A DNA stretch of 64,000 nucleotides from Escherichia coli (GTDB lineage: Bacteria > Pseudomonadota > Gammaproteobacteria > Enterobacterales > Enterobacteriaceae): the NCBI RefSeq assembly GCF_024502345.1, contig NZ_JALDNN010000001.1; one strand, given 5' to 3'. The translations under genes and the position numbers were made by a program. This document shows positions 1 through 64,000 of the stretch, one piece after another (within the stretch, counting starts at the first letter, position 1; each line of letters opens with the position of its first letter). The notes beneath the pieces are model-generated. The model saw nothing but the letters and a program-made list of their open reading frames with translations. It had not been told where the DNA came from and ran no database searches.

Positions 1-139
1 TCGCCTGGCTCATACAAGGCGTCTCCACCTCCAGCACTCCACGATCGGCAAAGAAACGACGGATCTCCGCCATAATCGCCGCGCGTTTTAATAAGTTAGG
101 AATGGATGCGCTCGGCTGCCAGGATGCCGTTTCGCTCAT
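1..139 (-). CDS. epmA: EF-P lysyltransferase EpmA (PoxA), N-terminal 46 codons only; the rest lies beyond the window start
   Basis: Reverse-complement from ATG at 137-139 translates [46 protein letters not shown], the EpmA N-terminus as I recall it; divergent to frdA as in E. coli. Confidence 0.8.
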
Positions 140-463
140 AGTTAAATCTCCAGTTTTTGACAAGGGCACGAAGTCTACTCGCAACGCGACGGCGAGACAA
201 ATTTTACGCAGGAATCAAACAACGGTGGGCAGTGACTAAAAAAAGCACGATCTGATGGTTTAGTAATTAAATTAATCATCTTCAGTGATAATTTAGCCCT
301 CTTGCGCACTAAAAAAATCGATCTCGTCAAATTTCAGACTTATCCATCAGACTATACTGTTGTACCTATAAAGGAGCAGTGGAATAGCGTTCGCAGACCG
401 TAACTTTCAGGCACTTACCCTGAAGTACGGGGCTGTGGGATAAAAACAATCTGGAGGAATGTC

Positions 464-2264
464 GTGCAAACCTTTCAAGCCGATCTTGCCATTGTAGGCG
501 CCGGTGGCGCGGGATTACGTGCTGCAATTGCTGCCGCGCAGGCAAATCCAAATGCAAAAATCGCACTAATCTCAAAAGTATACCCGATGCGTAGCCATAC
601 CGTTGCTGCAGAAGGGGGCTCCGCCGCTGTCGCGCAGGATCATGACAGCTTCGAATATCACTTTCACGATACAGTAGCGGGTGGCGACTGGTTGTGTGAG
701 CAGGATGTCGTGGATTATTTCGTCCACCACTGCCCAACCGAAATGACCCAACTGGAACTGTGGGGATGCCCATGGAGCCGTCGCCCGGATGGTAGCGTCA
801 ACGTACGTCGCTTCGGCGGCATGAAAATCGAGCGTACCTGGTTCGCCGCCGATAAGACCGGCTTCCATATGCTGCACACGCTGTTCCAGACCTCTCTGCA
901 ATTCCCGCAGATCCAGCGTTTTGACGAACATTTCGTGCTGGATATTCTGGTTGATGATGGTCATGTTCGCGGCCTGGTAGCAATGAACATGATGGAAGGC
1001 ACGCTGGTGCAGATCCGTGCTAACGCGGTCGTTATGGCTACTGGCGGTGCGGGTCGCGTTTATCGTTATAACACTAACGGCGGCATCGTTACCGGTGACG
1101 GTATGGGTATGGCGCTAAGCCACGGCGTTCCGCTGCGTGACATGGAATTCGTTCAGTATCACCCAACCGGTCTGCCAGGTTCCGGTATCCTGATGACCGA
1201 AGGCTGCCGCGGTGAAGGTGGTATTCTGGTCAACAAAAATGGCTACCGTTATCTGCAAGATTACGGCATGGGCCCGGAAACTCCGCTGGGCGAGCCGAAA
1301 AACAAATATATGGAACTGGGTCCACGCGACAAAGTTTCTCAGGCCTTCTGGCACGAATGGCGTAAAGGCAACACCATCTCCACGCCGCGTGGCGATGTGG
1401 TTTATCTCGACTTGCGTCACCTCGGCGAGAAAAAACTGCATGAACGTCTGCCGTTCATCTGCGAACTGGCGAAAGCGTACGTTGGCGTCGATCCGGTTAA
1501 AGAACCGATTCCGGTACGTCCGACCGCACACTACACCATGGGCGGTATCGAAACCGATCAGAACTGTGAAACCCGCATTAAAGGTCTGTTCGCCGTGGGT
1601 GAATGTTCCTCTGTTGGTCTGCACGGTGCAAACCGTCTGGGCTCCAACTCCCTGGCGGAACTGGTGGTCTTCGGCCGTCTGGCCGGTGAACAAGCGACAG
1701 AGCGTGCAGCAACTGCCGGTAATGGCAACGAAGCGGCAATTGAAGCGCAGGCAGCTGGCGTTGAACAACGTCTGAAAGATCTGGTTAACCAGGATGGTGG
1801 CGAAAACTGGGCGAAGATCCGCGACGAAATGGGCCTGGCAATGGAAGAAGGCTGCGGTATCTACCGTACGCCGGAACTGATGCAGAAAACCATCGACAAG
1901 CTGGCTGAGCTGCAGGAACGCTTCAAGCGCGTGCGCATCACCGACACTTCCAGCGTGTTCAACACCGACCTGCTCTACACCATTGAACTGGGCCACGGTC
2001 TGAACGTTGCTGAATGTATGGCGCACTCCGCAATGGCACGTAAAGAGTCCCGCGGCGCGCACCAGCGTCTGGACGAAGGTTGCACCGAGCGTGACGACGT
2101 CAACTTCCTCAAACACACCCTCGCCTTCCGCGATGCTGATGGCACGACTCGCCTGGAGTACAGCGACGTGAAGATTACTACGCTGCCGCCAGCTAAACGC
2201 GTTTACGGTGGCGAAGCGGATGCAGCCGATAAGGCGGAAGCAGCCAATAAGAAGGAGAAGGCGA

Positions 2265-2272
<8 letters not shown>
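464..2272 (+). CDS. frdA: fumarate reductase flavoprotein subunit
   Basis: 602-aa ORF with GTG start; N-terminal FAD-binding motif [14 protein letters not shown]; full-length match to E. coli FrdA from memory; heads the frdABCD operon. Confidence 0.95.
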
Positions 2273-3405
<1,133 letters not shown>

Positions 3406-3415
3406 GGAGCCTGAG

Positions 3416-4971
<1,556 letters not shown>

Positions 4972-5059
4972 AATTTCATCGGGTCCGAATTTTCGGACCT
5001 TTTCTCCGCTTTTCCTTGCTGTCATCTACACTTAGAAAAAAACCAGTAAGGAAACATTT

Positions 5060-5593
5060 ATGCGCCTGCTCCCTCTCGTTGCCGCAGCGACAGCTGCATT
5101 TCTGGTCGTTGCCTGCAGTTCTCCTACGCCGCCGCGTGGCGTGACCGTAGTGAATAATTTCGACGCTAAACGCTATCTCGGTACCTGGTATGAGATTGCC
5201 CGTTTTGATCACCGCTTTGAACGTGGACTGGAAAAAGTCACCGCAACATACAGCCTGCGTGATGACGGCGGCCTGAATGTCATTAATAAAGGCTATAACC
5301 CTGACAGAGGAATGTGGCAGCAGAGTGAAGGGAAAGCGTACTTTACCGGCGTACCAACTCGCGCTGCGCTGAAAGTGTCATTCTTTGGTCCTTTCTATGG
5401 CGGTTATAACGTCATTGCACTTGATCGGGAATACCGCCATGCGCTGGTTTGCGGCCCGGACCGCGACTACCTGTGGATACTCTCCCGCACGCCAACCATT
5501 TCTGACGAAGTGAAACAGGAGATGCTGGCAGTCGCGACCCGGGAAGGGTTTGATGTCAGTAAGTTTATTTGGGTACAGCAGCCCGGTAGTTAG
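5060..5593 (+). CDS. blc: outer membrane lipoprotein Blc (bacterial lipocalin)
   Basis: 177-aa ORF with lipobox LVVACSS and lipocalin motif [16 protein letters not shown]. Confidence 0.9.
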
Positions 5594-5907
5594 TGAGTGC
5601 TGAGTTTCAGACCAATAATCCCCAATACGATTAACGCCAGACTCGCCAGGCGCATCGGGTTAGCGGACTCACCGAGCAGTACAATGCCGGTGATGGCCGC
5701 GCCGACTGCGCCAATACCCGTCCACACGGCATAAGCCGTCCCTACTGGTAACGATTTCATCGCCCAGGCAAGTAGCGCCATACTGACAATCATCGCCGTC
5801 ACAGTAATAACACTCGGCGTCAAACGACTAAAGCCGTGGGTATATTTCAGGCCAACGGCCCATACCACTTCCAGCAGACCAGCAATAACTAAGATAATCC
5901 AGGACAT
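5590..5907 (-). CDS. gdx: guanidinium exporter Gdx (SugE), SMR family
   Basis: 105-aa ORF from [29 protein letters not shown]; the track ORF extends upstream but ATG at 5905-5907 gives the canonical protein. Confidence 0.9.
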
Positions 5908-5924
5908 ATCAGGCTCCGGAGAAT

Positions 5925-5971
5925 TGGGGCCGTCCCCGGTGAAAAGACGCGTTTGCAGGTCGTCCTGCAAA
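5925..5971 (-). promoter_or_regulatory. guanidine-II (mini-ykkC) riboswitch in the gdx leader
   Basis: Minus-strand reading shows two hairpins with ACGR tetraloops: TTGCAGG-ACGA-CCTGCAA (5953..5970) and GGGG-ACGG-CCCC (5926..5937), just upstream of the gdx start codon. Confidence 0.6.
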
Positions 5972-6081
5972 GCTGATGGTTGAACGGATATTTTGCCAGG
6001 TGGCAGGGGAATTTCAACTATTACCTTTGTGACTATCGCAGAGAAAACAAACGGCACGACACAGCTGTCGTACCGTTATTG

Positions 6082-6229
6082 CTTATTGCTGCGCTTTCGT
6101 TGCTGCACCAGAAATCGCGTTACCGCCATCAGAAATGTCTTCACCAACGCCACGCGTGGTGTTGCAGGCAGTTAATACTGTTGAAAGCACCAGAACAGAA
6201 AAGATCGCTGCAATTGTCTTCTTCACCAT
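6082..6229 (-). pseudogene. ecnB: entericidin B lipoprotein gene with apparent +1 frameshift
   Basis: ATG at 6227-6229 gives [16 protein letters not shown], then an extra A (CTTTCAAACAG) shifts frame to a stop after 29 codons; the +1 frame continues [32 protein letters not shown]-stop, the expected EcnB C-terminus with lipobox. Confidence 0.6.
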
Positions 6230-6275
6230 AACGTCTTCCTTTTAGGTAATGTTATTTATGTTTGCCTATAGCAAA

Positions 6276-6464
6276 TTAATAATAGACAACATCGCCAAAA
6301 ATGACGGAAATCTGATGATTTTTCGGAAGAGAAGAAAAATAGCTGGCAGCGCGAGAGATGGAGTTGCCGAGATGTTTGATGTCTTCGCCGAAACCGCGAG
6401 CGGTGTTACAGCCCGTGAGCAGCGTGCTGGCAAGCAAAACAAGAACGATAAGGCGTTTCATCAT
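6276..6464 (-). CDS. ecnA: entericidin A lipoprotein, C-terminally extended ORF (62 codons versus canonical 41)
   Basis: MMKRLIVLVLLASTLLTGCNTARGFGEDIKHLGNSISRAAS matches EcnA, but the expected stop position reads TAT and the ORF runs 21 more codons. Confidence 0.6.
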   Translation of the reverse strand: MMKRLIVLVLLASTLLTGCNTARGFGEDIKHLGNSISRAASYFSSLPKNHQISVIFGDVVYY

Positions 6465-6515
6465 CTCTGACCTGAATAAGTGATGGTGCAGCCTGCAGGC
6501 CGCACCATAACCGCA

Positions 6516-7082
6516 TTACTTCACGCGAGAGACGTATTCACCAGAGCGGGTATCCACTTTGATGACTTCGCCGATTTGTACGAACAGCGGAACTTTAACC
6601 ACAGCGCCAGTAGACAGGGTAGCCGGTTTGCCGCCAGTACCTGCGGTATCACCTTTCAGGCCCGGATCGGTATCAACGATTTCCAGTTCAACGAAGTTCG
6701 GCGGAGTAACGGAGATCGGCTGACCATTCCACAGAGTTACGATACACTCTGCCTGATCCAGCAGCCATTTAGCGTTATCGCCAATTGCTTTTGCATCAGC
6801 AGACAGCTGCTCGAAAGTTTCGTTGTTCATGAAGTGCCAGAACTCACCGTCGTTGTACAGGTAAGTCAGGTTCATATCGACAACATCAGCGCCTTCAGCG
6901 GAATCAGTAGATTTGAAGGTTTTTTCTACGCGAGTACCGGTCAGCAGACGACGCAGTTTAACGCGAGCAAATGCCTGGCCTTTACCCGGTTTTACGAATT
7001 CACTCGCTTCAACCGCGTAAGGTTCGCCGTCTAACATGATTTTAAGACCAGCACGAAAATCGTTGCTATAGTACGTTGCCAT
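6516..7082 (-). CDS. efp: elongation factor P
   Basis: 188-aa [52 protein letters not shown], including the modified-lysine loop KPGKG. Confidence 0.95.
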
Positions 7083-7123
7083 AAGGCCCTCTGAAATTTG
7101 TTAATTGGTAGCTAAGCCACAAA

Positions 7124-8152
7124 ATGGCGCATATTGTAACCCTAAATACCCCATCCAGAGAAGATTGGTTAACGCAACTTGCCGATGTTGTGACCGATCC
7201 TGATGAACTTCTGCGTCTTTTGAATATAGACGCGGACGAAAAACTGTTGGCCGGACGCAACGCCAAAAAGCTGTTTGCCCTGCGTGTGCCCCGCTCATTT
7301 ATCGATCGCATGGAGAAAGGCAATCCGGACGATCCGCTTTTGCGTCAGGTACTTACCTCGCAAGATGAGTTTGCCATCGCGCCCGGATTCTCCACCGACC
7401 CGCTGGAAGAACAGCACAGCGTAGTGCCTGGTTTGTTGCATAAATACCACAACCGGGCGCTTTTGCTGGTCAAAGGCGGCTGCGCGGTAAATTGCCGTTA
7501 TTGCTTCCGTCGCCACTTCCCTTATGCCGAAAATCAGGGCAACAAGCGTAACTGGCAAACTGCACTTGAGTATGTTGCTGCGCATCCGGAACTGGACGAG
7601 ATGATTTTCTCCGGCGGCGATCCGCTGATGGCGAAAGATCACGAGCTGGACTGGTTGCTCACACAACTGGAAGCCATCCCGCATATCAAACGTCTGCGGA
7701 TTCACAGCCGTCTGCCGATTGTGCTCCCGGCACGCATCACAGATGCGCTGGTTGAACGCTTTTCACATTCTACGCTGCAAATCTTGCTGGTGAATCACAT
7801 CAACCATGCCAATGAGGTAGATGAAACATTCCGGCAGGCGATGGCTAAGTTGCGCCGTGTCGGTGTCACCCTGCTTAACCAGAGCGTTCTGTTACGTGGT
7901 GTGAACGATAACGCACAAACGCTGGCAAACCTGAGTAATGCGTTGTTCGATGCCGGCGTGATGCCGTATTACCTGCATGTGCTCGATAAAGTACAGGGCG
8001 CGGCGCATTTTATGGTGAGTGATGACGAAGCACGGCAGATTATGCGTGAGTTGCTGACACTGGTGTCGGGATATCTGGTGCCGAAACTGGCGCGAGAAAT
8101 TGGCGGCGAACCCAGCAAAACGCCGCTGGATCTCCAGCTACGCCAGCAGTAA
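7124..8152 (+). CDS. epmB: EF-P beta-lysylation enzyme EpmB (lysine 2,3-aminomutase-like radical SAM)
   Basis: 342-aa ORF with radical-SAM cysteine motif CAVNCRYCFRR; divergent from efp. Confidence 0.9.
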   Translation: MAHIVTLNTPSREDWLTQLADVVTDPDELLRLLNIDADEKLLAGRNAKKLFALRVPRSFIDRMEKGNPDDPLLRQVLTSQDEFAIAPGFSTDPLEEQHSVVPGLLHKYHNRALLLVKGGCAVNCRYCFRRHFPYAENQGNKRNWQTALEYVAAHPELDEMIFSGGDPLMAKDHELDWLLTQLEAIPHIKRLRIHSRLPIVLPARITDALVERFSHSTLQILLVNHINHANEVDETFRQAMAKLRRVGVTLLNQSVLLRGVNDNAQTLANLSNALFDAGVMPYYLHVLDKVQGAAHFMVSDDEARQIMRELLTLVSGYLVPKLAREIGGEPSKTPLDLQLRQQ

Positions 8153-8184
8153 CTGATTAAACAGGGAAGTCAAACATTAAAATT

Positions 8185-8285
<101 letters not shown>

Positions 8286-8546
8286 GAGCAACATACGCAA
8301 GTACAGCAACCTGTCATTAAACTGGGAAATTTAATCTTTGCCCGTTGCATAACCTTTAATTATTCATATACATTGCTGTTGTTACTCTTTATATAGCTAA
8401 CACCAATAATTAACCTTTCTTTTCTGTTTATATAGAGTGAGCACGGCTACTTATGTTATTTTAACAACTATTATTACCAAGCCCATTCATCTGGCTTATA
8501 AATTAAAATTAATTATTTAATTGAGAAATGGTTAGGGAGAACCTAC

Positions 8547-9416
8547 ATGGCCATAAGCATCAAGGGTGTTAATACCGGTGTTATTCGCAAGAGTAATAAT
8601 TTCATTGCACTGGCGCTGAAAATTAAGGAACCTCGCAATAAAGAATCGTTGTTCTTTATGTCTGTCATGGAACTGCGCGACCTGCTGATTGCGCTGGAAA
8701 GTCGTCTGCATCAAAAGCATAAACTGGATGCTGCTGCACGCCTTCAGTATGAGCAAGCTCGCGATAAAGTCATTAAGAAAATGGCAGAAAATATCCCAGA
8801 AATTCTGGTTGATGAGCTTAAAAATGCCGATATTAATCGTCGGGTTAACACGCTGGAACTTACCGATAATCAAGGCGAAAATCTTACCTTCGTATTAACG
8901 CTACATGACGGTAGCAAATGTGAGTTAGTCGTCAATGAGTTGCAGATTGAAATGCTGGCGCGAGCAATCATTCATGCAATTAATAATGCAGAAATGCGCG
9001 AACTGGCATTACGTATTACCTCACTGTTAGATTTCCTGCCGTTATACGACGTTGACTGCCAGGAAAATGGCAATCTGGAATATGACACCTATTCCCAACC
9101 GGAATGGAAACATAACTTGTTCGACCATTATCTGGCGGTGCTTTACCGCTTTAAAGATGAAAGTGGCAAAGAACAATTTAGCGGCGCAGTGGTGAAAACG
9201 CGTGAAGCAACGCCGGGTAAAGAAATAGAGGCGATCACTCGCCGAATGCTTGATTTCAGCCCACGACTGAAAAAACTCGCGGGTGTGCCATGTCAGGTCT
9301 ATGTTCGCACCGTAGCGGCGAATAACGCCCAACCGCTAACCCAGGATCAATGCTTACGCGCGCTGCATCACTTACGTGTTCAATCCACCAGCAAAACTGC
9401 ACCACAGGCGAAATAA
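8547..9416 (+). CDS. yjeJ: uncharacterized protein YjeJ
   Basis: 289-aa ORF in the conserved position between epmB and yjeI; AT-rich upstream region. Confidence 0.75.
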   Translation: MAISIKGVNTGVIRKSNNFIALALKIKEPRNKESLFFMSVMELRDLLIALESRLHQKHKLDAAARLQYEQARDKVIKKMAENIPEILVDELKNADINRRVNTLELTDNQGENLTFVLTLHDGSKCELVVNELQIEMLARAIIHAINNAEMRELALRITSLLDFLPLYDVDCQENGNLEYDTYSQPEWKHNLFDHYLAVLYRFKDESGKEQFSGAVVKTREATPGKEIEAITRRMLDFSPRLKKLAGVPCQVYVRTVAANNAQPLTQDQCLRALHHLRVQSTSKTAPQAK

Positions 9417-9483
9417 TCTCATCTTTGCTAATGCGAGGCTGGAGCCATCCAGCCTGAAATGACTGATAACGTGATCGTTGGTC

Positions 9484-9578
<95 letters not shown>

Positions 9579-9608
9579 TCTGGCAATTATACGTTTGTCA
9601 CCATCACA

Positions 9609-9962
9609 TCAGTTCGGACACTTATATACCTGGCCGATAATCTGGCTATCCGTCGGGACAAAACTGGACAACATTCCCTGCGACGGGCTACTGATGCCAT
9701 AAATCACGTTACCGCCCATTGCAGCCGCCTGGTTGCGCAGATCGTTTGCTGCGCCGCGCATAGAACCACCTTCTTCTCCGTGTTGCCCGGAAAGCCAGTT
9801 GCTTTGCTTACCTGTCGCAGTACCAATCAGCTGGCACTCTGCGCCTGGCTGCTCGTCCACAATGCGTACACTCTGACCGGCAGCACTCAATTCGTTGCTG
9901 GAGCTACAACCCGCCATCAGTAGCGCGGCACCGACAATCCCTGCTAAGTATTTTACGTGCAT
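9609..9962 (-). CDS. yjeI: lipoprotein YjeI (DUF4156)
   Basis: 117-aa ORF from MHVKYLAGIVGAALLMAGCSSS with lipobox LMAGC; the track ORF starts 11 codons upstream. Confidence 0.8.
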   Translation of the reverse strand: MHVKYLAGIVGAALLMAGCSSSNELSAAGQSVRIVDEQPGAECQLIGTATGKQSNWLSGQHGEEGGSMRGAANDLRNQAAAMGGNVIYGISSPSQGMLSSFVPTDSQIIGQVYKCPN

Positions 9963-10039
9963 GTTATTCCCCATAATCAATGAGCTGGACGCCACTCGCG
10001 TCGTCCGTGTCTGAATCTTATACTAGAAAGATGACCAAA

Positions 10040-10078
10040 AGAAAAACCCCCAGACATTTCTGCCCGGGGGTTTGTTTA
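10040..10078 (-). terminator. groSL operon terminator
   Basis: Minus-strand CCCCCGGGCAG-AAATGT-CTGGGGG followed by TTTTTCTTTT, immediately after the groL stop. Confidence 0.6.
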
Positions 10079-10099
10079 TTTCTGCGAGGTGCAGGGCAA

Positions 10100-11758
<1,659 letters not shown>

Positions 11759-11789
11759 TTAAATTCGTATGTTCAGTGTCGTGCGAGGA

Positions 11790-12134
<345 letters not shown>

Positions 12135-12159
12135 TTACGTGGTTTCCCGGCTGGTGACT

Positions 12160-12195
12160 AGAGAAATGGGGATGAGGATTCGCCCCTTCAAGGGG
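12160..12195 (-). promoter_or_regulatory. sigma32 heat-shock promoter of groSL
   Basis: Minus-strand TTTCCCCCTTGAAGGGGCGAATCCTCATCCCCATTTCTC contains -35 CTTGAA and -10 CCCCATTT with 15-bp spacing, matching the sigma32 consensus. Confidence 0.7.
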
Positions 12196-12358
12196 GAAAA
12201 AGAAAAAAAATTCTGATCAGCACAAAATCGGGTGAAAACCCTGATTCACCTCACATTTCATCGCAATTTCTTCATCGCCGTCATAAGCGAATCTGATTGT
12301 GCTACCATCGAAAATCTACGCAGTTGCCCAAAATTTGGGCGCAATCGGATATCAACCC

Positions 12359-13615
12359 ATGAGTGGACTCAAACAAGAACTGGGGCTGGCCCAGGGCATT
12401 GGCCTGCTATCGACGTCATTATTAGGCACCGGCGTGTTTGCCGTTCCTGCGTTAGCTGCACAGGTAGCAGGCAATAACAGCCTGTGGGCGTGGCCCGTTT
12501 TGATTATCTTAGTGTTCCCGATTGCGATTGTGTTTGCGATTCTGGGTCGCCACTATCCCAGCGCAGGCGGTGTCGCGCACTTCGTCGGTATGGCGTTTGG
12601 TTCGCGGCTTGAGCGAGTCACCGGCTGGTTGTTTTTATCGGTCATTCCCGTGGGTTTGCCTGCCGCGCTACAAATTGCCGCCGGGTTCGGCCAGGCAATG
12701 TTTGGCTGGCATAGCTGGCAACTGTTGTTGGCAGAACTCGGTACGCTGGCGTTGGTGTGGTATATCGGTACTCGCGGTGCCAGTTCCAGTGCAAATCTAC
12801 AAACCGTTATTGCCGGACTTATCGTCGCACTGATTGTCGCTATCTGGTGGGCGGGCGATATCAAACCTGCGAGTATCCCCTTCCCCGCGCCAATAAATAT
12901 CGAACTTACCGGGTTATTTGCTGCGTTATCAGTGATGTTCTGGTGTTTTGTCGGTCTTGAAGCATTTGCCCATCTTGCCTCGGAATTTAAAAATCCAGAA
13001 CGTGATTTTCCTCGTGCTTTGATGATTGGTCTGCTGCTGGCAGGATTAGTCTACTGGGGCTGTACGGTAGTCGTCTTACACTTCGACGCCTATGGTGAAC
13101 AAATGGCGGCGGCAGCATCGCTTCCAAAAATTGTAGTGCAACTGTTCGGAGTAGGAGCGTTATGGATTGCCTGCGTGATTGGCTATCTGGCCTGCTTTGC
13201 CAGTCTCAACATTTATATACAGAGCTTCGCCCGTCTGGTCTGGTCGCAGGCGCAACATAATCCTGACCACTACCTCGCACGCCTCTCTTCTCGCCATATC
13301 CCGAATAATGCCCTCAATGCGGTGCTCGGCTGCTGCGTGGTGAGCACGCTGGTGATTCATGCTTTAGAGATCAATCTGGACGCTCTTATTATTTATGCCA
13401 ATGGCATCTTTATTATGATTTATCTGTTATGCATGCTGGCAGGCTGTAAATTATTGCAAGGACGTTATCGACTACTGGCGGTCGTTGGCGGGCTGTTATG
13501 CGTTCTGTTACTGGCAATGGTCGGCTGGAAAAGTCTCTATGCGCTGCTCATGCTGGCGGGGTTATGGCTGTTTTTGCCAAAACGAAAAACGCCGGAAAAT
13601 GGCATAACCACATAA
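12359..13615 (+). CDS. yjeH: amino-acid exporter YjeH (APC superfamily)
   Basis: 418-aa polytopic membrane ORF from MSGLKQELGLAQGIGLLSTSLLGTGVF; the track ORF begins 20 codons upstream. Confidence 0.85.
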   Translation: MSGLKQELGLAQGIGLLSTSLLGTGVFAVPALAAQVAGNNSLWAWPVLIILVFPIAIVFAILGRHYPSAGGVAHFVGMAFGSRLERVTGWLFLSVIPVGLPAALQIAAGFGQAMFGWHSWQLLLAELGTLALVWYIGTRGASSSANLQTVIAGLIVALIVAIWWAGDIKPASIPFPAPINIELTGLFAALSVMFWCFVGLEAFAHLASEFKNPERDFPRALMIGLLLAGLVYWGCTVVVLHFDAYGEQMAAAASLPKIVVQLFGVGALWIACVIGYLACFASLNIYIQSFARLVWSQAQHNPDHYLARLSSRHIPNNALNAVLGCCVVSTLVIHALEINLDALIIYANGIFIMIYLLCMLAGCKLLQGRYRLLAVVGGLLCVLLLAMVGWKSLYALLMLAGLWLFLPKRKTPENGITT

Positions 13616-13630
13616 TCCGGCGTTTCGACA

Positions 13631-14107
13631 TTAATCCTGGCGATCGTCTTTATGATCAAGGCGGTCGCGGTCATCATCCTTTCGCTGGTACTCACCATCA
13701 AAAGTATTACCGCCACCGGTCCCGGCGCTAAAACCGCCGCCTGGCATACGAGAAAAGCGCAAATGCGGCATCAACTTCACTGTCAGATGCTTTTGCACCG
13801 GCGGCAATAAAAGCAGAAGACCGAGGAAGTCGGTGAAAAAGCCCGGTAATAAAAGCAGCAAACCGGCAATGATCAGCGAAACACTTTTAATCATCTCCGC
13901 CGCTGGGTTTTCACCCGCCGCCATTTTTTGCTGCATCAGCACGAAATTCTTAAAGCCCTGGTTACGTACCAGTGACATACCGATAACTGACGTGAATATA
14001 ACCAGCACGAGGGTCAGCAATACCCCCAATACATGGGCAACCTGAATAAAGATTGAAATCTCAATATAGACATAAAGGAAAATGGCAATAAAAGGTAACC
14101 AGCGCAA
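13631..14107 (-). CDS. fxsA: FxsA inner membrane protein (F-exclusion of phage T7 suppressor)
   Basis: 158-aa ORF MRWLPFIAIFLYVYIEISIFIQVAHVLGV with acidic C-terminal tail. Confidence 0.9.
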   Translation of the reverse strand: MRWLPFIAIFLYVYIEISIFIQVAHVLGVLLTLVLVIFTSVIGMSLVRNQGFKNFVLMQQKMAAGENPAAEMIKSVSLIIAGLLLLLPGFFTDFLGLLLLLPPVQKHLTVKLMPHLRFSRMPGGGFSAGTGGGNTFDGEYQRKDDDRDRLDHKDDRQD

Positions 14108-14443
14108 AGGTTTCTCCTGTAATAGCAGCCGGTAAAACCCGGCTACCTGAATGGGTTGCGAATCGCGTTCAGCTTATATTGTGGTCATTAGCAAAATTTC
14201 AAGATGTTTGCGCAACTATTTTTGGTAGTAATCCCAAAGCGGTGATCTATTTCACAAATTAATAATTAAGGGGTAAAAACCGACACTTAAAGTGATCCAG
14301 ATTACGGTAGAAATCCTCAAGCAGCATATGATCTCGGGTATTCGGTCGATGCAGGGGATAATCGTCGGTCGAAAAACATTCGAAACCACATATATTCTGT
14401 GTGTTTAAAGCAAATCATTGGCAGCTTGAAAAAGAAGGTTCAC

Positions 14444-15880
14444 ATGTCAAACAACATTCGTATCGAAGAAGATCTGTTGGGTACCAGGGAAGTTCCAGCT
14501 GATGCCTACTATGGTGTTCACACTCTGAGAGCGATTGAAAACTTCTATATCAGCAACAACAAAATCAGTGATATTCCTGAATTTGTTCGCGGTATGGTAA
14601 TGGTTAAAAAAGCCGCAGCTATGGCAAACAAAGAGCTGCAAACCATTCCTAAAAGTGTAGCGAATGCCATCATTGCCGCATGTGATGAAGTCCTGAACAA
14701 CGGAAAATGCATGGATCAGTTCCCGGTAGACGTCTACCAGGGCGGCGCAGGTACTTCCGTAAACATGAACACCAACGAAGTGCTGGCCAATATCGGTCTG
14801 GAACTGATGGGTCACCAGAAAGGTGAATATCAGTACCTGAACCCGAACGACCATGTTAACAAATGTCAGTCCACTAACGACGCCTACCCGACCGGTTTCC
14901 GTATCGCAGTTTACTCTTCCCTGATTAAGCTGGTAGATGCGATTAACCAACTGCGTGAAGGCTTTGAACGTAAAGCTGTCGAATTCCAGGACATCCTGAA
15001 AATGGGGCGTACCCAGCTGCAGGACGCAGTACCGATGACCCTCGGTCAGGAATTCCGCGCTTTCAGCATCCTGCTGAAAGAAGAAGTGAAAAACATCCAA
15101 CGTACCGCTGAACTGCTGCTGGAAGTTAACCTTGGCGCAACAGCAATCGGTACTGGTCTGAACACGCCGAAAGAGTACTCTCCGCTGGCAGTGAAAAAAC
15201 TGGCTGAAGTTACTGGCTTCCCATGCGTACCGGCTGAAGACCTGATCGAAGCGACCTCTGACTGCGGCGCTTATGTTATGGTTCACGGCGCGCTGAAACG
15301 CCTGGCTGTGAAGATGTCCAAAATCTGTAACGACCTGCGCTTGCTCTCTTCTGGTCCACGTGCCGGCCTGAACGAGATCAACCTGCCGGAACTGCAGGCG
15401 GGCTCTTCCATCATGCCAGCTAAAGTAAACCCGGTTGTTCCGGAAGTGGTTAACCAGGTATGCTTCAAAGTCATCGGTAACGACACCACTGTTACCATGG
15501 CAGCAGAAGCAGGTCAACTGCAGTTGAACGTTATGGAGCCGGTCATTGGCCAGGCTATGTTCGAATCCGTTCACATTCTGACCAACGCTTGCTACAACCT
15601 GCTGGAAAAATGCATTAACGGCATCACTGCTAACAAAGAAGTGTGCGAAGGTTACGTTTACAACTCTATCGGTATCGTTACTTACCTGAACCCGTTCATC
15701 GGTCACCACAACGGTGACATCGTGGGTAAAATCTGTGCCGAAACCGGTAAGAGTGTACGTGAAGTCGTTCTGGAACGCGGTCTGTTGACTGAAGCGGAAC
15801 TTGACGATATTTTCTCCGTACAGAATCTGATGCACCCGGCTTACAAAGCAAAACGCTATACTGATGAAAGCGAACAGTAA
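14444..15880 (+). CDS. aspA: aspartate ammonia-lyase
   Basis: 478-aa ORF from [30 protein letters not shown]; fumarase/aspartase signature [11 protein letters not shown]. Confidence 0.95.
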
Positions 15881-15900
15881 TCGTACAGGGTAGTACAAAT

Positions 15901-15932
15901 AAAAAAGGCACGTCAGATGACGTGCCTTTTTT
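15901..15932 (+). terminator. aspA terminator
   Basis: AAAAAAGGCACGTCA-GATGACGTGCCTTTTTT perfect hairpin with flanking A and T runs. Confidence 0.85.
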
Positions 15933-15997
15933 CTTGTGAGCAGTAACTTAAAAATAACAATCTAATATCAACTTGTTAAAAAACAAGGAAGGCTAAT

Positions 15998-17299
15998 ATG
16001 CTAGTTGTAGAACTCATCATAGTTTTGCTGGCGATCTTCTTGGGCGCCAGATTGGGGGGAATAGGTATTGGTTTTGCAGGCGGATTGGGGGTGCTGGTTC
16101 TTGCCGCTATTGGCGTTAAACCCGGTAACATCCCGTTCGATGTCATTTCCATTATCATGGCGGTTATCGCCGCTATTTCTGCCATGCAGGTTGCTGGCGG
16201 TCTGGACTATCTGGTTCATCAGACAGAAAAGCTGCTGCGCCGTAACCCGAAATACATCACGATCCTCGCACCGATCGTGACCTATTTCCTGACTATCTTT
16301 GCTGGTACTGGCAACATCTCTCTGGCGACACTGCCAGTTATCGCTGAAGTTGCGAAGGAACAAGGCGTTAAACCTTGCCGTCCGCTGTCTACTGCAGTGG
16401 TATCCGCGCAGATTGCGATCACCGCATCGCCAATCTCAGCGGCAGTGGTTTACATGTCTTCCGTGATGGAAGGTCATGGCATCAGCTACCTCCATCTGCT
16501 CTCCGTGGTCATCCCGTCCACCCTGCTGGCGGTTCTGGTGATGTCCTTCCTGGTCACTATGCTGTTCAACTCCAAACTCTCTGACGATCCGATTTATCGC
16601 AAGCGTCTGGAAGAGGGCCTGGTTGAACTGCGCGGTGAAAAGCAGATTGAAATCAAATCCGGTGCAAAAACGTCCGTCTGGCTGTTCCTGCTGGGCGTAG
16701 TTGGCGTGGTTATCTATGCAATCATCAACAGCCCAAGCATGGGTCTGGTTGAAAAACCGCTGATGAACACCACCAACGCAATCCTGATCATCATGCTCAG
16801 CGTTGCAACTCTGACCACTGTTATCTGTAAAGTTGATACCGACAACATCCTCAACTCCAGCACCTTCAAAGCAGGTATGAGCGCCTGTATTTGTATCCTG
16901 GGTGTTGCGTGGCTGGGCGATACTTTCGTTTCCAACAACATCGACTGGATCAAAGATACCGCTGGTGAAGTGATTCAGGGTCATCCGTGGCTGCTGGCCG
17001 TCATCTTCTTCTTTGCTTCTGCTCTGCTGTACTCTCAGGCTGCAACCGCAAAAGCACTGATGCCGATGGCTCTGGCACTGAACGTTTCTCCGCTGACCGC
17101 TGTTGCTTCTTTCGCTGCGGTGTCTGGTCTGTTCATTCTGCCGACCTACCCGACGCTGGTTGCTGCGGTACAGATGGATGACACGGGTACTACCCGTATC
17201 GGTAAATTCGTCTTCAACCATCCGTTCTTCATCCCGGGTACTCTGGGTGTTGCCCTGGCCGTTTGCTTCGGCTTCGTGCTGGGTAGCTTCATGCTGTAA
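15998..17299 (+). CDS. dcuA: anaerobic C4-dicarboxylate transporter DcuA
   Basis: 433-aa polytopic membrane ORF MLVVELIIVLLAIFLGARLGGIGIGFAGG directly after aspA. Confidence 0.95.
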   Translation: MLVVELIIVLLAIFLGARLGGIGIGFAGGLGVLVLAAIGVKPGNIPFDVISIIMAVIAAISAMQVAGGLDYLVHQTEKLLRRNPKYITILAPIVTYFLTIFAGTGNISLATLPVIAEVAKEQGVKPCRPLSTAVVSAQIAITASPISAAVVYMSSVMEGHGISYLHLLSVVIPSTLLAVLVMSFLVTMLFNSKLSDDPIYRKRLEEGLVELRGEKQIEIKSGAKTSVWLFLLGVVGVVIYAIINSPSMGLVEKPLMNTTNAILIIMLSVATLTTVICKVDTDNILNSSTFKAGMSACICILGVAWLGDTFVSNNIDWIKDTAGEVIQGHPWLLAVIFFFASALLYSQAATAKALMPMALALNVSPLTAVASFAAVSGLFILPTYPTLVAAVQMDDTGTTRIGKFVFNHPFFIPGTLGVALAVCFGFVLGSFML

Positions 17300-17308
17300 T
17301 GACCAATC

Positions 17309-17335
17309 GCGGGGCGTTCACGCCCCGCTTTCTTT
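17309..17335 (+). terminator. dcuA terminator
   Basis: GCGGGGCG-TTCA-CGCCCCGC hairpin followed by TTTCTTT. Confidence 0.8.
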
Positions 17336-17414
17336 CCCGCCGACTAACATCCTTCCCCCGTCCGTTGTATAGTGACCTCTCTCTTGCGGTTCCATCTGTT
17401 CTTGCGAGGTGTTT

Positions 17415-17753
17415 ATGCTTGATGAAAAAAGTTCGAATACCGCGTCTGTCGTGGTGCTATGTACCGCACCGGATGAAGCGACAGCCCAGGATTTAGCCGC
17501 CAAAGTGCTGGCGGAAAAACTGGCGGCCTGCGCGACCTTGATCCCCGGCGCTACCTCTCTCTATTACTGGGAAGGTAAGCTGGAGCAAGAATACGAAGTG
17601 CAGATGATTTTAAAAACTACCGTATCTCACCAGCAGGCACTGCTGGAATGCCTGAAGTCTCATCATCCATATCAAACCCCGGAACTTCTGGTTTTACCTG
17701 TTACACACGGAGACACAGATTACCTCTCATGGCTCAACGCATCTTTACGCTGA
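17415..17753 (+). CDS. cutA: divalent-cation tolerance protein CutA
   Basis: 112-aa ORF from [31 protein letters not shown]; an alternative GTG two codons upstream is in the ORF track. Confidence 0.9.
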
Positions 17754-19426
17754 TCCTGCTACTTTGCAGCACTTCCGTTTTTGCCGGATTATTCGACGCG
17801 CCGGGACGTTCACAATTTGTCCCCGCGGATCAAGCCTTTGCTTTTGATTTTCAGCAAAACCAACATGACCTGAATCTGACCTGGCAGATCAAAGACGGTT
17901 ACTACCTCTACCGTAAACAGATCCGCATTACGCCGGAACACGCGAAAATTGCCGACGTGCAGCTGCCGCAAGGCGTCTGGCATGAAGATGAGTTTTACGG
18001 CAAAAGCGAGATTTACCGCGATCGGCTGACGCTTCCCGTAACCATCAACCAGGCGAGTGCGGGAGCGACGTTAACTGTCACCTACCAGGGCTGTGCTGAT
18101 GCCGGTTTCTGTTATCCGCCAGAAACCAAAACCGTTCCGTTAAGCGAAGTGGTCGCCAACAACGCAGCGCCACAGCCTGTGTCTGTTCCGCAGCAAGAGC
18201 AGCCCACCGCGCAATTGCCCTTTTCCGCGCTCTGGGCGTTGTTGATCGGTATTGGTATCGCCTTTACGCCATGCGTGCTGCCAATGTACCCACTGATTTC
18301 TGGCATCGTGCTGGGCGGTAAACAGCGGCTCTCCACTGCCAGAGCATTGTTGCTGACCTTTATTTATGTGCAGGGGATGGCGCTGACCTACACGGCGCTG
18401 GGTCTGGTGGTTGCCGCCGCAGGGTTACAGTTCCAGGCGGCGCTACAGCACCCATACGTGCTCATTGGCCTCGCTATCGTCTTTACCTTGCTGGCGATGT
18501 CAATGTTTGGCTTGTTTACTCTACAACTCCCCTCCTCGCTGCAAACGCGCCTCACGCTGATGAGCAATCGCCAACAGGGCAGCTCACCCGGCGGAGTGTT
18601 TATTATGGGGGCGATTGCCGGACTGATCTGTTCACCATGCACCACCGCACCGCTTAGCGCGATTCTGCTGTATATCGCCCAAAGCGGGAACATGTGGCTG
18701 GGCGGCGGCACGCTTTATCTCTATGCGTTGGGCATGGGCCTGCCGCTGATGCTAATTACCGTCTTTGGTAACCGCTTGCTGCCGAAAAGCGGCCCGTGGA
18801 TGGAACAAGTCAAAACCGCGTTTGGTTTTGTGATCCTCGCACTGCCGGTCTTCCTGCTGGAGCGAGTGATTGGTGATATATGGGGATTACGCTTGTGGTC
18901 GGCGCTGGGTGTCGCATTCTTTGGCTGGGCCTTTATCACCAGCCTACAGGCCAAACGCGGCTGGATGCGCGTGATGCAAATAATCCTGCTGGCAGCGGCA
19001 TTGGTTAGCGTGCGCCCACTTCAGGATTGGGCATTTGGTGCGACGCATACCGCGCAAACTCAGACGCATCTCAACTTTACACAAATCAAAACGGTAGATG
19101 AGTTAAATCAGGCGCTCGTTGAAGCCAAAGGCAAATCGGTGATGTTAGATCTTTATGCCGACTGGTGCGTCGCCTGTAAAGAGTTTGAGAAATACACCTT
19201 CAGCGACCCGCAGGTGCAAAAAGCGTTAGCAGACACGGTCTTACTTCAGGCCAACGTCACGGCCAACGACGCACAAGATGTGGCGCTGTTAAAGCATCTT
19301 AATGTCCTTGGCCTACCGACAATTCTCTTTTTTGACGGACAAGGCCAGGAGCATCCACAAGCACGCGTCACGGGCTTTATGGATGCTGAAACCTTCAGCG
19401 CACATTTGCGCGATCGCCAACCGTGA
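17729..19426 (+). CDS. dsbD: thiol:disulfide interchange protein DsbD
   Basis: 565-aa ORF from [19 protein letters not shown]; C-terminal thioredoxin-like CVAC motif ([10 protein letters not shown]); overlaps the cutA 3-prime end. Confidence 0.95.
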
Positions 19427-19462
19427 ACGACACTTGCAGTGGGAAAGACGGAGGAAAATAGC

Positions 19463-20038
19463 GTGCAACGTGAAGATGTACTGGGAGAAGCCCTGAAATT
19501 ATTAGAATTACAAGGGATTGCCAACACCACGCTGGAGATGGTTGCTGAACGTGTGGATTATCCACTGGACGAGCTGCGCCGCTTCTGGCCAGACAAAGAG
19601 GCAATCCTCTACGATGCGCTGCGTTATCTTAGCCAACAGATAGATGTCTGGCGTCGTCAGCTGATGCTGGACGAAACGCAAACCGCCGAACAAAAGCTGC
19701 TGGCACGTTATCAGGCGTTATCGGAGTGCGTTAAAAACAACCGCTATCCGGGCTGTCTATTTATCGCTGCCTGTACGTTTTATCCCGATCCTGGCCACCC
19801 TATTCATCAACTGGCCGATCAGCAAAAAAGCGCGGCCTACGATTTCACCCACGAACTGTTAACCACGCTGGAAGTTGACGATCCGGCGATGGTAGCAAAG
19901 CAGATGGAACTGGTGCTGGAAGGATGCCTGAGCCGGATGCTGGTGAATCGTAGCCAGGCGGATGTCGACACTGCACATCGGCTGGCGGAAGATATCCTGC
20001 GCTTCGCCCGCTGCCGCCAGGGTGGCGCATTGACCTGA
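19463..20038 (+). CDS. yjdC: TetR-family transcriptional regulator YjdC
   Basis: 191-aa ORF from GTG at 19463 ([31 protein letters not shown]), N-terminal TetR HTH; alternative upstream ATG at 19439. Confidence 0.8.
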
Positions 20039-20144
20039 CAGAAACACAGAAAAGAAGCGATTTGCCGCAATCTTAAGCAGTTGAATCGCTTTTACTGAAA
20101 TTAGGTTGACGAGATGTGCAGATTACGGTTTAATGCGCCCCGTT

Positions 20145-20220
20145 GCCCGGATAGCTCAGTCGGTAGAGCAGGGGATTGAAAATCCCCGTGTCCTTGGTTC
20201 GATTCCGAGTCCGGGCACCA
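20145..20220 (+). tRNA. pheU: tRNA-Phe (GAA anticodon)
   Basis: 76-nt GCCCGGATAGCTCAGTCGGTAGAGCAGGGGATTGAAAATCCCCGTGTCCTTGGTTCGATTCCGAGTCCGGGCACCA with anticodon loop TTGAAAA and 3-prime CCA; position after yjdC corresponds to pheU. Confidence 0.97.
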
Positions 20221-21071
20221 ATATTCATAAGGCCTCGCTGCAAAGCGGGGCTTTTTCCTTTTCTGGCTACGGTAGATTTCTGGTCGTTGCGGCACGTTAT
20301 TTGTTTGCTGGATTTCTCGCCATTTTCGCAGTTGTTCGTTACTTTTAGACACCTCAACATCCTTTGATGTACCTTTTCCTAACCTCACAGCTACGGTCTT
20401 TCTACGGTCCTCTACGATTCCTTTCTCTCAGAGCATTCATAATAAAGTAGAAAATACGGGGAAAACGGGGGAATTATCATTTCGCCCTAATCCGCAGGTC
20501 TTAACGTGATTTTGTCGCGGGGAATAAGGTGGGGAAATCCCCAATAGCAAGCGGGGAAATCTGGCAGCATACCCCCTCCACCATTCACATGGGGATCTTC
20601 ACCAGTCCGTCCACCTACAACAAGCTCTTCTTGCCCTTTCACTTCTTACCGTTTTCAGAATCCCCCGTTCTCCACGCCATCATAAAATGATTTATCCGTA
20701 AGCTTAACGTAATGGACTGTTGAACCTGAGTGTCCGCTGTGAGCGAAAAGCGGAACTTCTCACATAGGTAATGAAGCGTTTCCTAACGTCAGGGTGTACT
20801 AATCAACGAAGAGCAGGTCAGAGGACTCGAACCGCTTTCCTCTTCCATCTACGTAGAATTCCAAGAATTTATGTGCTTTCCAGTTACAATTTAGCCATGC
20901 TAAGTTAGAAAAAGCATTGAGTACCTTAGGATTGTATCGATGATACTCTAAGGATCTTGGAGGCTTGTGAGGCGTAAGGTTCAAAGCCAATAGTTTATTA
21001 ATAGTCACACAAGTGGCTCTATTTTTCGCCTACAAACCTATATTTTTCATACAAATAAAAGAAGTGTATTT

Positions 21072-22490
21072 ATGAATACTCAGCAAATTAAGGTTGGCAG
21101 TGTACCTGAAATTATTGAGCTATTACCAAACTCTAGCGAGCAGGCTGATTCTCATCCTTTCATCCTATCGGCAAACAGTGCATGGGGTGAACAGGGAGCA
21201 GAAATATCAATAGAGAGATTACGCCAAAATATCGAGCCTTGGCTAACAGCTCTCTTCCAATCCGAACATTTAAATTTATTGATAGGTGCGGGTTTAAGCA
21301 CGTCTATTCAAATATCGGCTACAGATTCACCTCCAGCTGGAATGGGTTGGATCAGCGATCTAGCCGTATGTAAAAGTGAAATAGATGCATTTTCTACTCT
21401 GGCTGCCAAAGCTGCAGGTCGCGATAACGGAAATATAGAAGATCAAATTAGAGCTATTAATGAACTTATTAAAGGGCTTGAAATTCTGACAGTGTTGAAT
21501 ACCCCTCAACCTGAAAATCCTCCAGCTCCTCATGCTGCTTATAGAAATCTAAAAACGGATTTAGAAATACTCAAGGGAGAGCTTTCTCGCTGCCTAGGTG
21601 AGTTTTCAAGATCTGTGAGTGCCGGAGAATACTTGATTAAAACTGCTGAACCAAAGCGTAAAGAGGAAACTTTCAACTATCTAGTTAGTTTCTTGATGAG
21701 CTTTGCAAGTAGGACCGCTACTCGCGATAGGTTGCATATTTTTACAACAAACTATGATCGCATTATTGAAGTAGGTGCTGAGCTTGCTGGTTTGAGACTT
21801 ATAGATCGCTTTGTAGGAAGTATCGCTCCAGTGTTTCGATCTTCAAGATTGGAGGTTGATTATCACTATAATCCTCCAGGAATTCGTGGCGAACCAAGAT
21901 ATTTAGAAGGCGTAGCGCGTTTTACTAAGCTTCATGGATCCCTTGATTGGCATGAACAAAATAGCGCGATTAGGCGCTTTGGTTTACCTTTTGGAGCACG
22001 TTCTGTTGAACCTTTTTTAGAAGCTGAAGGCCATCAAAGCAACAGCTTTGAACAACTTATGATTTACCCTAACTCAGTAAAAGATAGAGAAACTGCCGAG
22101 TACCCTTATGTTGAGCTATTTCGAGATCTAGCCGCAGCAACTAGCCGCCCAAATAGCACATTAGTCACCTATGGCTATAGCTTTGGTGATGAGCATATCA
22201 ACAGGGTAATTGAAGACATGCTTACAGTGCCTTCGACTCATGTAGTCATAATTGCCTTCGGAGATCCGCTTGGAAGAATCATAAATTTCATTAATAAGAG
22301 TGGAAGAAAAGCACAGATCACCCTATTAATGGGAGACCATTTAGGAGACCTCAAGACTTTAGTTGATAACTATTTACCTAAACCAGCTATTGATAAAGCA
22401 TCAATAAAAATGACTGAATTGCTTAAGCAAAGAGGATTTATCCAGCCCAAAGAATTAGGTAATTCAACTGGCTCCGAGGTATCACAATGA
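21072..22490 (+). CDS. SIR2-like NADase component of a SIR2-HerA anti-phage system
   Basis: 472-aa ORF with SIR2-family motifs GAGLS (in LLIGAGLSTS), TTNYD (in HIFTTNYDRII) and HGS (in TKLHGSLDW); translationally coupled to the downstream HerA-like gene. Confidence 0.8.
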   Translation: MNTQQIKVGSVPEIIELLPNSSEQADSHPFILSANSAWGEQGAEISIERLRQNIEPWLTALFQSEHLNLLIGAGLSTSIQISATDSPPAGMGWISDLAVCKSEIDAFSTLAAKAAGRDNGNIEDQIRAINELIKGLEILTVLNTPQPENPPAPHAAYRNLKTDLEILKGELSRCLGEFSRSVSAGEYLIKTAEPKRKEETFNYLVSFLMSFASRTATRDRLHIFTTNYDRIIEVGAELAGLRLIDRFVGSIAPVFRSSRLEVDYHYNPPGIRGEPRYLEGVARFTKLHGSLDWHEQNSAIRRFGLPFGARSVEPFLEAEGHQSNSFEQLMIYPNSVKDRETAEYPYVELFRDLAAATSRPNSTLVTYGYSFGDEHINRVIEDMLTVPSTHVVIIAFGDPLGRIINFINKSGRKAQITLLMGDHLGDLKTLVDNYLPKPAIDKASIKMTELLKQRGFIQPKELGNSTGSEVSQ

Positions 22491-24520
22491 GTTACTTACC
22501 AATAGAAAGATTAGAACAATTAAGAATTGGATCTGTTGGATTTGTATCACCTAATGAAATTAGAGTTTCTTTAGAGATTGACTCCCCTGATTCAGTGTCA
22601 CTTCAAGGCGGTTCCCCCCGCAATTTTCCTCGAATAAATAGTTATGTACTGATCAGTAGCGATGATGGATTTCTCGTCGGACAGGTTGAATGGATTGCCG
22701 TAGAACACTCTCCATACCCCAAAAGAAGAGGCTTACAAGATTTTGGCTTGATAGATCTTCCTTTTCCACTTAAAAAGCTCAGTATCAATCCCGTTGGTAC
22801 TTTGAGAGTCGATAGAAAAAACGAAGATTACAAGTTCACAAGAGGAACAGATGCTTTTCCCTCGGTTGGTGACTCCGTGCTCCTGCCTACTGACCGGCAA
22901 TTAAAATCAATAATAGAATCAGGTGACAATAGAAGAGTAAAAATAGGGGACAGCCCCCTAGCTAACAATGCGGAAATAAAAGTGGACCCTGATAGGCTTT
23001 TTGGACGACATTTAGCTGTTTTGGGCAATACAGGTAGTGGTAAATCATGCTCGGTTGCGGGGTTAATTCAATGGTCTTTAGATGCTGTTTTACAACAGGG
23101 ACAGATTCCAAATGCTCGGTTCATAATACTTGATCCAAATGGAGAATACAGTAGGGCATTCGGCCCAGAATCAAAATACAAGGGTAAGCTATTACGTGTA
23201 GAAGCTAACACTGGTGCTGAAGAGATAGATCTTAAAGTTCCGTCATGGTTATGGAATAGCTCTGAGTGGGGTGCTTTCACTCAAGCGAGTTCAAAAGTTC
23301 AACTTCCTTTACTACGCCGAGCTTTGAGGGCGATGAGAAATGATGTTTTATCAGAAGATGATGTGACAATCCAAGCGAAACACTTCTGCGGTATCCTACT
23401 CGTATCCATACGACAATTATCAAGCCAAGGCCAGATATATGTGAATGGCGGCCATGCCAAAGGTTTCGTTGATAGTTTAACGTCTTGGAATAATAGCCTG
23501 TCCACATTAAACGACAAAATCGATAACAAACCTTTCGATAATCTAATAAACACGATGAATGTGTATCTTTCCTCTCGTATAGGAATAAAATGGCCTGAAA
23601 AACCTGAAGTTTCAGATACTGATCAGTTGATTAATGAATTAAAAAATGCATATGAAACGCTTGGAGGTGATGAACAAGGACTTCTTCCAAAAAGTGAAGA
23701 TTCGCCTATTCGTTTTAAAGGGGATGATTTTGTCGCATACCTAGAAGCTCTAGCTCAAGAGACAGGCACAGAGCAATTCGTTGAATTCCTTTTGACTCGT
23801 ATTCGAACAATGCTAGGTGACACCCGTATAAGTGCAGTAACAAATGATTCGGAACAGCCTATCAGTTTAACTAATTGGTTAGACACTTTTCTCGGTAGAG
23901 ATGGACAAGGTTCCATAACTGTTATCGATTTATCGCTAGTCCCTAATGAAATAATACATTTGGTAACTGCTGTAATTTCCAGAGTAACTTTTGAAGCATT
24001 ACAACGTTATCGAAGACTTAAGGGGAAACCACTACCAACAGTTATGGTTGCAGAAGAAGCGCATACATTTATTAAACGCTACAAAGAAGATAGTGAGGGT
24101 CAGTCAGTCTCTGACGTATGCTGCAAAGTGTTTGAAAAGATCGCACGTGAAGGCAGGAAATTTGGGTTAGGTCTTGTAGTTTCTTCCCAACGACCCTCAG
24201 AGCTATCTCCGACTGTGTTATCTCAATGTAATACTTTTTTGTTGCACAGGATTAGTAATGATAGAGATCAAGAGCAAGTCCATAGACTTGTTCCCGATAA
24301 CATGAGGGGGTTGTTGAGGGAGTTGCCATCGCTACCATCTCGGCATGCCATTCTACTAGGATGGGCTTCTGAACTTCCGGTTTTAGTTAGAATGAAAGAG
24401 CTTACTGAAAAACAAAGACCACAATCTGACGATCCCGATTTTTGGGATGTGTGGTCTAACACTACAGAAGAGCCTCGCGAAGTTAATTGGCAACCAATAG
24501 CTGATGATTGGCAAAGTTAA
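22487..24520 (+). CDS. HerA-like FtsK/HerA-family ATPase of the SIR2-HerA system
   Basis: 677-aa ORF with Walker A GNTGSGKS, Walker B MVAEEAH and SSQRPSEL region; start overlaps the SIR2 stop (ATGA). Confidence 0.8.
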   Translation: MSYLPIERLEQLRIGSVGFVSPNEIRVSLEIDSPDSVSLQGGSPRNFPRINSYVLISSDDGFLVGQVEWIAVEHSPYPKRRGLQDFGLIDLPFPLKKLSINPVGTLRVDRKNEDYKFTRGTDAFPSVGDSVLLPTDRQLKSIIESGDNRRVKIGDSPLANNAEIKVDPDRLFGRHLAVLGNTGSGKSCSVAGLIQWSLDAVLQQGQIPNARFIILDPNGEYSRAFGPESKYKGKLLRVEANTGAEEIDLKVPSWLWNSSEWGAFTQASSKVQLPLLRRALRAMRNDVLSEDDVTIQAKHFCGILLVSIRQLSSQGQIYVNGGHAKGFVDSLTSWNNSLSTLNDKIDNKPFDNLINTMNVYLSSRIGIKWPEKPEVSDTDQLINELKNAYETLGGDEQGLLPKSEDSPIRFKGDDFVAYLEALAQETGTEQFVEFLLTRIRTMLGDTRISAVTNDSEQPISLTNWLDTFLGRDGQGSITVIDLSLVPNEIIHLVTAVISRVTFEALQRYRRLKGKPLPTVMVAEEAHTFIKRYKEDSEGQSVSDVCCKVFEKIAREGRKFGLGLVVSSQRPSELSPTVLSQCNTFLLHRISNDRDQEQVHRLVPDNMRGLLRELPSLPSRHAILLGWASELPVLVRMKELTEKQRPQSDDPDFWDVWSNTTEEPREVNWQPIADDWQS

Positions 24521-24941
24521 TTAACTTAACTAATTTTTAGTAGTGTTATAAGTAGTGGCTTATATCTGACATGACAGTTTAGGTTAGTAGTTTCAATCTA
24601 ACAGTAAGTGTCCACGGTGACGTTTTCATACTCAAATCTCCTGAAATGTGGGAGATTTGAGTATGGTTGTCCCTTATGAGCGAGGAGCGGAAGTTCTGCT
24701 TTAAGTGTATCAAACCCTCCAGCAAAGATGTTCTTGAATGTAATGCCATAATTTCCCTAACATTCCAGCACAAATCAATTAACTCTCAGTCCATAGTGTA
24801 TTTTACTTAAATTAAAATCAAATACTCTAGGAATTAAAATAACAAGATCACTTGCGATTATGCTATTTTAAATTAATATTTTTGTTTTTACTGGGGAACC
24901 TTCAAAACACGGAGCCAGATTTCTTCGTAGCTACCCTGTTG

Positions 24942-25766
24942 CTAGGGTTTCAAGTATTCCCCTAAAGGAAAGAAATTTTTTGACAACTTTTGGGATTCAG
25001 CAATTTTAACCAAATAAATATAGAATCCCAACAGAGCACTGTTCTCGCTTTCCCCCCTCGAATAGTGAACATGCCCAGGCACCTTCCGGATGAGGAAACC
25101 ATTATTTTTTACCAAATAATACCCTCTATCTAAAATTGTAATTACATCAGGCATATCATCTAAATCGATATTATTTCCAGTCATGTAATTAAACAGCGAA
25201 TCTCGTAAGGTACTTTCCTCTGGACCTTGGAAGGCTAGTAGTAAGAATGGTGTTTTTCTCAAGGTTGCACACATCCCTGAGATTTCCTCTACTAATTGCA
25301 CTGTATTTTGGGGAATATTTTCTTTCATAAAATAACCATCGTCAATACCGATTGGATTGATTCTTACCAAACCTTTTGACCTAACGCAAGCATCTAAGGT
25401 TGTCTTAAGGTTTGAAGCTCCTTCGGTCATTGAGCCAGTGTTTAATGAAGATTTACATTCAATTAACGCTAAAGCTGAATCGACAGGGACCATACACTGA
25501 TCTTTATCATAACTAAGTTTTAAAGAATGTTTCGAGTATATGATAATATCCATCTGACTTGAGAGATTATCCTTAGAGTCAAAAACCTGTCCTGATGTAA
25601 TATCTAAATTACTAGGGAGATTTGCTTTTAAAAATTCCCTTATTACAATTTCTCTAGCACTTCCTTTGCTACTCCCGTTCGTCGTTATGGATGACAAATT
25701 AAATGCTGAAACCAAAGATGCCGTATGGTTTTTTAAGTGTTTCTGGATTAATTTCATAAAGCTCAT
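24942..25766 (-). CDS. hypothetical protein, possible PD-(D/E)xK-like nuclease
   Basis: 274-aa ORF in AT-rich DNA convergent with herA; candidate motifs E (GSAREIVI), D (MDIIIYS) and ExK (ALIECKS); no family assigned with confidence. Confidence 0.5.
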   Translation of the reverse strand: MSFMKLIQKHLKNHTASLVSAFNLSSITTNGSSKGSAREIVIREFLKANLPSNLDITSGQVFDSKDNLSSQMDIIIYSKHSLKLSYDKDQCMVPVDSALALIECKSSLNTGSMTEGASNLKTTLDACVRSKGLVRINPIGIDDGYFMKENIPQNTVQLVEEISGMCATLRKTPFLLLAFQGPEESTLRDSLFNYMTGNNIDLDDMPDVITILDRGYYLVKNNGFLIRKVPGHVHYSRGESENSALLGFYIYLVKIAESQKLSKNFFPLGEYLKP

Positions 25767-26194
25767 TCCATTTTAATTTATCTACATCGCTTAAAGGCAA
25801 ATGATGCCACCGGCTACCAATTAAAAATTATCTCAACCTGAGAGATTTTTCCAGACTCCAAACGAAAATAAAAAACTACTCGTCACGTCCCTCCTGGCAC
25901 ATAGCCGACACCAAAACCAGCAACATATGGACAACGGTCCCTGCCCTGATGGCAGGTAATTGTATCAGACTTAAACACATATTATTTCTGTGAACTCCCC
26001 CCAACGGCAGTCCTTTCCTCTGAAGACCAGAACCAGACCGTAAAGCCTGCTCTTTCTGCATTTCCCGTATTAATTCATACCATGTGGCACCAGCATTCCC
26101 TTCGCCACACCAGAAAATCAATTCCCCAATAAAAAAGTGCCGTGCCGGGGATGGGTCAACCCTGACGTTCTTTACACCAGTCACAGGAGGTTAT

Positions 26195-27379
26195 ATGTCC
26201 ACCCCCAAACGCTTCCGTTTTACTAATCAGCTCATTAAATCCCTGCCCCCTAACACATCCGATGCACGCAGTACCGATGCCGAATACAGCGACACCGAGA
26301 TTTCCGGCCTCAAGTGTCTGGTCAGCAGAAGAGAAGGTCGTAAAAAGTTTTTGCTACGCTACCTTTATCATGGACGAAAACGCGCCATCGCCATTGGTCA
26401 CTGGCCTGAAGTGGACGTCAATCTTGCTCGTCAGATTGCCATAGAACACAAACGTTCCCTTGCCACCGGCACTGACCCTAAGCAGGAGCGTGAAAACAAG
26501 AGAATGGAGCTGACGTTCGATGAACTCTTTAATCAGCATTATCTGCCATGGGCAAAATCCGCTAAACGCAGTTGGGGAAAGGATGTTCAGCGCTACCGCG
26601 ATCATATCCGTCCCGCCATTGGTCAGAGGCTGCTGAGCGATATCACACCAGCGAGCATTCTGCGCCTTCAGCAGACGTTAAGTACTTCCCTGTCAGCAGC
26701 TACCTGTAACCGTGTCATCGTACTCATTAAAGCCGTCTTTACATGGGCCGGAAGGCAAAGCATGACCTCTGTCCATCCGGCAAGGGTGGTACAGCTTCTC
26801 AGGGAGAACAACGCCCGACAGCGCTATTTCACCGAGGACGAAATTCGTCGTATTTTTCTCTCCGCCGATAACGATACCAGCCCCGTCGCGGCCCGCTATG
26901 TCAAACTGTTGTTACTGACCGGCCTTCGTCGTGATGAGCTGCGTCTGGCTAAGTGGGAGCATGTTGACCCGGTTAAACGCACCCTGTGGCTCCCGGAAAC
27001 CAAGAATGGCTATGGGCGGATTGTTCACCTTAACTCACTGGCGATGGACGTAATCAGAACGCTGCCAACGCAGCGGGGAAATCCGTGGTTGTTTATCGGT
27101 AAAAAACAAGGAATGCCGCTGAATAACCCCGTTAAAGCCTTTCAGCGTATCGTTCGTCGGGCGGGAATTTTCGACCAGGAAGTGTGTATTCATACCTGCC
27201 GCCATTCGGTTGCCGCCCTCATCGTGTCCTACGGCGGAACACTGTATGACGTTCAGGCTCAACTGGGGCACCGCAGCAGTCAGTCTTCACAACGTTATGC
27301 GCATCTTCACCCTCAGCGCTTACAAAACACCAGTCAGTTACTGGCGGAAAGGATAACGGCTCAGCTACCGTCCTTGTGA
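26195..27379 (+). CDS. tyrosine-type site-specific integrase
   Basis: 394-aa ORF from ATG 26195 preceded by AGGAGG; catalytic boxes TGLRRDELRLAKWEHVD and HTCRHSVAAL...LGHRSSQSSQRYAHL (R, HxxR, Y). Confidence 0.85.
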   Translation: MSTPKRFRFTNQLIKSLPPNTSDARSTDAEYSDTEISGLKCLVSRREGRKKFLLRYLYHGRKRAIAIGHWPEVDVNLARQIAIEHKRSLATGTDPKQERENKRMELTFDELFNQHYLPWAKSAKRSWGKDVQRYRDHIRPAIGQRLLSDITPASILRLQQTLSTSLSAATCNRVIVLIKAVFTWAGRQSMTSVHPARVVQLLRENNARQRYFTEDEIRRIFLSADNDTSPVAARYVKLLLLTGLRRDELRLAKWEHVDPVKRTLWLPETKNGYGRIVHLNSLAMDVIRTLPTQRGNPWLFIGKKQGMPLNNPVKAFQRIVRRAGIFDQEVCIHTCRHSVAALIVSYGGTLYDVQAQLGHRSSQSSQRYAHLHPQRLQNTSQLLAERITAQLPSL

Positions 27380-27434
27380 TAACAGAAAAGCAGAGGCAAG
27401 TGCCCCTGCTTTTTTTTTACTGTTCAGCCATCAG

Positions 27435-27791
27435 TCAGAACGGGATGGCCCCATATTCTTCATCCGGCACCCGGTTATCATCAAATCTGTTATAGAGTTC
27501 ACGAGCACACTCGCGCGCGTCTTTAATAGACATACGAGGGAACCTGCCGAGGGGTTCATAATAGCAGGCCCCTTCAAGCGTATAACGAGCCAGGAATTTA
27601 ATCTCACCGTTGGCAATGACGGCCCGGAGCGCAGGCTCGCTGCCATCGAAGATTTCACGAGAAATGCCGTGATAAAGGCACTCCGCCAGTGTGTTAACCA
27701 GAGCGTAATCATTGAATGAGGTTTTTTCTTCATTTTCGCTGCTGATAGCGTGAGGAAAACCGTCATAGTACTGGTCTGATTCAAAAATCAT
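27435..27791 (-). CDS. hypothetical protein
   Basis: 118-aa ORF directly downstream of and co-oriented with the DUF927-like gene. Confidence 0.45.
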   Translation of the reverse strand: MIFESDQYYDGFPHAISSENEEKTSFNDYALVNTLAECLYHGISREIFDGSEPALRAVIANGEIKFLARYTLEGACYYEPLGRFPRMSIKDARECARELYNRFDDNRVPDEEYGAIPF

Positions 27792-27840
27792 ACATCACCT
27801 TCTATTGGTTGTTATTCAGTCAAAATGGTTTTATTCAGGG

Positions 27841-29769
27841 TTAAAATTCGGTCATCACATTGCATTTCAGAAACGCTTTTTTGACCTGGTAGTAAGACTG
27901 CGCCATCGTCTTCAGCGCTCTTTTTTTATAGTGTCCGGCACTTTCGCCAAGCAGATAACCGGAACGCTCTAACGGTCTGGCCACATCAACGGTCTTAAGT
28001 CCCTTTTCAGAACAGAGCTTTTCAAACACCGATTCATAAATCAGGAAGTCGCCGGTTTTGTAATGGACGAATCCCCACATATCTCCCGGGCATCGGGCAT
28101 GTTCGTCACGCAGGGTGATAAAGTGCCTGCTGCTTTTTGTCACCAGCGTCAGCTGAAGCTCCTCCAGCATGTTACGCACCGGGTTATACTGATTCTGGTT
28201 ATCATCCAGCCAGCGTCGTGCAGCGGACATAACGGATTCAGCCACCGCATCGCTTTCGAAAGGTAAAAGGCCATATTTCAGCGCCTTCTCTCCTGCCAGC
28301 CATACCAGCGCAAATCTTTTCAGTCCGCGCCGCTGAACGCGGGTAATATCACGCCCCTCATCCCTCAGGGCCTCTTCCAGTGCGTTACAGCAATCATCTG
28401 TCTGTTCCTGGAGCCAGGATGAAAACTCTGCGTAGGTGCGAAGACCGCCAGCCGTATTTTTCCCGGATAACAGTTTGCCGATAAATGCAGGCCCGGCATG
28501 ACCATAAGCCTCTGCCAGCCCCGTCTTCAGTGCATCTGCACGGGCACGTGTTTCTGATACCGGTTCATCCGGTTTTTGAGCATCCTCAGGCAACAGTTCC
28601 ATACTGATGGCCCTGTGCTCCTGCCCTCCCTGTAACACGGCTTTCTGTTCAGCCAGCTTTTCGGAGATTGACATCTCACCGGTGGAGAGAATAAACATGC
28701 GCCATTTAAACGGCTCATCTGCCGTCAGGCCACGGTTCAGGCGCTCTTTTGCCGTACCTGACGTAATGTTGTAAAGCAGTGAGGAAAGTTGCTTATGATT
28801 ACTCGCACCCAGTTCATCGACGCAGGCGACCAGACCGGAATAGTCAGCGAGAAGGCGCTCCATCGCGTTAGGCGTGGTATTCCAGCGAATAATATTTACA
28901 TTCCCCCCACTACCCGGCTCGCTGCCATCACCATGGACCGATGCAGCCAGCATCAGGAGAAGCGTTTTACCGGTGGTGGATACGCCGTGAAAATGAAACA
29001 TGCCCACATCCATACCGGCAGGAACCAGAAGCATCGAAGCAAAGGACGCACTCAGTGCAAAGGTCTGCGCCCAGCCATGGACATTTTCCCGGATGAGGTT
29101 AATCCACTCCTCCAGGGCCCCACCTTTGTGCAGTCCGGGACGCACGCGGAATCCCGGCAGTAGATAATCAAACCCGGTCAGAGAGGTCACAACGGGCTCA
29201 TGACCATGTAAAAAGGCCATATCCTCCGAAACGAATCCCATCGCATCTGCCATCAGATAGACAGGCAGCGGTAAACTCCGGCAGCGCTGAAGAAAACGGT
29301 CAAAAAGGGCAAACTGCTGTGGAGAGGAGCCAACACAAAATCCACGATCTGCCAGTTTGCCTACTACCTGAGCACCGCTCTGAACAATATCCTCAAAGCG
29401 TACCAGGGCCTTAACATACTTACCCAGCCCGTTACCGGTCATCAGGCTGATCCCAAGACCGGACTCCTTATCTTTTCCACAAAACAGGGCGACAGGCACA
29501 ACTGGCGTGGTGCAAACCTGCACAGGTTTCTGTCCACCGATGTAGAAAAGGCCATTAGCCGTATTCACATAATGCCGTGGCAGCCCATCACCAATACCGA
29601 GTGAAGCGATATCATCTTCACCGACCTCAGTGTTTTCAGCACGCCTGATAATTGCTTCCGACATTTTGTTGAAATTTTTATCGCGGTCAGCAAAAGCGCG
29701 AATACGCTTAATCCCGGAAACCTTAGGAACATTAGTTGTCACTTTTTTATTCATGTGTATTACCATCAA
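27841..29769 (-). CDS. DUF927-type P-loop NTPase, putative replication initiation (primase/helicase-like) protein of an integrative element
   Basis: 642-aa ORF with Walker A GVSTTGKT and Walker B-like VACVDELG; co-oriented immediately downstream of an integrase gene. Confidence 0.6.
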   Translation of the reverse strand: MMVIHMNKKVTTNVPKVSGIKRIRAFADRDKNFNKMSEAIIRRAENTEVGEDDIASLGIGDGLPRHYVNTANGLFYIGGQKPVQVCTTPVVPVALFCGKDKESGLGISLMTGNGLGKYVKALVRFEDIVQSGAQVVGKLADRGFCVGSSPQQFALFDRFLQRCRSLPLPVYLMADAMGFVSEDMAFLHGHEPVVTSLTGFDYLLPGFRVRPGLHKGGALEEWINLIRENVHGWAQTFALSASFASMLLVPAGMDVGMFHFHGVSTTGKTLLLMLAASVHGDGSEPGSGGNVNIIRWNTTPNAMERLLADYSGLVACVDELGASNHKQLSSLLYNITSGTAKERLNRGLTADEPFKWRMFILSTGEMSISEKLAEQKAVLQGGQEHRAISMELLPEDAQKPDEPVSETRARADALKTGLAEAYGHAGPAFIGKLLSGKNTAGGLRTYAEFSSWLQEQTDDCCNALEEALRDEGRDITRVQRRGLKRFALVWLAGEKALKYGLLPFESDAVAESVMSAARRWLDDNQNQYNPVRNMLEELQLTLVTKSSRHFITLRDEHARCPGDMWGFVHYKTGDFLIYESVFEKLCSEKGLKTVDVARPLERSGYLLGESAGHYKKRALKTMAQSYYQVKKAFLKCNVMTEF

Positions 29770-29838
29770 ATTACGCCACCGTCAGAAAACGGGTGCATCA
29801 GAACCATAGTTAAAAACCATACCGTTGAGTGAAGGTTG

Positions 29839-31251
29839 TTACCCCATCGCCCGGTTAACGACTTCGTGGTAACGCGCCGGGGAAGCGTGCAAGTAAAGCT
29901 CCGTTACTTTGATAGTGCTGTGACCCAATAAGTCTTTGACGGTGTGAATGTCGGCCCCGCTCTCAATGAGCTTTGTCGCAAAGGTATGACGCATCTCATG
30001 GATGGTGAACGGTGGAATACCCGCAGCCTCACAAAGTCGTTTTTGCAGGCGACGCGGCTCAGCAACCGGATTGTCGGTTCCCTTGCCCGGAAATACCCAG
30101 CCTTCATCACCCAGATGCTGACGCTGTTCTGTCAGAAGAACGAAAGCCTTATCACATACCGGTACACGGCGTAGTTTGCCGTTTTTGGTATGGCGAAGGG
30201 TGATAACCTTGCGGCTCCAGTCCACATCTTCAAGACGAAGGTGACGGGTTTCCCCCAGACGCAGCCCCGTCAGGGCAAGGAACATGAGAAGAGCAAGGGC
30301 TTCATGATCGGGTTTACCATTACGCCAGCGCTCACAGACGTCCATCCAGCGCTGAAGCTGGGAGTCATCCATGGCACGGCGATCTGACGTCACTTCAGGC
30401 AGCGCTTTGATATAAAGCGCCGGAGAGCGGCTGATGTATCCCATGCGTATAGCCCAGGTAAACACCGCTTTAATGAGCGCCAGATGGCGGTTGCGGGTGG
30501 CAGGCTTGAGATCGAGATTATGCAGATAGCTCAGAATATCTGCCTCCGTCATACCTGCCAGCTTTTTGTCACCGAGAAGAGGGCGCAGGTATTTACGGAT
30601 CTTAGAAAGGTCGGTGTTAGCTGAACGCTTAACGCCCGTGCTGAGTACGCTTTTCTCATACTCATCCACAAGCTCATTAAACGTCATTTTACTGTGAGTA
30701 AGAAAACGCTCACCGTAAGCCTCAACGGCGGTCTTGAGCTCCTGAATTATTTTAAAGGCATGCTCCCTTGCATCTTTAATTGAAATTTCCGGGTAGCCTC
30801 CTACGGCAACGTAGATATTCTTTCCGCGAATACTTTTGCGGACAATAAATTTAATGCGACCTGATGGATAGAATATTGCCTTAAGTCCGGTTAACTTCTT
30901 ATCGCTGGTCTCGATTGTTTGTGCAGCTTGTACTGCACGGATTTTATATTCATCAAAAAGGGCTTTAGTAAAAACACCTCCAGTATTTTTAGGTGCAACC
31001 CCTGGATATTCTACAACATCAGATACTCCAGAGTCGGAATACCCCTGAGCTTCCACATCTACATTGAAGGAATTTTTATGAGCAGCTGTGATGCTCTTTT
31101 CATCCAGCACTTGCGTTATTTTATTTAAAGGGTAATTAACTTTCATAATATGTACATGGTCCTCTGAAAATTCAGATGATAATGAGTAATTTAATATGTC
31201 GGCCAACAATGGGATAAGCTTATTTATTCGTGGCATCACTTTCAAGCCCAT
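29839..31251 (-). CDS. tyrosine-type site-specific integrase
   Basis: ORF with catalytic boxes ALTGLRLGETRHLRLEDVD and HEMRHTFATKLIESGADIHTVKDLLGHSTIKVTELYLH; true start codon uncertain. Confidence 0.85.
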   Translation of the reverse strand: MGLKVMPRINKLIPLLADILNYSLSSEFSEDHVHIMKVNYPLNKITQVLDEKSITAAHKNSFNVDVEAQGYSDSGVSDVVEYPGVAPKNTGGVFTKALFDEYKIRAVQAAQTIETSDKKLTGLKAIFYPSGRIKFIVRKSIRGKNIYVAVGGYPEISIKDAREHAFKIIQELKTAVEAYGERFLTHSKMTFNELVDEYEKSVLSTGVKRSANTDLSKIRKYLRPLLGDKKLAGMTEADILSYLHNLDLKPATRNRHLALIKAVFTWAIRMGYISRSPALYIKALPEVTSDRRAMDDSQLQRWMDVCERWRNGKPDHEALALLMFLALTGLRLGETRHLRLEDVDWSRKVITLRHTKNGKLRRVPVCDKAFVLLTEQRQHLGDEGWVFPGKGTDNPVAEPRRLQKRLCEAAGIPPFTIHEMRHTFATKLIESGADIHTVKDLLGHSTIKVTELYLHASPARYHEVVNRAMG

Positions 31252-31423
31252 GAAAAATCAGCTCTTACATGCCCATTGACATTTAATACTCAAGTCAGAA
31301 AGACCATGATGATTCATCAGGAGTACTCCTGCTCAGGGAAAAGGGAAAATAGCGTTAAACCCTATAAAAAAATTGTGTTCCGGATGCATCGCCCAAAGTA
31401 AGTCAACTTTTGAGGCCCTGAAG

Positions 31424-32468
31424 GGCTTTGTTGAATAAATCAGATTTCGGGTAAGTCTCCCCCGTAGCGGGTTGTGTTTTCAGGCAATACGCACGCTTTC
31501 AGGCATACCTGCTTTCGTCATTTTGTTCAGCGCTCGTACCAGGGCCATAGCCTCCGCAACCTGACCATCGTAGTCACGCAGCGTCAGTGAACCCCCGAAC
31601 AGCTGTTTTACCCGGTACATCGCCGTTTCCGCTATCGAGCGACGGTTGTAATCTGTTGTCCATTTCCACCGCGCATTACGCTGATTAGCCACTGCACGGT
31701 TACGGTCTGCATATTCACCGGGCCAGTAACCCGCACCTTTTCGGGGAGGGATAAGCGCGCTGATTTTCTTACGCCGCAGTTCATCGTGACAGAGCCGGGT
31801 GTCGTAAGCGCCGTCTGCCGATGCTGCCCTGATTTTTCTGTGAGTCTGCCGGATAAGACCCGGGAAGGCTTCTGAGTCCGTCACATTGTTCAGCGACAGG
31901 TCAGCGCAGATGATTTCATGTGTTTTACTGTCAACGGCGAGATGCAGCTTACGCCAGATACGGCGGCGTTCCTGGCCATGCTTTTTGACTTTCCACTCGC
32001 CTTCACCGAAGACCTTCAGCCCGGTGGAATCAATTACCAGGTGTGCGATTTCACCCCGGGTGGGCGTTTTGAAACTGACGTTAACCGACTTTGCCCGCCT
32101 GCTGACACAGCTGTAATCCGGGCAGCGTAGCGGAACGTTCATCAGAGAAAAAATGGAATCAATAAAGCCCTGCGCAGCGCGCAGGGTCAGCCTGAATACG
32201 CGTTTAATGACCAGCACAGTCGTGATGGCAAGGTCAGAATAGCGCTGAGGTCTGCCTCGTGAAGAAGGTGTTGCTGACTCATACCAGGCCTGAATAGCTT
32301 CATTATCCAGCCAGAAAGTTATGGAGCCACGGTTGATGAGGGCTTTATTGTAGGTGGGCCAGTTGGTGATTTTGAACTTTTGCTTTGCCACGGAACGGTC
32401 TGCGTTGTCGGGAAGATACGTGATCTGATCCTTCAACTCAGCAAAAGTTCGATTTATTCAACAAAGCC
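31424..32468 (-). mobile_element. IS5-family, IS903-group insertion sequence
   Basis: 18-bp terminal inverted repeats GGCTTTGTTGAATAAATC at 31424..31441 and 32451..32468, flanked by a 9-bp direct duplication GCCCTGAAG (31415..31423 and 32469..32477). Confidence 0.9.
31480..32436 (-). CDS. IS903-group transposase (DDE)
   Basis: 318-aa ORF filling the IS; C-terminal segment DGAYDTRLCHDELRRKKISALIPPRKGAGYWPGEYADRNRAVANQR recalled as IS903-type transposase. Confidence 0.85.
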   Translation of the reverse strand: MKDQITYLPDNADRSVAKQKFKITNWPTYNKALINRGSITFWLDNEAIQAWYESATPSSRGRPQRYSDLAITTVLVIKRVFRLTLRAAQGFIDSIFSLMNVPLRCPDYSCVSRRAKSVNVSFKTPTRGEIAHLVIDSTGLKVFGEGEWKVKKHGQERRRIWRKLHLAVDSKTHEIICADLSLNNVTDSEAFPGLIRQTHRKIRAASADGAYDTRLCHDELRRKKISALIPPRKGAGYWPGEYADRNRAVANQRNARWKWTTDYNRRSIAETAMYRVKQLFGGSLTLRDYDGQVAEAMALVRALNKMTKAGMPESVRIA

Positions 32469-32799
32469 GCCCTGAAGTAAGAAAATGGTAATAGACCCCA
32501 CCGATTTTCGACTAAAAAACAACCCAATAAGGCATTTAAAATTAATGCTATTTAAATCAATAGATTAAAGTGATGATTTTGACAATATGCAGCCCAACTT
32601 AAGGGTAAATCAACCTTTCAACAATCAAAACCACACTCCATTAATTTTTATTATTGTGACAATCATCACATTTTACACCTGCGGGTGCTTTGATTTTGTA
32701 CATTCACAAAGCTCACCAACCCCAACGACTATGAACGTAAAAAACCTCTTTTTATGCACATATTATTTCCATGTAAATCAATTCATTATGGAGATAATC

Positions 32800-33153
32800 A
32801 TGTTCAAGCTCACGACACCCACCAGTCTTCCCCTTCTCAAACTGTCCGCCTCCGCGCTGGAAGCCCTCAGCAATGAAATCCTTGGCCCCGTCGATGATAT
32901 CGACCTGTTTACCGCCTTCTGGAACGAAACGGAAACCCTGCTCTGGCATCTCAACCATGATGACACGCTGCCCGAAGACCCGCTGCTGGCAGTTGCACTG
33001 GCTAACCCGGAATACGTCACCGCACTTGATGATGGCTGGTATCTGCTTCTCGGTATCGTCTGTGATAACGGACAGGGTATCTATCTGGTATTCCCGGACA
33101 CGACCATTATCACTCAACTCCAGAACCTGATTGAGGCGCTGAACCATGAGTAA
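32800..33153 (+). CDS. hypothetical acidic protein (gene 1 of the four-gene cassette)
   Basis: 117-aa ORF from ATG 32800 preceded by GGAGA; rich in D/E; stop overlaps the next gene start by 8 nt. Confidence 0.55.
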   Translation: MFKLTTPTSLPLLKLSASALEALSNEILGPVDDIDLFTAFWNETETLLWHLNHDDTLPEDPLLAVALANPEYVTALDDGWYLLLGIVCDNGQGIYLVFPDTTIITQLQNLIEALNHE

Positions 33154-33577
33154 GAAAAAAATCGCTACCGAAGCCGCCGTCATCGAAAGCTATACCGTGT
33201 TCTACAGGGGTGAAGCCGAGAAAATCAGTCCCCACAGTAAGGGTCTGCTGACGTATGAGTTGGGTAAAGAGGGTGAAACCGGAAGCCTTGCCCTGCGCTT
33301 AACCGCCAATGGCGAAGGGGGGCTGTTCTCCCGTGAATGGATAGCGCTTGATGCGATTCACGCCATTCTTGAACAACAGCAGGACAGTTTCCCGTCCCGG
33401 GTATTCCGCCCGCTGTTTGGTCAGGGCAGCACCAACAACGCCGGGTTTCTTGCCGCTGTACTGAGAAGCCCGGATATCTGTCTTATCGAGGCGGACAGCA
33501 GCAGACTCTTTATGCACCGCTGCTACGCCGACTGGCCGCATCGTATGACGCAGCTTGCCGCACTCAGCCAGGACTAA
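33146..33577 (+). CDS. hypothetical protein (gene 2 of the four-gene cassette)
   Basis: 143-aa ORF MSKKKIATEAAVIESYTVFYRGEAEK, translationally coupled to gene 1. Confidence 0.55.
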   Translation: MSKKKIATEAAVIESYTVFYRGEAEKISPHSKGLLTYELGKEGETGSLALRLTANGEGGLFSREWIALDAIHAILEQQQDSFPSRVFRPLFGQGSTNNAGFLAAVLRSPDICLIEADSSRLFMHRCYADWPHRMTQLAALSQD

Positions 33578-33623
33578 TCCCCACTTTTTCTGTGTTCCAT
33601 ACCCCTTAAAAAGGAAATTCACT

Positions 33624-34052
33624 ATGTCATCACCCGCTATATTGCAGGGCGGCTATGTGCTGCCTCTCTCCCGGTCGTTCACCCAACTGCTTCTGGATAT
33701 CCTCGCGCAAAAACCGCCTCATCGTCACCCCATCACCGGATTAACCATTAACTTCCGTGACCCTGAATACTCACCGGAAAAGGGCGGCTGGCATCCGGTC
33801 GAAATACGCCTCATCCCTGCCGGAGAAGACTGGCAGCTCGATTACGTCACCGATTTTCACTATGCAGGACATCCATGGCCTGAGCTTGAAAAAGATGTCG
33901 ATGTGAGCTGGACGCAACAATACACGTGGCTTTCCCGTTGTGGCGATATCTCTCATGTCGACGCCCGTGAGTTCTGGTCGCTATGGGAAAGTAACTTTAT
34001 GGCTTACCACGATATGGGGGTTTTCACGGTCCGTACGTTGTGGGAAAGCTGA
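33624..34052 (+). CDS. hypothetical protein (gene 3 of the four-gene cassette)
   Basis: 142-aa ORF from ATG 33624 (MSSPAILQGGYVLPLSRS), 46 bp after gene 2. Confidence 0.55.
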   Translation: MSSPAILQGGYVLPLSRSFTQLLLDILAQKPPHRHPITGLTINFRDPEYSPEKGGWHPVEIRLIPAGEDWQLDYVTDFHYAGHPWPELEKDVDVSWTQQYTWLSRCGDISHVDAREFWSLWESNFMAYHDMGVFTVRTLWES

Positions 34053-34110
34053 GTGTTCACTACGTTTCCCCCGCATCCCCCCTCTCCCCCATAGTAAGGA
34101 ACTGAATGTT

Positions 34111-34575
34111 ATGTACCGGCTTCTGCTGCTTAACTTCGTGGATTCATTTATCGATAACTGCATTCTGTCCTGCGTCGATGAACCGGCTTACGGCGGTATC
34201 GTGCAGTGCGAACTGCTTTTTGGCCTTGCCGCACACAGCGGTATCTATGTGGGTAACGGCGATATTGTTCATCTTGATGGCGATGGAACCGTTATCAAAA
34301 GTAAGGCTAAAGGTTTTCTTGACCGGCTCGATGGCTGGAACTCCGCTATCTCGGTGTATACCGACTGTATGGATTTGACGCCTCAGGGTTGTGCGCGGGC
34401 CGCTGAACGGGCAAAGGCGGCAGTGGGTCAGCGCTATCCTTATAGCCTGCTCGACTTTAACTGCCACCGGTTTACTGCCCGCTGCGTTACCGGCGATTCG
34501 TGCCCTGATATCTGGCTTGCCAGACACCTCGATACATTTCAGAAAGGGGACCGATGGCGCGTATGGCAACGATGA
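34111..34575 (+). CDS. LRAT/HRASLS-like papain-fold enzyme (gene 4 of the four-gene cassette)
   Basis: 154-aa ORF with AAHSGIYVGNGDIVHL (His42, His54) and DFNCHRF (Cys118), matching the LRAT-family His-His-Cys arrangement and NCEHF-type motif. Confidence 0.65.
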   Translation: MYRLLLLNFVDSFIDNCILSCVDEPAYGGIVQCELLFGLAAHSGIYVGNGDIVHLDGDGTVIKSKAKGFLDRLDGWNSAISVYTDCMDLTPQGCARAAERAKAAVGQRYPYSLLDFNCHRFTARCVTGDSCPDIWLARHLDTFQKGDRWRVWQR

Positions 34576-34793
34576 AAGCCAGCCGTTGCAGGCAACGTGT
34601 CACCGGACAGGGAGAACGGCTTATCCGGCTGACCATGGTGCTGTTTTACGGTCAGACAATATCTGTTCGCTACATCATCCGGCAGTTTGACGTGTCTCCC
34701 CGCACAGCAAGACGGGACCTCGCTCAACTGGCCTTTGTGCTGGAATCCGCTGGCCCTCACCTCTGGCGACTGGCTCCCTCGCTGAAACCCTGA
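34554..34793 (+). CDS. small HTH protein or N-terminal fragment of a WYL-type regulator
   Basis: 79-aa ORF with HTH-like segment TISVRYIIRQFDVSPRTARRDLAQL, resembling the N-terminus of the WYL regulator at 36249; overlaps the end of the LRAT-like gene in another frame. Confidence 0.4.
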   Translation: MARMATMKASRCRQRVTGQGERLIRLTMVLFYGQTISVRYIIRQFDVSPRTARRDLAQLAFVLESAGPHLWRLAPSLKP

Positions 34794-34867
34794 CTTTTTT
34801 CTCTGCCGGACATCTCCTGACCACCCCGTATGGCAGGCTGTCTCCGCTTTTCAATCCATAAGGGAAC

Positions 34868-35254
34868 ATGATGAAAATTTCTAAACTGTTAACCGCCACA
34901 CTTCTGCTTTCAGCCTTCAGCCACAGCGCATTTGCCGACGAGCAGGCTGACGCTCAGATGATAACCAACTCGACCTTCTGTGCGATGTACTCCACCCGCC
35001 TGACCCAGACCAGTGACAGCGGCCTTCAGGTAAAAGGCGTCAATCTCAATGCCCGCATCAACGGACCGGTATTCAACAGGGTACTTCAGGTGATGAACAA
35101 AACCTATGGCAGAACCTGGCTCGAATCAAATGCCCGTAACGGCAGCATGACCGCCATGCAGCTTTCGCAGTCGGAGCTGCTTTATAACCCGGAATATGCC
35201 CGGCAGTGCGATGCCTTTGCGGATAAAGTGGAAAAGGAATGGCGCGGAAAGTAA
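34868..35254 (+). CDS. hypothetical secreted protein
   Basis: 128-aa ORF with N-terminal signal peptide MMKISKLLTATLLLSAFSHSAFA; followed by a terminator. Confidence 0.6.
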   Translation: MMKISKLLTATLLLSAFSHSAFADEQADAQMITNSTFCAMYSTRLTQTSDSGLQVKGVNLNARINGPVFNRVLQVMNKTYGRTWLESNARNGSMTAMQLSQSELLYNPEYARQCDAFADKVEKEWRGK

Positions 35255-35287
35255 TCCCGACGCGTTATACCTCCATCCGGTGAACAG

Positions 35288-35314
35288 AAACCTGCTTTCG
35301 GGCAGGTTTTTTTT
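35288..35314 (+). terminator. rho-independent terminator
   Basis: AAACCTGC-TTTCG-GGCAGGTTT hairpin followed by a T run. Confidence 0.8.
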
Positions 35315-35396
35315 ACTTTTTTATTTTTCAGGCGGACAAACCCTGTCCGGGGGCTTCCTTAAACTGTCAGGTCCAATATCTGCAATGAGGTGAAAT

Positions 35397-36146
35397 ATGG
35401 CTACCTACCGACACGACCCTGATCTTGAATTTCTGCGCCACTGCCATCGTGACGATCTGGATTTACTGGTTTCTGTGCTTATCTGCGATCCGAAAGACGG
35501 ACTGGCACGCATCACGGAAACGCTGACCTATGATCCTCAGTATAAAAAACACAAGCCCAACCACCCGCGCTACTGGGATGCCATTGCCGCCGAGGTTCAG
35601 ACGTTTGGGGCGAACAGCTTTGCCACGCTGCTCCGCTGGGGTAAAGGGGTGCTGTACCGGGAAATTCTCACCGATGCCTGCGATAAAATGAAGGTGAACT
35701 ACAACAACAAATCCAGTGTTGAAACCATTGAAATGAATCTGCTGATGAAGATCCTGGAGAAAAGTCTTGAGAAGATGACGCCTGACCAGCTAAAGACCGT
35801 GGCGGAAGAATTGCAGACAGGCTACAGCAACCCCACGCCGGAGTTGCTGACCATGGCAATCCAGGCGGGGATAAAAACATCCGGGTTTGCGGCCTATCAG
35901 ATGGCACTTGTTGTCACAAATGGTGTGGCGAAAGCCCTGTTAGGCAGAGGGCTGACCGTTGCAGGAAATGCCATGCTGACGCGTACCATGGGCGCTTTTG
36001 CCGGTCCCGTGGGCTGGGTGCTCAGTTCTCTCTGGCTGCTGATTGATTTAGCCGGTCCCGCATACCGGGTGACGCTACCATCCTGCATTTTTATTGCCTA
36101 CATGCGCCAGAAGCATCTTTATTCACCTGAGAATACTGACGTTTAG
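35397..36146 (+). CDS. YaaW-like protein (UPF0174/DUF3944 family)
   Basis: 249-aa ORF; N-terminal DLEFLRHC and C-terminal GPVGW...AYRVTLP segments resemble E. coli YaaW as I recall it. Confidence 0.55.
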   Translation: MATYRHDPDLEFLRHCHRDDLDLLVSVLICDPKDGLARITETLTYDPQYKKHKPNHPRYWDAIAAEVQTFGANSFATLLRWGKGVLYREILTDACDKMKVNYNNKSSVETIEMNLLMKILEKSLEKMTPDQLKTVAEELQTGYSNPTPELLTMAIQAGIKTSGFAAYQMALVVTNGVAKALLGRGLTVAGNAMLTRTMGAFAGPVGWVLSSLWLLIDLAGPAYRVTLPSCIFIAYMRQKHLYSPENTDV

Positions 36147-36248
36147 CACTTACATTTAAGGTATTCAGACTTTAAAAAACTTCAGAGGGCGGACAAATCC
36201 TGTCCGCTACTGCTGGCATCATTTCCCGGCTAAATTCGGAAATGATGT

Positions 36249-36962
36249 ATGACGCTGATAACACAAGAAAACGAACATGACAGACTGGCAACCCGCCTTT
36301 CCATCATCCTGAGCCGTTTGTTTCAGGGTGAAAAGCTGCATATCGGGACGCTGGCAGAAGAATTTGGAGTGACGACGCGAACGCTGCGACGGGATTTCAA
36401 CGTCCGTCTGACCTACCTTGATATTGAACAGAGCAACGGCGTGTATCAGCTTGCCTCACATTACTTTCGTCGCCGCACGGAACGGGATATGAAGATACTG
36501 GCGAGGTTGCTGCATCTTGACCGTCTGTTACCCGCGATGGATGCCAAACTACTGAGCCTGATGCTTGACGGGGAACGTCCCTCGCCATACAGGATTATGC
36601 TACCGGAGCCGCGCCAGAAACCCACCCTTTTCGGTGATTTCAGCAGACTGACGCTCGCCATACTTAACCAGACCCAGGTGCGTATCAGAACCGACGAAAA
36701 CGTCAGCCATACCGTTCATCCCTACCGTCTGCTTTGCAGCCATGCGGAGTGGTTTCTTGCCGGATGTACGTCATCGGGCGTGTTCGTTATTTCCCTGTCC
36801 CGAATCAGGCTGGTTGAGGTATTACCGGATACAACGTTTGAGATCGATAACACACTCATTTCGCTGATTGAACAGTCTGACTTTATGGAAGCCTTACCCC
36901 ACATGAACATTATTCATCAGATAATGCATTACGGGAGTAAACAGACGAATAATCGTAATTAA
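36249..36962 (+). CDS. WYL-domain transcriptional regulator (BrxR/CapW-like)
   Basis: 237-aa ORF with N-terminal HTH (HIGTLAEEFGVTTRTLRRDF) and WYL-type motif (HPYRLLCSHAEWFLAGC); sits upstream of restriction genes. Confidence 0.7.
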   Translation: MTLITQENEHDRLATRLSIILSRLFQGEKLHIGTLAEEFGVTTRTLRRDFNVRLTYLDIEQSNGVYQLASHYFRRRTERDMKILARLLHLDRLLPAMDAKLLSLMLDGERPSPYRIMLPEPRQKPTLFGDFSRLTLAILNQTQVRIRTDENVSHTVHPYRLLCSHAEWFLAGCTSSGVFVISLSRIRLVEVLPDTTFEIDNTLISLIEQSDFMEALPHMNIIHQIMHYGSKQTNNRN

Positions 36963-37002
36963 AATCACAACATATTATTAGTGATGATTAAATCACATTA
37001 AC

Positions 37003-37332
37003 ATGATAAGTGAGAAAGTTATGATTATCGATAAAGAATACGCACTTGTAAATGCAACAGCAAGACTTAACACTGACCTGAGGGATTATGAATATGAAAT
37101 AAACAACGCCGCCATCATAACATTTGGCAATGACCTCATTGAGGTAATCGTATATCAGTTCAGCTTTGTCATCAGCATCAGGGCAGAGGGTGAAAAAATA
37201 AAGCACGGCCTACTTGTTAACTTCGGTAAAAATATAGCAAGACAGGTTTCATCACTTTGTGCATCCGCAATGCGAGTCTACCCGAATGAAAAACACAAAC
37301 CGAGCCGTCAGCTTTTCCATTGCATAAATTAG
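37003..37332 (+). CDS. hypothetical protein
   Basis: 109-aa AT-rich ORF between the WYL regulator and the type IV restriction gene; may be non-coding. Confidence 0.3.
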   Translation: MISEKVMIIDKEYALVNATARLNTDLRDYEYEINNAAIITFGNDLIEVIVYQFSFVISIRAEGEKIKHGLLVNFGKNIARQVSSLCASAMRVYPNEKHKPSRQLFHCIN

Positions 37333-37393
37333 TTTGTGCAAAGACTGTACTACCGACACGCAATAAATTAAAATAGGCCAGCTAATATAACAT

Positions 37394-39271
37394 ATGAGGT
37401 TTATGATGGCTGGCCAGTATGAAAAAGCAATAACGATAAAACAAGCGATAGATTCAATTAATTTACGCCACTATCTTCTGCCTGCAATTCAGAGGAAGTT
37501 CGTCTGGAGCAGCAGTCAAATATGTTTGCTGTTTGATTCCATCATGCGAGACTACCCGATAAACTCTTTCATGATGTGGGATATCCGTAGTGCCAGTATT
37601 AAAAATGATTACAAATTCTATGAATTCCTGAAAGAATACTGTCAGCGATTTAATGAAGAAAACCCCTGCGTAGCAACAAATGCTGGATTTCATGATTTCA
37701 AGGCGGTGATTGATGGTCAGCAGCGTCTCACATCATTATATATTGGATTGTGTGGAACGTATGCGTATAAACAGCCCCGGGTGTGGTGGCCTTCGGCACA
37801 GGATGATCGCATCCTGCCGCCCAGAAAGCTTTACGTCGATTTAACAGCGCCACTTAATTCAGACGATGAGCTCATGATGAAGTATAACTTCAGGTTCCTG
37901 ACCGACAAGCAATACGCTGATTCACTTACAGACAACAAGCATCACTGGTTCTGCCTGCACGAAATATTCAAATACGAGCAACATGATTCGCCTGATGATA
38001 TTTTATTTAACGTTGTCGTACCAGAACTCGAAAAAAGAGGACTCATTTCCAGTGAATTTTCCAGAAAAACATTACTGAGACTTTATACAAAAATAAGAAC
38101 TGAGAACATCATCCACTACTTCAATGAGAGTAGTCAGGATATTGACCATGTGCTGGATGTTTTCATACGCACGAACAGCGGGGGGACAAAACTTGAGTTC
38201 TCCGACTTACTGATGTCAATAGCGGTAGCGCACTGGCAGGGTGATTTCAGAAGAGAACTGGATGAACTGACAAAAAACATTTATCAGAATAATGAAATGG
38301 GGTTTTATATTGAAAGAGACTGGTTCTTAAAAACCAGCCTGATGCTTATTGACTCTGACGTCCGGTTCAAAGTAAAAAACTTCACTTCAGAGGAGGTCGG
38401 TAAGATACAACAACAATGGTCTGAAATAAAATCCTGCATCAAGGAGACTTTTATTCTTATCAGGCGATTCGGCATCAATCCACAGTCTTTGATATCTAAA
38501 AATGCAGTCATTCCTGTGGTCTACTGGCTTTACAAAAAGCAAACCAGTGGACATCCATTATATACAACGATTAACCTCCTGAATAAAAACCACAATGAAC
38601 GCTCAGTAATTAGCCAGTGGTTTTACATGGTACTTCTGAAAGGGATCTTTGGAAGCCAGGCAGATGCGCTACTCACGAGTATCAGAGATGTAATGAAAAA
38701 TAGTCTTTCAGATATTCACTTTCCTCTTGAAAAGATTATTGACAGATATAAAGGCTCGAATAAAGACCTCAGATTTGACGACGAATACATCGAAAGCCTT
38801 CTCAATATCAGATATGGCGAAGGTCGTTGCCGCGCACTATTGCATCTTCTGTTCCCTGAAATGAATCCGACCGAGGTGTTTCATATTGATCACCTTCACC
38901 CAAGAAATCACTTCTCAAAGAAATATCTTGAAAAATTAGATTATGTTGCGAACTCACCAGAGAACCTCAGCTTTTATGAAAACCCGGAACACTGGGACAC
39001 CATACCTAATCTTCATTTACTGAATCATTCTCAGAATATAAGTAAACAGGATACTTCCCTGAAACAATGGCTATCTCAGCCATCAAACAACTATTCGCCA
39101 TCAATGCTGTTAGTTTCAGATGAAAATATTGAGTTCAGTCGCTTCCCGGAATTCTACAATGAACGAAGAAACGCCCTGAAGCAAAGACTACTGAATCGGG
39201 TATTTCTTACAACAAAAATAGATTCATCACCATCCACAATCGATACGGATGAAGAAATTCTCACCGACTGA
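37394..39271 (+). CDS. GmrSD-family type IV restriction endonuclease (DUF262 + DUF1524)
   Basis: N-terminal DUF262 hallmark DGQQR (in KAVIDGQQRLTSLYIG) and C-terminal His-Me finger-like HIDHLHPRNH; likely start at ATG 37406 after GAGG. Confidence 0.8.
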   Translation: MRFMMAGQYEKAITIKQAIDSINLRHYLLPAIQRKFVWSSSQICLLFDSIMRDYPINSFMMWDIRSASIKNDYKFYEFLKEYCQRFNEENPCVATNAGFHDFKAVIDGQQRLTSLYIGLCGTYAYKQPRVWWPSAQDDRILPPRKLYVDLTAPLNSDDELMMKYNFRFLTDKQYADSLTDNKHHWFCLHEIFKYEQHDSPDDILFNVVVPELEKRGLISSEFSRKTLLRLYTKIRTENIIHYFNESSQDIDHVLDVFIRTNSGGTKLEFSDLLMSIAVAHWQGDFRRELDELTKNIYQNNEMGFYIERDWFLKTSLMLIDSDVRFKVKNFTSEEVGKIQQQWSEIKSCIKETFILIRRFGINPQSLISKNAVIPVVYWLYKKQTSGHPLYTTINLLNKNHNERSVISQWFYMVLLKGIFGSQADALLTSIRDVMKNSLSDIHFPLEKIIDRYKGSNKDLRFDDEYIESLLNIRYGEGRCRALLHLLFPEMNPTEVFHIDHLHPRNHFSKKYLEKLDYVANSPENLSFYENPEHWDTIPNLHLLNHSQNISKQDTSLKQWLSQPSNNYSPSMLLVSDENIEFSRFPEFYNERRNALKQRLLNRVFLTTKIDSSPSTIDTDEEILTD

Positions 39272-39474
39272 ACGTTCAGCCCCGATAGTATTGGGGCTTC
39301 AGTATTTATCATCAGCGCAACGTTTCTACTGGCCTGGCTGAAAGAGCATTGGCTACACAACCGGGCAAACGAACTCTCAGTGCAACGTATGACATACAAA
39401 GCCTGTCATCAATATGAAATTGCGATAAAATCGGGCCAATAACAGTACTTAAGAATCATACAACAGGATACAAA

Positions 39475-41031
39475 ATGACAAGCCTTCAGCAGCGTGCAGA
39501 GCTACACCGTCAAATCTGGGCCATTGCCAATGATGTCAGAGGCTCCGTAGATGGGTGGGATTTTAAACAGTATGTACTCGGTGCACTTTTCTACCGCTTC
39601 ATCAGTGAGAATTTTTCCAGCTACATGGAAGCAGGGGATGAGAGCATACATTATGCAGCACTTGATGACAGCATCATTACCGATGACATCAAAGACGATG
39701 CCATCAGGACTAAAGGCTATTTCATCTACCCGAGCCAGCTGTTCTGCAACGTTGCCGCTAAAGCGAACACCAACGACAGGCTGAATGCTGATTTAAACAG
39801 TATCTTCGTCGCTATAGAAAGCTCTGCCTACGGCTACCCGTCAGAGGCCGACATCAAAGGCCTGTTCGCCGATTTCGATACGACCAGCAATCGACTGGGG
39901 AACACAGTTAAAGACAAAAACAGCCGTCTTGCCGCGGTTCTGAAAGGGGTTGAAGGGTTAAAACTTGGTGACTTCAACGAACATCAGATTGACCTGTTCG
40001 GTGATGCCTATGAGTTCCTGATTTCTAACTATGCCGCAAATGCCGGTAAGTCAGGCGGTGAGTTCTTTACACCGCAGCACGTCTCCAAGCTGATTGCACA
40101 ACTGGCTATGCACGGGCAGACCAGCGTTAACAAAATCTACGACCCGGCAGCGGGTTCCGGCTCACTGTTGTTGCAGGCGAAAAAACAGTTTGATAACCAC
40201 ATCATCGAAGAAGGCTTTTTCGGTCAGGAAATCAACCATACGACCTATAACCTGGCGCGTATGAACATGTTTTTGCACAATATCAACTACGACAAGTTTG
40301 ATATCAAGCTGGGTAATACACTGACTGAGCCGCACTTCAGAGATGAAAAACCGTTTGACGCCATCGTATCTAATCCACCGTATTCGGTGAAATGGATTGG
40401 CAGCGATGACCCGACGCTGATTAACGATGAACGTTTTGCCCCGGCTGGCGTTCTGGCCCCCAAATCCAAAGCTGACTTTGCGTTTGTATTACATGCACTG
40501 AACTATCTTTCTGCCAAAGGTCGTGCTGCGATTGTCTGCTTCCCGGGTATTTTTTACCGTGGCGGCGCAGAGCAGAAAATCCGTCAATATCTGGTCGACA
40601 ATAACTATGTCGAAACCGTGATTTCACTGGCACCGAACCTGTTCTTTGGCACCACCATTGCCGTCAATATTCTGGTGCTGTCTAAACATAAAACGGATAC
40701 CAAAGTTCAGTTTATTGATGCCAGCGAATTATTCAAAAAAGAGACTAACAACAATATCCTGACCGATGCCCATATCGAACAGATTATGCAGGTATTTGCC
40801 AGCAAGGAAGATGTTGCTCATCTGGCGAAATCTGTCGCGTTTGAGACCGTTGTCGCTAATGACTATAACCTGTCGGTGAGCTGCTATGTAGAAGCGAAAG
40901 ATAACCGCGAAATTATCAATATTGCTGAGCTAAATGCAGAGCTTAAAACTACGGTTAGCAAAATCGACCAGTTGCGTAAAGATATTGATGCGATTGTGGC
41001 TGAAATTGAAGGCTGCGAGGTGCAGAAATGA
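39475..41031 (+). CDS. hsdM: type I restriction-modification system methyltransferase subunit
   Basis: 518-aa ORF with SAM-binding [11 protein letters not shown] and catalytic NPPY (IVSNPPYS) motifs. Confidence 0.9.
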
Positions 41032-42200
41032 GCGAGTTGAGTTATCTGGAAAAATTGCTGGATGGGGTTGAGGTTGAGTGGAAATCATTGGGAGATGTTG
41101 TAAATTTTCAGCGCGGAAGGCGGCTCGTAAAATCTCAGTTAGAAACCAGAGGTAAATATGCGGTTTACCAAAACAGCATGACACCACTCGGTTACTATCA
41201 TGAGTATAATGTCGCAGCTCAATCTTCGTTCATTATCTGTGCGGGTGCAGCCGGTGAAATTGGTTATAGCGAAAATGAATTTTGGGCTGCCGACGATGTT
41301 CATTTCGCAATCACACCAGAATATATAAATGACAGGTTTTTGTTTCATTTTTTGTTGACGCAAAAGAATAAAATTTCAGGACAAGTACGCCGTGCCAGTA
41401 TTCCGCGTCTCTCAAAGTCAGTAATTGAAAAACTTGAATTCCCCATCCCCTGCCCGGATAATCCGGAAAAGTCCCTTGCCATCCAGTCTGAAATCGTTCG
41501 GATTCTGGATAAATTTACTGCACTTACCGCTGAGCTTACCGCTGAGCTTAACATGCGTAAAAAACAGTACAACTACTATCGCGACCAGTTGCTGAGTTTT
41601 GATGAGGGTGAGGTTGAGTGGAAGGCTTTGGAGGAAGTCTCAACTTTTGCTAATGGAAAGGGGCATGAAAAAGACATATCAGAAGACGGTAAATATATTG
41701 TTGTAAACTCTAAGTTTATATCTACCAATGGCGAAGTCGCCAAGTTATCAAACAAACAGCTATGCCCTCTTTTTAAAGACGATATTCTTTTGGTTATGAG
41801 TGACCTGCCCAATGGCAAAGCACTTTCAAAAACATTTATTGTTGATGAAGATCATAAATACACTTTAAACCAACGTATTGGTGGAATTACAGTAAAAAAC
41901 AGTAATGAATTACTCCCTAAGTTTTTGCACTATTTTTTAAATAGAACCCCGCAATTGCTGAAACATGACAATGGTGTTGATCAAACAAATTTGCGTAAAG
42001 GTCAAATACTTGAAGTAAAAATACCAATAATTTCACTCATCAAACAAGTTCAGATCGTTGAAACTCTTGATAAATTCGATACTTACACTAAGTCGATTTC
42101 AGAAGGCCTCCCGCGCGAAATCGAGCTGCGCCATAAACAGTACGAGTACTATCGTGATTTATTGTTCAGCTTCCCGAGACCAGAAACCGCCAGCAACTGA
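41028..42200 (+). CDS. hsdS: type I restriction-modification system specificity subunit
   Basis: 390-aa ORF with two target-recognition halves and repeated conserved segments (EVEWKSL...[15 protein letters not shown]; EVEWKAL...[15 protein letters not shown]); start overlaps the hsdM stop. Confidence 0.9.
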
Positions 42201-42316
42201 CGGACCATTGATACCGGCAGGGTTTGTTCTCACCCGCCCGGTATCAGGCTTTAAGAATGCCGGAAGATGCTTCTGATACCCTTCCGGAATTTGCCAGATG
42301 ACGCACAGGATGCACC

Positions 42317-45300
42317 ATGACACAACAGATACACACCATTGCTGAATCCAATAACTTTATCGTCCTTGATAAATACACCAAAGTTCTGGAGAACGGCGAC
42401 AGCTACCAGAGCGAATCGGATCTTGAGCGGGAACTGATTCAGGACCTTCTGAATCAGGGCTATGAATTTATATCCGTTAAGTCACCGACAGCGATGCTGG
42501 CGAATGCACGGGACCAGCTTCAGCATCTTAATGGTGTGGTGTTTAACGAAAGTGAATGGCGGCGCTTCGCAGAGCAGTATCTGGACAGCCCCAGTGACAG
42601 CAGCCTGGACAAAACTCGTAAAATCCATATCGACTATATCTGTGATTTCACGTTTGATGACGGTCGTCTGGAAAACATCTATCTGATAGATAAAAAGAAC
42701 CTGCTGCGCAATAAGGTGCAGGTCATTCAGCAGTTTGAACAGACCGGCTCACACGCTAACCGTTATGACGTCACCATTCTGGTTAACGGCCTGCCACTGG
42801 TGCAAATCGAACTCAAAAAGCGCGGCGTGGCTATTCGTGAAGCCTTTAACCAGATACACCGTTACAGCAAGGAAAGCTTTAACAGCGACAACTCCCTGTT
42901 TAAATACCTGCAACTGTTTGTGATATCTAACGGAACCGATACCCGGTACTTTGCCAGTACCACTAAGCGGGATAAAAACAGCTTTGATTTCACCATGAAC
43001 TGGGCGAAGTCGGATAACACTCTGATTAAGGACCTGAAGGACTTTACCGCCACCTTCTTCCAGAAACATACCCTGCTGAATGTTCTGTTTAATTACAGCG
43101 TGTTTGACAGCAGCCAGACTCTGCTCGTCATGCGCCCCTATCAGATTGCCGCCACTGAGCGAATCCTCTGGAAAATTAACAGCTCATTTAAAGCGAAGAA
43201 TTGGTCAAAACCCGAAAGCGGCGGGTTTATCTGGCATACCACCGGGTCAGGCAAAACCCTGACCAGTTTTAAGGCTGCACGACTGGCAACCGAACTGGAC
43301 TTTATAGACAAAGTCTTCTTCGTGGTCGACAGAAAAGACCTTGATTACCAGACAATGAAGGAGTATCAGCGCTTTTCTCCGGACAGCGTCAACGGTTCGG
43401 ATAATACAGCAGGCCTCAGAAGAAACCTGGATAAGGACGATAACAAAATCATCGTCACAACCATTCAGAAACTCAATAACCTGATGAAAGCCGAAGCTGA
43501 CCTGCCCGTCTATCAGCAGCAGGTAGTGTTTATCTTTGATGAGTGTCACCGCAGCCAGTTTGGTGAGGCCCAGAAAAACCTCAAAAAGAAATTCAGACGC
43601 TTTTATCAGTTTGGTTTTACCGGTACGCCTATTTTCCCGGAAAATGCACTGGGGGCAGAAACCACAACCAGCGTGTTCGGGCGTGAGTTACATTCTTACG
43701 TCATTACTGATGCGATTCGTGATGAAAAAGTACTGAAGTTTAAGGTGGACTATAACGATGTCCGCCCACAGTTTAAGTCTCTTGAAACGGAAACAGACGA
43801 GAAAAAACTCAGCGCGGCTGAAAACCAACAGGCATTTTTGCACCCCCTGCGTATCCAGGAAATAACGCAATACATTCTCAATAACTTCCGGCAGAAAACA
43901 CACCGAACCTTCCCGGGAGCTAAGGGCTTTAACGCCATGTTAGCAGTTAGCAGCGTGGACGCGGCGAAAGCTTATTACACGACGTTTAAAATGCTACAGG
44001 AAGAAGCAGAGAAGAAATCTGGCAGCTATAAATGCCTTCGGGTGGCAACCATCTTCTCCTTTGCTGCAAATGAAGAGCAAAGCGCCATTGGTGATATTAC
44101 TGACGAAAGCTTTGATACCAGTGCAATGAACAGCAGCGCGAAGGAATTCCTGGATTCAGCCATTGATGACTATAACAATCACTTTAAAACCAATTTCAGC
44201 ACCGACAGTAACGGTTTCCAGAACTACTACCGCAATTTAGCTCAACGAGTGAAAAATCAGGATATTGACCTTCTCATCGTGGTGGGAATGTTCTTGACTG
44301 GCTTTGATGCCCCGACGCTTAACACTCTTTTCGTTGACAAAAACCTCCGTTATCACGGCCTGATGCAGGCATTTTCCCGCACAAACCGTATCTATGATGC
44401 CACCAAAACCTTCGGCAATATCGTGACTTTCAGGGATCTGGAGCGTCCGACCATTGATGCCATCACACTATTTGGCGACAAAAACACCAAGAATGTGGTG
44501 CTGGAAAAAAGCTACGAAGAGTACATGCAGGGCTTTACCGATGCGGCAACCGGTGAGGCTAAACGAGGTTTTATGGCTGTTGTTTCGGAGCTGGAGCAGC
44601 GCTTCCCTGACCCTGCCAGTATCGACAGTGAAAAAGAGAAAAAAGCCTTCGTCAAACTGTTTGGTGAATATCTGCGGGCAGAAAACATCCTGCAAAACTA
44701 TGATGAATTTGCCACGCTGAAAGCCCTGCAGAAGGTTGATATTAGTGACCCGGAAGCGGTAGAAACCTTTAAAGCAGAGCACTATGTGGATGATGAAAAA
44801 TTTGCTGAATTACAAACCATTCGTCTCCCGGCAGAACGTAAAGTTCAGGACTATCGCTCAGCATACAATGATATCCGGGACTGGCAGCGACGCGAAAAAG
44901 CATCAAACGACAGGGATAAATCAACCACAGACTGGGATGACGTGGTGTTTGAAATTGACCTGCTGAAGTCGCAGGAAATTAACCTGGATTACATCCTTGG
45001 TCTGATTTTCGACCACAATCGTCAGAAAAAAGGTAAAGAAGCCCTGACTGAAGAGGTCAGACGCTTAATCCGCTCAAGTCTGGGCAACCGTGCCAAAGAA
45101 GGTCTGATTGTTGACTTTATTCAGCAAACTAACCTTGATGACATGCCGGACAAGGCCAGTATCATTGATGCATTCTTTACCTATGCTCAGCGTGAACAGC
45201 AACGGGAAGCAGAGGCGTTGATTAAGGAAGAAAACCTCAATGAAGAGGCTGCAAGGCGCTATATCCGCACATCACTAAAACGGGAGTATGCCACCGAAAA

Positions 45301-45433
45301 TGGGACGGAGCTAAATGAGACGCTACCAAAGCTCAGTCCGCTGAATCCTCAGTACAAAACGAAAAAGCAGACTGTATTCCAGAAAATTGGGGCATTTATC
45401 GAAAAATTTAAAGGGGTTGGAGGACACCTCTAG
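42317..45433 (+). CDS. hsdR: type I restriction enzyme R subunit (helicase/endonuclease)
   Basis: 1038-aa ORF with helicase motifs RPYQ, TGSGKT and DECH (IFDECHRSQ). Confidence 0.9.
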
Positions 45434-45654
45434 ATGTCAGATAAAAGAACAATGCGCTACCGCAATTTATGGGTAAGATTGTATCTTTTAACCTGCATCA
45501 GACCTGTTATGATCGATGAGGCGCTGGTTAATGTTAATGCTAACTGGATGAGTTTTAATCGCTGATTCAGACAATTAGCGTCCAGAACTCACAGAAACCA
45601 GTGCTTGATTTTGGATGGTAAAGTGCTGAACGGACGTATCACAGGAGAATGCTT

Positions 45655-45993
45655 ATGAGCGTAACTATAAAAGACGATCGACTCCGTACCATCGCTACCT
45701 TTGACGGTAAAACCCTGAAAGACGACCGGCTCAGGACCATCGCAACGTTTGACGGTAAAACCCTGAAAGACGACCGGCTCAGAACCATCTCAACTTTTGA
45801 CGGTAAAACCCTGAAAGACGACCGACTCCGCACCATCGCTACCTTTGATGGCAAGACCCTGAAAGACGATCGACTCCGCACCATCGCAACATTTGATGGT
45901 AAAACACTTAAAGACGATCGACTCAGAACCATCGCGACAGTTAATGGTAATGTTAGTATTGTTGTTTTGGCGTTTGCTGCTCGGCTATTTTAG
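45655..45993 (+). CDS. hypothetical tandem-repeat protein
   Basis: ORF after AGGAGA with five full and one partial 16-aa repeats (DDRLRTIATFDGKTLK), encoded by 48-bp tandem DNA repeats; could instead be a non-coding minisatellite. Confidence 0.4.
   Translation: MSVTIKDDRLRTIATFDGKTLKDDRLRTIATFDGKTLKDDRLRTISTFDGKTLKDDRLRTIATFDGKTLKDDRLRTIATFDGKTLKDDRLRTIATVNGNVSIVVLAFAARLF
45667..45960. repeat. 48-bp tandem repeat array, about six copies
   Basis: Near-identical units AAAGACGAYCGRCTCMGNACCATCGCNACNTTTGAYGGYAARACCCTG repeated head to tail. Confidence 0.85.
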
Positions 45994-46270
45994 GGCTAAG
46001 AGCCTATCTCAACAGAGATTAATACTTTACCCAAAAGATATAATATCAGTATCTAAAAGCCTGCACCGTCTGATTTTTAGTCATTGAATCGCGAGAACGG
46101 GAGATAATTTCTCTTCTATGGGTATAGGCTCATAATGGTAGGATTCTGGTAGCTTCGAAACGCCGTATTTAAGCAATACTTAAGTCATGAAGAACCAAAC
46201 TTAAACATTTTTCTCAAGGTAAACCAGTAAAAAACTGTTAGTGCTGATGGATCGTTTGGGCTCTTTTAAA

Positions 46271-46319
46271 GGGATTGAAAATCCCCGTGTCCTTGGTTCG
46301 ATTCCGAGTCCGGGCACCA
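46271..46319 (+). repeat. 49-bp direct repeat of the tRNA-Phe 3-prime end (island junction, att-site core)
   Basis: GGGATTGAAAATCCCCGTGTCCTTGGTTCGATTCCGAGTCCGGGCACCA is identical to tRNA-Phe positions 20172..20220. Confidence 0.95.
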
Positions 46320-46333
46320 AATTCATATCAACG

Positions 46334-46358
46334 GACCTCCACGGAGGTCCGTTTTTCG
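46334..46358 (+). terminator. hairpin terminator after the partial tRNA copy
   Basis: GGACCTCC-ACG-GAGGTCCG followed by TTTTTCGTTT. Confidence 0.7.
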
Positions 46359-46516
46359 TTTCAGAACGCCACAATTTAAGCGTTCTGCCTCCAAATCAAT
46401 TCTACCGAACTCAACCAGATTCCCCCCACATCAACCCCATTGTGTGGGTATAATTGCGGGTATACCCCAGTTCGACAGAATTTGTACCCTCTTTAACGCA
46501 TTCAGAAGGCTGAACT

Positions 46517-47782
46517 ATGGCACTGACTGACGCAAAAATCCGGGCTGCAAAGCCCACTGACAAGGCTTATAAACTCACTGACGGGGCCGGCATGTTCCTG
46601 CTGGTTCATCCTAATGGTTCCCGTTACTGGCGTCTCCGTTATCGTATTCTGGGTAAGGAGAAAACCCTGGCACTTGGTGTGTATCCGGAAGTTTCTCTCT
46701 CCGAAGCTCGTACAAAACGGGATGAGGCCCGAAAACTGATTTCGGAGGGGGTTGACCCTTGCGAACAGAAAAGAGCTAAAAAAGTAGTCCCTGATTTACA
46801 ACTCTCTTTTGAACATATTGCACGACGCTGGCATGCCAGTAATAAACAATGGGCACAATCACACAGCGATAAAGTACTCAAAAGCCTCGAGACACACGTT
46901 TTCCCCTTTATCGGCAACCGGGATATCACAACACTCAGTACCCCGGACCTGCTTATCCCTGTTCGTGCTGCAGAAGCTAAACAAATTTATGAAATCGCCA
47001 GTCGTCTGCAGCAAAGAATATCTGCTGTAATGCGTTATGCCGTACAGTCTGGCATCATCAGATATAACCCGGCTCTGGATATGGCTGGTGCATTGACCAC
47101 GGTAAAACGCCAGCATCGCCCTGCTCTGGATCTTTCACGCCTGCCTGAACTTCTGTCGCGTATTGACGGTTATAAAGGCCAGCCTGTCACCCGACTGGCA
47201 GTTATGCTGAATTTACTGGTTTTTATTCGTTCCAGTGAACTCAGATATGCCCGCTGGTCTGAAATTGATATTGACAATGCCATGTGGACTATTCCAGCCG
47301 AACGCGAACCTCTGCCAGGCGTAAAATTTTCATACCGGGGCTCCAAGATGCGAACACCACATCTTGTGCCACTCAGCCAACAGGCTGTAGCCATACTGGC
47401 AGAACTTCAGACATGGGCAGGTGAAAATGGTCTGATCTTTACGGGAGCACATGACCCACGTAAACCAATCAGTGAAAACACCGTAAATAAAGCCCTGAGG
47501 GTTATGGGGTATGACACAACCCAGGATGTCTGTGGTCATGGATTCCGGGCGATGGCATGTAGTGCATTAATAGAATCAGGTTTGTGGTCCCGCGATGCTG
47601 TGGAACGCCAGATGAGCCATCAGGAGCGTAATGGTGTACGTGCTGCGTATATCCATAAAGCCGAACATCTGGAAGAACGTCGACTTATGCTACAGTGGTG
47701 GGCCGATTTTCTGGATGCAAACAGAGAAAGATTTATCAGTCCATTTGAATATGCAAAGATTAATAATCCATTAAAACAATAA
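46517..47782 (+). CDS. P4-type tyrosine integrase
   Basis: 421-aa ORF MALTDAKIRAAKPTDKAYKLTDGAGMFLLVHPNGSRYWRLRYR (P4-like arm-binding N-terminus) and catalytic HGFRAMA...RAAYIH; 197 bp after the tRNA-derived repeat. Confidence 0.9.
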   Translation: MALTDAKIRAAKPTDKAYKLTDGAGMFLLVHPNGSRYWRLRYRILGKEKTLALGVYPEVSLSEARTKRDEARKLISEGVDPCEQKRAKKVVPDLQLSFEHIARRWHASNKQWAQSHSDKVLKSLETHVFPFIGNRDITTLSTPDLLIPVRAAEAKQIYEIASRLQQRISAVMRYAVQSGIIRYNPALDMAGALTTVKRQHRPALDLSRLPELLSRIDGYKGQPVTRLAVMLNLLVFIRSSELRYARWSEIDIDNAMWTIPAEREPLPGVKFSYRGSKMRTPHLVPLSQQAVAILAELQTWAGENGLIFTGAHDPRKPISENTVNKALRVMGYDTTQDVCGHGFRAMACSALIESGLWSRDAVERQMSHQERNGVRAAYIHKAEHLEERRLMLQWWADFLDANRERFISPFEYAKINNPLKQ

Positions 47783-48103
47783 TCCTCCCGGGAAAATGCC
47801 CGGGAACCACCCGGGGATTATTTTTTGTTAAAAAAGGCAAAACGATATTAACTGATGTATTAAATGTTTACCGGATTGCTCCCTGCAGGTGGATTATCAG
47901 AATCCGCAGTTATTCGTTATTTATATATATTCAATAAAAAGAAACATCATAAAAAATCCCGCACCCACAGGGTGATGCGGGATAACTGACGTAAGGAATG
48001 CTGCCGGGATTTGGTGGTCCCTTGTGCTGATATGAATACAGGTTCTATTCTATACAGAATCCTTTTCAGTACAAGAGACTGTATTACAGTTTGCCATATA
48101 TGA

Positions 48104-49603
48104 TTACCTGTGGTCCGGAAGAATAAGTGGCTGCGGTTTCAGACTGTCTGCCGGCACATTTTTCTCTCCGTTAAAAACCATAACGGGTTCATTATCTTCG
48201 TCTGTCAGCGGATTGAATGGCGGTATATTTTCGGTACGAATACCGGTCAGCCACTGAAAAATGCCTGCGAAATTACGGGCACTGATTTTCCTGCTGACGG
48301 ACTGATGAGACGTGATGTCACTGGCGGTAATAATCAGGGGAACGCTGTAGCCCCCCTGCACATGACCATCATGATGAACAGGATTAGCACTGTCGCTGAC
48401 CGACAGCCCATGGTCAGAAAAGTAAAGCATTGCAAAGTGACGGGAATGCCGGCGAAGGATACCATCAAGCTGATCGAGAAAGTTATCCAGTTTACTGATG
48501 CTGGCGAGGTAACAGGCAATCTTTCGGGGATACTGCTCCAGGTAATAATTCGGCCAGGAGTTAAGTCGGTCACACGGATTCGGATGAGAGCCAATCATGT
48601 GCAGGAAAATCACCTTCGGCGAGGATTTATCCGCCAGCGCACGTTCTGTTTCCTGTAACAACAACATGTCATCCGTTTTACGGGAAGCGAAGCTGCCTTT
48701 CTTGAGGAAAACGGTATGCTCCGCATCAGAAGCAATAACAGAGATGCGTGTGTCATGCTCTCCCAGTTTTCCCTGATTGGATATCCACCATGTGCTGTAT
48801 CCTGCTTTTGCTGCCAGCGCCACCACGTTGTTGCCGGAGTCAGGGTTCTGCTCATAGTCATAAATCAGTGTCCGGCTCAGGGAAGGTACGGTACTGGCTG
48901 CTGCCGATGTATAGCCGTCAATAAATAAACCGGGAGCCGTATTCAGCCATGGTGTGGTTGGCACGGGATAGCCATATACCGACATATAATCCCTGCGCAC
49001 ACTCTCACCAGTAACGATAACAATCGTGTCATACAACGGTGTTCCCGGCAGGATTTTCCAGTTGTCAGCCCCGTGCTGACTCAGTTGTTTATAACGCTGC
49101 ATTTCACGCAATGTGTCAGTTGTTCCCACAACAATTCCTTTAACCATCCGCAACGGCCAGCTGTTTACAGAGCATAATACGAACAGCAGCAGTGCCAGCC
49201 AGTTACGGTGACCGCGGTGGTGTGTCCGCCAGAAAATCACCATGAATACCAGAATCGCGGCACTGACCAGAAAATGATAAACAGGAATCATCCCGGTAAA
49301 CTCTGCAGCCTCATCAGCCGTGGTCTGCAGCAACGCGACAATAAAACTGTTGTTGATTTTACCGTACGTCATACCCGCAGGCGCATACAGTGCACAACAG
49401 AACAGAAATAACAGCGTTGTAATGGATGTGAGGGTATTTCTGTGTGCAAGGAGAAGAAGGAGAAACAGAAGCAGCACATTTCCTGTGGCATTCTTCTCAG
49501 TGTATCCGCATGCAATTGTGATTATCACAGAAATAACAAAAAAGAATAAAAACAATAAAATCCGGGGTGTGTCGCCCGGACAAAACAGTTTTCTGATATT
49601 CAT
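48104..49603 (-). CDS. phosphoethanolamine-transferase-like membrane protein (sulfatase family, EptA-like)
   Basis: 499-aa ORF with N-terminal transmembrane region and sulfatase-domain motifs LHMIGSHPNP and YFSDHGLS. Confidence 0.7.
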   Translation of the reverse strand: MNIRKLFCPGDTPRILLFLFFFVISVIITIACGYTEKNATGNVLLLFLLLLLAHRNTLTSITTLLFLFCCALYAPAGMTYGKINNSFIVALLQTTADEAAEFTGMIPVYHFLVSAAILVFMVIFWRTHHRGHRNWLALLLFVLCSVNSWPLRMVKGIVVGTTDTLREMQRYKQLSQHGADNWKILPGTPLYDTIVIVTGESVRRDYMSVYGYPVPTTPWLNTAPGLFIDGYTSAAASTVPSLSRTLIYDYEQNPDSGNNVVALAAKAGYSTWWISNQGKLGEHDTRISVIASDAEHTVFLKKGSFASRKTDDMLLLQETERALADKSSPKVIFLHMIGSHPNPCDRLNSWPNYYLEQYPRKIACYLASISKLDNFLDQLDGILRRHSRHFAMLYFSDHGLSVSDSANPVHHDGHVQGGYSVPLIITASDITSHQSVSRKISARNFAGIFQWLTGIRTENIPPFNPLTDEDNEPVMVFNGEKNVPADSLKPQPLILPDHR

Positions 49604-49762
49604 CGGAGTATATCGACAACATTATTATGAAGAGAACAGGATAATAAAAATCAGAAATTATCTGTAAAACAGATAACAGACAACCCTGCAGTATAATTAC
49701 TGCAGGGTGTTTCCTTTTAATTACAGAAGATAAGTAATTATTATCTTTCAGGAGCAGTTTCG

Positions 49763-50503
49763 TCAGAAGTTATAAGTCACACCAAGCATGATGTCATGAC
49801 TTTTAACATCAACCTCTGATTTATATTTATCGCCCCACTCATCCTTGTAACTCACACTGCTGTCACCTGCATCAATATAGCGATAGCTGAGGTCAAGAGC
49901 GATATCCGGGGTTACGTCATAACGGACACCAGCCCCAAGGCTCCATGCAAAGTTGTCAGCAGAGTCTGAGTGTGACAACGACTCACGCCCACTGTACCCG
50001 TACCCGTAATCCCAAGTACTGATACCAGTTGTTTTCTGATGAATTCTGGCGTAACCAATCCCTGCGGATACCCATGGTGTGAATGCACTGTCGTTCCGGA
50101 AGTCATAGTACGTATTCAGCATCAGAGTGTTGACTGACACTTCATTCTTCAGGTCATCACGCCAGTAACCACCTGACCAGCTGTCTTTATCTACGTTATA
50201 CTTCGAATCAGCTTTTCCACGCGCGTAAAACTCCAGTTCTGTACGAACCGGAATACTGAACTGCGGATAAAAATCATAACCGGCCGCAATACCGCCACTG
50301 AATACCGTATCATGGTCATCGCCGCCTTTATACTTTGACGTTTCTTCCTCATCTCCTGACAGGAAACGCTGGTCTGAAAGTGACACCACAGAGGCACCGG
50401 CTTTACCGGTCAGATAAAAACCGCTTTTACCTTCCTCAGCACCTGCATTTGCTGCAAATACACAGGCTGCGGCCACCACTGAAACAGCAAAAACCTTTTT
50501 CAT
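49763..50503 (-). CDS. outer-membrane beta-barrel protein
   Basis: 246-aa ORF with signal peptide MKKVFAVSVVAAACVFAANAGA, alternating aromatic/hydrophilic strands and C-terminal ...GVTYNF. Confidence 0.7.
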   Translation of the reverse strand: MKKVFAVSVVAAACVFAANAGAEEGKSGFYLTGKAGASVVSLSDQRFLSGDEEETSKYKGGDDHDTVFSGGIAAGYDFYPQFSIPVRTELEFYARGKADSKYNVDKDSWSGGYWRDDLKNEVSVNTLMLNTYYDFRNDSAFTPWVSAGIGYARIHQKTTGISTWDYGYGYSGRESLSHSDSADNFAWSLGAGVRYDVTPDIALDLSYRYIDAGDSSVSYKDEWGDKYKSEVDVKSHDIMLGVTYNF

Positions 50504-50937
50504 TTCAATTATCTCCGTTATTGCTCCGTTGCTGCAAGCAGTACTCAGTGCATTTTAAAACCCGCCATGCGATAGTCTCAATTGAATAAAATCGATCGAA
50601 TCGATAGATGATATCGATCGTCATTAACCAGAAATTTTTATCGTATTCAGTCAGCACAGATACAACAAATGCATGCCATGCAGACAGTCATACCCGGCAA
50701 CAACAGCAGATGGTTGCTGAGCAAGCAGGGAGTGAGGCTGAATCCCGGGGAAGAAAAAACCTGTAAAATTTGTTTATTCTGCCAGGAGATAAAAGTGACG
50801 TGTGTTCATGTAACACACCAGGGACGAAAGATGCATGGACTGACAGTTTGGGGGATATGATGCAACTACAGACCAAAGTGTGAATCAGTATGACCCGGGC
50901 CAGAGTTTGTGCGGTTTCTTTATATAAAAAAGCCCAC

Positions 50938-51374
50938 GGTAATGACTCCAACTTATTGATAGTGTTTTATGTTCAGATAATGCCCGATGACTTTGTCATG
51001 CAGCTCCACCGATTTTGAGAACGACAGCGACTTCCGTCCCAGCCGTGCCAGGTGCTGCCTCAGATTCAGGTTATGCCGCTCAATTCGCTGCGTATATCGC
51101 TTGCTGATTACGTGCAGCTTTCCCTTCAGGCAGGATTCATACAGCGGCCAGCCATCCGTCATCCATATCACCACGTCAAAGGGTGACAGCAGGCTCATAA
51201 GACGCCCCAGCGTCGCCATCGTGCGTTCACCGAATACGTGCGCAACAACCGTCTTCCGGAGCCTGTCATACGCGTAAAACAGCCAGCGCTGGCGCGATTT
51301 AGCCCCGACATAGCCCCACTGTTCGTCCATTTCCGCGCAGACGATGACGTCACTGCCCGGCTGTATGCGCGAGG
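50938..51374 (-). mobile_element. truncated IS1 (right end and 3-prime part of insB)
   Basis: Begins with IS1 terminal sequence GGTAATGACTCCAACTTATTGATAGTG; minus-strand ORF 50953..51330 encodes the InsB C-terminal portion ([22 protein letters not shown]...); IS1 similarity stops near 51374. Confidence 0.85.
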
Positions 51375-51445
51375 TTACCTGCTCCCCGTTGATTAATACA
51401 CCGTGATGTTAGTAATGTCTTCATAAGCCACATGAGGACATCCCC

Positions 51446-51709
51446 ATGAAGAAGCGTTTTTCCGACGAACAGATCATATGTATTCTCCGCGAGGCCGAAG
51501 CTGGCGTTTCTGCCCGTGAGCTCTGCCGTAAGCACGCCATTTCCGACGCCACCTTTTACACATGGCGTAAGAAGTATGGCGGTATGGAGGTGCCTGAGGT
51601 TAAGCGCCTGAAGTCGCTTGAGGAAGAGAACGCCAGACTCAAGAAGCTGCTTGCCGAAGCCATGCTGGATAAAGAGGCGCTTCAGGTGGCTCTTGGGCGA
51701 AAGTACTGA
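51446..51709 (+). CDS. IS3-family transposase OrfA (HTH)
   Basis: 87-aa [52 protein letters not shown]. Confidence 0.85.
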
Positions 51710-51732
51710 CGACAGACCAGAAGCGGGAAGCC

Positions 51733-52566
51733 GTGATGTTGATGTGTGATGCGACCGGTCTGTCGCAACGTCGTGCCTGCAGGCTTACAGGTTTATCCCT
51801 GTCGACCTGCCGCTATGAGGCTCACCGTCCGGCTGCTGATGCGCATTTATCAGGGCGCATCACTGAGCTGGCACTGGAGCGCAGGCGTTTTGGCTACCGT
51901 CGTATTTGGCAGTTGCTGCGCCGTGAAGGGCTTCATGTTAATCATAAGCGCGTGTACCGGCTTTATCACCTCAGTGGCCTGAGCGTAAAACGCAGAAGAC
52001 GTCGTAAAGGGCTGGCAACAGAACGTCTGCCGCTGCTCCGTCCGGCGGCGCCCAATCTGACCTGGTCGATGGATTTCGTCATGGACGCACTTTCCACCGG
52101 TCGCAGGATCAAGTGTCTTACCTGCGTCGATGATTTCACAAAGGAATGCCTGACGGTCACTGTTGCCTTTGGGATTTCAGGCGTTCAGGTCACGCGTATT
52201 CTGGACAGCATTGCACTGTTTCGAGGCTATCCGGCGACGATAAGAACTGACCAGGGGCCGGAGTTCACTTGCCGTGCACTGGATCAATGGGCCTTTGAGC
52301 ATGGTGTTGAGTTGCGCTTAATCCAGCCGGGCAAGCCAACGCAGAACGGATTTATTGAGAGCTTTAACGGACGATTTCGCGATGAATGTTTGAATGAGCA
52401 CTGGTTCAGCGATATCGTTCATGCCAGGAAAATTATTAATGACTGGCGGCAGGATTATAACGAATGCCGCCCGCACTCCACGCTGAATTATCAGACACCG
52501 TCTGAATTTGCAGCGGGCTGGAGAAAGGGTCATTCTGAGAATGAAGATTCCGACGTTACTAACTGA
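51733..52566 (+). CDS. IS3-family transposase OrfB (DDE catalytic domain)
   Basis: 277-aa ORF with integrase-core segments TWSMDFV, TDQGPEF and [16 protein letters not shown]; probably expressed as an OrfAB frameshift fusion. Confidence 0.85.
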
Positions 52567-52812
52567 GTGTTGTATCTAATCGTGGGGGCAGGTCACTCGA
52601 CTTGGTTCCATTAAAAACCATGAAGTTGATATAGGGTCAAGATTTTATACGATATACACATCAAGCATCTTGCATGAGTCGCACTGACTGACCCGGGTTA
52701 GTTACCATCATATTCTTTATGGTTGAGACCATACGGAAATCAGTGAATTAAAAATATTTATTCATCCAAAACACAAATGGTTTTAAGAAAGCCTAATGCC
52801 CTTCTTGTAAAA

Positions 52813-53082
52813 TTATTCAAGATAGTCAAGTATGTTTTTTATATTGTCAATTAAGGCGACATGCAGGTCAGGGTCATCACATTCATCTGAATGGCAATAG
52901 GAAATATGTTGAAGTATAATTCTTTTTTTGAATTCACTAACTGTACACTCCAACTCATACACCGACCGTACGATATCAATACAAGGTTCATCATCGATTA
53001 AAAAATCCTGCATTTTATTATACTTATCAGTCAGATCTTCTATCATAGAAATTAATACGGGGTCATTAACTAACATTGGCAT
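52813..53082 (-). CDS. hypothetical small protein
   Basis: About 89 codons from MPMLVNDPVLISMIEDL with upstream AGGAGA; downstream of and co-oriented with the AraC-family gene. Confidence 0.4.
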   Translation of the reverse strand: MPMLVNDPVLISMIEDLTDKYNKMQDFLIDDEPCIDIVRSVYELECTVSEFKKRIILQHISYCHSDECDDPDLHVALIDNIKNILDYLE

Positions 53083-53488
53083 ATCTCTCCTCATAATCTG
53101 AAAGTAAAGATGGACACAGCGCTGATAAATTCCAATTCCCTTGCTTGCGGTACCGACCGGGAGGAAGATGAAACTTGTTTTTAAAAGCTCTCGTGAAAGT
53201 TTGTTGCGAATTAAAACCATACTGAAGTGCAATGTCTAGGACTGTTCTGGAAGTCAATTTCAGATCAATCGCAGCACATGATAATCGACGAGCACGAACA
53301 TATTCACCCAGCGCAACACCGGTCGTCTGTTTAAACAAACGTTGAAAATGCCATCGTGAATACCCAGACTTCTCAGCAATAAATTCTACTGGCAAGGTTG
53401 TATTCAATGAACTTTCAACCCACTGCAAAATATCTTTGACAACACTTTCAGAATATTTCCTGGTGTCCATTCTCTCCCCCCAAACCAT
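53066..53488 (-). CDS. AraC/XylS-family transcriptional regulator (MarA/SoxS-like)
   Basis: ORF with paired HTH segments LPVEFIAEKSGYSRWHFQRLFKQTTGVALGEY and DIALQYGFNSQQTFTRAFKNKF. Confidence 0.8.
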   Translation of the reverse strand: MVWGERMDTRKYSESVVKDILQWVESSLNTTLPVEFIAEKSGYSRWHFQRLFKQTTGVALGEYVRARRLSCAAIDLKLTSRTVLDIALQYGFNSQQTFTRAFKNKFHLPPGRYRKQGNWNLSALCPSLLSDYEERYANVS

Positions 53489-53562
53489 ATTCTATGAATA
53501 TATTCAAACCAGAATACGGTCTCTGAGTCTGTCATCCATGAAGAACTCAGGGACCCAACTCT

Positions 53563-56064
53563 TTATTTTCGTAATAACCTCAGGCCATTTGCCACAACCA
53601 GAAGACTGGCACCAACATCAGCAAATACAGCCATCCACATAGTTCCCATTCCCATGAGCGTGAGTACAAGGAATACGGCTTTAATACCTAGAGCGAGGCT
53701 GATATTTTGCACGAGTAAGCTGTACGTTTGTCGGGATAATTTTACAAAGGCTGGGATTTTACGCAGGTCATCATCCATTAAGGCTACATCTGCAGTTTCA
53801 ATCGCCGTATCAGTACCCATTGCGCCCATAGCAAAACCGATATCAGCTGCAGCCAGAGCCGGTGCATCATTGATACCATCACCAACCATCCCAGTGATTC
53901 CAATCCGTGAATGCTCTTCAACTGCACGATGTTTATCTTCTGGCAATTGATTCCCTCGAGCCTCATCGATTCCAACCTGAGATGCGATTGCTTTAGCTGT
54001 ATGTGGGTTATCACCAGTCAGCATAATAGTTTTAACGCCAAGTTCATGAAGTTGTTCAATCGCTTCACGGCTGCTGTTTTTAACAGTATCAGCAACAGCG
54101 AACAACCCAAGCACTTGCTTACCATCATTGAGTAAAATAACTGTTTTACCCTGGCTTTCCAGCCTTTGTACTGTTGCTTTAATCTCTGATGGACAATTAA
54201 AGTGTTCTTCAGTCAAACGCAGGTTACCAAGGTAAAAATCCTTACCTGTAATCGCGCCATGCACACCTCGCCCAACAATCGCTTCAAAGCTGTCAACATC
54301 CTGCTTTTTCAAATCAGCAGAAGCATTCACAATTGCCAGTGAAACAGGGTGATCAGAGTAACTAGCGAGACTAGCTGCAGTAGTACGAACTTCACGCTCG
54401 CTCCACCCATTGAATACCATTACGTCGGTTTGTACTGGTTTCCCATAGGTAATAGTTCCTGTTTTATCCAGCGCAAGGGCTTTTAGCTTACGTCCCTGCT
54501 CAAGATAAACACCGCCTTTAATGAGAATCCCTTTGCGAGCAGCTGCAGTAAGTCCACTAACAATCGTTACTGGCGTAGAAATAACCAGGGCACATGGACA
54601 CGCAATGACAAGCATAACTAAAGCTTTATAGATCCACTCCTGCCATGTTCCTGCCCCAAACAATGGTGGCAATACAGCAACCGCAACAGCAATACCCATA
54701 ACGACGGGGGTATAAATCTGGGAAAAGCGGTCAACAAAACGTTGTGTAGCTGCTTTGGCGCCTTGCGCCTGCTCAACGGCATGAATGATGCGAGCAAGGG
54801 TTGTATTATTTGCAGCTGCAGTGACTTTATATTCAAAAGAGCCTGACTGATTTATTGTTCCAGCAAATACAGCATCGCCCGCAATTTTATCGACAGGCAT
54901 ACTTTCACCTGTAATTGGAGCTTGGTTAATGGTGGTTTGGCCTTTGACGATTTCTCCGTCGAGACCAATTCGTTCACCTGGTTTTACCCTGACAATACTG
55001 CCCGGTTGTACGCTACTGGCGTCAACTTCCTGCCATGTTCCATCAGCTTGTTGGACCATTGCAGTTTCAGGAGTCAGGTTCATCAGGGAACCTATTGCAT
55101 TTCTGGCTCTATCAAGTGATTTGGCTTCTATCAGCTCGGCAATGGTGAATAACACCATAACCATCGCCGCTTCTGGCCACTGCCCAAGGACCAAAGCCCC
55201 AGTAACGGCAATACTCATTAGTGCATTGATATTCAAGTTGCCATTGCGAATCGAAATCCAACCTTTTTTGTAGGTTGTCAGACCACAAGAAAGCACTGCT
55301 ATCAAAGCCAACCCAGCTTCTAGCCAGTCAGGCATATCAGCCCAGTGCATCACTTCGGCTGCAAGAGCAGCTACGCCAGCAAGAGCTAATGGCCACCAGG
55401 GCTTTTTTTTCTCCTGGGTATTTTTCTTGCCGCTAGTATTATCAGAGACTTCTGGCGCGAATCCCAACGAGCGAATTGCAGCCATGATAGCTTCAAGCGA
55501 ATCCGGTGTATGGGTTACAGTCAAAACACGCTGCATCAGGTTGAAATCAAGCTCTTTAACAGCGCTCATTCCACCCAGTTTCTTTTTGATAAGATTTTCT
55601 TCAACAGGACAATCCATCTGCATAATGCGAATTTCTGTCCGTAATCCACCAGCCACAACCTGCGAGCCCCCTAGGCTACTCAATTGTTCTGGAGCAGCGG
55701 AGCAACAATCCCCCTCATGGCCGTGATCGTGGCCTTCATGAGAATGCTCTTGCGCGGCATGAGCATGGTTACATCCCTTATGATTATGCTCATCATGCGA
55801 ATGCCCTTCGCCGCCATGGCTATGGGCATCATGATTATGGCCTTCATGGTTATGGCCTTCATGGTTATGACCTTCATGGGAATGATCATCACTGCATTTC
55901 TTGTGATTATGAGCCTGCTGATCATGTGCATGATCATTTGCTTTATGTGATTCACCAGTATTCTTAACCCGGAGTCCTGTCCCTAAATTGAACGTTTCAC
56001 AGCAACTAGCCGCTTCGTCTCCTGCAGGGTTTTTGCTATTTTTTACACCACCACTCATTTTCAT
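53563..56064 (-). CDS. heavy-metal-translocating P1B-type ATPase (Zn/Cd/Pb-type, ZntA/CadA-like) with His-rich N-terminus
   Basis: 833-aa ORF with His-rich N-terminal repeats (HEGHNHEGHNHEGHNH), metal-binding DCP motif, membrane CPC motif (VIACPCALV), phosphorylation site DKTGT and GDGINDAP. Confidence 0.85.
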   Translation of the reverse strand: MKMSGGVKNSKNPAGDEAASCCETFNLGTGLRVKNTGESHKANDHAHDQQAHNHKKCSDDHSHEGHNHEGHNHEGHNHDAHSHGGEGHSHDEHNHKGCNHAHAAQEHSHEGHDHGHEGDCCSAAPEQLSSLGGSQVVAGGLRTEIRIMQMDCPVEENLIKKKLGGMSAVKELDFNLMQRVLTVTHTPDSLEAIMAAIRSLGFAPEVSDNTSGKKNTQEKKKPWWPLALAGVAALAAEVMHWADMPDWLEAGLALIAVLSCGLTTYKKGWISIRNGNLNINALMSIAVTGALVLGQWPEAAMVMVLFTIAELIEAKSLDRARNAIGSLMNLTPETAMVQQADGTWQEVDASSVQPGSIVRVKPGERIGLDGEIVKGQTTINQAPITGESMPVDKIAGDAVFAGTINQSGSFEYKVTAAANNTTLARIIHAVEQAQGAKAATQRFVDRFSQIYTPVVMGIAVAVAVLPPLFGAGTWQEWIYKALVMLVIACPCALVISTPVTIVSGLTAAARKGILIKGGVYLEQGRKLKALALDKTGTITYGKPVQTDVMVFNGWSEREVRTTAASLASYSDHPVSLAIVNASADLKKQDVDSFEAIVGRGVHGAITGKDFYLGNLRLTEEHFNCPSEIKATVQRLESQGKTVILLNDGKQVLGLFAVADTVKNSSREAIEQLHELGVKTIMLTGDNPHTAKAIASQVGIDEARGNQLPEDKHRAVEEHSRIGITGMVGDGINDAPALAAADIGFAMGAMGTDTAIETADVALMDDDLRKIPAFVKLSRQTYSLLVQNISLALGIKAVFLVLTLMGMGTMWMAVFADVGASLLVVANGLRLLRK

Positions 56065-56139
56065 TGCCTCATCTGTTAACTATACTGACGATTAAAGACC
56101 CTAATCTAACTAGAGGGTCAAGCGCATAAGGGGGGAGGC

Positions 56140-56592
56140 ATGAAAATTGGTGAATTGGCCCGTAAGGCGGATTGTCCGGTGGAAACTATTCGGTACTATG
56201 AGAAAGAAGGATTACTTCAGGCTCCATTAAGAGATATTGAAAATAACTATCGCCGTTACAACAATACTCATCTGGAAAAGTTATTATTTATCCGACGCTG
56301 CCGCTCTCTTGATATGACCCATGAGGAAATACGTGCATTGCTACTGGCAATGAATAATCACGGTAAAGACTGTGGCCCCATTGATGCAATAATCAGTGCC
56401 CATCTCACTCATGTTCAGCATCGTATTAAAGAATTAATAGCCCTGGAAATACAACTCAAAGAACTTAATAACTATTGCAGCTCAGACCGGAGCGTGGACG
56501 AATGCGGGATAGTACAGAAATTGACTGCTGATGAAGAGAATGGTGATCTTCCTTTAACCGTACCAACTGACCACTTGGGGGGTGTGCATTAG
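56140..56592 (+). CDS. MerR-family metal-responsive regulator (ZntR/CadR/PbrR-like)
   Basis: 150-aa ORF with N-terminal HTH MKIGELARKADCPVETIRYYEKEGLL and C-terminal cysteines; divergent from the Zn/Cd/Pb-type ATPase. Confidence 0.8.
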   Translation: MKIGELARKADCPVETIRYYEKEGLLQAPLRDIENNYRRYNNTHLEKLLFIRRCRSLDMTHEEIRALLLAMNNHGKDCGPIDAIISAHLTHVQHRIKELIALEIQLKELNNYCSSDRSVDECGIVQKLTADEENGDLPLTVPTDHLGGVH

Positions 56593-56681
56593 TGGTGTGC
56601 GCTTATAAGTTGATTAGACTGATGGCGTAACACAAGCCCATACAGCTTTGTGCTACGCCATCATGCCCTTAAAATAAGGGG

Positions 56682-57146
56682 TCAGGCTTTTTCCATTTCG
56701 TTACCACGAGAACGACGTTGCACTGCCCCTTCTCTCTTACCGGGATGGCTTTTAGCATCAGCGGTCATTAATGTCTGGAGTATTGGGCATTCAACTCGCT
56801 CATCCCCAGCACAGCTTTTGATCAGAGCTCTGAGTGTATCTGCCATTCGTCGCATATTTTCCATACGTCGCTCTAAATCATCCATATGCTCTTGTGCCAG
56901 ACGTTTAACATCGGCGCTCTGGCGAGATTTGTCATTCCATAACTTGAGCAAATCGGCTATCTCTTCAAGAGAAAAACCAAGATCGCGCGCACTGCGGATA
57001 AAAATCAGACGATGGACATCATTGGGTGCATAATCACGGTAGCCCGCTTCGGTACGGCCAGTAGCAGGAATCAGACCAATTTGCTCGTAATAGCGAATCA
57101 TCTTTGCGGAGATTCCTGATTCGTTCGATGCTTTACCAATGTTCAT
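56682..57146 (-). CDS. MerR-family Cu/Au-responsive regulator (CueR/GolS-like)
   Basis: 154-aa ORF from MNIGKASNESGISAKMIRYYEQIGLIP with C-terminal metal-binding cysteines (CAGDERVECP); directly downstream of and co-oriented with the CopA-like ATPase. Confidence 0.8.
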   Translation of the reverse strand: MNIGKASNESGISAKMIRYYEQIGLIPATGRTEAGYRDYAPNDVHRLIFIRSARDLGFSLEEIADLLKLWNDKSRQSADVKRLAQEHMDDLERRMENMRRMADTLRALIKSCAGDERVECPILQTLMTADAKSHPGKREGAVQRRSRGNEMEKA

Positions 57147-57159
57147 AGCTCCCCTTTTC

Positions 57160-59655
57160 TTAGTGCTCAGAGTCTTCTGCCAGCGGAGGCTGGAACCGAC
57201 GCAAACGAAGTGCGTTGCCCAGGACAAATACACTGGATAGCGCCATCGCGCCTGCAGCAAAGATTGGTGAAAGCAGCAATCCATAGGCAGGGTACAGCAG
57301 GCCTGCTGCTACAGGGATCAATGCGGCATTATAACCAAACGCCCAAAAAAGATTTTGCCTGATGTTACCTATGGTTGCCTTAGACAATCCAATAGCATTA
57401 GGCACACCCTGTAGGTTGCCGGACATTAAGACAACATCAGCAGATTCCACCGCTATATCGGTACCTGTACCAATTGCAAGCCCAATATCTGCCACGGCTA
57501 AAGCTGGGGCATCATTAATGCCATCACCAACATAAGCGACCTTACCGTAAGACTCCTTCAACCGACGAACTGCTTCAACTTTCCCTTCTGGCAACACTTC
57601 GGCAACCACTTCATCAATACCAAGCTGTCTCGCAATCGCATTTGCTGTATTGGCATTGTCACCGGTAATCATTGCGACTTTGAGCCCCAGTTGGTGCAAT
57701 GCATTTATGGCAATCGGCGTACTTGATTTAATAGGGTCAGCGACTGCGATAATGGCAGCCAGACGTCCATCAATAGCAACATAGAGTGGCGATTTTCCTT
57801 CGTTTCCAAGGCGTATCGCAGTCTTTGAAAAATACTCGATATCCAAGCCTAACTCACGCATAAATCGATCGGCCCCGACCTCTACGCGCTCTCCGTCTAC
57901 GGTAGCCCTGACGCCCATCCCAGTAATTGAATCAAACTCAGTCAACGCTGGCAGCGATATCTCTTTTCCTAGAGCAGCTTCAACGATAGCGCGGGCAATA
58001 GGATGTTCCGAACGTGATTCAACAGCGGCAACTTTTGCTAATACTAAGTCAAGCTCAAACCCTTCGGCCAACTCCAGGTCTGTCATTACTGGGCGCCCTT
58101 CAGTCAAAGTACCTGTTTTGTCTACAGCGACAACCCTGGCATCTTTAAGCAACTGCAGAGCTTCTCCCTTACGGAACAAGATCCCCATTTCTGCACCACG
58201 CCCAGTACCTACCATGATAGAGGTTGGGGTAGCCAATCCCATTGCACATGGGCAGGCAATGATCAATACAGCCACGGCATTAACCAGTGCGAAAGACAGG
58301 GCCGGTGATGGCCCAAATGTTAACCAGGCAAGGAAAGTTAACAACGCTGCCAGCATCACCACAGGAACAAACCATAATGTCACCTTATCGACCACGGCTT
58401 GTATAGGTAGTTTAGAGCCCTGGGCTTGCTCTACCATTCTGATTATTTGTGACAACATCGTCTGGCCACCAACGGCTGTTGCACGCAACCTCAATGCTCC
58501 TTTCTGGTTAACAGTCCCGCCAACCATTAAGCTTCCGGGAACTTTCTCGACGGGGATAGGCTCCCCCGTTATCATCGATTCATCGACAAAACTTGTTCCT
58601 TCACTCACCTCACCATCAACAGGTATCCGCTCACCTGGTCGAACTTCGATAATGTCATCAAGGGCTACATCACTAATGGGAATATCGATGACAATGCCGT
58701 TACGCAGCACATGCGCCTCTTTGGCCTGCAATCCAACCAAACGCTTGATAGCCTCAGACGTTCGACCTTTAGCTCGCGCCTCCATAAATCGTCCTAAAAG
58801 AATAAGAGCGACGATTACCGCAGCAGCTTCGTAATACACATTGACGGTACCTTGAGGCAAAAGACCTGGAGCAAAGGTCGCAATCATTGAATAACCGAAT
58901 GCAGCGAGAGTCCCGACGGAGACGAGAGAGTTCATGTCTGGGCCAAGTCTTAATAACGCGGGAATACCTTTCAGGTAAAAGCGCCGCCCCGGAATAGCCA
59001 ACACCAGCAATGTTAATACAAACTGGAGATACCAGCTTTCCTGGAGCCCAATGGTATCCATTATCCATTGATGCATTCCCGGTATCACATGCGACCCCAT
59101 TTCCAGAATAAATACTGGTAACGCAAGTACGGTCGCCAGAACTAAATCTTTCTTCAACGCAACCTTTTCAGCATCTTTTTTTTCTGCGGCACTATCATTA
59201 TTCTGGCTTTGGTTATCAACCAGGCTGGCTTCATAACCGATTTTTTCGATAGCAGTTATGAGGTCATCAACTCCTGCGGTTCCACGTACAGTAGCTCTTT
59301 CAGTCGCTAAATTAACAGTGGCTTCTTTTACACCTTTAACCGCTCGGAGCGATTTTTCGACACGCCCTACGCATGATGCACATGTCATGCCCTGAACTGA
59401 TAACTCTACAGAAGCTTGAGGAACCTCATAACCAACCTTTTCAACTGCTTCAACCAACGCCATACGATTAACGAATGCATTTAGGCGGATATCTGCACGC
59501 TCTGTTGCAAGGTTAACGCTTACGTTTTGTACGCCTTCAACCTTAGCCAGAGCGGCTTCAACTCGTCCAACGCAGCTTGCACAAGTCATTCCCTCAATGG
59601 GCAAGCTGACTTGAGTTTCACCATCATTAGAATGCTGTTTTTTTTGAATGCTCAT
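57160..59655 (-). CDS. copper/gold-translocating P1B-type ATPase (CopA/GolT-like)
   Basis: 831-aa ORF with two N-terminal heavy-metal-associated domains ([12 protein letters not shown] twice), CPC motif ([12 protein letters not shown]), DKTGT and GDGINDAP. Confidence 0.9.
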
Positions 59656-59840
59656 GATGTATTTCTCATCGTTATGGTCAGATAAAGAACAACCTTAAGG
59701 CTTACCATCGTGGGAAGGTCAAGCGCATTATTTTGAACATGCCGATGCCGTGGAAGGAATGGATATAAAAACCCTTTACATGAACACATATTCATATGTT
59801 ATATTGAAGGCATCATGTATAACCAACCGCTTGAGGCCCT

Positions 59841-60845
<1,005 letters not shown>

Positions 60846-60890
60846 TCAGGCCTCTGGTGATGCACTATCAATTTAGGAGGGAGAATCATA

Positions 60891-61253
60891 ATGTCCAGCA
60901 CATCAGATTGCGGCAACATACAAGACTGTTCCGCGACAGATCATGTCGCGGAGCCAGATCTATCAATGCTCTCGCAAAACGACATTGGGCAACTTTCCGA
61001 GATTTTCCATCTACTGGGGGACCAGTCAAGACTACGAATCCTGCTTTACTGTATGCGTGGTTCGGTCTCTGTAGGCGACATTGCTGAGTCGCTCCAGTTA
61101 TCACAATCTCTGGTCAGTCATCATCTGAGGTTGTTACGAAGTGCAAGGCTTGTTCGCGGAGAGAGAAAGGGTAAGTACATATTTTATAGCATAATGGATC
61201 ACCATGTAAGTCATGTTCTTCAGGACATGGTATTTCACATAGCTGAAGAATAA
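60891..61253 (+). CDS. ArsR/SmtB-family metalloregulatory repressor
   Basis: 120-aa ORF with HTH segment GDIAESLQLSQSLVSHHLRLLRSARLV. Confidence 0.75.
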   Translation: MSSTSDCGNIQDCSATDHVAEPDLSMLSQNDIGQLSEIFHLLGDQSRLRILLYCMRGSVSVGDIAESLQLSQSLVSHHLRLLRSARLVRGERKGKYIFYSIMDHHVSHVLQDMVFHIAEE

Positions 61254-61637
61254 CCCGAATGAATTTTGATAAGTAGAGCTTGTGTAATTCCAACTCACCT
61301 TAGTTTTTCATTACTTTGGTGAGTTGTTTCATCATTAATTTATTAAAACCTTAATAATTAACCTTTTAATAATGAAACCTGCCCCCTTCCCTTGTATGTA
61401 ATAAATACCTGATGGTTCACTATCACCAGATAAAGCGAAGTGAGCAGGCCACCTCATGAAGGAGAAACCTTGCTTTGCAAGCTTATTGAATAGCCACGGA
61501 TAATCTAGTTTGTCTGCTTCGTGCCAAAAGCGGACATTGCTACATCACAATGCGTTATGGTCAACATCAGAATGCAGCCCTTGTGTTGTGACGTGTAGTC
61601 TGGCCTAAACGCAGTTGCACTACATTACCTCGTGGGG

Positions 61638-61886
61638 TCAGCGACGGCCCCGTTTCAGTTCACGTACACAGGGATCATACTCATCTGCATAGCCACCAAA
61701 GTCATGGCTGGGCATGAAGTACCACTTTTCACCTTTCCAACCAGCGATCCGGGTGGTCGGTTTGGTTTTATTCAGAACAACAATACAGACGCCGACGGGA
61801 GACACTGGAGGAAGAAGTCGTTGCACCACACACTCACGATTGCCCACATCAATCCAGTCTTTGACGTGAATTTCAGGATGGTTCAT
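61638..61886 (-). CDS. hypothetical protein
   Basis: 82-aa ORF MNHPEIHVKDWIDVGNRECVVQRL; no family recognised. Confidence 0.35.
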   Translation of the reverse strand: MNHPEIHVKDWIDVGNRECVVQRLLPPVSPVGVCIVVLNKTKPTTRIAGWKGEKWYFMPSHDFGGYADEYDPCVRELKRGRR

Positions 61887-62166
61887 TGTTTATCTTCATG
61901 TGATGGAATTGCTTACCGTAATGCATCCGATTACCGTGCAAGATCATGTATCCTGTCGCCTTCCTGCTCCCTTGAGGTGGCGCTGCCTTGGTACAGTCAG
62001 CACTCTGAATGTCAGGCCCAGCCGCGAGGCCGGAAGCTCATCAGGTCGCTGCGGTAGGGGAAAACGGTCCGGGTAACAGACCGTAATCGCCTGCTGGTGG
62101 TTATTGGCCCTGACTGGAGCCGCACTGAAAACTGAAGCGCATTAATATACTCGCGCCTCCGACAGG

Positions 62167-64000
62167 TCAGGCAATTTCTTCCAGCGCATCGTCATTTGCC
62201 GGTGGAGGAGGAAGTATAAGCGCGTCGCACTCCCTGATGACATATTCAGGAATGAGATCAAACCGGGCAGGATCCAGCTGACAGATAAATTCATTTTCAA
62301 TGTGGTAGGTCTCATTCATGAATTTACGTATTACTGCGTTCTCGAGTCCGGTCTGAAGCAACCTGAACACCTGCAGTTTCTCGTAGCCATTACGGCAGAG
62401 CAGATAAAGCGCACGTATACGATCCGGGTCGGTGAGCTGAACGAAAGTGGCCTGGTAGTCAAAGCCGGGAATGCGATCGGCGATTGCCTGGCAGCCGAAG
62501 GCAACTTTTTCTGCGGACATTTCAGGATGTCCCACTCCCTGCACAACGGGTTCACGGGTGTCGATGGGCGTTTCACGGTGATGAAAAAGGTTTGACAGCA
62601 CCTGATAGGCATCACCGAGGTCGTCCATAATTTCATAATGTCGGCGAAGATAGATCAACTTGATGATGTCTTCACTATCAGAGTCAGTGACAGACTGGCA
62701 GATCTGAGCAAAAGTGCGGATATCACTTTCACCGATGAGCTGCTCGGTGATGCAGCCTGCGCTGTAGTGCAAGTGTGAGGCCGTAACCAGATTACTGAAC
62801 AGCTTCCTGACGGACTTCAGTGTATCAATAATAGGCTCAACATCGTGAGTCAGCATCAGTACCGTTTCATTTTTCAGGCACTCACCGGTATTGCGGCGAA
62901 ACAGCATCTCCAGGATGGCAAATTTCTTGTTCTTATCAAACGATGAAATCGGGTCGTCAAGAATGATCAGGCCTGGCTTCTTGGCTAAGCATTCATACAT
63001 AAACAGAACAATGGCAAAGGCGTTGCGTTCACCGTAGCTGAGATGCTGGCTGCCGCCGCTGACGTAGCCTTCAAAGTCTTCGTGGCGCAGTTTCAGCCGA
63101 CATTTATCGCCTTCCCCAGTGATATCCACCTGATAACGATAGCCTGCGTAAGCCAGAAAGGTATTGATATCGGTTTTATGCTTGAGGATCAGCTTCTGCA
63201 TGCCCTGACGCTGCTTATTTATTTGACCCTGCAGGCGTCCGGCCTGCGTCGTCAGGTCGTCTAAAGAGGTATTGAGACTGGCTACGGTGCGGGCCGTTTT
63301 ATCCGACTGCAGCTCCGGGAAAAACTTCACGTCTAGGCGACAGGCTTCCAGTGCAGCCTTGACGTTGGTTGAAGCGCTGAACGTAAAGCCGTTAAGAGTC
63401 TTAAGGGTATTCAGCATATTTATCAGGCTGTCTGTCTGCTTCTTCACTGTCACGAGATATTCTTCGTGCTGTTTTTCCAGCCCACTTTTTAGGGTTGTAA
63501 TATCAGCGAGGCGGGCACGGGCAGGCTCTGAAAAATATTCGCCGAGTTTATCTAGCACGCCGATCAGGCCGATCAGGTTTTTAATGACAGCCTTATCATA
63601 CTCCGCGCTGACGCGGCTAATCTGCTCGGCCTTTTCACGGGAGTCGCCAGTACAGAACGGACAGCAGCCGTCGGATAGCGCGGAGAATTTCTCATACCCC
63701 CGGGTCTGCCACTCGATCCACTCTACGCTGCTTTTACTTTGGATGTACGGCTTATAAGATTCCAAACCGTCGGGAATGTGCTGAAGCTTGTTGCCAGCGG
63801 ATAAGCCTTTCATACCGGTAGACGTTTTTGCAATCCCGGTACTACTCAGCTTAAATGCGGCGCTGAGTTCCCCCAGGTGCGTGATGAATTCTTCAAGCCC
63901 GACGTTATCAGCAAACTGCTGCCGTATGGCCACGACCATGGCTTCGATTTCGCGTTCTGTCTCGTGATACGCTTCACTTTTGATGAAGATGTCAAAACTA
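62167..64000 (-). CDS. ABC/SMC-like ATPase, C-terminal part; N-terminus beyond the window end
   Basis: ABC signature LSYGERNAF and Walker B LIILDDPISSFD; no Walker A within the window; the reading frame stays open upstream of the first ATG to position 64000. Confidence 0.65.
   Translation of the reverse strand, partial: SFDIFIKSEAYHETEREIEAMVVAIRQQFADNVGLEEFITHLGELSAAFKLSSTGIAKTSTGMKGLSAGNKLQHIPDGLESYKPYIQSKSSVEWIEWQTRGYEKFSALSDGCCPFCTGDSREKAEQISRVSAEYDKAVIKNLIGLIGVLDKLGEYFSEPARARLADITTLKSGLEKQHEEYLVTVKKQTDSLINMLNTLKTLNGFTFSASTNVKAALEACRLDVKFFPELQSDKTARTVASLNTSLDDLTTQAGRLQGQINKQRQGMQKLILKHKTDINTFLAYAGYRYQVDITGEGDKCRLKLRHEDFEGYVSGGSQHLSYGERNAFAIVLFMYECLAKKPGLIILDDPISSFDKNKKFAILEMLFRRNTGECLKNETVLMLTHDVEPIIDTLKSVRKLFSNLVTASHLHYSAGCITEQLIGESDIRTFAQICQSVTDSDSEDIIKLIYLRRHYEIMDDLGDAYQVLSNLFHHRETPIDTREPVVQGVGHPEMSAEKVAFGCQAIADRIPGFDYQATFVQLTDPDRIRALYLLCRNGYEKLQVFRLLQTGLENAVIRKFMNETYHIENEFICQLDPARFDLIPEYVIRECDALILPPPPANDDALEEIA

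Follow-up and report, generated by a model that had tools for sequence, protein, structure and literature searches.

A guanidine-II riboswitch in the chromosomal gdx leader of Escherichia coli and a possible role of its P2 strand in sequestering the ribosome-binding site

Introduction

Two small tandem hairpins precede gdx (sugE) on the chromosome of Escherichia coli, and they raise two questions: whether they form a guanidine-II (mini-ykkC) riboswitch and, if so, which part of the leader would close the ribosome-binding site (RBS) when guanidinium is absent. The locus lies in what we call the window, namely, the whole 64,000-nt stretch of contig NZ_JALDNN010000001.1 that was analyzed here. 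The original prediction, drawn from the letters of this window, placed such a riboswitch on the minus strand at 5925-5971, upstream of an exporter of the SugE/Gdx family, and proposed an Infernal/Rfam scan as its check. The RefSeq/PGAP records hold no riboswitch annotation at this position; in the literature, the E. coli sugE leader itself has been described as a guanidine-II riboswitch (PMC9300104, PMC9094411, PMC5486947, PMC13064478). Guanidine-II RNAs are considered translational ON switches (PMC5558903, PMC12186494), and ligand-dependent ribosome loading has been demonstrated for the Pseudomonas aeruginosa member (PMC9561414).

Architecture of the gdx leader

The features of the locus, in window coordinates, are as follows:

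3643-4971, plus strand: ampC, neighboring gene
5060-5593, plus strand: blc, neighboring gene
5907-5590, minus strand: gdx (sugE) open reading frame, a 105-aa guanidinium exporter of the SMR family and the gene under riboswitch control
5907-5905, minus strand: gdx start codon AUG, 18 nt after the end of P2
Between Shine–Dalgarno and start codon, minus strand: CCUGAU (sequence)
5917-5914, minus strand: Shine–Dalgarno (SD) GGAG, 8 nt 3' of P2 and 6 nt 5' of the start codon (sequence)
Between P2 and SD, minus strand: spacer of 8 nt, AAUUCUCC
5937-5926, minus strand: P2 hairpin, 4-bp stem GGGG/CCCC, ACGG loop at 5933-5930 (sequence, Rfam alignment)
5951-5938, minus strand: linker of 14 nt, CGCGUCUUUUCACC
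5971-5952, minus strand: P1 hairpin, 8-bp stem UUUGCAGG/CCUGCAAA, ACGA loop at 5963-5960 (sequence, Rfam alignment, stem covariation in relatives)
6017-5990, minus strand: promoter-like site TTGAAA, 16 nt, TG-CAAAAT (consensus scan only)
6077-6050, minus strand: terminator-like hairpin and U-tract after ecnB, 12-bp stem with UGUUUUCUCU tail (terminator scan)
6229-6083, minus strand: ecnB, neighboring gene

The two tandem minus-strand hairpins with ACGA and ACGG tetraloops that had been claimed for the gdx leader are confirmed by the sequence, at 5971-5926. The predicted range of 5925-5971 is also that of the Rfam match described below, but its first position, 5925, is an unpaired A and the hairpins stop at 5926, the Rfam alignment nevertheless placing C5938/A5925 as a non-canonical fifth pair of P2. 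Their GC-closed cores read GG ACGA CC in P1 and GGGG ACGG CCCC in P2, with all consensus core positions matched in the cmscan alignment, and folding gives P1 a formation probability of 0.99. The linker, at 14 nt, falls within the 9-27 nt seen among Gdx-associated instances of the family, and P2 directly adjoins the gdx RBS, the element thus standing where the family is expected, 5' of the RBS of a guanidine-related gene. The same GGAG is assigned as the SD in PMC13064478 (Fig. 1 legend).

The identity attributed to the downstream gene holds as well, its product matching the NCBIfam equivalog NF008512 over residues 1-104 of 105 (193.5 bits against a cut-off of 126) and Pfam PF00893 (115.3 bits against 23.7); in RefSeq, it is WP_000118482.1, SugE. 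Beyond ecnB lie ecnA, efp, and epmB, and the window is E. coli chromosome. The 3' ends of gdx (minus strand) and blc (plus strand) are convergent and overlap by 4 bp at 5590-5593, as they also do in a Citrobacter-type plasmid copy of the locus. The terminator-like hairpin at 6050-6077 sets the gdx leader apart from the ecnB transcript that precedes it, and the promoter-like site at 5990-6017 would place the 5' end of the gdx transcript some 10-15 nt before P1, although this site is weak evidence because one was found when 0.6 are expected in shuffles.

Membership of the guanidine-II family

The Infernal/Rfam scan returned RF01068 (Guanidine-II) at 5925-5971 on the minus strand with 49.3 bits against a gathering score of 32, over model positions 1-48 of 48 and with an E-value of 9.5e-07 (whole window, 4,227 Rfam families). 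The same scan gave no window match to the guanidine-I, -III, or -IV riboswitches at Rfam thresholds. With this full-length match, a Gdx gene downstream, and literature on the very same leader, the guanidine-II identity put forward by the original prediction is supported; we found no evidence against it, the caveats touching mechanistic detail only. On this basis, we conclude with high confidence that the two-hairpin element is a chromosomal guanidine-II riboswitch in the gdx 5' leader, acting as a translational ON switch.

With regard to chance expectation, the core octamer GGACGRCC is unremarkable by itself (three matches in the window against 2.3 expected). Tandem ACGR hairpins, defined here as two ACGR-tetraloop hairpins of at least 4 bp each and 7-40 nt apart, are rare by comparison: dinucleotide shuffling of the window produces 0.09 of them on average, and in a set of 200 shuffles just 16 contained any. 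Two further pairs of ACGR hairpins, whose A/U-rich stems are weak, occur in the window; both lie in a coding tandem repeat of 48-nt units at 45670-45935 (plus strand; 5.5 copies, 87% match, also readable with a 144-nt period), which presumably encodes a repeated protein module and yields weak UUUG-ACGG-UAAA pseudo-hairpins resembling tandem ACGR loops. The Rfam scan matched none of these pairs and, as parts of the coding repeat, the ACGG hairpin pairs at 45.7 kb were rejected as riboswitches.

Conservation in relatives and within E. coli

Orthologous leaders scoring above the Rfam threshold (32.1-47.2 bits) were found in Citrobacter, Enterobacter, Superficieibacter, Providencia, Yersinia, Pseudomonas, and Bradyrhizobium. 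To collect instances, a loop-core pattern was searched over a collection of species-representative genomes and a metagenome collection, and a hit was kept only when followed by a Gdx-like open reading frame whose start aligns with M1 of Gdx; being chosen by gene context, the set used for covariation is unbiased by stem quality. Across 42 such Gdx-associated instances, 81.7% of stem cells are paired (67.1% when shuffled) and 110 cells are changed on both sides (46.6 when shuffled), for a covariation score of 0.419 compared with 0.151 in shuffles and at most 0.136 in registers slid by 1-3 columns. Compensatory changes on both sides were seen at 10 of the 15 stem pairs, the inner two pairs of P1 and inner three of P2 being fixed by the search pattern and hence carrying no covariation information.

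Within the species, 5,425 of the 5,426 complete genomes match a 701-nt query across the site, the annotation there being sugE/ecnB/blc in every case, and a near-full-length match to the leader is absent from a handful of the 5,426. The 86-nt leader allele of the window is found unchanged in 1,121 of these genomes, including listed O157:H7 strains, and the K-12 allele in 3,153. The sole difference between the two is a linker polymorphism at 5948 (G in the window and C in K-12; CGCGUCUUUU vs CGCCUCUUUU), which separates major E. coli lineages and sits in the proposed anti-SD of the linker. Strains F11 and AREA_487 carry a second variant, with UUCC in place of CUCC at the SD-proximal end of the spacer. 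The sampled leader variants alter the linker or the spacer alone, P1 and P2 being invariant in all strains aligned.

Known behavior of the E. coli RNA and its ON mechanism

The E. coli RNA has itself been studied directly. The 49-nt aptamer (Gdn49), analyzed by NMR and SAXS, binds guanidinium with a KD of 133 uM and gains new G-C imino signals upon binding; in this system, the ACGA-bearing P1 is the stronger site, an isolated ACGG-bearing P2 hairpin binds no ligand detectably by NMR, and intermolecular dimers predominate in vitro (PMC9300104). Ligand-dependent kissing of P1 and P2 in cis was observed by smFRET in PMC9094411, which also cites the crystal structure of the E. coli P1 dimer as PDB 5NDI. 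As for genetics, guanidinium induces gdx in the wild type and enhances gdx-dependent phenotypes, and the Cs+-resistant strain ZX-1, which has lost P2 and some of the spacer through a 20-bp deletion (mRNA sense CCGGGGACGGCCCCAAUUCU), expresses gdx constitutively (PMC13064478). Because NMR, SAXS, crystal, smFRET, and genetic data all bear on the E. coli RNA itself, the first reading of this locus is correct and its content already known.

Mechanistically, every ACGR tetraloop takes up one guanidinium ion, and the P1 and P2 loops, each holding its ion, pair through their C and G residues into a kissing-loop complex. This complex locks both hairpins and leaves the SD/start-codon region just 3' of P2 free for the ribosome, so that the Gdx exporter, a guanidinium/H+ antiporter of the SMR family, is made when guanidinium accumulates; with the ligand absent, the RBS is sequestered. 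Guanidinium binding, loop kissing, induction of gdx, and constitutive expression upon loss of P2 have all been shown for this RNA in the literature. Since the exporter gated by this riboswitch also has a bearing on how well cells tolerate quaternary ammonium compounds and Cs+, biocide tolerance may be altered where P1 or P2 is disrupted, be it naturally or on plasmids.

Which strand holds the ribosome-binding site without ligand?

The partner of the RBS in the ligand-free state is usually drawn as the linker. Here, we tentatively propose that in E. coli the functional anti-RBS is the P2 strand instead, a model-based reading to which we give somewhat less than even weight. Under this reading, the 5' arm, the four loop nucleotides, and the 3' arm of P2 would pair with the GG and the G of the SD, the next two C, the G of the AUG, and codon 2, and formation of the P2 hairpin and occlusion of the RBS would be mutually exclusive. 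The minimum free energy (MFE) structure of the full leader lacks P2 and has the following pairing in and around the start region:

5914-5901, minus strand: predicted ligand-free RBS pairing segments (MFE structures)
5936-5932, minus strand: GGGAC, predicted to pair with GUCCU at 5905-5901 (G of the AUG and codon 2)
5931-5929, minus strand: GGC (loop G5931, loop G5930, and C5929), predicted to pair with GCC at 5914-5912
5927-5926, minus strand: CC, predicted to pair with the SD GG at 5917-5916

Consistent with this, the P2 hairpin is only marginally stable in the full leader (predicted probability of about 0.2), and the P2 strand forms the best predicted duplex with the RBS, at -12.4 kcal/mol, followed by P1 (-10.1), the early coding sequence (-10.0), and the 5' flank (-4.6), the linker coming last at only -3.5 kcal/mol with either allele of 5948.

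This last value bears on the competing explanation, in which a pyrimidine-rich anti-SD in the P1–P2 linker (CUCUUUU in K-12) pairs with the SD while the hairpins remain folded, and kissing pulls the linker off. Such an anti-SD was proposed for E. coli in PMC9300104 (Fig. 1A) and PMC9094411 (Fig. 1A), a related P0 helix combining 5' flank, linker, and SD is supported by mutations in P. aeruginosa (PMC9561414), and in the leaders L031, L046, L058, and L081, pair probabilities assign the RBS mainly to the linker. In E. coli, however, besides the weak duplex energy, the putative anti-SD position is polymorphic, with G in about 1,121 genomes and C in about 3,153, and the ZX-1 deletion spares nearly the whole linker (at most its last two C are lost), yet leaves gdx constitutive. 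The ZX-1 strain is not a clean test in this regard, because its deletion also brings the linker beside the SD. All in all, we consider the linker model rather unlikely for E. coli, and the P2-overlap model appears to fit this leader better.

Family-wide complementarity offers a second line of evidence for the P2 strand. If the P2 loop pairs with the RBS region, its fourth base (A or G) should be mirrored there, and in 153 non-redundant Gdx-associated instances, 5-mers complementary to the ACGG-loop region occur in the RBS spacers of 14 of 74 leaders with an ACGG P2 as compared with 3 of 79 with an ACGA P2 (Fisher p=0.004), and in 12 of 47 against 3 of 55 when counted by sequence cluster (p=0.005), the 14 observed contrasting with 5.0 in shuffles. 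The same trend emerges from a probe-swap duplex test (p=9e-6; by cluster p=0.005), and some single complements beside the start codon are striking (L008 GGCCGUCC, L013 GGGUCGUC, L098 GGUCGUCC, and L134 GGGCCGUC). With 4-mers, the contingency test of loop against RBS fell short of significance (p=0.06 over instances, 0.10 over clusters), a reversed-k-mer control was null, and A-type complements are uninformative since P1 is ACGA in every instance by the search pattern. The clear complement to the P2 loop is also limited to a minority of the family, the other members being predicted to use the linker or the flank, in line with the P0 helix demonstrated in P. aeruginosa (PMC9561414); in E. coli it is split (GCC ... 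GUCC) and, as it does not vary within the enterobacterial cluster, yields no covariation signal of its own. The folds and the complementarity seen across the family together point to the P2 strand as a likelier partner of the RBS than the linker anti-SD.

Predicted opening energies of the ribosome footprint shift in the expected direction, from 8.15 kcal/mol in the free leader to 7.24 with P1 and P2 enforced and 6.24 with a ZX-1-type deletion, that is, by only 1-2 kcal/mol in the nearest-neighbor model, and the SD remains paired with codons 2-3 in the structure predicted when P2 is enforced. Simple thermodynamics is not decisive here, because the natural deletion of E. coli strain 167, described below, predicts tighter occlusion, opposite to the phenotype of ZX-1.

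A third explanation would shift the control from translation to transcription or mRNA fate, P1 and CGCGUCUUUU acting as a weak terminator or pause, or an untranslated leader letting Rho or RNase E remove the transcript, with guanidinium counteracting this. Indeed, a terminator scan flags P1 and its U-run, gdx mRNA is strongly raised in the P2-deletion strain as measured by RNA-seq (PMC13064478), and in guanidine-III, control of translation reportedly goes together with shielding from RNase E (PMC9094411, PMC12186494). However, the U-run has only four U and begins 6 nt past the P1 stem, and the linkers of other members are not U-rich; P1 with UCUUUU was therefore rejected as an intrinsic terminator, on grounds of poor geometry and of a U-run that is no family trait. 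Raised mRNA is, moreover, the expected secondary effect of translation in E. coli. With the class described as exclusively translational and refolded P. aeruginosa RNA loading ribosomes in a ligand-dependent manner (PMC9561414), we deem this explanation highly improbable. As for the idea that the ecnB–gdx intergenic region holds the hairpins by chance or for structural reasons, without ligand sensing, for which one could invoke the chance frequency of the octamer, it is refuted by the far-above-threshold Rfam score, the shuffle statistics, the near-universal presence of the element in E. coli, its covariation across phyla, and the direct biophysical data on the same sequence (PMC9300104, PMC9094411), and we give it practically no credence.

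Separately, a P0-type helix between AUCAG (5977-5973) and the CUGAU that lies between SD and AUG was considered and rejected: the pairing is not maintained in relatives, E. albertii (ACCAG) and C. werkmanii (ACCAG, CUCAU) breaking it without compensation.

If the P2 strand is indeed the anti-RBS, the textbook E. coli expression platform, with its linker anti-SD, would be wrong, and aptamer and platform would be the same 12 nucleotides. The fourth base of the P2 loop would then coevolve with the sequence 3' of the SD in a sizeable subset of the family (GGAG-GUC vs GGAG-GCC or GGAG-CC), and isolates with a natural deletion of P2, strain 167 among them, would have to be viewed as regulatory mutants in the export of guanidinium, biocides, and Cs+. 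The idea of an overlap with P2 is not new, since Huang, Wang and Lilley suggested such a stem for Gloeobacter violaceus (PMC5486947).

Natural disruptions of the leader

In E. coli strain 167, a urine isolate (L245, NZ_CM132950.1), a natural 29-nt deletion, aligned to window positions 5922-5950, takes the linker, the whole of P2, and part of the spacer, and joins P1 to CUCCGGAG; the Rfam scan of this leader does not detect the element. The deletion resembles the 20-bp laboratory deletion of ZX-1, in which gdx is constitutive (PMC13064478), and simple folding predicts an RBS opening energy of 11.6 kcal/mol, that is, a tighter occlusion.

Copies of the leader (window equivalent 5880-6020) with 80-90% identity were also found in 669 plasmid records (about 81% among the matches listed), where they belong to the Citrobacter-type blc-sugE segment beside ISEcp1-blaCMY-2, and plasmid gdx under guanidine-II control is mentioned in PMC12186494. 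The riboswitch is intact on one blaCMY-2 IncI plasmid (L002). On blaCMY-2 IncI plasmids of a second type (L003), the similarity of the leader stops inside P1, the 5' arm and part of the loop being missing, and the Rfam scan of this leader found no riboswitch. To judge from these alignments, the mobilized segment appears to end inside P1 in the second type and, with neither an intact P1 nor an Rfam match in its leader, the plasmid Gdx may therefore be misregulated.

Other features of the window

A tRNA-Phe(GAA) at 20145-20217 is followed by a rare island (region 20145-27379), at least 80% of the 20100-26100 interval being covered in just 2 of the 5,426 complete E. coli genomes. The island encodes the following:

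21072-22490: SIR2 protein of a SIR2-HerA anti-phage defense pair (PADLOC, E 2.7e-154)
22487-24520: HerA ATPase of the SIR2-HerA anti-phage defense pair (PADLOC, E 2e-252)
24942-25766, minus strand: DUF6602 protein
26084-27379: tyrosine integrase

Further along, an IS-rich stretch at 50500-54500, with ISSen4- and IS1-like matches, adjoins a heavy-metal P-type ATPase and an HTH regulator and includes an IS3-family programmed-frameshift element (RF00383, 156.6 bits, 51676-51793). None of the complete genomes covers 80% of this 4-kb stretch in a single piece.

Comparison with known systems

Among RNAs that sense the same ligand, guanidine-I (ykkC), -III, and -IV control overlapping genes (Gdx/SugE exporters and guanidine carboxylases) with unrelated folds, classes I and IV being transcriptional and class III a pseudoknot (PMC12186494, PMC9094411). 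Within the guanidine-II class, the P. aeruginosa riboswitch (PMC5558903, PMC9561414) shares with that of E. coli two ACGR hairpins 5' of an SMR exporter gene, translational ON control, and cooperative guanidinium binding through a loop–loop kiss. Unlike in E. coli, its ligand-free state is the P0 helix, in which 5' flank and linker pair with the SD, and its P2 loop is drawn as equivalent to that of P1; the two loops of E. coli differ, P1 carrying ACGA and P2 ACGG. The logic that we favor for E. coli is closer to that of Gloeobacter violaceus (PMC5486947), for which a potential stem-loop overlapping P2 and the RBS, and exclusive with the folded riboswitch, was proposed as we infer it here; the two differ in their stem sequences, and the G. 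violaceus P2 lies 6 bp from the RBS.

The Citrobacter-type blc-sugE riboswitch of blaCMY-2 plasmids, which was mobilized by ISEcp1 next to blaCMY-2, has a leader 81% identical to that of the window, with the same P1 and P2, the same ACGA and ACGG loops, GGAGCC, and AUGUCCUGG, but differs by a 13-nt linker and another spacer (AUUGUUCU). Closest of all is the E. coli K-12 sugE/gdx riboswitch, which is the same locus with the same P1, P2, loops, spacer, SD, and start, the aligned sequence differing at 5948 only. The value of our result for annotation is accordingly small: as the element is in Rfam and has been characterized structurally and genetically in E. coli, a plain label suffices, and the locus can be labeled the guanidine-II riboswitch of gdx.

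Follow-up and report, generated by a model that had tools for sequence, protein, structure and literature searches.

The 64,000-nt stretch of Escherichia coli DNA analysed here (the window; contig NZ_JALDNN010000001.1) carries a normal entericidin locus in which the ecnA stop codon has lost one A, so that the ecnA reading frame runs to 62 codons beside an intact ecnB. This is very probably a genuine, vertically inherited 1-bp deletion. EcnB is a proposed bacteriolytic lipoprotein toxin, and EcnA a proposed antidote lipoprotein.

Organization of the locus

The minus strand between positions 6040 and 6520 of the window contains the end of efp, two small open reading frames (ORFs) and a terminator-like hairpin. 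From comparison of the window ORFs with the annotated loci of K-12 MG1655 and strain 06-00048, the small ORFs are ecnA and then ecnB, in tandem on the same strand and flanked by efp and sugE. The upstream neighbour efp (elongation factor P; 6516..7082, minus strand) was assigned from its 188-aa ORF and the annotation of the syntenic K-12 and 06-00048 loci, and the downstream neighbour sugE (SMR efflux; 5590..5907, minus strand) from the ORF listing and synteny with annotated loci. Just 3’ of ecnB, the promoter/terminator scan located the hairpin and its T-run (6050..6077, minus strand), a 12-pair stem followed by TGTTTTCTCT.

Used as a query, the 481-bp locus found matches in 5,424 of the 5,426 complete RefSeq E. 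coli genomes, and the genes annotated under these matches were ecnA (lipoprotein antitoxin entericidin A), ecnB (lipoprotein toxin entericidin B) and efp. The locus is the ordinary chromosomal efp-ecnA-ecnB-sugE arrangement of E. coli, originally described by Bishop et al. (1998, as cited in PMC7296081). In K-12 MG1655 and the best-matching strain, 06-00048, ecnA spans 126 nt (41 aa) and ecnB 147 nt (48 aa); these annotations, together with the NCBIfam profiles, bear out the protein lengths given in the initial annotation of this DNA. In the window, the EcnB product has the canonical 48 residues, and the EcnA product has 62 instead of 41.

Loss of one A from the ecnA stop codon

The extended ecnA ORF (6276..6464, minus strand) comprises 62 codons and a TAA stop, and was identified by the ORF listing and by its matches to NF007319 and PF08085; its product is MMKRLIVLVLLASTLLTGCNTARGFGEDIKHLGNSISRAASYFSSLPKNHQISVIFGDVVYY. 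Codons 1-41 (6342..6464, minus strand) are the canonical part, encoding the signal peptide, the lipobox L-T-G-C with Cys19 (...LLTG-C19 in the translation) and the 23-residue mature peptide, and this protein segment is identical to K-12 EcnA (WP_000977757.1). The former stop codon (6339..6341, minus strand) now reads TAT and encodes Tyr42, as indicated by the gap column in the alignment, the BLAST indel against K-12 and in silico repair. Where K-12 has GCC AGC TAA TTTTTC, the window has GCC AGC TAT TTT TC, the sole gap falling in alignment column 181; one A of the K-12 TAA has thus been deleted (GCCAGCTAATTTTT to GCCAGCTATTTTT). BLAST against K-12 places the indel at window position 6340. Since the T5 run is unchanged, the event is the loss of one A of the stop codon and not a substitution, and restoring this A in silico yields the 41-aa protein again. 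Apart from the stop-codon gap, ecnA and ecnB are collinear in the three-way alignment with K-12 and 06-00048.

The initial annotation had reported that ecnA retains its canonical 41 residues, reads TAT at the stop position and continues to 62 codons, and the alignment confirms this account and attributes it to the single deleted A. The same annotation had raised the possibility that the locus is simply that of K-12, which holds for the EcnB protein (one silent base apart) and does not hold for ecnA.

Downstream of the former stop, the 21-codon C-terminal extension YFSSLPKNHQISVIFGDVVYY (6279..6341, minus strand) is, by translation, what in K-12 forms the spacer between ecnA and ecnB. The new reading ends TAT TAT TAA, with the TAA stop (6276..6278, minus strand) lying 46 nt upstream of the ecnB ATG (at 6229). 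The product matches the NCBIfam EcnA equivalog NF007319 with 113.1 bits (cut-off 86) over residues 1-41 only (profile positions 1-41), and Pfam PF08085 with 25.3 bits (cut-off 23.3) up to residue 40; with the profile matches ending at residues 41 and 40, the 21-residue extension has no match in NCBIfam or Pfam. The extension is mildly hydrophobic (GRAVY +0.24, versus -0.47 for the canonical mature peptide). The 62-aa ORF is still an orthologue of ecnA, in the form of a variant allele.

The toxin gene ecnB is intact

In the six-frame ORF listing, ecnB (6083..6229, minus strand) is an uninterrupted ORF of 48 codons followed by TAA, and the alignment and the protein match agree with this reading. 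Against both K-12 MG1655 and strain 06-00048, the three-way alignment contains no indel in ecnB; the one difference from K-12 is a silent third-position change (GGT versus GGC), and the protein is identical. Its 48-aa product reproduces canonical EcnB exactly, a sequence present on more than 1,000 contigs, and it matches the NCBIfam EcnB equivalog NF007487 over its full length (1-48 of 48; 121.9 bits, cut-off 94) as well as Pfam PF08085 (30.2 bits, cut-off 23.3).

The frameshift that had been claimed for ecnB, with a stop after 29 codons, is therefore absent: the ORF is intact and without an indel relative to K-12. A one-base miscount reproduces the claimed ORF. An extra T introduced in silico into the TTT run at 6184..6186 brings a stop after exactly 29 codons, and translating by hand with an additional A in the neighbouring AA also gives 29 codons and keeps the 16-letter prefix that had been read, indicating that a short homopolymer had been miscounted. 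The lipobox LTAC, which had been assigned to the shifted remainder, is indeed encoded, though in the frame of ecnB itself (...VLTA-C22, the L-T-A-C motif with Cys22). With the gene intact, neither a true loss or alteration nor a homopolymer sequencing error, the two options that had been offered, applies to ecnB; the frameshift was a reading error, and there is no toxin-gene loss to record.

Distribution of the stop-loss allele

The exact 62-aa protein occurs on 119 contigs (225 index blocks), whose sources are NCBI genomes, JGI/IMG, Logan and ENA metagenome assemblies, and the gene context on these contigs is always efp-ecnA-ecnB-sugE. Near-identical variants of the 62-aa protein exist as well, carrying T14A, V54I (in the extension) or an alternative start. 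Five carriers with differing flanking SNP haplotypes have the same deletion. Compared with the window over ~6.2 kb, four full-length carrier loci show 0, 4, 22 and 59 substitutions; the one with none is NCBI assembly GCA_050032135.1 (100% identical over 6,189 bp), and all four are identical to the window from 5948 to 6508, deletion included. The carrier L004 (GCA_053255715.1) matches window 3000..9600 at 100% in three blocks, which are split by two ~100-nt stretches replacing 429 and 671 bp (around epmB and blc/ampC) that may be scaffold gaps.

The deletion was found in none of the 5,426 complete RefSeq E. coli genomes: the best match of the 481-nt query among them (99.6%) has a 482-nt span with the extra base still present, and a 61-nt probe across the deletion had no full-length 100% match. 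A 41-nt probe centred on the deletion also had no match in the complete E. coli genomes, a result given little weight since low-complexity masking of its T/C-rich right half may explain it by leaving no 28-nt seed. The stop-loss allele is rare. For the core region (window 1..25000), the best matches among the 5,426 complete genomes are strains cS33a and fM51a (human, Malawi) at 99.1%, with K-12 at 98.7%; a best match of just 99.1% indicates that the lineage is poorly represented among complete genomes, despite at least 119 draft and metagenome carrier contigs. A Shigella origin, considered as a reason for the absence from the E. coli set, is not supported, because the DNA past tRNA-Phe matches ordinary E. 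coli islands and a plasmid. A literature search for a described ecnA stop-loss allele or pseudogene found none. The allele already exists, unnamed, in public assemblies, and it is an ordinary allelic variant of a known system.

The ecnB promoter and the expected consequence of the extension

The ecnB promoter is described in the PMC5389655 text on this gene as sigma-38-dependent in vitro and as reportedly under OmpR control, with OmpR sites overlapping the pause region. In that account, the initially transcribed region of ecnB contains a -10-like pause element (at least five matches to TGcTATA(A/C)T); an adenine occupies +5, and pausing occurs at +17/+18. Set against this description, the window sequence suggests that the -10-like pause motif at the ecnB transcript start is TGCTATAGG (6265..6273, minus strand), and that the sigma-S -10 element of the promoter is cTATTAT (6279..6285, minus strand), bases also read as the final two Tyr codons of the extension. 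The ecnB +1 would accordingly lie near 6271 and the -10 at 6284..6279, positions derived by fitting the PMC5389655 description, and not a mapped coordinate, to TGCTATAGG. On the same mapping, the new ecnA TAA would fall in the discriminator of the ecnB promoter, ~5 nt before the ecnB transcription start. Between the putative -10 element and the ecnB ATG, the alignment shows no difference from K-12. Because the extended ORF would end upstream of the ecnB start, expression of ecnB from its own promoter should be untouched if the mapping is right. The deletion lies ~69 nt upstream of the presumed start and may have a small effect on the upstream promoter geometry.

No convincing terminator was found between ecnA and ecnB, the scan giving only a weak 5-pair hairpin (6306..6293). 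Disturbance of an intrinsic ecnA-ecnB terminator by the deletion was considered and rejected, as only 0.2 kcal/mol separates the MFE folds of the two alleles.

In the sequence of events that we propose, ribosomes would pass the former ecnA stop, translate 21 codons of previously intergenic DNA and halt at the TAA in the -10/discriminator region of the ecnB promoter, so that the longer translation would be confined to read-through transcripts from ecnA. EcnA keeps its signal peptide, its lipobox and the canonical mature peptide of 23 residues unchanged, and the ecnB Shine-Dalgarno sequence, 5’ leader, presumed sigma-S promoter core and terminator are unaltered. The extended EcnA precursor is predicted to be still exported and lipidated, and the tail, which is mildly hydrophobic, would lengthen mature EcnA from 23 to 44 residues. 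In K-12, ecnA is dispensable (the Keio deletion mutant is viable), and the toxin-antitoxin model of entericidins is debated (PMC7296081); according to Bishop et al. (1998, summarised in PMC7296081), overproduced EcnB causes lysis, an effect offset by ecnA in cis. Since ecnA is dispensable and the model debated, an altered or weakened EcnA is expected to be tolerated. The phenotypic effect is probably small, neutral to mildly loss-of-function for EcnA.

Alternative explanations for the deletion

For ecnA, the initial annotation had left the choice between a true alteration and a homopolymer sequencing error. If a base had been dropped beside the T5 run, the true genome would have TAA and a 41-aa EcnA. 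The site is an AA dinucleotide adjoining TTTTT, a context in which some platforms drop bases; the absence of the variant from all 5,426 complete genomes is in keeping with such an artefact, and an error copied from a shared reference is a possible source of a common deletion. Against this, the 119 contigs come from four independent sources and include short-read metagenome assemblies, and the deletion is tied to related haplotypes instead of being randomly scattered, while no complete genome of any lineage has it. Nor does the assembly appear error-prone. Over the 20.2-kb collinear core, the window differs from K-12 by only three indels, of which the one in ecnA is the sole coding one, the other two lying at 9602, where 10 bp are deleted between genes, and at 20222, the island junction; with so few, the assembly is not indel-prone, and a generally faulty assembly was rejected as an explanation. 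Together, the 119 contigs, the several flanking haplotypes and the lack of any other coding indel in 20 kb make a sequencing error very unlikely and support a true alteration of ecnA.

Granted that the deletion is real, it could also matter functionally: the tail might alter the antidote activity or stability of EcnA, or the 1-bp change might shift the upstream spacing of the ecnB promoter, and in either case the stationary-phase balance of toxin and antidote would shift. At 44 residues, the mature peptide would be almost twice as long as the canonical one of 23, with a tail more hydrophobic than the latter, the allele is old enough to occupy haplotypes ~1% apart, and the deletion lies upstream of a promoter that the PMC5389655 text describes as sigma-S-dependent in vitro and reports to be under OmpR control. 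We nevertheless regard such a shift as unlikely, because there is no sign of selection on the extension, which is promoter DNA read as codons and varies with haplotype (V54I), because the allele is rare, because ecnA knock-outs are viable and the toxin-antitoxin model is questioned (PMC7296081), and because ecnB keeps its core promoter, leader and coding sequence unaltered. That the 44-residue EcnA is a stable functional neo-variant, or that the upstream change retunes toxin expression, is likewise improbable; if true, stationary-phase lysis or the formation of outer-membrane vesicles would be altered in this lineage, which would offer a natural allele for testing the disputed toxin/antidote model. 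A programmed or phase-variable EcnA C-terminus, arising by slippage in the A2/T5 tracts or by +1 ribosomal frameshifting at the wild-type stop, is scarcely credible. In K-12, the +1 frame that begins right behind the ecnA stop is open through the extension, as such switching would need, but the tracts are much too short for frequent slipped-strand variation, no complete genome is switched, the carriers are related haplotypes and, reasoning from the sequence, the P-site codon AGC has no re-pairing in the +1 frame (GCU). Inheritance of a simple stop-codon deletion remains the preferred reading.

Other features of the window

The 10-bp deletion relative to K-12 at position 9602 (CAGCCTCTGG) lies between yjeI and yjeJ, a few bases past the yjeI stop. 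Collinearity with K-12 ends at 20229, and past tRNA-Phe (pheU) a mosaic genomic island (20230..64000) replaces the K-12 cadCBA region. By annotated E. coli matches, the island contains a SIR2-family and ATP-binding gene pair, several tyrosine integrases, DUF927 and DUF262 proteins, a type I restriction-modification system, a 5-fold beta-flower protein, and a phosphoethanolamine transferase with an outer-membrane protein. Neither half of this region is covered to at least 80% by any complete RefSeq E. coli genome. From ~52600 to 64000, the window holds a heavy-metal module with two P-type ATPases, CueR, a Cd/Pb-responsive regulator, a CDF transporter and an ArsR/SmtB regulator, which over 11.4 kb shows 100% identity to pMB18183_1, a plasmid carried by E. 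coli strain 44 (a blood isolate from Houston). The presence of this module in a chromosomal pheU island suggests recent plasmid-chromosome exchange.

Comparison with known entericidin loci and stop-loss alleles

The ecnA allele has little significance beyond annotation, where pipelines will report either a 62-aa “entericidin” or an ecnA pseudogene in this lineage. It is usable as a lineage marker, and as a natural C-terminal variant of EcnA beside an intact EcnB it offers a ready comparison for asking whether EcnB is neutralised by EcnA, as the questioned model holds (PMC7296081).

The K-12 ecnAB locus (EcnA WP_000977757.1, EcnB WP_000239596.1) has the same position between efp and sugE and is 98.8% identical to the window over the 481 bp. 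The EcnB protein, EcnA residues 1-41, and the ecnB leader, Shine-Dalgarno sequence and putative -10 element are identical in the two; ecnB has a single silent substitution, and three others fall in the spacer or beyond the end of ecnB. The EcnA precursor has 41 aa in K-12 and 62 aa here, where one A of the TAA is deleted. The public carriers of the 62-aa EcnA (among them GCA_050032135.1 contig JBAOUX010000007.1, GCA_023599245.1, ENA ERZ27268317 and ERZ28571495) encode the identical protein in an ecn locus without differences, and their flanking SNPs differ except in GCA_050032135.1; in the searched collection, these records have no protein name or accession. More generally, stop-loss alleles of small bacterial genes arise by the same kind of single-base stop-codon indel and extend to the next in-frame intergenic stop. 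Unlike in such alleles at large, the new stop here lies inside the presumed promoter of the downstream paralogue, so that the extension should be unable to enter the ecnB transcript.

Follow-up and report, generated by a model that had tools for sequence, protein, structure and literature searches.

The locus analysed here, a window of 64,000 nucleotides from Escherichia coli (NZ_JALDNN010000001.1), raises the question of how two foreign elements came to lie in tandem behind one tRNA gene, where each begins and ends, and in which order they arrived. The only tRNA gene in the window is an intact tRNA-Phe(GAA) gene, located in a neighborhood of frdABCD, groSL and aspA-dcuA-cutA-dsbD-dicD(yjdC). 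Given the flanking genes from frdABCD to dicD(yjdC), this tRNA gene is pheU. The gene order in K-12 is dicD-pheU-yjdQ-cadCBA, with the upstream element (island A) present at neither pheU nor pheV, and the segment between 20.2 and 46.3 kb is thus not ancestral backbone. The cadCBA genes follow pheU in K-12 as expected in the original prediction, while they are deleted in two relatives, with IS1-bounded deletions.

The repeat of the last 49 nt of the tRNA, predicted at 20172-20220 and 46271-46319, is exact and extends by one matching base past the CCA to 50 nt (20172-20221 and 46271-46320; spacing 26,099 bp), with the block of identity beginning at the anticodon stem. Allowing up to 3 mismatches, the final 23 nt of the tRNA are found at just these two sites in the window (none expected; 100 shuffles). 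The gapped 22-nt form usual in P4-type islands was not found in the window. The remaining predicted parts of the array are likewise in place: a terminator-like hairpin beyond the repeat, a P4-type integrase whose reading frame starts at 46517, 197 nt past 46320, and defence cargo (SIR2 and HerA) directly past the intact tRNA. Island A is thereby delimited by a tRNA-derived direct repeat, with the tRNA left intact, and its ends and integrase are as follows.

20145 to 20220, plus strand: intact tRNA-Phe(GAA) gene pheU (ARAGORN; dsbD/dicD flanks as in K-12)
20172 to 20220, plus strand: attL identity block of island A, the 3′ 49 nt of pheU (repeat family D2)
20221 to 20754, plus strand: conserved left arm of island A
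20229 to 20254: tRNA trailer terminator hairpin in the left arm (terminator scan)
20267, 20391 and 20402: CTACGGT motifs in the left arm, with the variant CTACGAT just past the third
25888 to 26194: conserved region upstream of Int1
26195 to 27379, plus strand: Int1, island A integrase, 394 aa (Arm-DNA-bind_3, central and tyrosine-recombinase catalytic domains; Pfam)
46134 to 46270, plus strand: right arm of island A
46271 to 46320, plus strand: attR of island A, a 49/50-nt partial tRNA-Phe copy (repeat family D2)

The clustered CTACGGT motifs of the left arm, together with the CGGGGAAA-type motifs also present there, are candidate arm-type integrase sites. The left arm is 88-93% identical in AW1.7, 97.3 and G3/10 up to about 20742-20758, and conserved only up to 20482 in MARGA_3 and MB15. 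The right arm and the repeat are also found in MARGA_3, G3/10 and EC17CM2, with a variant arm in MB15 and in two further loci (L015 and L016). In MB15, an element of the island A type is cleanly inserted between pheV and yghD, with exact 49-bp repeats (20,982 bp), and MARGA_3 carries one at pheU, while K-12 and NCTC9699 lack the unit. Only 133 of 5,426 complete E. coli genomes carry the island A core (26100-31300), where it lies at pheU or pheV and is never plasmid-borne, in keeping with the predicted tandem array of two foreign elements. Island A (20221-46320; 26,099 bp between the starts of its two repeats) is on these comparisons an intact element of a recurrent, unnamed family.

This conclusion departs from the original prediction in one respect, namely that island A lacked an integrase and was degenerate or mobilised in trans. 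Int1 belongs to island A, being the first conserved gene past a variable cargo slot in every relative compared. Its distance from the tRNA is 1.65 kb in relatives with small cargo and about 0.75 kb in those without cargo. It shares 25% amino acid identity with the integrase of the downstream island, 33% with that of a Vibrio pipolin and at most 31% with any phage integrase. That island A is an integrase-less remnant, or that its SIR2-HerA segment is a separate small island ahead of a second one, is highly improbable. Such a reading could draw on the absence of an island A integrase within 6 kb of either repeat, and on a GC content of 37-41% over 21-26 kb that rises at the integrase. However, no third tRNA-derived repeat was found near 25.9 kb, even at 3 mismatches, the DNA on both sides of the SIR2-HerA block is conserved element DNA in relatives with other cargo, Int1, the DUF927 helicase and the second integrase (Rec2) are intact and syntenic in at least 68 genomes, and the unit inserted at empty sites is the whole of 20221 to 46320. 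This reading is contradicted by the comparative data. The suggestion that island A is composite holds insofar as the SIR2-HerA block is an exchangeable cassette inside it, and fails insofar as it is not a separate island.

About 20755 to 25887, no strand: variable cargo slot of island A (GC 37-41%; boundaries from alignments to relatives)
21072 to 22490, plus strand: SIR2 (PADLOC 2.7e-154; NCBIfam)
22487 to 24520, plus strand: HerA (PADLOC 2e-252; NCBIfam)
24942 to 25766, minus strand: PD-(D/E)xK/NucC-like nuclease (PADLOC 5.8e-27)

The SIR2 and HerA reading frames overlap by 4 nt, and these adjacent defence-subfamily genes are predicted to constitute a SIR2-HerA anti-phage system. The slot has at least six alternative contents, between conserved flanks (about 20221-20750 and 25888-26194). 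In relatives it carries a dCTP deaminase, a trio of the LeoA type, a restriction endonuclease alongside ADH and LysR, or a small hypothetical gene, or else it is empty, and strain G3/10 carries the same array of both islands with different slot cargo.

Downstream of Int1, the following genes are carried by island A.

27435 to 27791, minus strand: stand-alone Arm-DNA-binding-domain protein, 118 aa (RefSeq orthologue annotation)
27841 to 29769, minus strand: DUF927 primase/helicase-type protein (NCBIfam SCCmec Cch1, 2.2e-22)
29839 to 31251, minus strand: Rec2, second arm-type tyrosine recombinase (Pfam; conserved in relatives)
31424 to 32468, minus strand: IS5-family (IS903B-like) insertion in the Rec2/orphan intergenic region (NCBIfam IS5, 7.9e-106)
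32800 to 34793, plus strand: pipolin-like accessory core, the next five genes
32800 to 33153, plus strand: orphan, 117 aa (start inferred from RefSeq orthologue annotation)
33146 to 33577, plus strand: orphan, 143 aa (RefSeq orthologue annotation)
33624 to 34052, plus strand: DUF2787 (RefSeq orthologue annotation)
34111 to 34575, plus strand: LRAT-family protein (start inferred from RefSeq orthologue annotation)
34554 to 34793, plus strand: small DeoR/HTH protein (RefSeq orthologue annotation)
34868 to 39271, plus strand: defence-associated block conserved in relatives, the next five genes
34868 to 35254, plus strand: hypothetical protein
35397 to 36146, plus strand: JukA-like/DUF3944 (PADLOC JukA 3.5e-72)
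36249 to 36962, plus strand: WYL-HTH regulator (PADLOC 3.2e-15)
37003 to 37332, plus strand: hypothetical protein
37394 to 39271, plus strand: DUF262/HEC-05 (PADLOC HEC-05 3.9e-231)
39475 to 45433, plus strand: type I restriction-modification system, the next three genes
39475 to 41031, plus strand: hsdM (TIGR00497, 9e-194, above cut-off)
41028 to 42200, plus strand: hsdS (position and RefSeq orthologue annotation)
42317 to 45433, plus strand: hsdR (TIGR00348, 6e-219, above cut-off)
45649 to 45993, plus strand: "5-fold beta-flower" protein gene, last gene of island A (RefSeq orthologue name)

The 118-aa protein shares 40% identity over 52 aa with the Arm region of Rec2, which is itself a paralogue of Int1 (31% identity). 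The DUF927 protein matches a DNA primase/helicase family (phrog_8841; 1e-41), SCCmec Cch (PDB 5dgk; 1.1e-14) and a staphylococcal pathogenicity-island protein (PDB 8tch; 7e-12), while its orthologues carry PF06048; it is presumed to be the replication initiator of the excised island. The IS5-family insertion, with a transposase reading frame at 31480-32436 and terminal inverted repeats of 33 nt (pair I3), is missing at the same site in MB15, AW1.7 and others, and an 8-nt overlap of the alignments flanking it suggests a target duplication. The co-occurrence of hsdM, hsdS and hsdR places this operon among the type I restriction-modification systems, and the beta-flower gene consists of 48-nt (16-aa) tandem repeats (family D1; 45615-45998).

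This gene content bears on the kind of element that island A represents. The pipolin core comprises IntSXT, a second integrase, DUF2787, WYL and orphan genes, and rare "piPolB-less pipolin-like islands" have been mentioned only in passing (PMC11551731). Island A has the same accessory set: its arm-type integrase close to att, DUF2787, the WYL protein and the two orphans. Compared with their syntenic counterparts in a Vibrio pipolin that carries piPolB (L014), Int1 shares 33%, DUF2787 38%, orphan-143 30% and orphan-117 27% identity, a range (27-38%) reported for Escherichia versus Vibrio pipolins (PMC11551731). Both kinds of element integrate at tRNA genes with direct repeats, both pair a second tyrosine recombinase with an arm-type "IntSXT-like" integrase close to att, both carry DUF2787, the WYL regulator and the two syntenic orphan genes, and both attach variable defence cargo, including type I restriction systems, to a conserved core. 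The island A core is, on this evidence, related to enterobacterial and Vibrio pipolins. However, island A targets tRNA-Phe, its second recombinase is an arm-type Int1 paralogue rather than the IntP2 type (PMC11551731), and a DUF927 helicase stands in place of piPolB. No piPolB was found in 20.2-46.3 kb, where all ORFs of at least 300 aa were assigned to other families (SIR2, HerA, Int1, DUF927, Rec2, IS5 transposase, DUF262, HsdM, HsdS and HsdR), whereas the Vibrio relative does carry PF03175.

Similarities to other classes are more restricted. Like SCCmec and the staphylococcal pathogenicity islands, island A is integrative and non-conjugative, with a DUF927/Cch-type helicase beside recombinase genes, but SCCmec uses serine Ccr recombinases, and the hosts and targets differ. 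Island A showed no recognisable SaPI/PICI-type packaging or interference genes (NCBIfam, PHROGs), and several of its genes are orphans. Where PICIs of 10-15 kb combine int, alpA, pri-rep and capsid-redirection/packaging genes, island A has a helicase and a small HTH protein besides its integrase, in 21-26 kb. Relaxase and type IV secretion families are absent from island A (NCBIfam, PHROGs, RefSeq orthologue annotation), which on protein-family evidence is neither an ICE nor an IME, although it may carry a cryptic oriT. It shares with the P2-prophage/P4-satellite hotspots and the "integrase-only" defence islands of E. coli (PMC10121019) a fixed site with conserved flanks around a strain-specific anti-phage system, as well as an unclear transfer route; it differs in having its slot placed between attL and int, on a carrier that is no recognisable phage, satellite, ICE or IME. 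Of the genes that mark P4-like satellites (psu, delta, sid, alpha primase-helicase, epsilon and alpA), none was found in either island (NCBIfam, PHROGs, RefSeq orthologue annotation), and the only P4-like component of either island is an integrase, located in island B.

46321 to 50935, no strand: left module of island B
46330 to 46353: pheU-type trailer and terminator
46517 to 47782, plus strand: P4-type integrase IntB (54.9% identical to P4 Int)
48104 to 49603, minus strand: phosphoethanolamine transferase
49763 to 50503, minus strand: outer-membrane beta-barrel protein
50936 to 64000, no strand: rest of island B within the window
50936 to 51379: IS1 fragment (NCBIfam)
51446 to 52566: IS3-family element (NCBIfam)
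53563 to 56064 and 57160 to 59655: two P-type ATPases (NCBIfam)
56140 to 56592 and 60891 to 61253: regulator-sized ORFs
59841 to 60845: ORF matching by position the cation-diffusion transporter of identical contigs
62167 to 63939: PDC-S06 ATPase (PADLOC 1.3e-236)

IntB is a P4-family integrase, with 54.9% identity to phage P4 Int (NC_001609) across 97% of its length, although its score of 248.8 bits against NCBIfam PRK09692 lies below the curated cut-off of 434 bits. The protein of the same length (421 aa) in L016 contains the Arm-DNA-bind_3, Phage_int_M and Phage_integrase domains. The IntB gene directly follows a tRNA copy, as in GI-pheV/CP4-like islands and phage P4, and the same module heads pheV islands, being 99.9% identical to modules found right after intact pheU (ET450, 30COLEC and ES7) or pheV (NCTC9699). 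The MerR, HTH_20/HTH_5 and Cation_efflux assignments (Pfam) in the metal-resistance block were taken from identical metagenomic contigs, and the 52.6-64 kb segment is 100% identical to two records of 250-270 kb from E. coli strain 44. No right-end repeat of island B and no further tRNA fragment was found within the window (up to 3 mismatches). Island B is thus mosaic in make-up, joining a P4-type integrase module to a metal-resistance block bounded by IS elements.

Islands with P4-type integrases at pheV are flanked by repeats of 19-23 bp (PMC11537424), as opposed to the 49 bp of island A. Where an element of the island A type is proximal to the tRNA, the junction repeat is 49 bp, and where a P4/CP4-type island is proximal, a repeat of 21-23 bp is followed by the left arm of island A. 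The 49-bp repeat is island A's own signature, while P4-type islands leave 21-23 bp.

It is well documented that islands can stack at a single tRNA gene, and the array at pheU is an ordinary outcome of this known process; the element family itself is modestly interesting. As the left module of island B is also found alone directly at pheU in ET450, 30COLEC and ES7, the simplest order is that island B integrated first and island A later. This order, which was also the one predicted, is plausible but not proven, since the short core site of island B lies inside the attR of island A and the end structure is the same either way. Several observations favor it. The DNA to the right of attR (46271-46452) is 94% identical to the K-12 pheU trailer, and K-12 retains the integrase remnant yjdQ. 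Island A has perfect repeats and intact genes, while island B is riddled with IS elements, and island A would need the anticodon region, offered only by the intact tRNA. The reverse order, in which island A entered pheU first and the P4-type island B later used the 21-23 bp core held in attR, would leave an identical structure. It is nevertheless unlikely. Loci with island A only do exist at pheU (MARGA_3, AW1.7), and a variant (A′) occurs at pheV both without and with island B on its right (L015 and L016). Furthermore, the left module of island B is 99.9% identical across strains with about 1.2% backbone divergence, so that island B, too, has been mobile recently and cannot be regarded as merely old. 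Against this, the P4/CP4-type island lies at the intact tRNA in every locus whose repeat length reveals the order (L019, L020, L027 and L028), sharing the locus with an island A-type element or an island carrying its left arm; loci with only island B and the same IS1 boundary exist at pheU, and island B is more decayed than island A.

The junction between the islands (right arm of A, repeat, left arm of B) is found in seven other genomes with 97.5-99.6% identity, including at pheU (G3/10) and pheV (EC17CM2). Homologous recombination may have brought in the array as a single block, in place of two integrations in this lineage. An import of this kind, or a swap of island A cargo through the conserved flanks, is a somewhat better candidate than the reverse order, yet still a doubtful one; if true, the order of integration says nothing about the present strain. 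The different slot cargo of G3/10 in the same array would fit, as would the contrast between a backbone about 1.2% divergent from all comparators and island parts that are 99-99.9% identical. However, some site-specific event still had to build the array once, and site-specific integration does operate in the island A family, as shown by its perfect 50-nt repeats and by clean insertions at other loci.

We consider tandem accretion at pheU, with a complete island A, a mosaic island B distal to it and island B first as the simplest order, to be the probable explanation. Island B or a similar island would have held pheU when island A entered the intact tRNA and pushed it distally. Int1 is the presumed acting recombinase (Rec2 is also encoded) and would recombine the 49-bp tRNA-Phe segment from the anticodon stem to the CCA, island A thereby bringing a new tRNA 3′ half and its own terminator. 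The displaced chromosomal 3′ half would remain as attR (46271-46319), where island B now starts, while the exchangeable slot, here with SIR2-HerA and the nuclease, is kept between attL and int. Island A may replicate after excision and may still be mobile. A search of viral and metagenomic contigs for the attP junction pattern gave 0 matches and no excised circle. Beyond E. coli, the family reaches other Enterobacterales: there are records of the identical Int1 in Citrobacter and further Enterobacteriaceae, and representative genomes of six genera (Silvania, Mixta, Kluyvera, Pseudocitrobacter, Enterobacter and Citrobacter) contain attR sites of the island A type.

The sole tRNA gene in the window, a tRNA-Phe(GAA) predicted with ARAGORN at 20145-20220 on the + strand, lies among frdABCD, ampC, efp, groSL, aspA, dcuA, cutA, dsbD and dicD, which identifies it as E. 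coli pheU. A repeat finder recovered an exact 50-nt direct repeat (20172-20221 and 46271-46320; spacing 26,099 bp), comprising the previously noted 49 nt of the tRNA and one base after the CCA that matches fortuitously. The 3′-terminal 23 nt of the tRNA occur at two sites only in the window with up to three mismatches allowed, while none are expected in shuffled sequences. Terminator-like hairpins follow both repeat copies on the 3′ side (20229-20254; 46330-46353), and the reading frame of IntB, the P4-type integrase of island B, starts at 46517. The original prediction of a 49-nt tRNA repeat, a hairpin and a P4-type integrase 197 nt past the repeat is thus confirmed in every detail. The identity block of the repeat starts at GGGATTGAAAATCCCC, the anticodon stem-loop minus one base, and ends at CCA, and is directly preceded by a TTTTAAA-like sequence in all right arms of A-type elements, the members of the island A family. 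An identity block that starts at the anticodon stem is said, in 2002 work attributed to Williams, to mark an integrase crossing over in the anticodon loop. A third tRNA-Phe fragment, which would divide island A or mark the end of island B, was not found in the window with up to three mismatches allowed, and a gapped 22-nt form was likewise absent. Two pairs of long inverted repeats flank yjeJ (8178-8292 and 9477-9591; 60 nt at 82% and 44 nt at 95% complementarity), and by appearance look like REP/BIME-type backbone repeats unrelated to the islands.

Island A, the tRNA-proximal element (20221-46320), carries the following features:

21072-22490, + strand: SIR2
22487-24520, + strand: HerA
24942-25766, - strand: PD-(D/E)xK / NucC-like nuclease
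26195-27379, + strand: Int1, the island A integrase
27435-27791, - strand: Arm-domain protein, 118 aa
27841-29769, - strand: DUF927 helicase
29839-31251, - strand: Rec2, a second arm-type tyrosine recombinase
31424-32468, - strand: IS5-family (IS903B-like) insertion with 33-nt terminal inverted repeats
32800-34793, + strand: two orphan genes, DUF2787, LRAT-family protein and small HTH protein
34868-37332, + strand: hypothetical protein, JukA-like protein, WYL regulator and hypothetical protein
37394-39271, + strand: DUF262 / HEC-05
39475-45433, + strand: hsdM, hsdS and hsdR
45649-45993, + strand: beta-flower protein gene

The IS5-family element sits between Rec2 and the orphan genes, at a site that is empty in most relatives. 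The JukA-like (DUF3944/YaaW) gene adjoins the WYL-HTH regulator (35397-36962) in a conserved part of the island, and no JukB partner was identified. Orthologs of the last gene of the island are annotated in RefSeq as "5-fold beta-flower protein" and are kept in several relatives; a 48-nt unit recurs in 6-8 head-to-tail copies (45615-45998) within this reading frame. The conserved left arm (20267-20566) contains clustered CTACGGT motifs, in three copies and one variant, and CGGGGAAA-type motifs, which may represent iterons or sites for an arm-type integrase; the right arm showed no counterparts.

The claim that island A lacks an integrase proved wrong, as Int1 is its own and is located behind an exchangeable cargo slot. 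Of 5,426 complete E. coli genomes, 133 carry the segment 26100-31300, always on the chromosome, and 68 of these cover at least 80% of it. Strain MB15 has the same element, 20,982 bp in size, inserted between pheV and yghD with the exact 49-bp repeat at each end, while A-type elements occupy pheU in MARGA_3, AW1.7, 97.3, G3/10, cS33a and 2018-01-1CC. The K-12 locus has the order dicD-pheU-yjdQ-cadCBA and carries no insert, cadCBA following pheU as had been anticipated. These insertions and the empty K-12 site indicate that 20.2-46.3 kb is a discrete mobile unit and, as predicted, not ancestral backbone. A protein identical to Int1 is also known from Citrobacter freundii and other Enterobacteriaceae, and A-type attR sites, the right-hand partial tRNA-Phe repeats, occur in representative genomes of Silvania, Mixta, Kluyvera, Pseudocitrobacter, Enterobacter and Citrobacter, so that the family is not confined to E. 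coli. The Mixta tenebrionis locus (8209-9602 in its own coordinates) displays the end of hsdR, a 49-bp partial tRNA-Phe and then another P4-type integrase, 41% identical to IntB, and the same stacking therefore recurs in a second genus. The attP junction of an excised circle, composed of the right arm, the 49-bp block and the left arm, had no matches among viral and JGI metagenome contigs, a result which proves little.

Alignment of the tRNA-to-Int1 interval across seven genomes delimits the cargo slot (~20755-25887). The left arm is conserved to ~20750 in four genomes and to 20482 in two, and the region upstream of Int1 is conserved from ~25888, while the intervening DNA is unrelated among genomes. 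The slot contains SIR2-HerA and the nuclease in this window and in a Logan contig (L025), SIR2-HerA with the nuclease gene replaced by IS903B in cS33a, an anti-phage dCTP deaminase in AW1.7, a LeoA-type three-gene set in 97.3, and a restriction endonuclease, ADH and LysR in G3/10. A single small hypothetical gene is the occupant in MARGA_3, MB15, 2018-01-1CC, MMC-J-0020, MRY15-117, 1916D18 and YZ_2_2, while the slot holds nothing in two pheV loci (L015 and L016) with a variant of the island, A′. Strain fM51a matches the SIR2-HerA cargo at 99.3%. The distance from the Int1 start codon to the tRNA is 1.65 kb with small cargo, as opposed to 5,974 bp in the window, and the G+C content of the slot is 37-41% compared to ~50% for the element core. 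Members of the SIR2 protein cluster derive from Citrobacter, Salmonella, Vibrio, Providencia and Proteus. The suggestion that island A is a composite holds insofar as the SIR2-HerA block is an exchangeable cassette, but this lies inside the element and is not set off by a third att-like repeat. The A-type family carries anti-phage systems in a compact, recurrent element that has a defined cargo slot, and such slots help to find new defence genes, for example the small hypothetical gene, the commonest occupant.

No relaxase, secretion system or recognizable phage or satellite structural genes were found in island A. The DUF927 protein has homologues in the SCCmec Cch helicase (5dgk) and a staphylococcal pathogenicity-island protein (8tch), and also matches a phage primase/helicase family, which suggests that the island replicates after excision. 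Pipolins are the described family closest to island A. The gammaproteobacterial pipolin core comprises an IntSXT-type integrase near att, a second integrase, DUF2787, WYL, orphan genes and the polymerase piPolB (PMC11551731). A Vibrio proteolyticus pipolin locus, reached via the DUF2787 homologue, has the order integrase, orphan, orphan, DUF2787 ... piPolB, and its products share amino acid identities of 33% with Int1, 30% and 27% with the 143 and 117 aa orphan proteins, respectively, and 38% with the DUF2787 protein. Island A shares the accessory core and the two-part layout of the pipolins but lacks their piPolB; no family-B polymerase was found in island A, which places it outside the pipolins by their defining character. 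Rare "piPolB-less pipolin-like islands" have been mentioned but not described (PMC11551731), and are the nearest match in the literature, where we found no paper naming or describing the island A family. Among other element classes, a Gamma-mobile-trio or three-recombinase element was rejected given a marginal GmtY match (E 6e-4) and a different gene order, and no hallmark genes of a P4 satellite, PICI, ICE or IME were found.

A tentative joint reading, which we consider rather unlikely to hold in all its parts, is that island A represents an unnamed, still active pipolin-related family of Enterobacterales. The piPolB replicase would have been swapped for a Cch/SaPI-Rep-type DUF927 helicase, the target would be the 49-bp anticodon-to-CCA site in tRNA-Phe genes, and the interval between attL, the left-hand repeat, and the integrase would be a swap-in slot for anti-phage cassettes. 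The element would replicate after excision and might ride on a helper in a satellite-like manner, and the second integrase and the Arm-only protein could serve in directionality control or cassette exchange. The family, its site and its slot are documented here. The A-type family links pipolins to helicase-based elements, and this link bears on whether piPolB truly defines the pipolin group.

IntB of island B (46517-47782) shares 54.9% identity with phage P4 Int over 97% of its length and 25% with Int1. The left module of this island, consisting of the trailer, IntB, a phosphoethanolamine transferase and an outer-membrane protein, is bounded by IS1 at 51379. Modules located directly after intact pheU in ET450, 30COLEC and ES7 match it at 99.9% identity, and a module after pheV in NCTC9699 is equally close. 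Every compared E. coli strain matches the backbone (1-20144) at 98.6-98.9%, and the higher identity (99.9%) of the module (46321-50900) in the same strains, at both pheU and pheV, points to its recent horizontal spread. From 52.6 kb to the window end lies a metal-resistance block, which encodes two heavy-metal P-type ATPases, MerR-type regulators and a cation-diffusion transporter; a PDC-S06 candidate defence ATPase comes after it. Two 250-270 kb records of E. coli strain 44 match this region at 100% identity. IS1 and IS3 sequences intervene between the left module and the metal-resistance block, and island B is therefore a mosaic. None of the complete E. coli genomes covers at least 80% of 45.4-64 kb, and no terminal repeat of island B occurs within the window, past the end of which the island extends. 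Metagenomic contigs also harbor the block (52600-64000) at 100% identity, and carry a CBASS-like pair (CD-NTase and Cap15) just beyond the point matching the window end. In the K-12 locus (4692-5051) the pheU trailer shows 94% identity to the island B left arm (46271-46452), and the K-12 yjdQ pseudogene is the remnant of an IntB-like integrase, with ~58% amino acid identity to the IntB C-terminus (47583-47782). Even "empty" pheU loci thus bear an old P4-type island scar.

The length of the partial tRNA repeat distinguishes the two element types. The NCTC9699 pheV island, whose integrase module at its head is 99.96% identical to that of island B, ends beside yghD with TTCGATTCCGAGTCCGG-CACCA only, and pheV islands with P4-type integrases have repeats of 19-23 bp (PMC11537424). 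For a synthetic query composed of a P4/CP4-type right end, a short repeat and the island A left arm, matches spanning at least 80% of the query came from 21 genomes. MMC-J-0020 and MRY15-117 each have an intact A-type element on the distal side of a CP4-type island, with only 21-23 bp of tRNA at the junction, and the distal A-type element of YZ_2_2 is decayed. The distal island of O103:H2 strain 12009 bears LEE, yet opens with an A-type left arm. In this locus (~20430-20913) the LEE type III secretion island starts, past a 22-nt partial tRNA repeat, with an island-A-like arm, the match being 91% identical across the whole synthetic query and extending ~475 bp into the left arm; an att arm or integration system may therefore be common to LEE islands and the A-type family. 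These stacked loci show that the junction repeat is the attR of the element on its left, being 49 bp for A-type and 21-23 bp for P4-type elements. By this rule island A is the owner of the 49-nt repeat in the window, and repeat length provides a simple means to dissect islands that are stacked at pheU or pheV.

The tandem arrangement of islands at tRNA-Phe is textbook knowledge, and the locus is an ordinary tandem accretion at a tRNA hotspot; worth keeping are the rule on repeat length, the cargo slot as defined here and the link of the helicase-bearing family to pipolins. The predicted tandem array stands, and its predicted order, with island B first, is probably correct, yet either order yields the same final sequence. 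Island A requires the anticodon region in its site and can thus use an intact tRNA only, and the short core site of island B falls inside the attR of A. We favor the integration of B or a B-like island first, followed by A, as a fairly probable course. In its favor, there are pheU loci with B alone and the same IS1 boundary, and the DNA to the right of the A attR is the pheU trailer typical of E. coli (94% identical to that of K-12, which also retains the integrase remnant yjdQ). Furthermore, the island A repeats are perfect and its genes intact while island B is riddled with IS elements, and in every stacked locus with a readable order the later-arriving P4-type island is at the intact tRNA. 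Against certainty, loci with A alone exist as well, the A′ variant occurs both with and without B on its right, and the B left module is near-identical across backbones that differ by ~1.2%, so that B has also moved recently. The same A-B junction is found in seven other genomes, including G3/10 at pheU with other slot cargo, and import of the A-B array en bloc by homologous recombination is therefore possible. Backbone identity was uninformative as a guide to the closest relative or to the order, all comparators being ~1.1-1.4% divergent. In two relatives with island A, cS33a (42398-43420 in its locus) and G3/10 (40342-41171), IS1-bounded deletions extending from the islands into the backbone have removed cadCBA and its neighbours up to ghoS or yjdI, while in MARGA_3 cadCBA follows directly.

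Follow-up and report, generated by a model that had tools for sequence, protein, structure and literature searches.

Two classes of short sites bound a variable defence slot in an Escherichia coli tRNA-Phe island and are probably served by a small tyrosine recombinase

Known systems of short-site exchange

Cre/lox and FLP/FRT use inverted arms placed around a short asymmetric spacer, within which the strands are exchanged, and in the design known as recombinase-mediated cassette exchange the cargo lies between two site classes that differ only in the spacer. In the pdif modules of Acinetobacter plasmids, dif-like sites for the host XerC/XerD recombinases flank resistance and toxin-antitoxin modules. 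The FimB/FimE-type small tyrosine recombinases have around 200 residues, which make up little more than the catalytic domain. In IS10 and IS50, a hairpin pairs the ribosome-binding site with upstream sequence and protects against read-through expression of the transposase. ERIC is an imperfect palindrome of ~126 bp, which contains the ERIC1R and ERIC2 primer sequences. Finally, the Z/fun records of P2-like coliphages are linked to Nilsson, Karlsson and Haggard-Ljungquist (2004, Mol Biol Evol 21:1-13).

The GenBank entries AJ512676-AJ512683 for these phages, linked to Nilsson et al. 2004, annotate the sites flanking Z/fun as inverted repeats, and a review (PMC8987985) cites the same work for site-specific exchange of fun. 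Defence cassettes in integrons are the subject of a preprint (bioRxiv 10.1101/2024.07.02.601686).

The locus compared here with these systems is a slot in an E. coli tRNA-Phe (pheU) island, analysed within a 64-kb stretch of DNA (the window), where two related motifs flank a SIR2-HerA defence operon. The motifs are probably recombination sites of a small, widespread tyrosine recombinase, which would move gene cassettes between phages and genomic islands. They belong to two classes of 24-bp site, type A and type B, which share their arms and differ in the spacer, as in Cre/lox and FLP/FRT cassette exchange; A and B may be incompatible with each other. Unlike the Cre and FLP systems, the arms are 9 bp and the spacer 6 bp long, and the enzyme lacks an N-terminal core-binding domain. 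The sites are of the same sequence family as the P2 Z/fun repeats and occupy the same position at cargo boundaries, although here they lie in a tRNA-Phe island slot with the remnant of a dedicated recombinase gene adjoining.

The similarity to integrons lies in the tyrosine recombinase gene next to a primary site, the array of short cassettes with one to few genes, the recombination site that bounds each cassette and at which homology breaks, and the defence genes among the cargo. In contrast to attC sites, which are long imperfect palindromes of 57-141 nt that recombine as folded single strands, the sites are 24-bp duplex-type 9-6-9 sequences of two classes, and the cassettes occur in both orientations and flank the recombinase gene on both sides. 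The attC type of array with co-oriented promoterless cassettes does not describe these loci, with their 24-bp sites, 66-bp junctions and cassettes in both orientations. As in pdif, discrete accessory modules are bounded by short tyrosine-recombinase sites having a 6-bp spacer, in many replicon backgrounds; unlike pdif, the sites show no relation to dif, and the arrays are accompanied by a dedicated small recombinase. A literature search, which covered work other than the contents of Nilsson et al. 2004, found no account of the recombinase link, the A/B architecture, the cassette arrays or the spread beyond Enterobacterales.

Layout of the island slot

The following features were located in the window (L003 is a related island used for comparison):

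20145..20220, plus strand: tRNA-Phe (pheU), target for integration of the island (ARAGORN; Rfam tRNA, 68 bits; dsbD-dicD-tRNA-Phe synteny in E. coli genomes)
20221..20731, no strand: conserved non-coding left island arm, with 95% identity to L003 up to 20758
20694..20717, plus strand: tentative decayed type A site, ATCCGTAAG CTTAAC GTAATGGAC, read from the sequence; weak
20732..20755, plus strand: site B1 (motif 1), GTCCGCTGT GAGCGA AAAGCGGAA, bounding the variable slot on the left
21072..24520, plus strand: SIR2-HerA defence operon, cargo of cassette 1 (SIR2 21072-22490, HerA 22487-24520)
24611..24629, minus strand: remnant of the 200-aa tyrosine recombinase gene, its first ~6 codons (the ATG is the complement of 24627-24629)
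24627..24665, minus strand: perfect 15-9-15 hairpin, whose minus-strand 3' arm holds a GGAG Shine-Dalgarno sequence and the recombinase ATG
24669..24692, plus strand: site B2 (motif 2), GTCCCTTAT GAGCGA GGAGCGGAA, junction of cassettes 1 and 2
24942..25766, minus strand: DUF6602 protein, cargo of cassette 2, with a PD-(D/E)xK, NucC-like nuclease domain
25886..25909, plus strand: degenerate type A site (A'), CGTCCCTCC TGGCAC ATAGCCGAC, bounding the variable slot on the right
26195..27379, plus strand: P4-type island integrase of 394 aa with an arm-binding domain, the conserved right flank of the slot

The first-pass assignment of the operon as SIR2-HerA is borne out by Pfam (SIR2_2 and DUF87/HerA) and by strong PADLOC matches (SIR2, E = 2.7e-154; HerA, E = 2e-252). 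Homologues that are 85% identical reside in a degenerate P2-like prophage remnant and in an ICE traN hotspot. The DUF6602 protein is recognised by Pfam (E = 6.9e-21) and by the PADLOC PD_DExK (E = 5.8e-27) and NucC models. The integrase contains Arm-DNA-bind_3, Phage_int_M and Phage_integrase domains (Pfam) and is annotated by RefSeq in L001-L003; it is not the enzyme proposed for the motifs. Rfam covariance models applied to 19800-26400 returned nothing besides tRNA-Phe at E <= 1.

Within the left arm, the segment 20483-20760 is found, unannotated and in one copy each, in 65 of 5426 E. coli genomes. The sequence of the arm shows direct repeats of the CTACGGTC type at ~20390-20420 and GGGGAAA repeats at ~20459-20555, which are putative binding sites of the P4-type integrase. 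The decayed A site at 20694..20717 matches at 10 of 14 arm positions and 2 of 6 spacer positions and lies 14 nt upstream of B1 instead of the usual 18 nt; it is listed only because arrays normally place A 42 nt (start to start) before B.

The two classes of site

The related motifs on both sides of SIR2-HerA, which the first-pass annotation had placed at about 20736-20766 and 24672-24702, are indeed present 1-5 nt lower, at 20731-20761 and 24668-24699. Their shared core, TGTCC-n4-TGAGCGA-n3-GCGGAA-n-TTCT, occurs at these two places only on both strands of the 64 kb with up to 3 mismatches allowed, and in none of 100 dinucleotide shuffles. A repeat search recovered them as a 41-nt direct repeat with 73% identity, 3937 bp apart.

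Both motifs are type B copies of the 24-bp site, in which 9-bp inverted arms, GTCCGCTnn and nnAGCGGAm, flank the 6-bp spacer GAGCGA; in type A these arms enclose the spacer TGGCAC. A catalogue of 24 sequences, made of the window and 23 related, mostly enterobacterial loci, yielded 28 unique A sites (consensus GTCCGCTcc TGGCAC agAGCGGAC) and 36 unique B sites (consensus GTCCGcTnT GAGCGA ggAGCGGAa), at a density of 23 sites per 100 kb as opposed to 0.76 in shuffles. The 9-6-9 consensus of these 64 unique sites has the inverted arms and short asymmetric spacer of a tyrosine-recombinase core site, and both B1 and B2 fit it.

It had also been suggested that the motifs are diverged ERIC copies, and the heptamer GTGAGCG is common to them and to the ERIC2 primer region. 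This is the sole resemblance: neither 22-mer primer (ERIC1R or ERIC2) has a match in the window when up to 3 mismatches are allowed, and a genome-wide motif search found a median of 1 and a maximum of 6 copies per E. coli genome, located at homology breakpoints, in contrast to a scattered multi-copy repeat. That the motifs are ERIC or other dispersed intergenic repeats, unrelated to cargo boundaries, hardly deserves credence.

Cassette arrays in related loci

In Enterobacterales the sites build arrays of co-oriented B-cassette-A units, which are joined by A-18 nt-B junctions of 66 bp; 13 of 15 junctions have a spacing of 42 nt from A start to B start. Within one A..B junction of the arrays lies the gene of a tyrosine recombinase of 200 aa, in a single orientation, and 76 of 77 sites are antiparallel to it. 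The cassettes themselves are found in either orientation and on either side of this gene. Six arrays were mapped against open reading frames, and their sites are intergenic, except for two low-scoring matches in one of them (L024).

[quoted passage not shown] The homology among P2-like phages stops at the A site and restarts at the B site of the Z/fun hotspot.

The cargo of the arrays is not limited to defence genes.

Breakpoints and hybrid sites

The variability of the slot is seen in six pheU/pheV islands that carry six different cargos: SIR2-HerA, a dCTP deaminase, DUF3825, a LeoA-type dynamin, a restriction endonuclease and an ABC-three-component system. All six are common up to GTCCGCTGTGAG, that is, the left arm and spacer start of B1, and then diverge with the cargo. 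On the other side, four of the six (the window, L114, L003 and L115) are common from the A' spacer onward, including the A' right arm (TGGCAC ATAGCCG onward), while the A' left arm varies with the cargo; homology to L003 returns at 25888. The first-pass proposal that the motifs are cassette boundaries of a swappable slot holds in so far as other strains do carry different cargo at this position, with the break inside motif 1, and fails for motif 2 as the right edge, since motif 2 marks an internal junction and the slot ends on the right with the degenerate A site at 25886-25909.

Among contexts with an identical recombinase, pairwise homology ends on sites, and two clean hybrid-site events were found. 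In the first, a B site of L105, GTCCGTTGT-GAGCGA-GGAGCGGA, takes one flank from each of two B sites that are 5.7 kb apart in L101. In the second, the A site at 2003 of a Hafnia locus (L021) combines the left arm and flank of the A site at 4203 of an Enterobacter locus (L022) with the right arm and flank of the A site at 1607 of the same locus, and the two loci differ there by two cassettes, or 2.6 kb. In a third difference, 1.49 kb are inserted at a B site and the ends of the insertion are non-canonical. Together with slot boundaries that have one constant and one variable arm, the two natural hybrids point to exchange within the spacer and make it likely that the motifs are recombination sites, as had been suggested in the first-pass annotation.

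The recombinase would pair two sites of the same class and exchange strands within the spacer. Cassettes would be excised or inserted as circles by A x A or B x B recombination between direct repeats, and between two DNA molecules an A x A event combined with a B x B event would exchange the DNA that the sites enclose. The B1 left arm and the A' right arm are part of the island backbone, with exchangeable cargo between them, and the order of the slot is B1, SIR2-HerA, a deleted A site and recombinase gene, hairpin-B2, the DUF6602 nuclease, A' and the island integrase.

An alternative, which appears unlikely, is that the motifs are conserved hairpin 'linkers' between mobile genes, for example transcription or RNA-processing signals, at which cargo is swapped by RecA-dependent or microhomology-mediated events without a dedicated recombinase. 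The arms are indeed short inverted repeats able to form stem-loops, the B2 arms are partly paired in the fold, and arms of 7-9 bp could serve as microhomology; moreover, many genomes and phages have sites without the recombinase gene. However, a scan of 20200-26300 for intrinsic terminators (a GC-rich stem followed by a T run) called neither motif, nor the hairpin, and both hybrids cross over in the 6-bp spacer between non-identical arms, unlike homologous exchange. The near-uniform orientation and A-B spacing of the sites, their constant embedding with a conserved recombinase gene and the different spacer classes of the enterobacterial and other recombinase lineages also argue against linkers and for sites of a dedicated recombinase.

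The recombinase and its remnant

In 917 E. coli genomes, a 603-bp 'site-specific integrase' gene has a 5' end and upstream region to which the segment 24611-24696 is 94-97% identical, and the positions of the gene are seen in L016-L018. In the window 19 nt of the gene are left and the remainder is deleted; B2 is of the type that normally adjoins the gene. Homology among the E. coli loci stops at 24682-24696 (query positions 123-137), at the spacer end or in the right arm of B2. At the 3' end of the SIR2-HerA unit the expected A site is missing, and the deletion that removed this site and the recombinase gene has its junction at 24610/24611, not at a site. This indicates that ordinary illegitimate recombination also shaped the locus, and is a point in favour of linkers.

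The full 713-bp recombinase module is present in 773 of 5426 genomes, and B-like sites are more widespread than the gene (~2070 as opposed to ~900 E. coli genomes). Relatives of the recombinase were found in at least 546 candidate stretches of species-representative genomes of Gamma- and Betaproteobacteria. Non-enterobacterial loci retain the arms and have different spacers, chiefly CGACCC and TGGCCG, of which the former is found both at distal sites and adjoining the gene of the recombinase.

Of the catalytic R-K-H-R-H/W-Y set of tyrosine recombinases, the R, HxxR, H and Y of the 200-aa protein (for example WP_001305361.1) align with those of XerD and XerA. There is little beyond the catalytic domain, with a Pfam match spanning residues 35-184 only, and in size and composition the protein is similar to FimB/FimE. 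Its scores against the models for invertases of this type lie far below the cut-offs, at 25.5 bits for NF007371 (cut-off 222) and 18.2 for NF007370 (cut-off 221), and no invertible promoter segment was seen. Identity with IntI is likewise rejected (TIGR02249, 15.9 bits with a cut-off of 265; 200 aa as opposed to ~320 aa). By its association with the sites, the protein is the putative enzyme acting on A and B.

True recombination sites could also be served by another enzyme, such as the P4-type island integrase, host XerCD or a phage integrase, with the 200-aa gene being a mere frequent passenger. The slot directly adjoins the P4-type integrase at 26195-27379, and the Pfam match leaves the 200-aa protein without a recognisable core-binding domain. 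Against this, the P2 Z/fun slot is bounded by the same sites, which also occur in lambdoid prophages (K-12 Qin, a Qin-like prophage and L102) and in an ATCC 25922 island, and no such P4-type integrase was found in the sampled surroundings of these prophage and ATCC 25922 sites. The recombinase gene is always in an A..B junction in one orientation, and the site arms, which we take to be unlike E. coli dif, count against XerCD. Service by another enzyme is thus rather improbable, and the 200-aa protein is preferred as the candidate.

No recombinase gene was found within the window, so the sites are probably inactive here unless the enzyme is supplied in trans. In the near-identical genome cS33a, the 5' region of the module is present once, as this remnant only, and the sites at this locus may therefore be fossils.

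The hairpin

The perfect 15-bp inverted repeat noticed downstream of the operon in the first-pass annotation (at 24628-24666) lies at 24627-24641 / 24651-24665, with a 9-nt loop. It is not the separate feature it was taken for: it is the translation-initiation region of the lost recombinase gene, and it covers the start codon and ribosome-binding site. As minus-strand RNA the region folds with -29.2 kcal/mol (z = -4.7 relative to shuffles). An equivalent hairpin with different arm sequences is found upstream of the recombinase gene at 76 distinct loci in many genera, with a mean z of -2.15 as opposed to -0.34 at control gene starts. The hairpin most likely occludes the ribosome-binding site together with the start codon and, similar to IS10 and IS50, where the ribosome-binding site is also paired with upstream sequence, would act on translation.

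There is some chance, though a minor one, that the 15-9-15 palindrome works instead as DNA, as a recombinase accessory or binding site or as a cruciform. Its perfect 15-bp arms and 9-bp spacer are lox-like in form, and across the 76 loci the antisense strand has a slight advantage over the sense strand in folding (52 as opposed to 23), so there is no signal specific to the sense RNA. However, despite differing arm sequences, the Shine-Dalgarno sequence lies within the 3' arm in most sampled recombinase loci of other genera, and 54 of 77 sequences have a paired AUG. Homology between loci never breaks inside the hairpin, which is thus not a crossover site.

Implications

The proposal, that same-class sites are recombined by the small tyrosine recombinase, gives a testable mechanism for the swapping of content in bacterial defence "hotspots".

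The pheU island and its variable slot

The window covers the E. coli pheU locus, in which dsbD, dicD and tRNA-Phe are followed downstream by an integrated island. The island begins with a conserved non-coding arm of ~510 bp, continues with a variable segment and a P4-type integrase, and then contains an Arm-DNA-binding gene, a DUF927 gene and a second recombinase. The genes placed between motifs 1 and 2 are the SIR2-HerA defence pair. The first-pass annotation described these two related motifs and a perfect hairpin beside the second; all of them are present in the sequence, at positions 1–5 nt lower than it gave.

Features of the slot in the window
20145-20220, tRNA-Phe
20731-20761, motif 1
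20732-20755, site B1, within motif 1
21072-24520, SIR2-HerA operon
24611-24629, minus strand, recombinase remnant
24627-24641 and 24651-24665, hairpin arms with a 9-nt loop
24668-24699, motif 2
24669-24692, site B2, within motif 2
between B2 and A', minus strand, DUF6602/PD-(D/E)xK gene
25886-25909, site A', a degenerate type A site
26195-27379, P4-type island integrase

The core pattern common to the two motifs has only two matches in the 64-kb window (both strands, at most three mismatches) and none in shuffled sequences. The suggestion that the motifs are diverged ERIC repeats is rejected, as the ERIC primer sequences have no match to them. A duplicated tRNA attachment site is likewise rejected, the motif sequences being unlike the 3' end of tRNA-Phe. 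No terminators or promoters were called at the motifs, their counts in the region being at the level of shuffled sequence, and tRNA-Phe was the sole match in an Rfam search.

The SIR2-HerA arrangement of the window is found in 2 of 5426 complete E. coli genomes. Like islands at pheU or pheV carry an anti-phage dCTP deaminase, a DUF3825 protein, a LeoA-type dynamin operon, a restriction endonuclease or an ABC-three-component system. The variable segment, which holds differing cargo at these loci, is therefore a swappable slot, occupied for the most part by defence genes. At its left edge six islands are alike up to GTCCGCTGT GAG and diverge beyond it along with the cargo. At its right edge the degenerate A site (25886-25909) is common to four islands from the spacer on, its left arm being variable.

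Relative to intact arrays of related loci, ~0.6 kb is absent after HerA, and the junction left by the deletion falls outside any site of either type. By comparison with those arrays, the absent segment would have contained an A site and nearly the whole gene of a small, 200-aa recombinase. No recombinase gene of this kind is left in the window, and the near-identical strain cS33a has a single remnant of the recombinase module and no more. In cS33a (locus L001, 11572-12540) and in strain fM51a (database match H1), IS903B takes the place of most of the DUF6602 cassette, and ISEc23 is also present in fM51a. The slot has thus been reshaped by IS elements as well in these two near-identical genomes.

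The conserved arm after tRNA-Phe contains three CTACGGTC/CTACGATT direct repeats (20390-20420) and several GGGGAAA-type repeats (20459-20555), which may serve as arm-type sites bound by the P4-type integrase or by an excisionase. The SIR2 leader contains a fragment resembling a tRNA T-arm and 3' end (20800-20850, minus strand; GCGGTTCGAGTCCTCTGACCTGCTC). It is not called by ARAGORN, is unlike tRNA-Phe and may be an old att remnant; a similar, weaker stretch is found in the SIR2 leader of a P2-like prophage remnant (L004/L005). Immediately before the island integrase, the conserved region contains a 102-aa ORF (25876-26184, minus strand), which has no Pfam match and is not annotated in the RefSeq relatives. 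From 27000 to 64000 the island continues with further defence and resistance genes.

Further island genes, 27000-64000
37394-39271, GmrSD-like gene
39475-45433, type I restriction-modification system, including an EcoR124-type R subunit
46517-47782, second P4-type integrase
48104-49603, minus strand, EptA-like phosphoethanolamine transferase
within 27000-64000, two heavy-metal P-type ATPases and a cation-efflux gene

Two classes of sites and their arrays

Scanning of related loci revealed a family of 24-bp sites made of 9-bp inverted arms and a 6-bp spacer, which fall into two classes.

Site classes
Class A, GTCCGCTcc TGGCAC agAGCGGAC, 28 unique sites
Class B, GTCCGcTnT GAGCGA ggAGCGGAa, 36 unique sites

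Both motifs of the window are of type B. The density of sites is ~30 times that in shuffled sequence, and 76 of the 77 sites have the orientation opposite to that of the recombinase gene. In six arrays with mapped ORFs the sites are intergenic, the exceptions being two low-scoring matches in recombinase locus L024. The arrays are built of B-cassette-A units joined through A-18 nt-B junctions, with an A-to-B start-to-start distance of 42 nt in 13 of 15 junctions, and one A..B junction houses the recombinase gene. The array of Enterobacter sp. (L022) reads A, gene, B-A, gene, B-A, two genes, B-A, Lamassu lmuBA, B, recombinase, A, gene. Non-enterobacterial loci keep the arms and have other spacers, chiefly CGACCC and TGGCCG; CGACCC is found both at distal sites and beside the recombinase gene.

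A well-formed type A site, GTCCGCTTT TGGCAC GAAGCAGAC, is also located at 61512-61535 of the window (minus strand), ~36 kb away from the slot and reversed in orientation. It is intergenic, between an ArsR-family gene (60891-61253) and an unknown ORF with an AAA_13 gene, and no partner B site is seen 42 nt away. The cation-efflux gene next to it is only 26% identical to the L022 cassette gene.

Such sites are found in further loci. In the Qin prophage of K-12 MG1655 (L019), only orphan B and A sites (5003-5026 and 5994-6017) are present, surrounding flxA; ydfW/intK, considered as a remnant of the recombinase, shows no similarity to it by tblastn. The Qin-like prophage of strain 38 (L017) has an intact recombinase and other cassettes beside hokD and rem. 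In strain ET745 (L020), whose genome has four B-like sites, an A-B junction (4961-5026) lies between the genes of an HTH protein and a 3'-5' exonuclease, and adjoins a cluster that looks like type II CBASS (nucleotidyltransferase, ThiF/E1-like, JAB/MPN and HNH). Stx1a- and Stx2c-converting phages (H184-H192) share a 75-nt stretch, 76% identical to the left repeat region of phage P2-EC30 (query 34-108), that overlaps the left arm and spacer of the A site. This similarity suggests that related sites may be present in Stx phages also.

The small recombinase

The hairpin and motif 2 (24611-24696) are 94–97% identical to sequence in 917 E. coli genomes, where it corresponds to the first 19 nt of a 603-bp gene, annotated as ‘site-specific integrase’, together with the DNA upstream of that gene. 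The conserved module is ~710 bp long; the DNA on either side of it varies by locus, and homology stops inside the motif. The encoded protein of 200 residues, for example WP_001305361.1 of strain ATCC 25922, contains the Pfam Phage_integrase catalytic domain alone and can be aligned with XerD and XerA at the catalytic R, HxxR, H and Y residues. The full module is present in 773 of 5426 E. coli genomes, in some of them on plasmids. Among 600 candidate stretches taken from species-representative genomes of Gamma- and Betaproteobacteria, at least 546 were confirmed to contain relatives, with 60–98% identity. Database names for the protein are generic only (‘site-specific integrase’). The IntKX subgroup of simple tyrosine recombinases is a separate, ICE-associated group (PMC8138268).

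The hairpin coincides with the start of this gene. The start codon of the recombinase appears in the window as its complement, CAT (24627-24629), and on the minus strand the 3' arm, GGAGATTTGAGTATG, comprises a Shine-Dalgarno sequence, an 8-nt spacer and ATG, to which the 5' arm is the exact complement. At most of the recombinase loci sampled in other genera the Shine-Dalgarno region is paired by upstream sequence of differing composition. The mean folding z is -2.15, versus -0.34 for control gene starts of the same loci (p ~2e-18, which is overstated since the sequences are related), and pairing covers 77% of the positions of the Shine-Dalgarno region versus 54% in controls. The hairpin most likely serves to hide the ribosome-binding site, with read-through transcripts as one example of what it would be hidden from. 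Sense RNA was not favoured in a test of strand asymmetry: over the region -45..+6 of the start codon (L021-L100) the antisense strand folds 1.5 kcal/mol better on average and in 52 of 76 sequences. Because sense RNA is not favoured, the hairpin may instead have a role at the DNA level.

Probable recombination at the sites

Where an identical recombinase is found in different contexts, namely a genomic island, a lambdoid prophage and a region resembling a conjugative element, pairwise homology stops on A or B sites. A B x B event is seen in locus L101, where 5.7 kb lies between two B sites; in L105 this segment is absent and one hybrid site stands instead, in which one L101 site matches the left arm with its flank and the second L101 site matches the right arm with its flank. 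The composition of this hybrid places the crossover inside GAGCGA. An A x A event is seen between Hafnia (L021) and Enterobacter (L022), which differ by two cassettes (2.6 kb), and the sole A site at that place in L021 is an exact hybrid of two L022 A sites.

The same pair of loci shows a 1.49-kb insertion (L022 12925-14411, against L021 10712-10735) precisely at the boundary of the spacer and right arm of a B site. Its ends are poor sites (GATATAGTC; spacer GGGCGT), and it may represent the use of a secondary site or some other element with B sites as its target.

The sites do not accompany every copy of SIR2-HerA. A copy with 85% identity, in a degenerate P2-like prophage remnant adjoining ihfA (L004), is preceded by a degenerate B site and followed, 100 nt after HerA, by a perfect A site. 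No sites were found around the copy carried by an ICE (L006).

Relation to known systems

The proposed system would work similarly to integrons, although identity with them is rejected: the small recombinase does not pass the IntI models, and the sites do not resemble attC. The sites and the ‘inverted repeats’ that GenBank records annotate in the Z regions of P2-like coliphages belong to one family. P2-EC30 has an A site (92-115) and a B site (1942-1965), and among the P2-like phages compared homology stops and restarts at A and B sites. The Z-region records are presumably those of Nilsson et al. 2004, whose title reportedly invokes site-specific recombination. The motifs of the window belong to a repeat family already noted in 2004. 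In a review's summary of that work, the inverted repeats are said to permit the exchange of fun (PMC8987985).

The fast swapping of defence systems at fixed hotspots is described in the literature as unresolved (PMC9122126, 10.64898/2026.02.27.708500). Rousset et al. 2022 speculated on cos ends and homologous recombination (PMC9122126). A 2026 preprint on the P2 and P4 hotspots reports very rapid swapping, with no mechanism named, and near-identical systems in unrelated mobile elements (10.64898/2026.02.27.708500). Recent hotspot papers, these two among them, leave the swapping mechanism open and mention neither the repeats nor a recombinase (PMC9122126, 10.64898/2026.02.27.708500). Literature searches with the site sequences as text, and others by keyword, found no account of the 200-aa recombinase, of the A and B classes or of their arrays.

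What is new here is that the 2004 repeat family appears tied, on sequence grounds, to a dedicated small tyrosine recombinase, a putative enzyme, and to a two-site cassette architecture that is widely spread in Proteobacteria. Site-specific gene-cassette systems are the known kind to which the finding would belong, an assignment that is uncertain. It is tentatively proposed, with somewhat less than even confidence, that the 200-aa recombinase and the 24-bp A and B sites form a cassette platform of Gamma- and Betaproteobacteria, apart from integrons and apparently undescribed as a system. In it, B..A cargo would be inserted, excised or swapped among phages, prophages, ICEs, plasmids and tRNA islands, which would drive cargo turnover at the P2 Z/fun hotspot and the pheU/pheV slot.

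The sites bound the P2 Z/fun hotspot, the tRNA-Phe island slot and multi-cassette arrays of several genera, and are accompanied by the conserved small recombinase; together they make hotspot swapping a question open to simple experiments. If the enzyme does act on cassettes flanked by A and B sites, it would be a compact natural recombinase with two site classes, of possible use in genome engineering. The sites could then serve as markers for new accessory and defence cassettes, and the flow of defence genes between phages and chromosomes would become predictable from them.

Follow-up and report, generated by a model that had tools for sequence, protein, structure and literature searches.

Downstream of a tRNA-Phe gene in the analysed stretch of Escherichia coli DNA (64,000 nucleotides; hereafter, the window), copies of GGGGAA(A/T) crowd together in non-coding DNA. 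An earlier sequence-only reading suggested that they could be arm-type binding sites for an integrase or excisionase, or an iteron-like regulatory array. The locus thus raises the question of whether these repeats are more than chance G-runs and, if they are protein-binding sites, which protein would occupy them.

The repeat array and the island that carries it

The tRNA-Phe gene was identified as pheU because it comes after dcuA-cutA-dsbD-yjdC. An exact repeat of the last 49 nt of the tRNA is found at 46271-46319, and the island therefore extends from the tRNA gene to 46319, about 26 kb. Beyond attR lies a second island with a P4-type integrase. The order of elements in the tRNA-Phe island is tRNA-Phe, conserved block, variable slot, int1 upstream block, int1, a minus-strand trio of genes, backbone and attR. 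The features are as follows:

20145-20220, plus strand: tRNA-Phe (GAA), pheU, acting as attL (ARAGORN; Rfam tRNA)
20229-20254, plus strand: intrinsic terminator for the tRNA, supplied by the island (terminator scan; kept in all homologues)
20267-20285, plus strand: composite site CTACGGTAGATTTCTGGTC, candidate true arm-type site, its CTGGTC half at +59/60 in relatives
20391-20418, plus strand: three CTACG(G/A)T repeats (20391, 20402, 20412) of the C(N)GGTC family, spaced 10-11 bp, position kept in loci L030 and L031
20458-20474, plus strand: G-run copies 1 and 2, CGGGGAAAACGGGGGAAT, a composite of ~20 bp
20475-20518: AT-rich spacer between G-run copies 2 and 3
20519-20559, plus strand: G-run copies 3 (20519), 4 (20531, with the palindrome GGGGAAATCCCC at 20531-20542) and 5 (20553)
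20591-20597, plus strand: sixth copy in direct orientation, GGGGATC, less conserved than the others and weaker
20657-20676, minus strand: inverted composite copy, reading AGAATCCCCCGTTCTCCACG on the plus strand and containing the inverted G-run AATCCCCC (about 20659-20668)
20677-20755: tail of the conserved block, ending at the left cargo junction and missing from cargo-free relatives
about 20756-25887: variable cargo slot, with genes spanning 21072-25766
21072-22490, plus strand: SIR2 (PADLOC, E = 2.7e-154)
22487-24520, plus strand: HerA (PADLOC, E = 2e-252)
24942-25766, minus strand: DUF6602 protein, PD-(D/E)xK/NucC-like
25888-26194: conserved int1 upstream block, with an inverted TACGGT..CTGGTC composite at 26025-26043
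26195-27379, plus strand: Int1, tyrosine integrase (Arm-DNA-bind_3, Phage_int_M, Phage_integrase)
27435-27791, minus strand: 118-aa protein with a weak Arm-DBD match
27841-29769, minus strand: DUF927/Cch-like helicase with a weak Cch HTH match
29839-31251, minus strand: Int2, a second integrase
46271-46319, plus strand: attR, 49-nt copy of the 3' part of tRNA-Phe

Int1 matches Arm-DNA-bind_3 with E = 2.5e-13 and so has an arm-binding domain, and an invariant CCGGGGATGGG is located about 50 nt ahead of its ATG, within the int1 upstream block. In addition, the island encodes a 79-aa HTH_DeoR protein, and its backbone upstream of attR contains HEC-05/GmrSD-like, WYL and type I restriction-modification genes.

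The conserved block is non-coding, measures about 535 bp (20221 to about 20755) and forms the tRNA-proximal arm (attL), which houses the repeat array. The earlier description of the repeats as lying in island-proximal non-coding DNA agrees with this placement, since the array is within the att arm on the island side and not in core DNA. A motif scan found GGGGAAW starting at 20458, 20468, 20519, 20531 and 20553, all five on the plus strand; the five copies first reported, the three strings quoted for them and the near-palindrome at 20531-20542 were thus all recovered. Three more copies were found: a direct one at 20591, an inverted one at about 20659-20668, and an inverted one at 20538 that makes up half of the palindrome. 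In the full array (20458-20668), GGGG(G)A-W-W is present six times in direct and twice in inverted orientation, one inverted copy being part of the copy-4 palindrome. The array occupies 238-448 nt past the tRNA-Phe end, with the first copy starting at 238, and the inverted composite at 20657-20676 is 88% complementary to copies 1-2.

Across the window as a whole, GGGGAAW shows a mild excess (24 observed, 16 expected). Within the array, GGGGA/TCCCC occurs 8 times against 0.30 expected per 220 bp (about 1e-5 after correction for the number of windows), and this is the sole spot in the 64 kb with at least four GGGGA/TCCCC per 220 bp. The GGGGAA repeats are real, and their local clustering is far beyond chance. 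The attR-side arm (45434-46270, 837 bp) contains neither TACGGT nor GGGGA/TCCCC, and no GGGGA/TCCCC was found near attR in AW1.7.

Several other origins or functions were considered for this DNA and rejected. A search of 50,697 phage records gave no matches, which argues against a phage origin. A promoter for the cargo was dismissed since no sigma-70 consensus is present in 20100-21150 and the orientation of the cargo differs among strains. According to Rfam, the only known RNA is the tRNA, and the fold z-scores relative to shuffled sequences were +0.61 and -1.42, so that a known or structured RNA was rejected as well; no informative covariation was detected in the block, where the long-range pairs are invariant.

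Distribution and positional conservation of the block

Among 5,426 complete E. coli genomes, any part of 20400-20620 was found in 182 and most of it in 61. Each of these genomes carries one copy, always beside tRNA-Phe or an att copy; it follows pheU or pheV, depending on the strain. By the criterion set in the sequence-only reading, its proposal would fail if this DNA belonged to the conserved pheU-cadC intergenic sequence that strains lacking any island also have; the occurrence of the region in so few genomes, and at both pheU and pheV, led us to reject core intergenic DNA. The ~20-bp inverted composites had also suggested a MITE or an IS remnant, which was rejected because of the single copy per genome. 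Homologues of the block were sampled with the anchor GCTACGGTAGATTTCNGGTCG, which lies outside the array, and this yielded 14 loci in nine further genera. At every locus examined, in E. coli and in the nine other genera, the block is directly 3' of tRNA-Phe or of an att copy.

Two settings of the block depart from an intact chromosomal island. In LEE-positive O121 and O103 strains, a block scar of about 480 bp separates the LEE from the tRNA or from an att copy; it is integrase-less, and a decayed att copy forms its end. On eight conjugative plasmids of Klebsiella, a 49-nt att copy and a diverged block adjoin an SPI-7-type ICE. The plasmid copies bear on the notion that the block is an origin of transfer by which a relaxase-less island rides a conjugative element (an "iOriT" island). 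Many genomic islands are reported to carry only an oriT, with defence genes nearby (bioRxiv 10.64898/2026.01.13.699239; the preprint makes no mention of tRNA-Phe islands), and the block, like such an element, is non-coding, conserved and abuts defence cargo. However, the PLSDB matches were the att-adjacent Klebsiella copies only, E. coli genomes have no second copy, and the plasmid copy is accounted for by an ICE integrated at the att copy. Moreover, no nic-like hairpin was identified and the fold is no more stable than those of shuffled sequences. We regard transfer-origin function as the least probable of the explanations weighed here.

The positions of the repeats were compared between lineages. 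Two types of block centre were distinguished (A, that of the window, and B), in which the left 230 bp are 91% identical and the centres 57%; the spacer between copies 2 and 3 is about 45% identical, which is about random, and both types have the inverted copy about 200 nt further on. Two further lineages were taken from Int1 relatives at 82% and 81% identity. The GGGGA offsets from the tRNA end are:

Window (type A): 238 (+238), 248, 299, 311, 333
Type B: 239, 248, 301, 311, 334
Edwardsiella: 241, 250, 302, 313, 336
Citrobacter portucalensis: 240, 249, 301, 313, 336

In 20,000 Markov resamples of the arms, agreement with the window within ±2 nt had P < 5e-5 for type B and for C. portucalensis, and P = 0.002 for Edwardsiella. 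The register of the G-runs is thus constant within 3 nt in four lineages (Int1 identity of at least 81%), while the array of Tatumella is displaced by about 64 nt. The gap between copies 2 and 3 is 46-48 nt long and 57-81% AT in five lineages, and no alignment of its sequence is possible from one lineage to another. Intact islands show hardly any variation in copies 1-3, and copies 4-6 are mutated in some apparently intact ones. The integrase-less LEE scars have lost copies 2 and 3, and their copies 4 and 5 are weakened; this decay is a weak point of the argument, since the overall divergence of the scars is about the same.

In its general form, the proposal that these are protein-binding sites gains from this comparison, as the copies keep their position across diverged lineages. 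Judging from sequence conservation, selection has maintained the array as a genuine set of candidate sites in the tRNA-Phe island clade (Int1 identity of at least about 70%).

The limits of cargo exchange follow the array. Cargo found in this slot in other strains includes an ABC-three-component system, DUF3825, an anti-phage dCTP deaminase and a restriction endonuclease, the last of these sometimes accompanied by an ADH/LysR pair, and the window and its best database match, strain cS33a, diverge downstream of the cargo. In Edwardsiella and C. portucalensis the slot is empty; the block joins the int1 upstream region directly, and the distance from the tRNA to the ATG is about 750 bp. With at least eight different cargoes, every junction lies distal to the inverted copy and none inside the array, which suggests that the functional arm reaches about +450-480.

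Candidate proteins for the array

The arm motif is the half-site of the tRNA-Phe anticodon stem (GGGGATT/AATCCCC). The anticodon arm at 20171-20187 reads GGGGA-TTGAAAA-TCCCC (that is, GGGGATT-GAA-AATCCCC), and the 49-nt identity of attL and attR starts inside this stem, at 20172. Aligned on GGGGA, the core half-sites are GCA-GGGGA-TTG and CAC-GGGGA-TTT. For the arm copies the consensus is C-GGGG(G)A-WW, and six of the eight have the leading C. The similarity extends to flanks in some relatives: copy 4 of Edwardsiella has AAATCCCCGT in common with the tRNA, and that of C. portucalensis reads GGGGATTCTCCCGTCC. Because of these motif and flank matches, the repeats look like copies of an integrase core-type half-site. 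The match to the stem was noticed after the fact, and its probability by chance, for a 6-nt motif, was estimated at about 0.001-0.01. According to a passage in a preprint that summarises Williams 2002, tRNA-targeting integrases use symmetric sublocations such as the anticodon loop, with the stem as flanking symmetry (bioRxiv 10.1101/2020.11.02.365908).

The same resemblance could have a trivial cause. The G-runs may have no present function and be decayed remnants of tRNA-Phe anticodon-arm/att sequence duplicated in past integrations, as the tRNA-like flanks of the Edwardsiella and C. portucalensis copies and the variation of several copies among intact islands would allow. In neutral DNA, however, five G-runs would not stay at constant offsets through four lineages with spacers about 45% identical, and we find this explanation very improbable.

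The reading that we favour, tentatively and at somewhat less than even confidence, is that the array consists of conserved putative protein-binding sites in the tRNA-proximal (P') arm of a tRNA-Phe-specific island att site, where they would serve as accessory core-like sites for Int1. The 3' 49 nt of the tRNA come from the island, and the point where the identity starts would place strand exchange at the anticodon loop. The stem GGGGATT/AATCCCC would then provide symmetric core binding sites for the integrase, and the arm copies, C-GGGG(G)A-W-W, would mimic the core half-site; Int1 is the binder that we infer. Probably it is the core-binding and catalytic domains of Int1, rather than its N-terminal arm domain, that occupy the arm copies. 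Int1 bound to the G-runs, together with the C(N)GGTC arm sites and the bendable, AT-rich spacer of 46-48 nt, may wrap the arm of about 450 bp into an attL/attP complex, and cargo would be able to insert only past the array. Visual inspection of the AT-rich spacer revealed no match to the IHF consensus that was consistent across lineages. The array begins about 290 nt from the presumed crossover, which is far for intasome sites.

Co-inheritance is consistent with a role of Int1. This protein is 98.7-99.2% identical throughout the islands with type A or B blocks, and in the Pseudocitrobacter locus L029 the block stays with Int1 (99% identical) while the DUF927 protein (47%) and the Arm-DBD protein (38%) have been swapped.

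Sites recognised by the N-terminal domain of Int1 are more likely to be found elsewhere in the arm. C(C/T/A)GGTC repeats are present in every arm examined, often with ~11-bp phasing, and the distance of CTGGTC from the tRNA end is +59/60 in a tRNA-Lys-targeting relative as well as in the window, Edwardsiella, C. portucalensis and Yersinia. The G-run array is absent from Int1 relatives at 63% identity or below (Yersinia, 63%), and Rosenbergiella (Int1 identity of 70%) has the inverted composite only and no direct array. The array is thus not essential to the integrase family. Of the earlier proposal of integrase arm-type sites, the location in the att arm, the arm-binding domain of Int1 and the conserved position stand; the G-runs nevertheless match the core half-site, occur in one arm only and are not family-wide. 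As these three defining features of such sites were looked for and not found, the array falls outside the classical arm-type class, and the C(N)GGTC repeats appear to be the better candidates for true arm-type sites.

The main alternative to Int1 is a directionality or regulatory protein. The sites would bind a recombination directionality factor, or a small DNA-bending protein of the island or the host, and so control excision versus integration and/or repress the int1 promoter. The array is one-armed and made of short same-strand repeats with roughly helical phasing (offsets 0, 9, 61, 73, 95), it is located 400-500 bp upstream of int1 in cargo-free relatives, and the conserved CCGGGGATGGG ahead of the int1 ATG also fits such control. 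As for the protein itself, xis follows DUF927 in MGIVchHai6-type islands (PMC7449626), and the 118-aa Arm-DBD gene holds that place here; the 79-aa HTH protein is another candidate. On the other hand, Pfam detected no canonical Xis, AlpA or HTH_17 domain in the island. The 118-aa gene is missing from the array-bearing loci L030, L031 and L035, and in L029 its product is only 38% identical while the block is unchanged. In addition, the array stays conserved with 3-7 kb of cargo between it and int1, and it is distal to the C(N)GGTC sites rather than between them and the core. On balance, a directionality or regulatory protein seems to us a possible but unlikely binder.

The iteron-like alternative of the sequence-only reading can be formulated as a replication origin of the excised circle, in which the self-loading DUF927/Cch-like helicase would bind the repeats and unwind the AT-rich spacer. 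The island does encode a DUF927 protein with a weak match to the Cch HTH, DUF927/Cch helicases are related to SaPIbov1 Rep and the iterons read by this Cch/SaPI Rep class are very short (5 nt in the case of Cch2; PMC7581432), the direct and inverted copies flank the 46-48-nt spacer with 57-81% AT, and no iteron cluster is evident beside the DUF927 gene. In SaPI and SCCmec, however, the origin is directly downstream of the helicase gene (PMC7581432), whereas the array is 7 kb from the DUF927 gene (27841-29769, other strand). The same block accompanies helicases at 95, 57, 48 and 47% identity, diverged through the C-terminal DNA-binding region. Tatumella has the array without DUF927 or Int2, and Yersinia, Rosenbergiella and Telluria have DUF927 without the direct array. 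A fixed register to the tRNA end would not be expected of an origin either. Since the array neither co-varies nor co-occurs with the DUF927/Cch-like helicase, the iteron origin is disfavoured and appears improbable.

The Int1 reading can be extended to a core-mimic enhancer. Six to eight decoy half-sites might recruit the catalytic and core-binding domains of the integrase, fix the geometry of the ~450-bp arm and bound the zone of cargo exchange, and such an arrangement might even replace a directionality factor. This extension is speculative and rather improbable. Relatives that target tRNA-Leu, tRNA-Lys and tRNA-Met have no arrays of their own anticodon-stem half-site, a result that also counts against the favoured Int1 reading, and the core-mimic idea therefore does not generalise. 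In the searchable literature, no description was found of a core-mimic arrangement for P4-type integrases, or of the att arm of this island family.

Comparison with known systems and significance

Accessory core-like sites are known from other integrases. HP1 integrase sites on the attP arms and the DR1/DR2 sites of IntI1 in attI are core-type copies outside the crossover that aid assembly of the complex, and the HP1 crossover is also located in a tRNA anticodon loop. By analogy, the array most resembles these accessory core-like sites (HP1, attI DR1/DR2). It differs from them in having six to eight copies over 210 bp and an inverted composite at the far end.

The lambda-family attP arm-type sites (P1, P2, P'1-P'3) and their P4-type equivalents are alike in being short repeats of the element arm, served by an arm-domain integrase, with a position conserved relative to the core, for the array in four lineages, and a bendable spacer between groups of sites. 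The array differs in that it equals the core half-site, is confined to one arm at 240-450 nt from the tRNA end and is not family-wide. Xis/Cox arrays (lambda X1-X1.5-X2, P2 cox boxes, L5 Xis sites) are tandem short same-strand repeats in one att arm. The array shares the same-strand short repeats and the restriction to one arm, but no recognisable RDF gene co-occurs with it, and it is placed beyond the likely arm-type sites, a long way from the core. The origin iterons of SaPI/SCCmec Cch2 (PMC7581432) are similar in the multiple 5-8-nt repeats and the island-encoded DUF927/Cch-family helicase; the array is, however, not beside the helicase gene, shows neither co-variation nor co-occurrence with the helicase and, in four lineages, stays in register with the att core.

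The island context, rather than the repeats, resembles the defence-cargo hotspots described in integrative elements and satellites (PMC10121019), in which a constant integrase and att backbone is combined with an exchangeable defence slot. Here, the slot is between the att arm and the int promoter, with the array of the arm as its border on the left. Only the intP4 family adjoining the tRNA is treated in the paper on pheV islands (PMC11537424).

If the array proves inert, the finding reduces to a conserved island end. If, on the contrary, accessory sites for Int1 are the true function, the locus would provide a case in which core-like accessory sites of a tRNA-targeting integrase can be put to the test. 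The observations, which are not surprising in kind, are relevant to research on site-specific recombination and on defence-island hotspots, and further cargo of the slot can be sought with the conserved block and the int1 upstream block as anchors. An array that works in the att site would define the smallest left end required in cis by a family of tRNA-Phe islands that is widespread, occurring in E. coli, Klebsiella, Enterobacter, Citrobacter, Edwardsiella and Erwinia, among others. Anti-phage systems such as SIR2-HerA, dCTP deaminase, restriction enzymes and ABC-3C are shuttled by this family, whose block has also survived as the scar that separates pheU/pheV from the LEE in O103 and O121 EHEC.

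Putative arm-type sites and the int1 3' end

C(C/T/A)GGTC repeats with ~11-bp phasing were found in the tRNA-proximal arm of all examined relatives of Int1, the island tyrosine integrase (26195-27379); the relatives compared show 37-99% identity and target tRNA-Phe, -Leu, -Lys, and -Met. In the arms of five of them, CTGGTC is located at +59/60 from the tRNA end. These repeats are likely the true arm-type sites of the Int1 family.

20267-20285, 20391-20418, and 26025-26043 (also the L030-L038 arms of Int1 relatives): C(C/T/A)GGTC repeats
27380-27419: inverted repeat (19 nt) flanked on each side by T-runs; int1 and the Arm-DBD gene converge on it

The inverted repeat is probably a bidirectional terminator. 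Comparison of window positions 27435-29769 with a Pseudocitrobacter locus (L029, 859-3153) showed 47% identity for the DUF927 helicase and 38% for the small Arm-DBD gene, the flanking Int1 and the second integrase, Int2, being 99% and 97% identical to those of the window. DUF927 and Arm-DBD are thus swapped together as a cassette, in what looks like a modular exchange of the putative replication module.

Cargo slot and island backbone

20728-20752: hairpin-like small sequence CCGCTGTGAGCGAAAAGCGG, at the extreme end of the conserved block, i.e., the cargo junction
20756-25887: variable cargo slot, bordered on the left by the att arm and on the right by the int1 upstream block
31422-32468: IS903-like element, between Int2 and the island backbone
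36249-36962: WYL/HTH regulator, island backbone
37394-39271: HEC-05/GmrSD-like protein, island backbone
39475-45433: type I restriction-modification system, island backbone

The cargo in the slot is unrelated from strain to strain and mostly anti-phage (window; L003, L004, L007-L010, and L012). The window slot contains SIR2-HerA and a NucC-like nuclease; the contents in other strains include dCTP deaminase, restriction endonucleases, an ABC-three-component system, and DUF3825, and the slots of Edwardsiella and C. portucalensis carry no cargo. The left junction is sharp to a few nucleotides and the right one is ragged. Since the ~80-nt tail of the block that contains CCGCTGTGAGCGAAAAGCGG is missing in cargo-free relatives, this hairpin-like sequence may be part of the cargo junction and not of the arm.

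Additional defence-type genes are located in the island backbone (36249-45433). In strain cS33a, the best database match, the same IS903-like element is placed between the cargo and int1, unlike in the window; the cS33a island is truncated by IS1, and cadCBA is lost.

Neighbouring elements at tRNA-Phe

46320-46516: arm of a second island, with GTGGGTATAATTGCGGGTATACCC repeats
46517-47782: P4-type integrase of the second island
L005 (O121 2013C-4991) 6122-6650 and L006 (O103:H2 12009) 6001-6480: island-arm scar, ~480 bp
L014 and L015 (Klebsiella plasmids, e.g., pINF192.3), about 7950-8545: att copy and type B block (the second centre type of the conserved block)

The second island begins directly after attR (46320-47782), and the two islands form a tandem array at pheU. 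In LEE-positive EHEC, the scar follows pheU/pheV or else an att copy that lies behind a CP4-like island, and the EspK/LEE region comes next. The scar, which is terminated by a decayed att copy, indicates that an island of the same family once preceded, or coexisted with, the LEE element in these strains. The majority of the 61 E. coli genomes holding the block have it as this LEE-adjacent scar.

In large conjugative Klebsiella plasmids, a SPI-7-type ICE ends in the 49-nt tRNA-Phe att copy, followed by the type B block. The identical 49-nt att segment is used by this ICE and the window island, which suggests that both form tandem arrays and that their co-mobilisation is possible.
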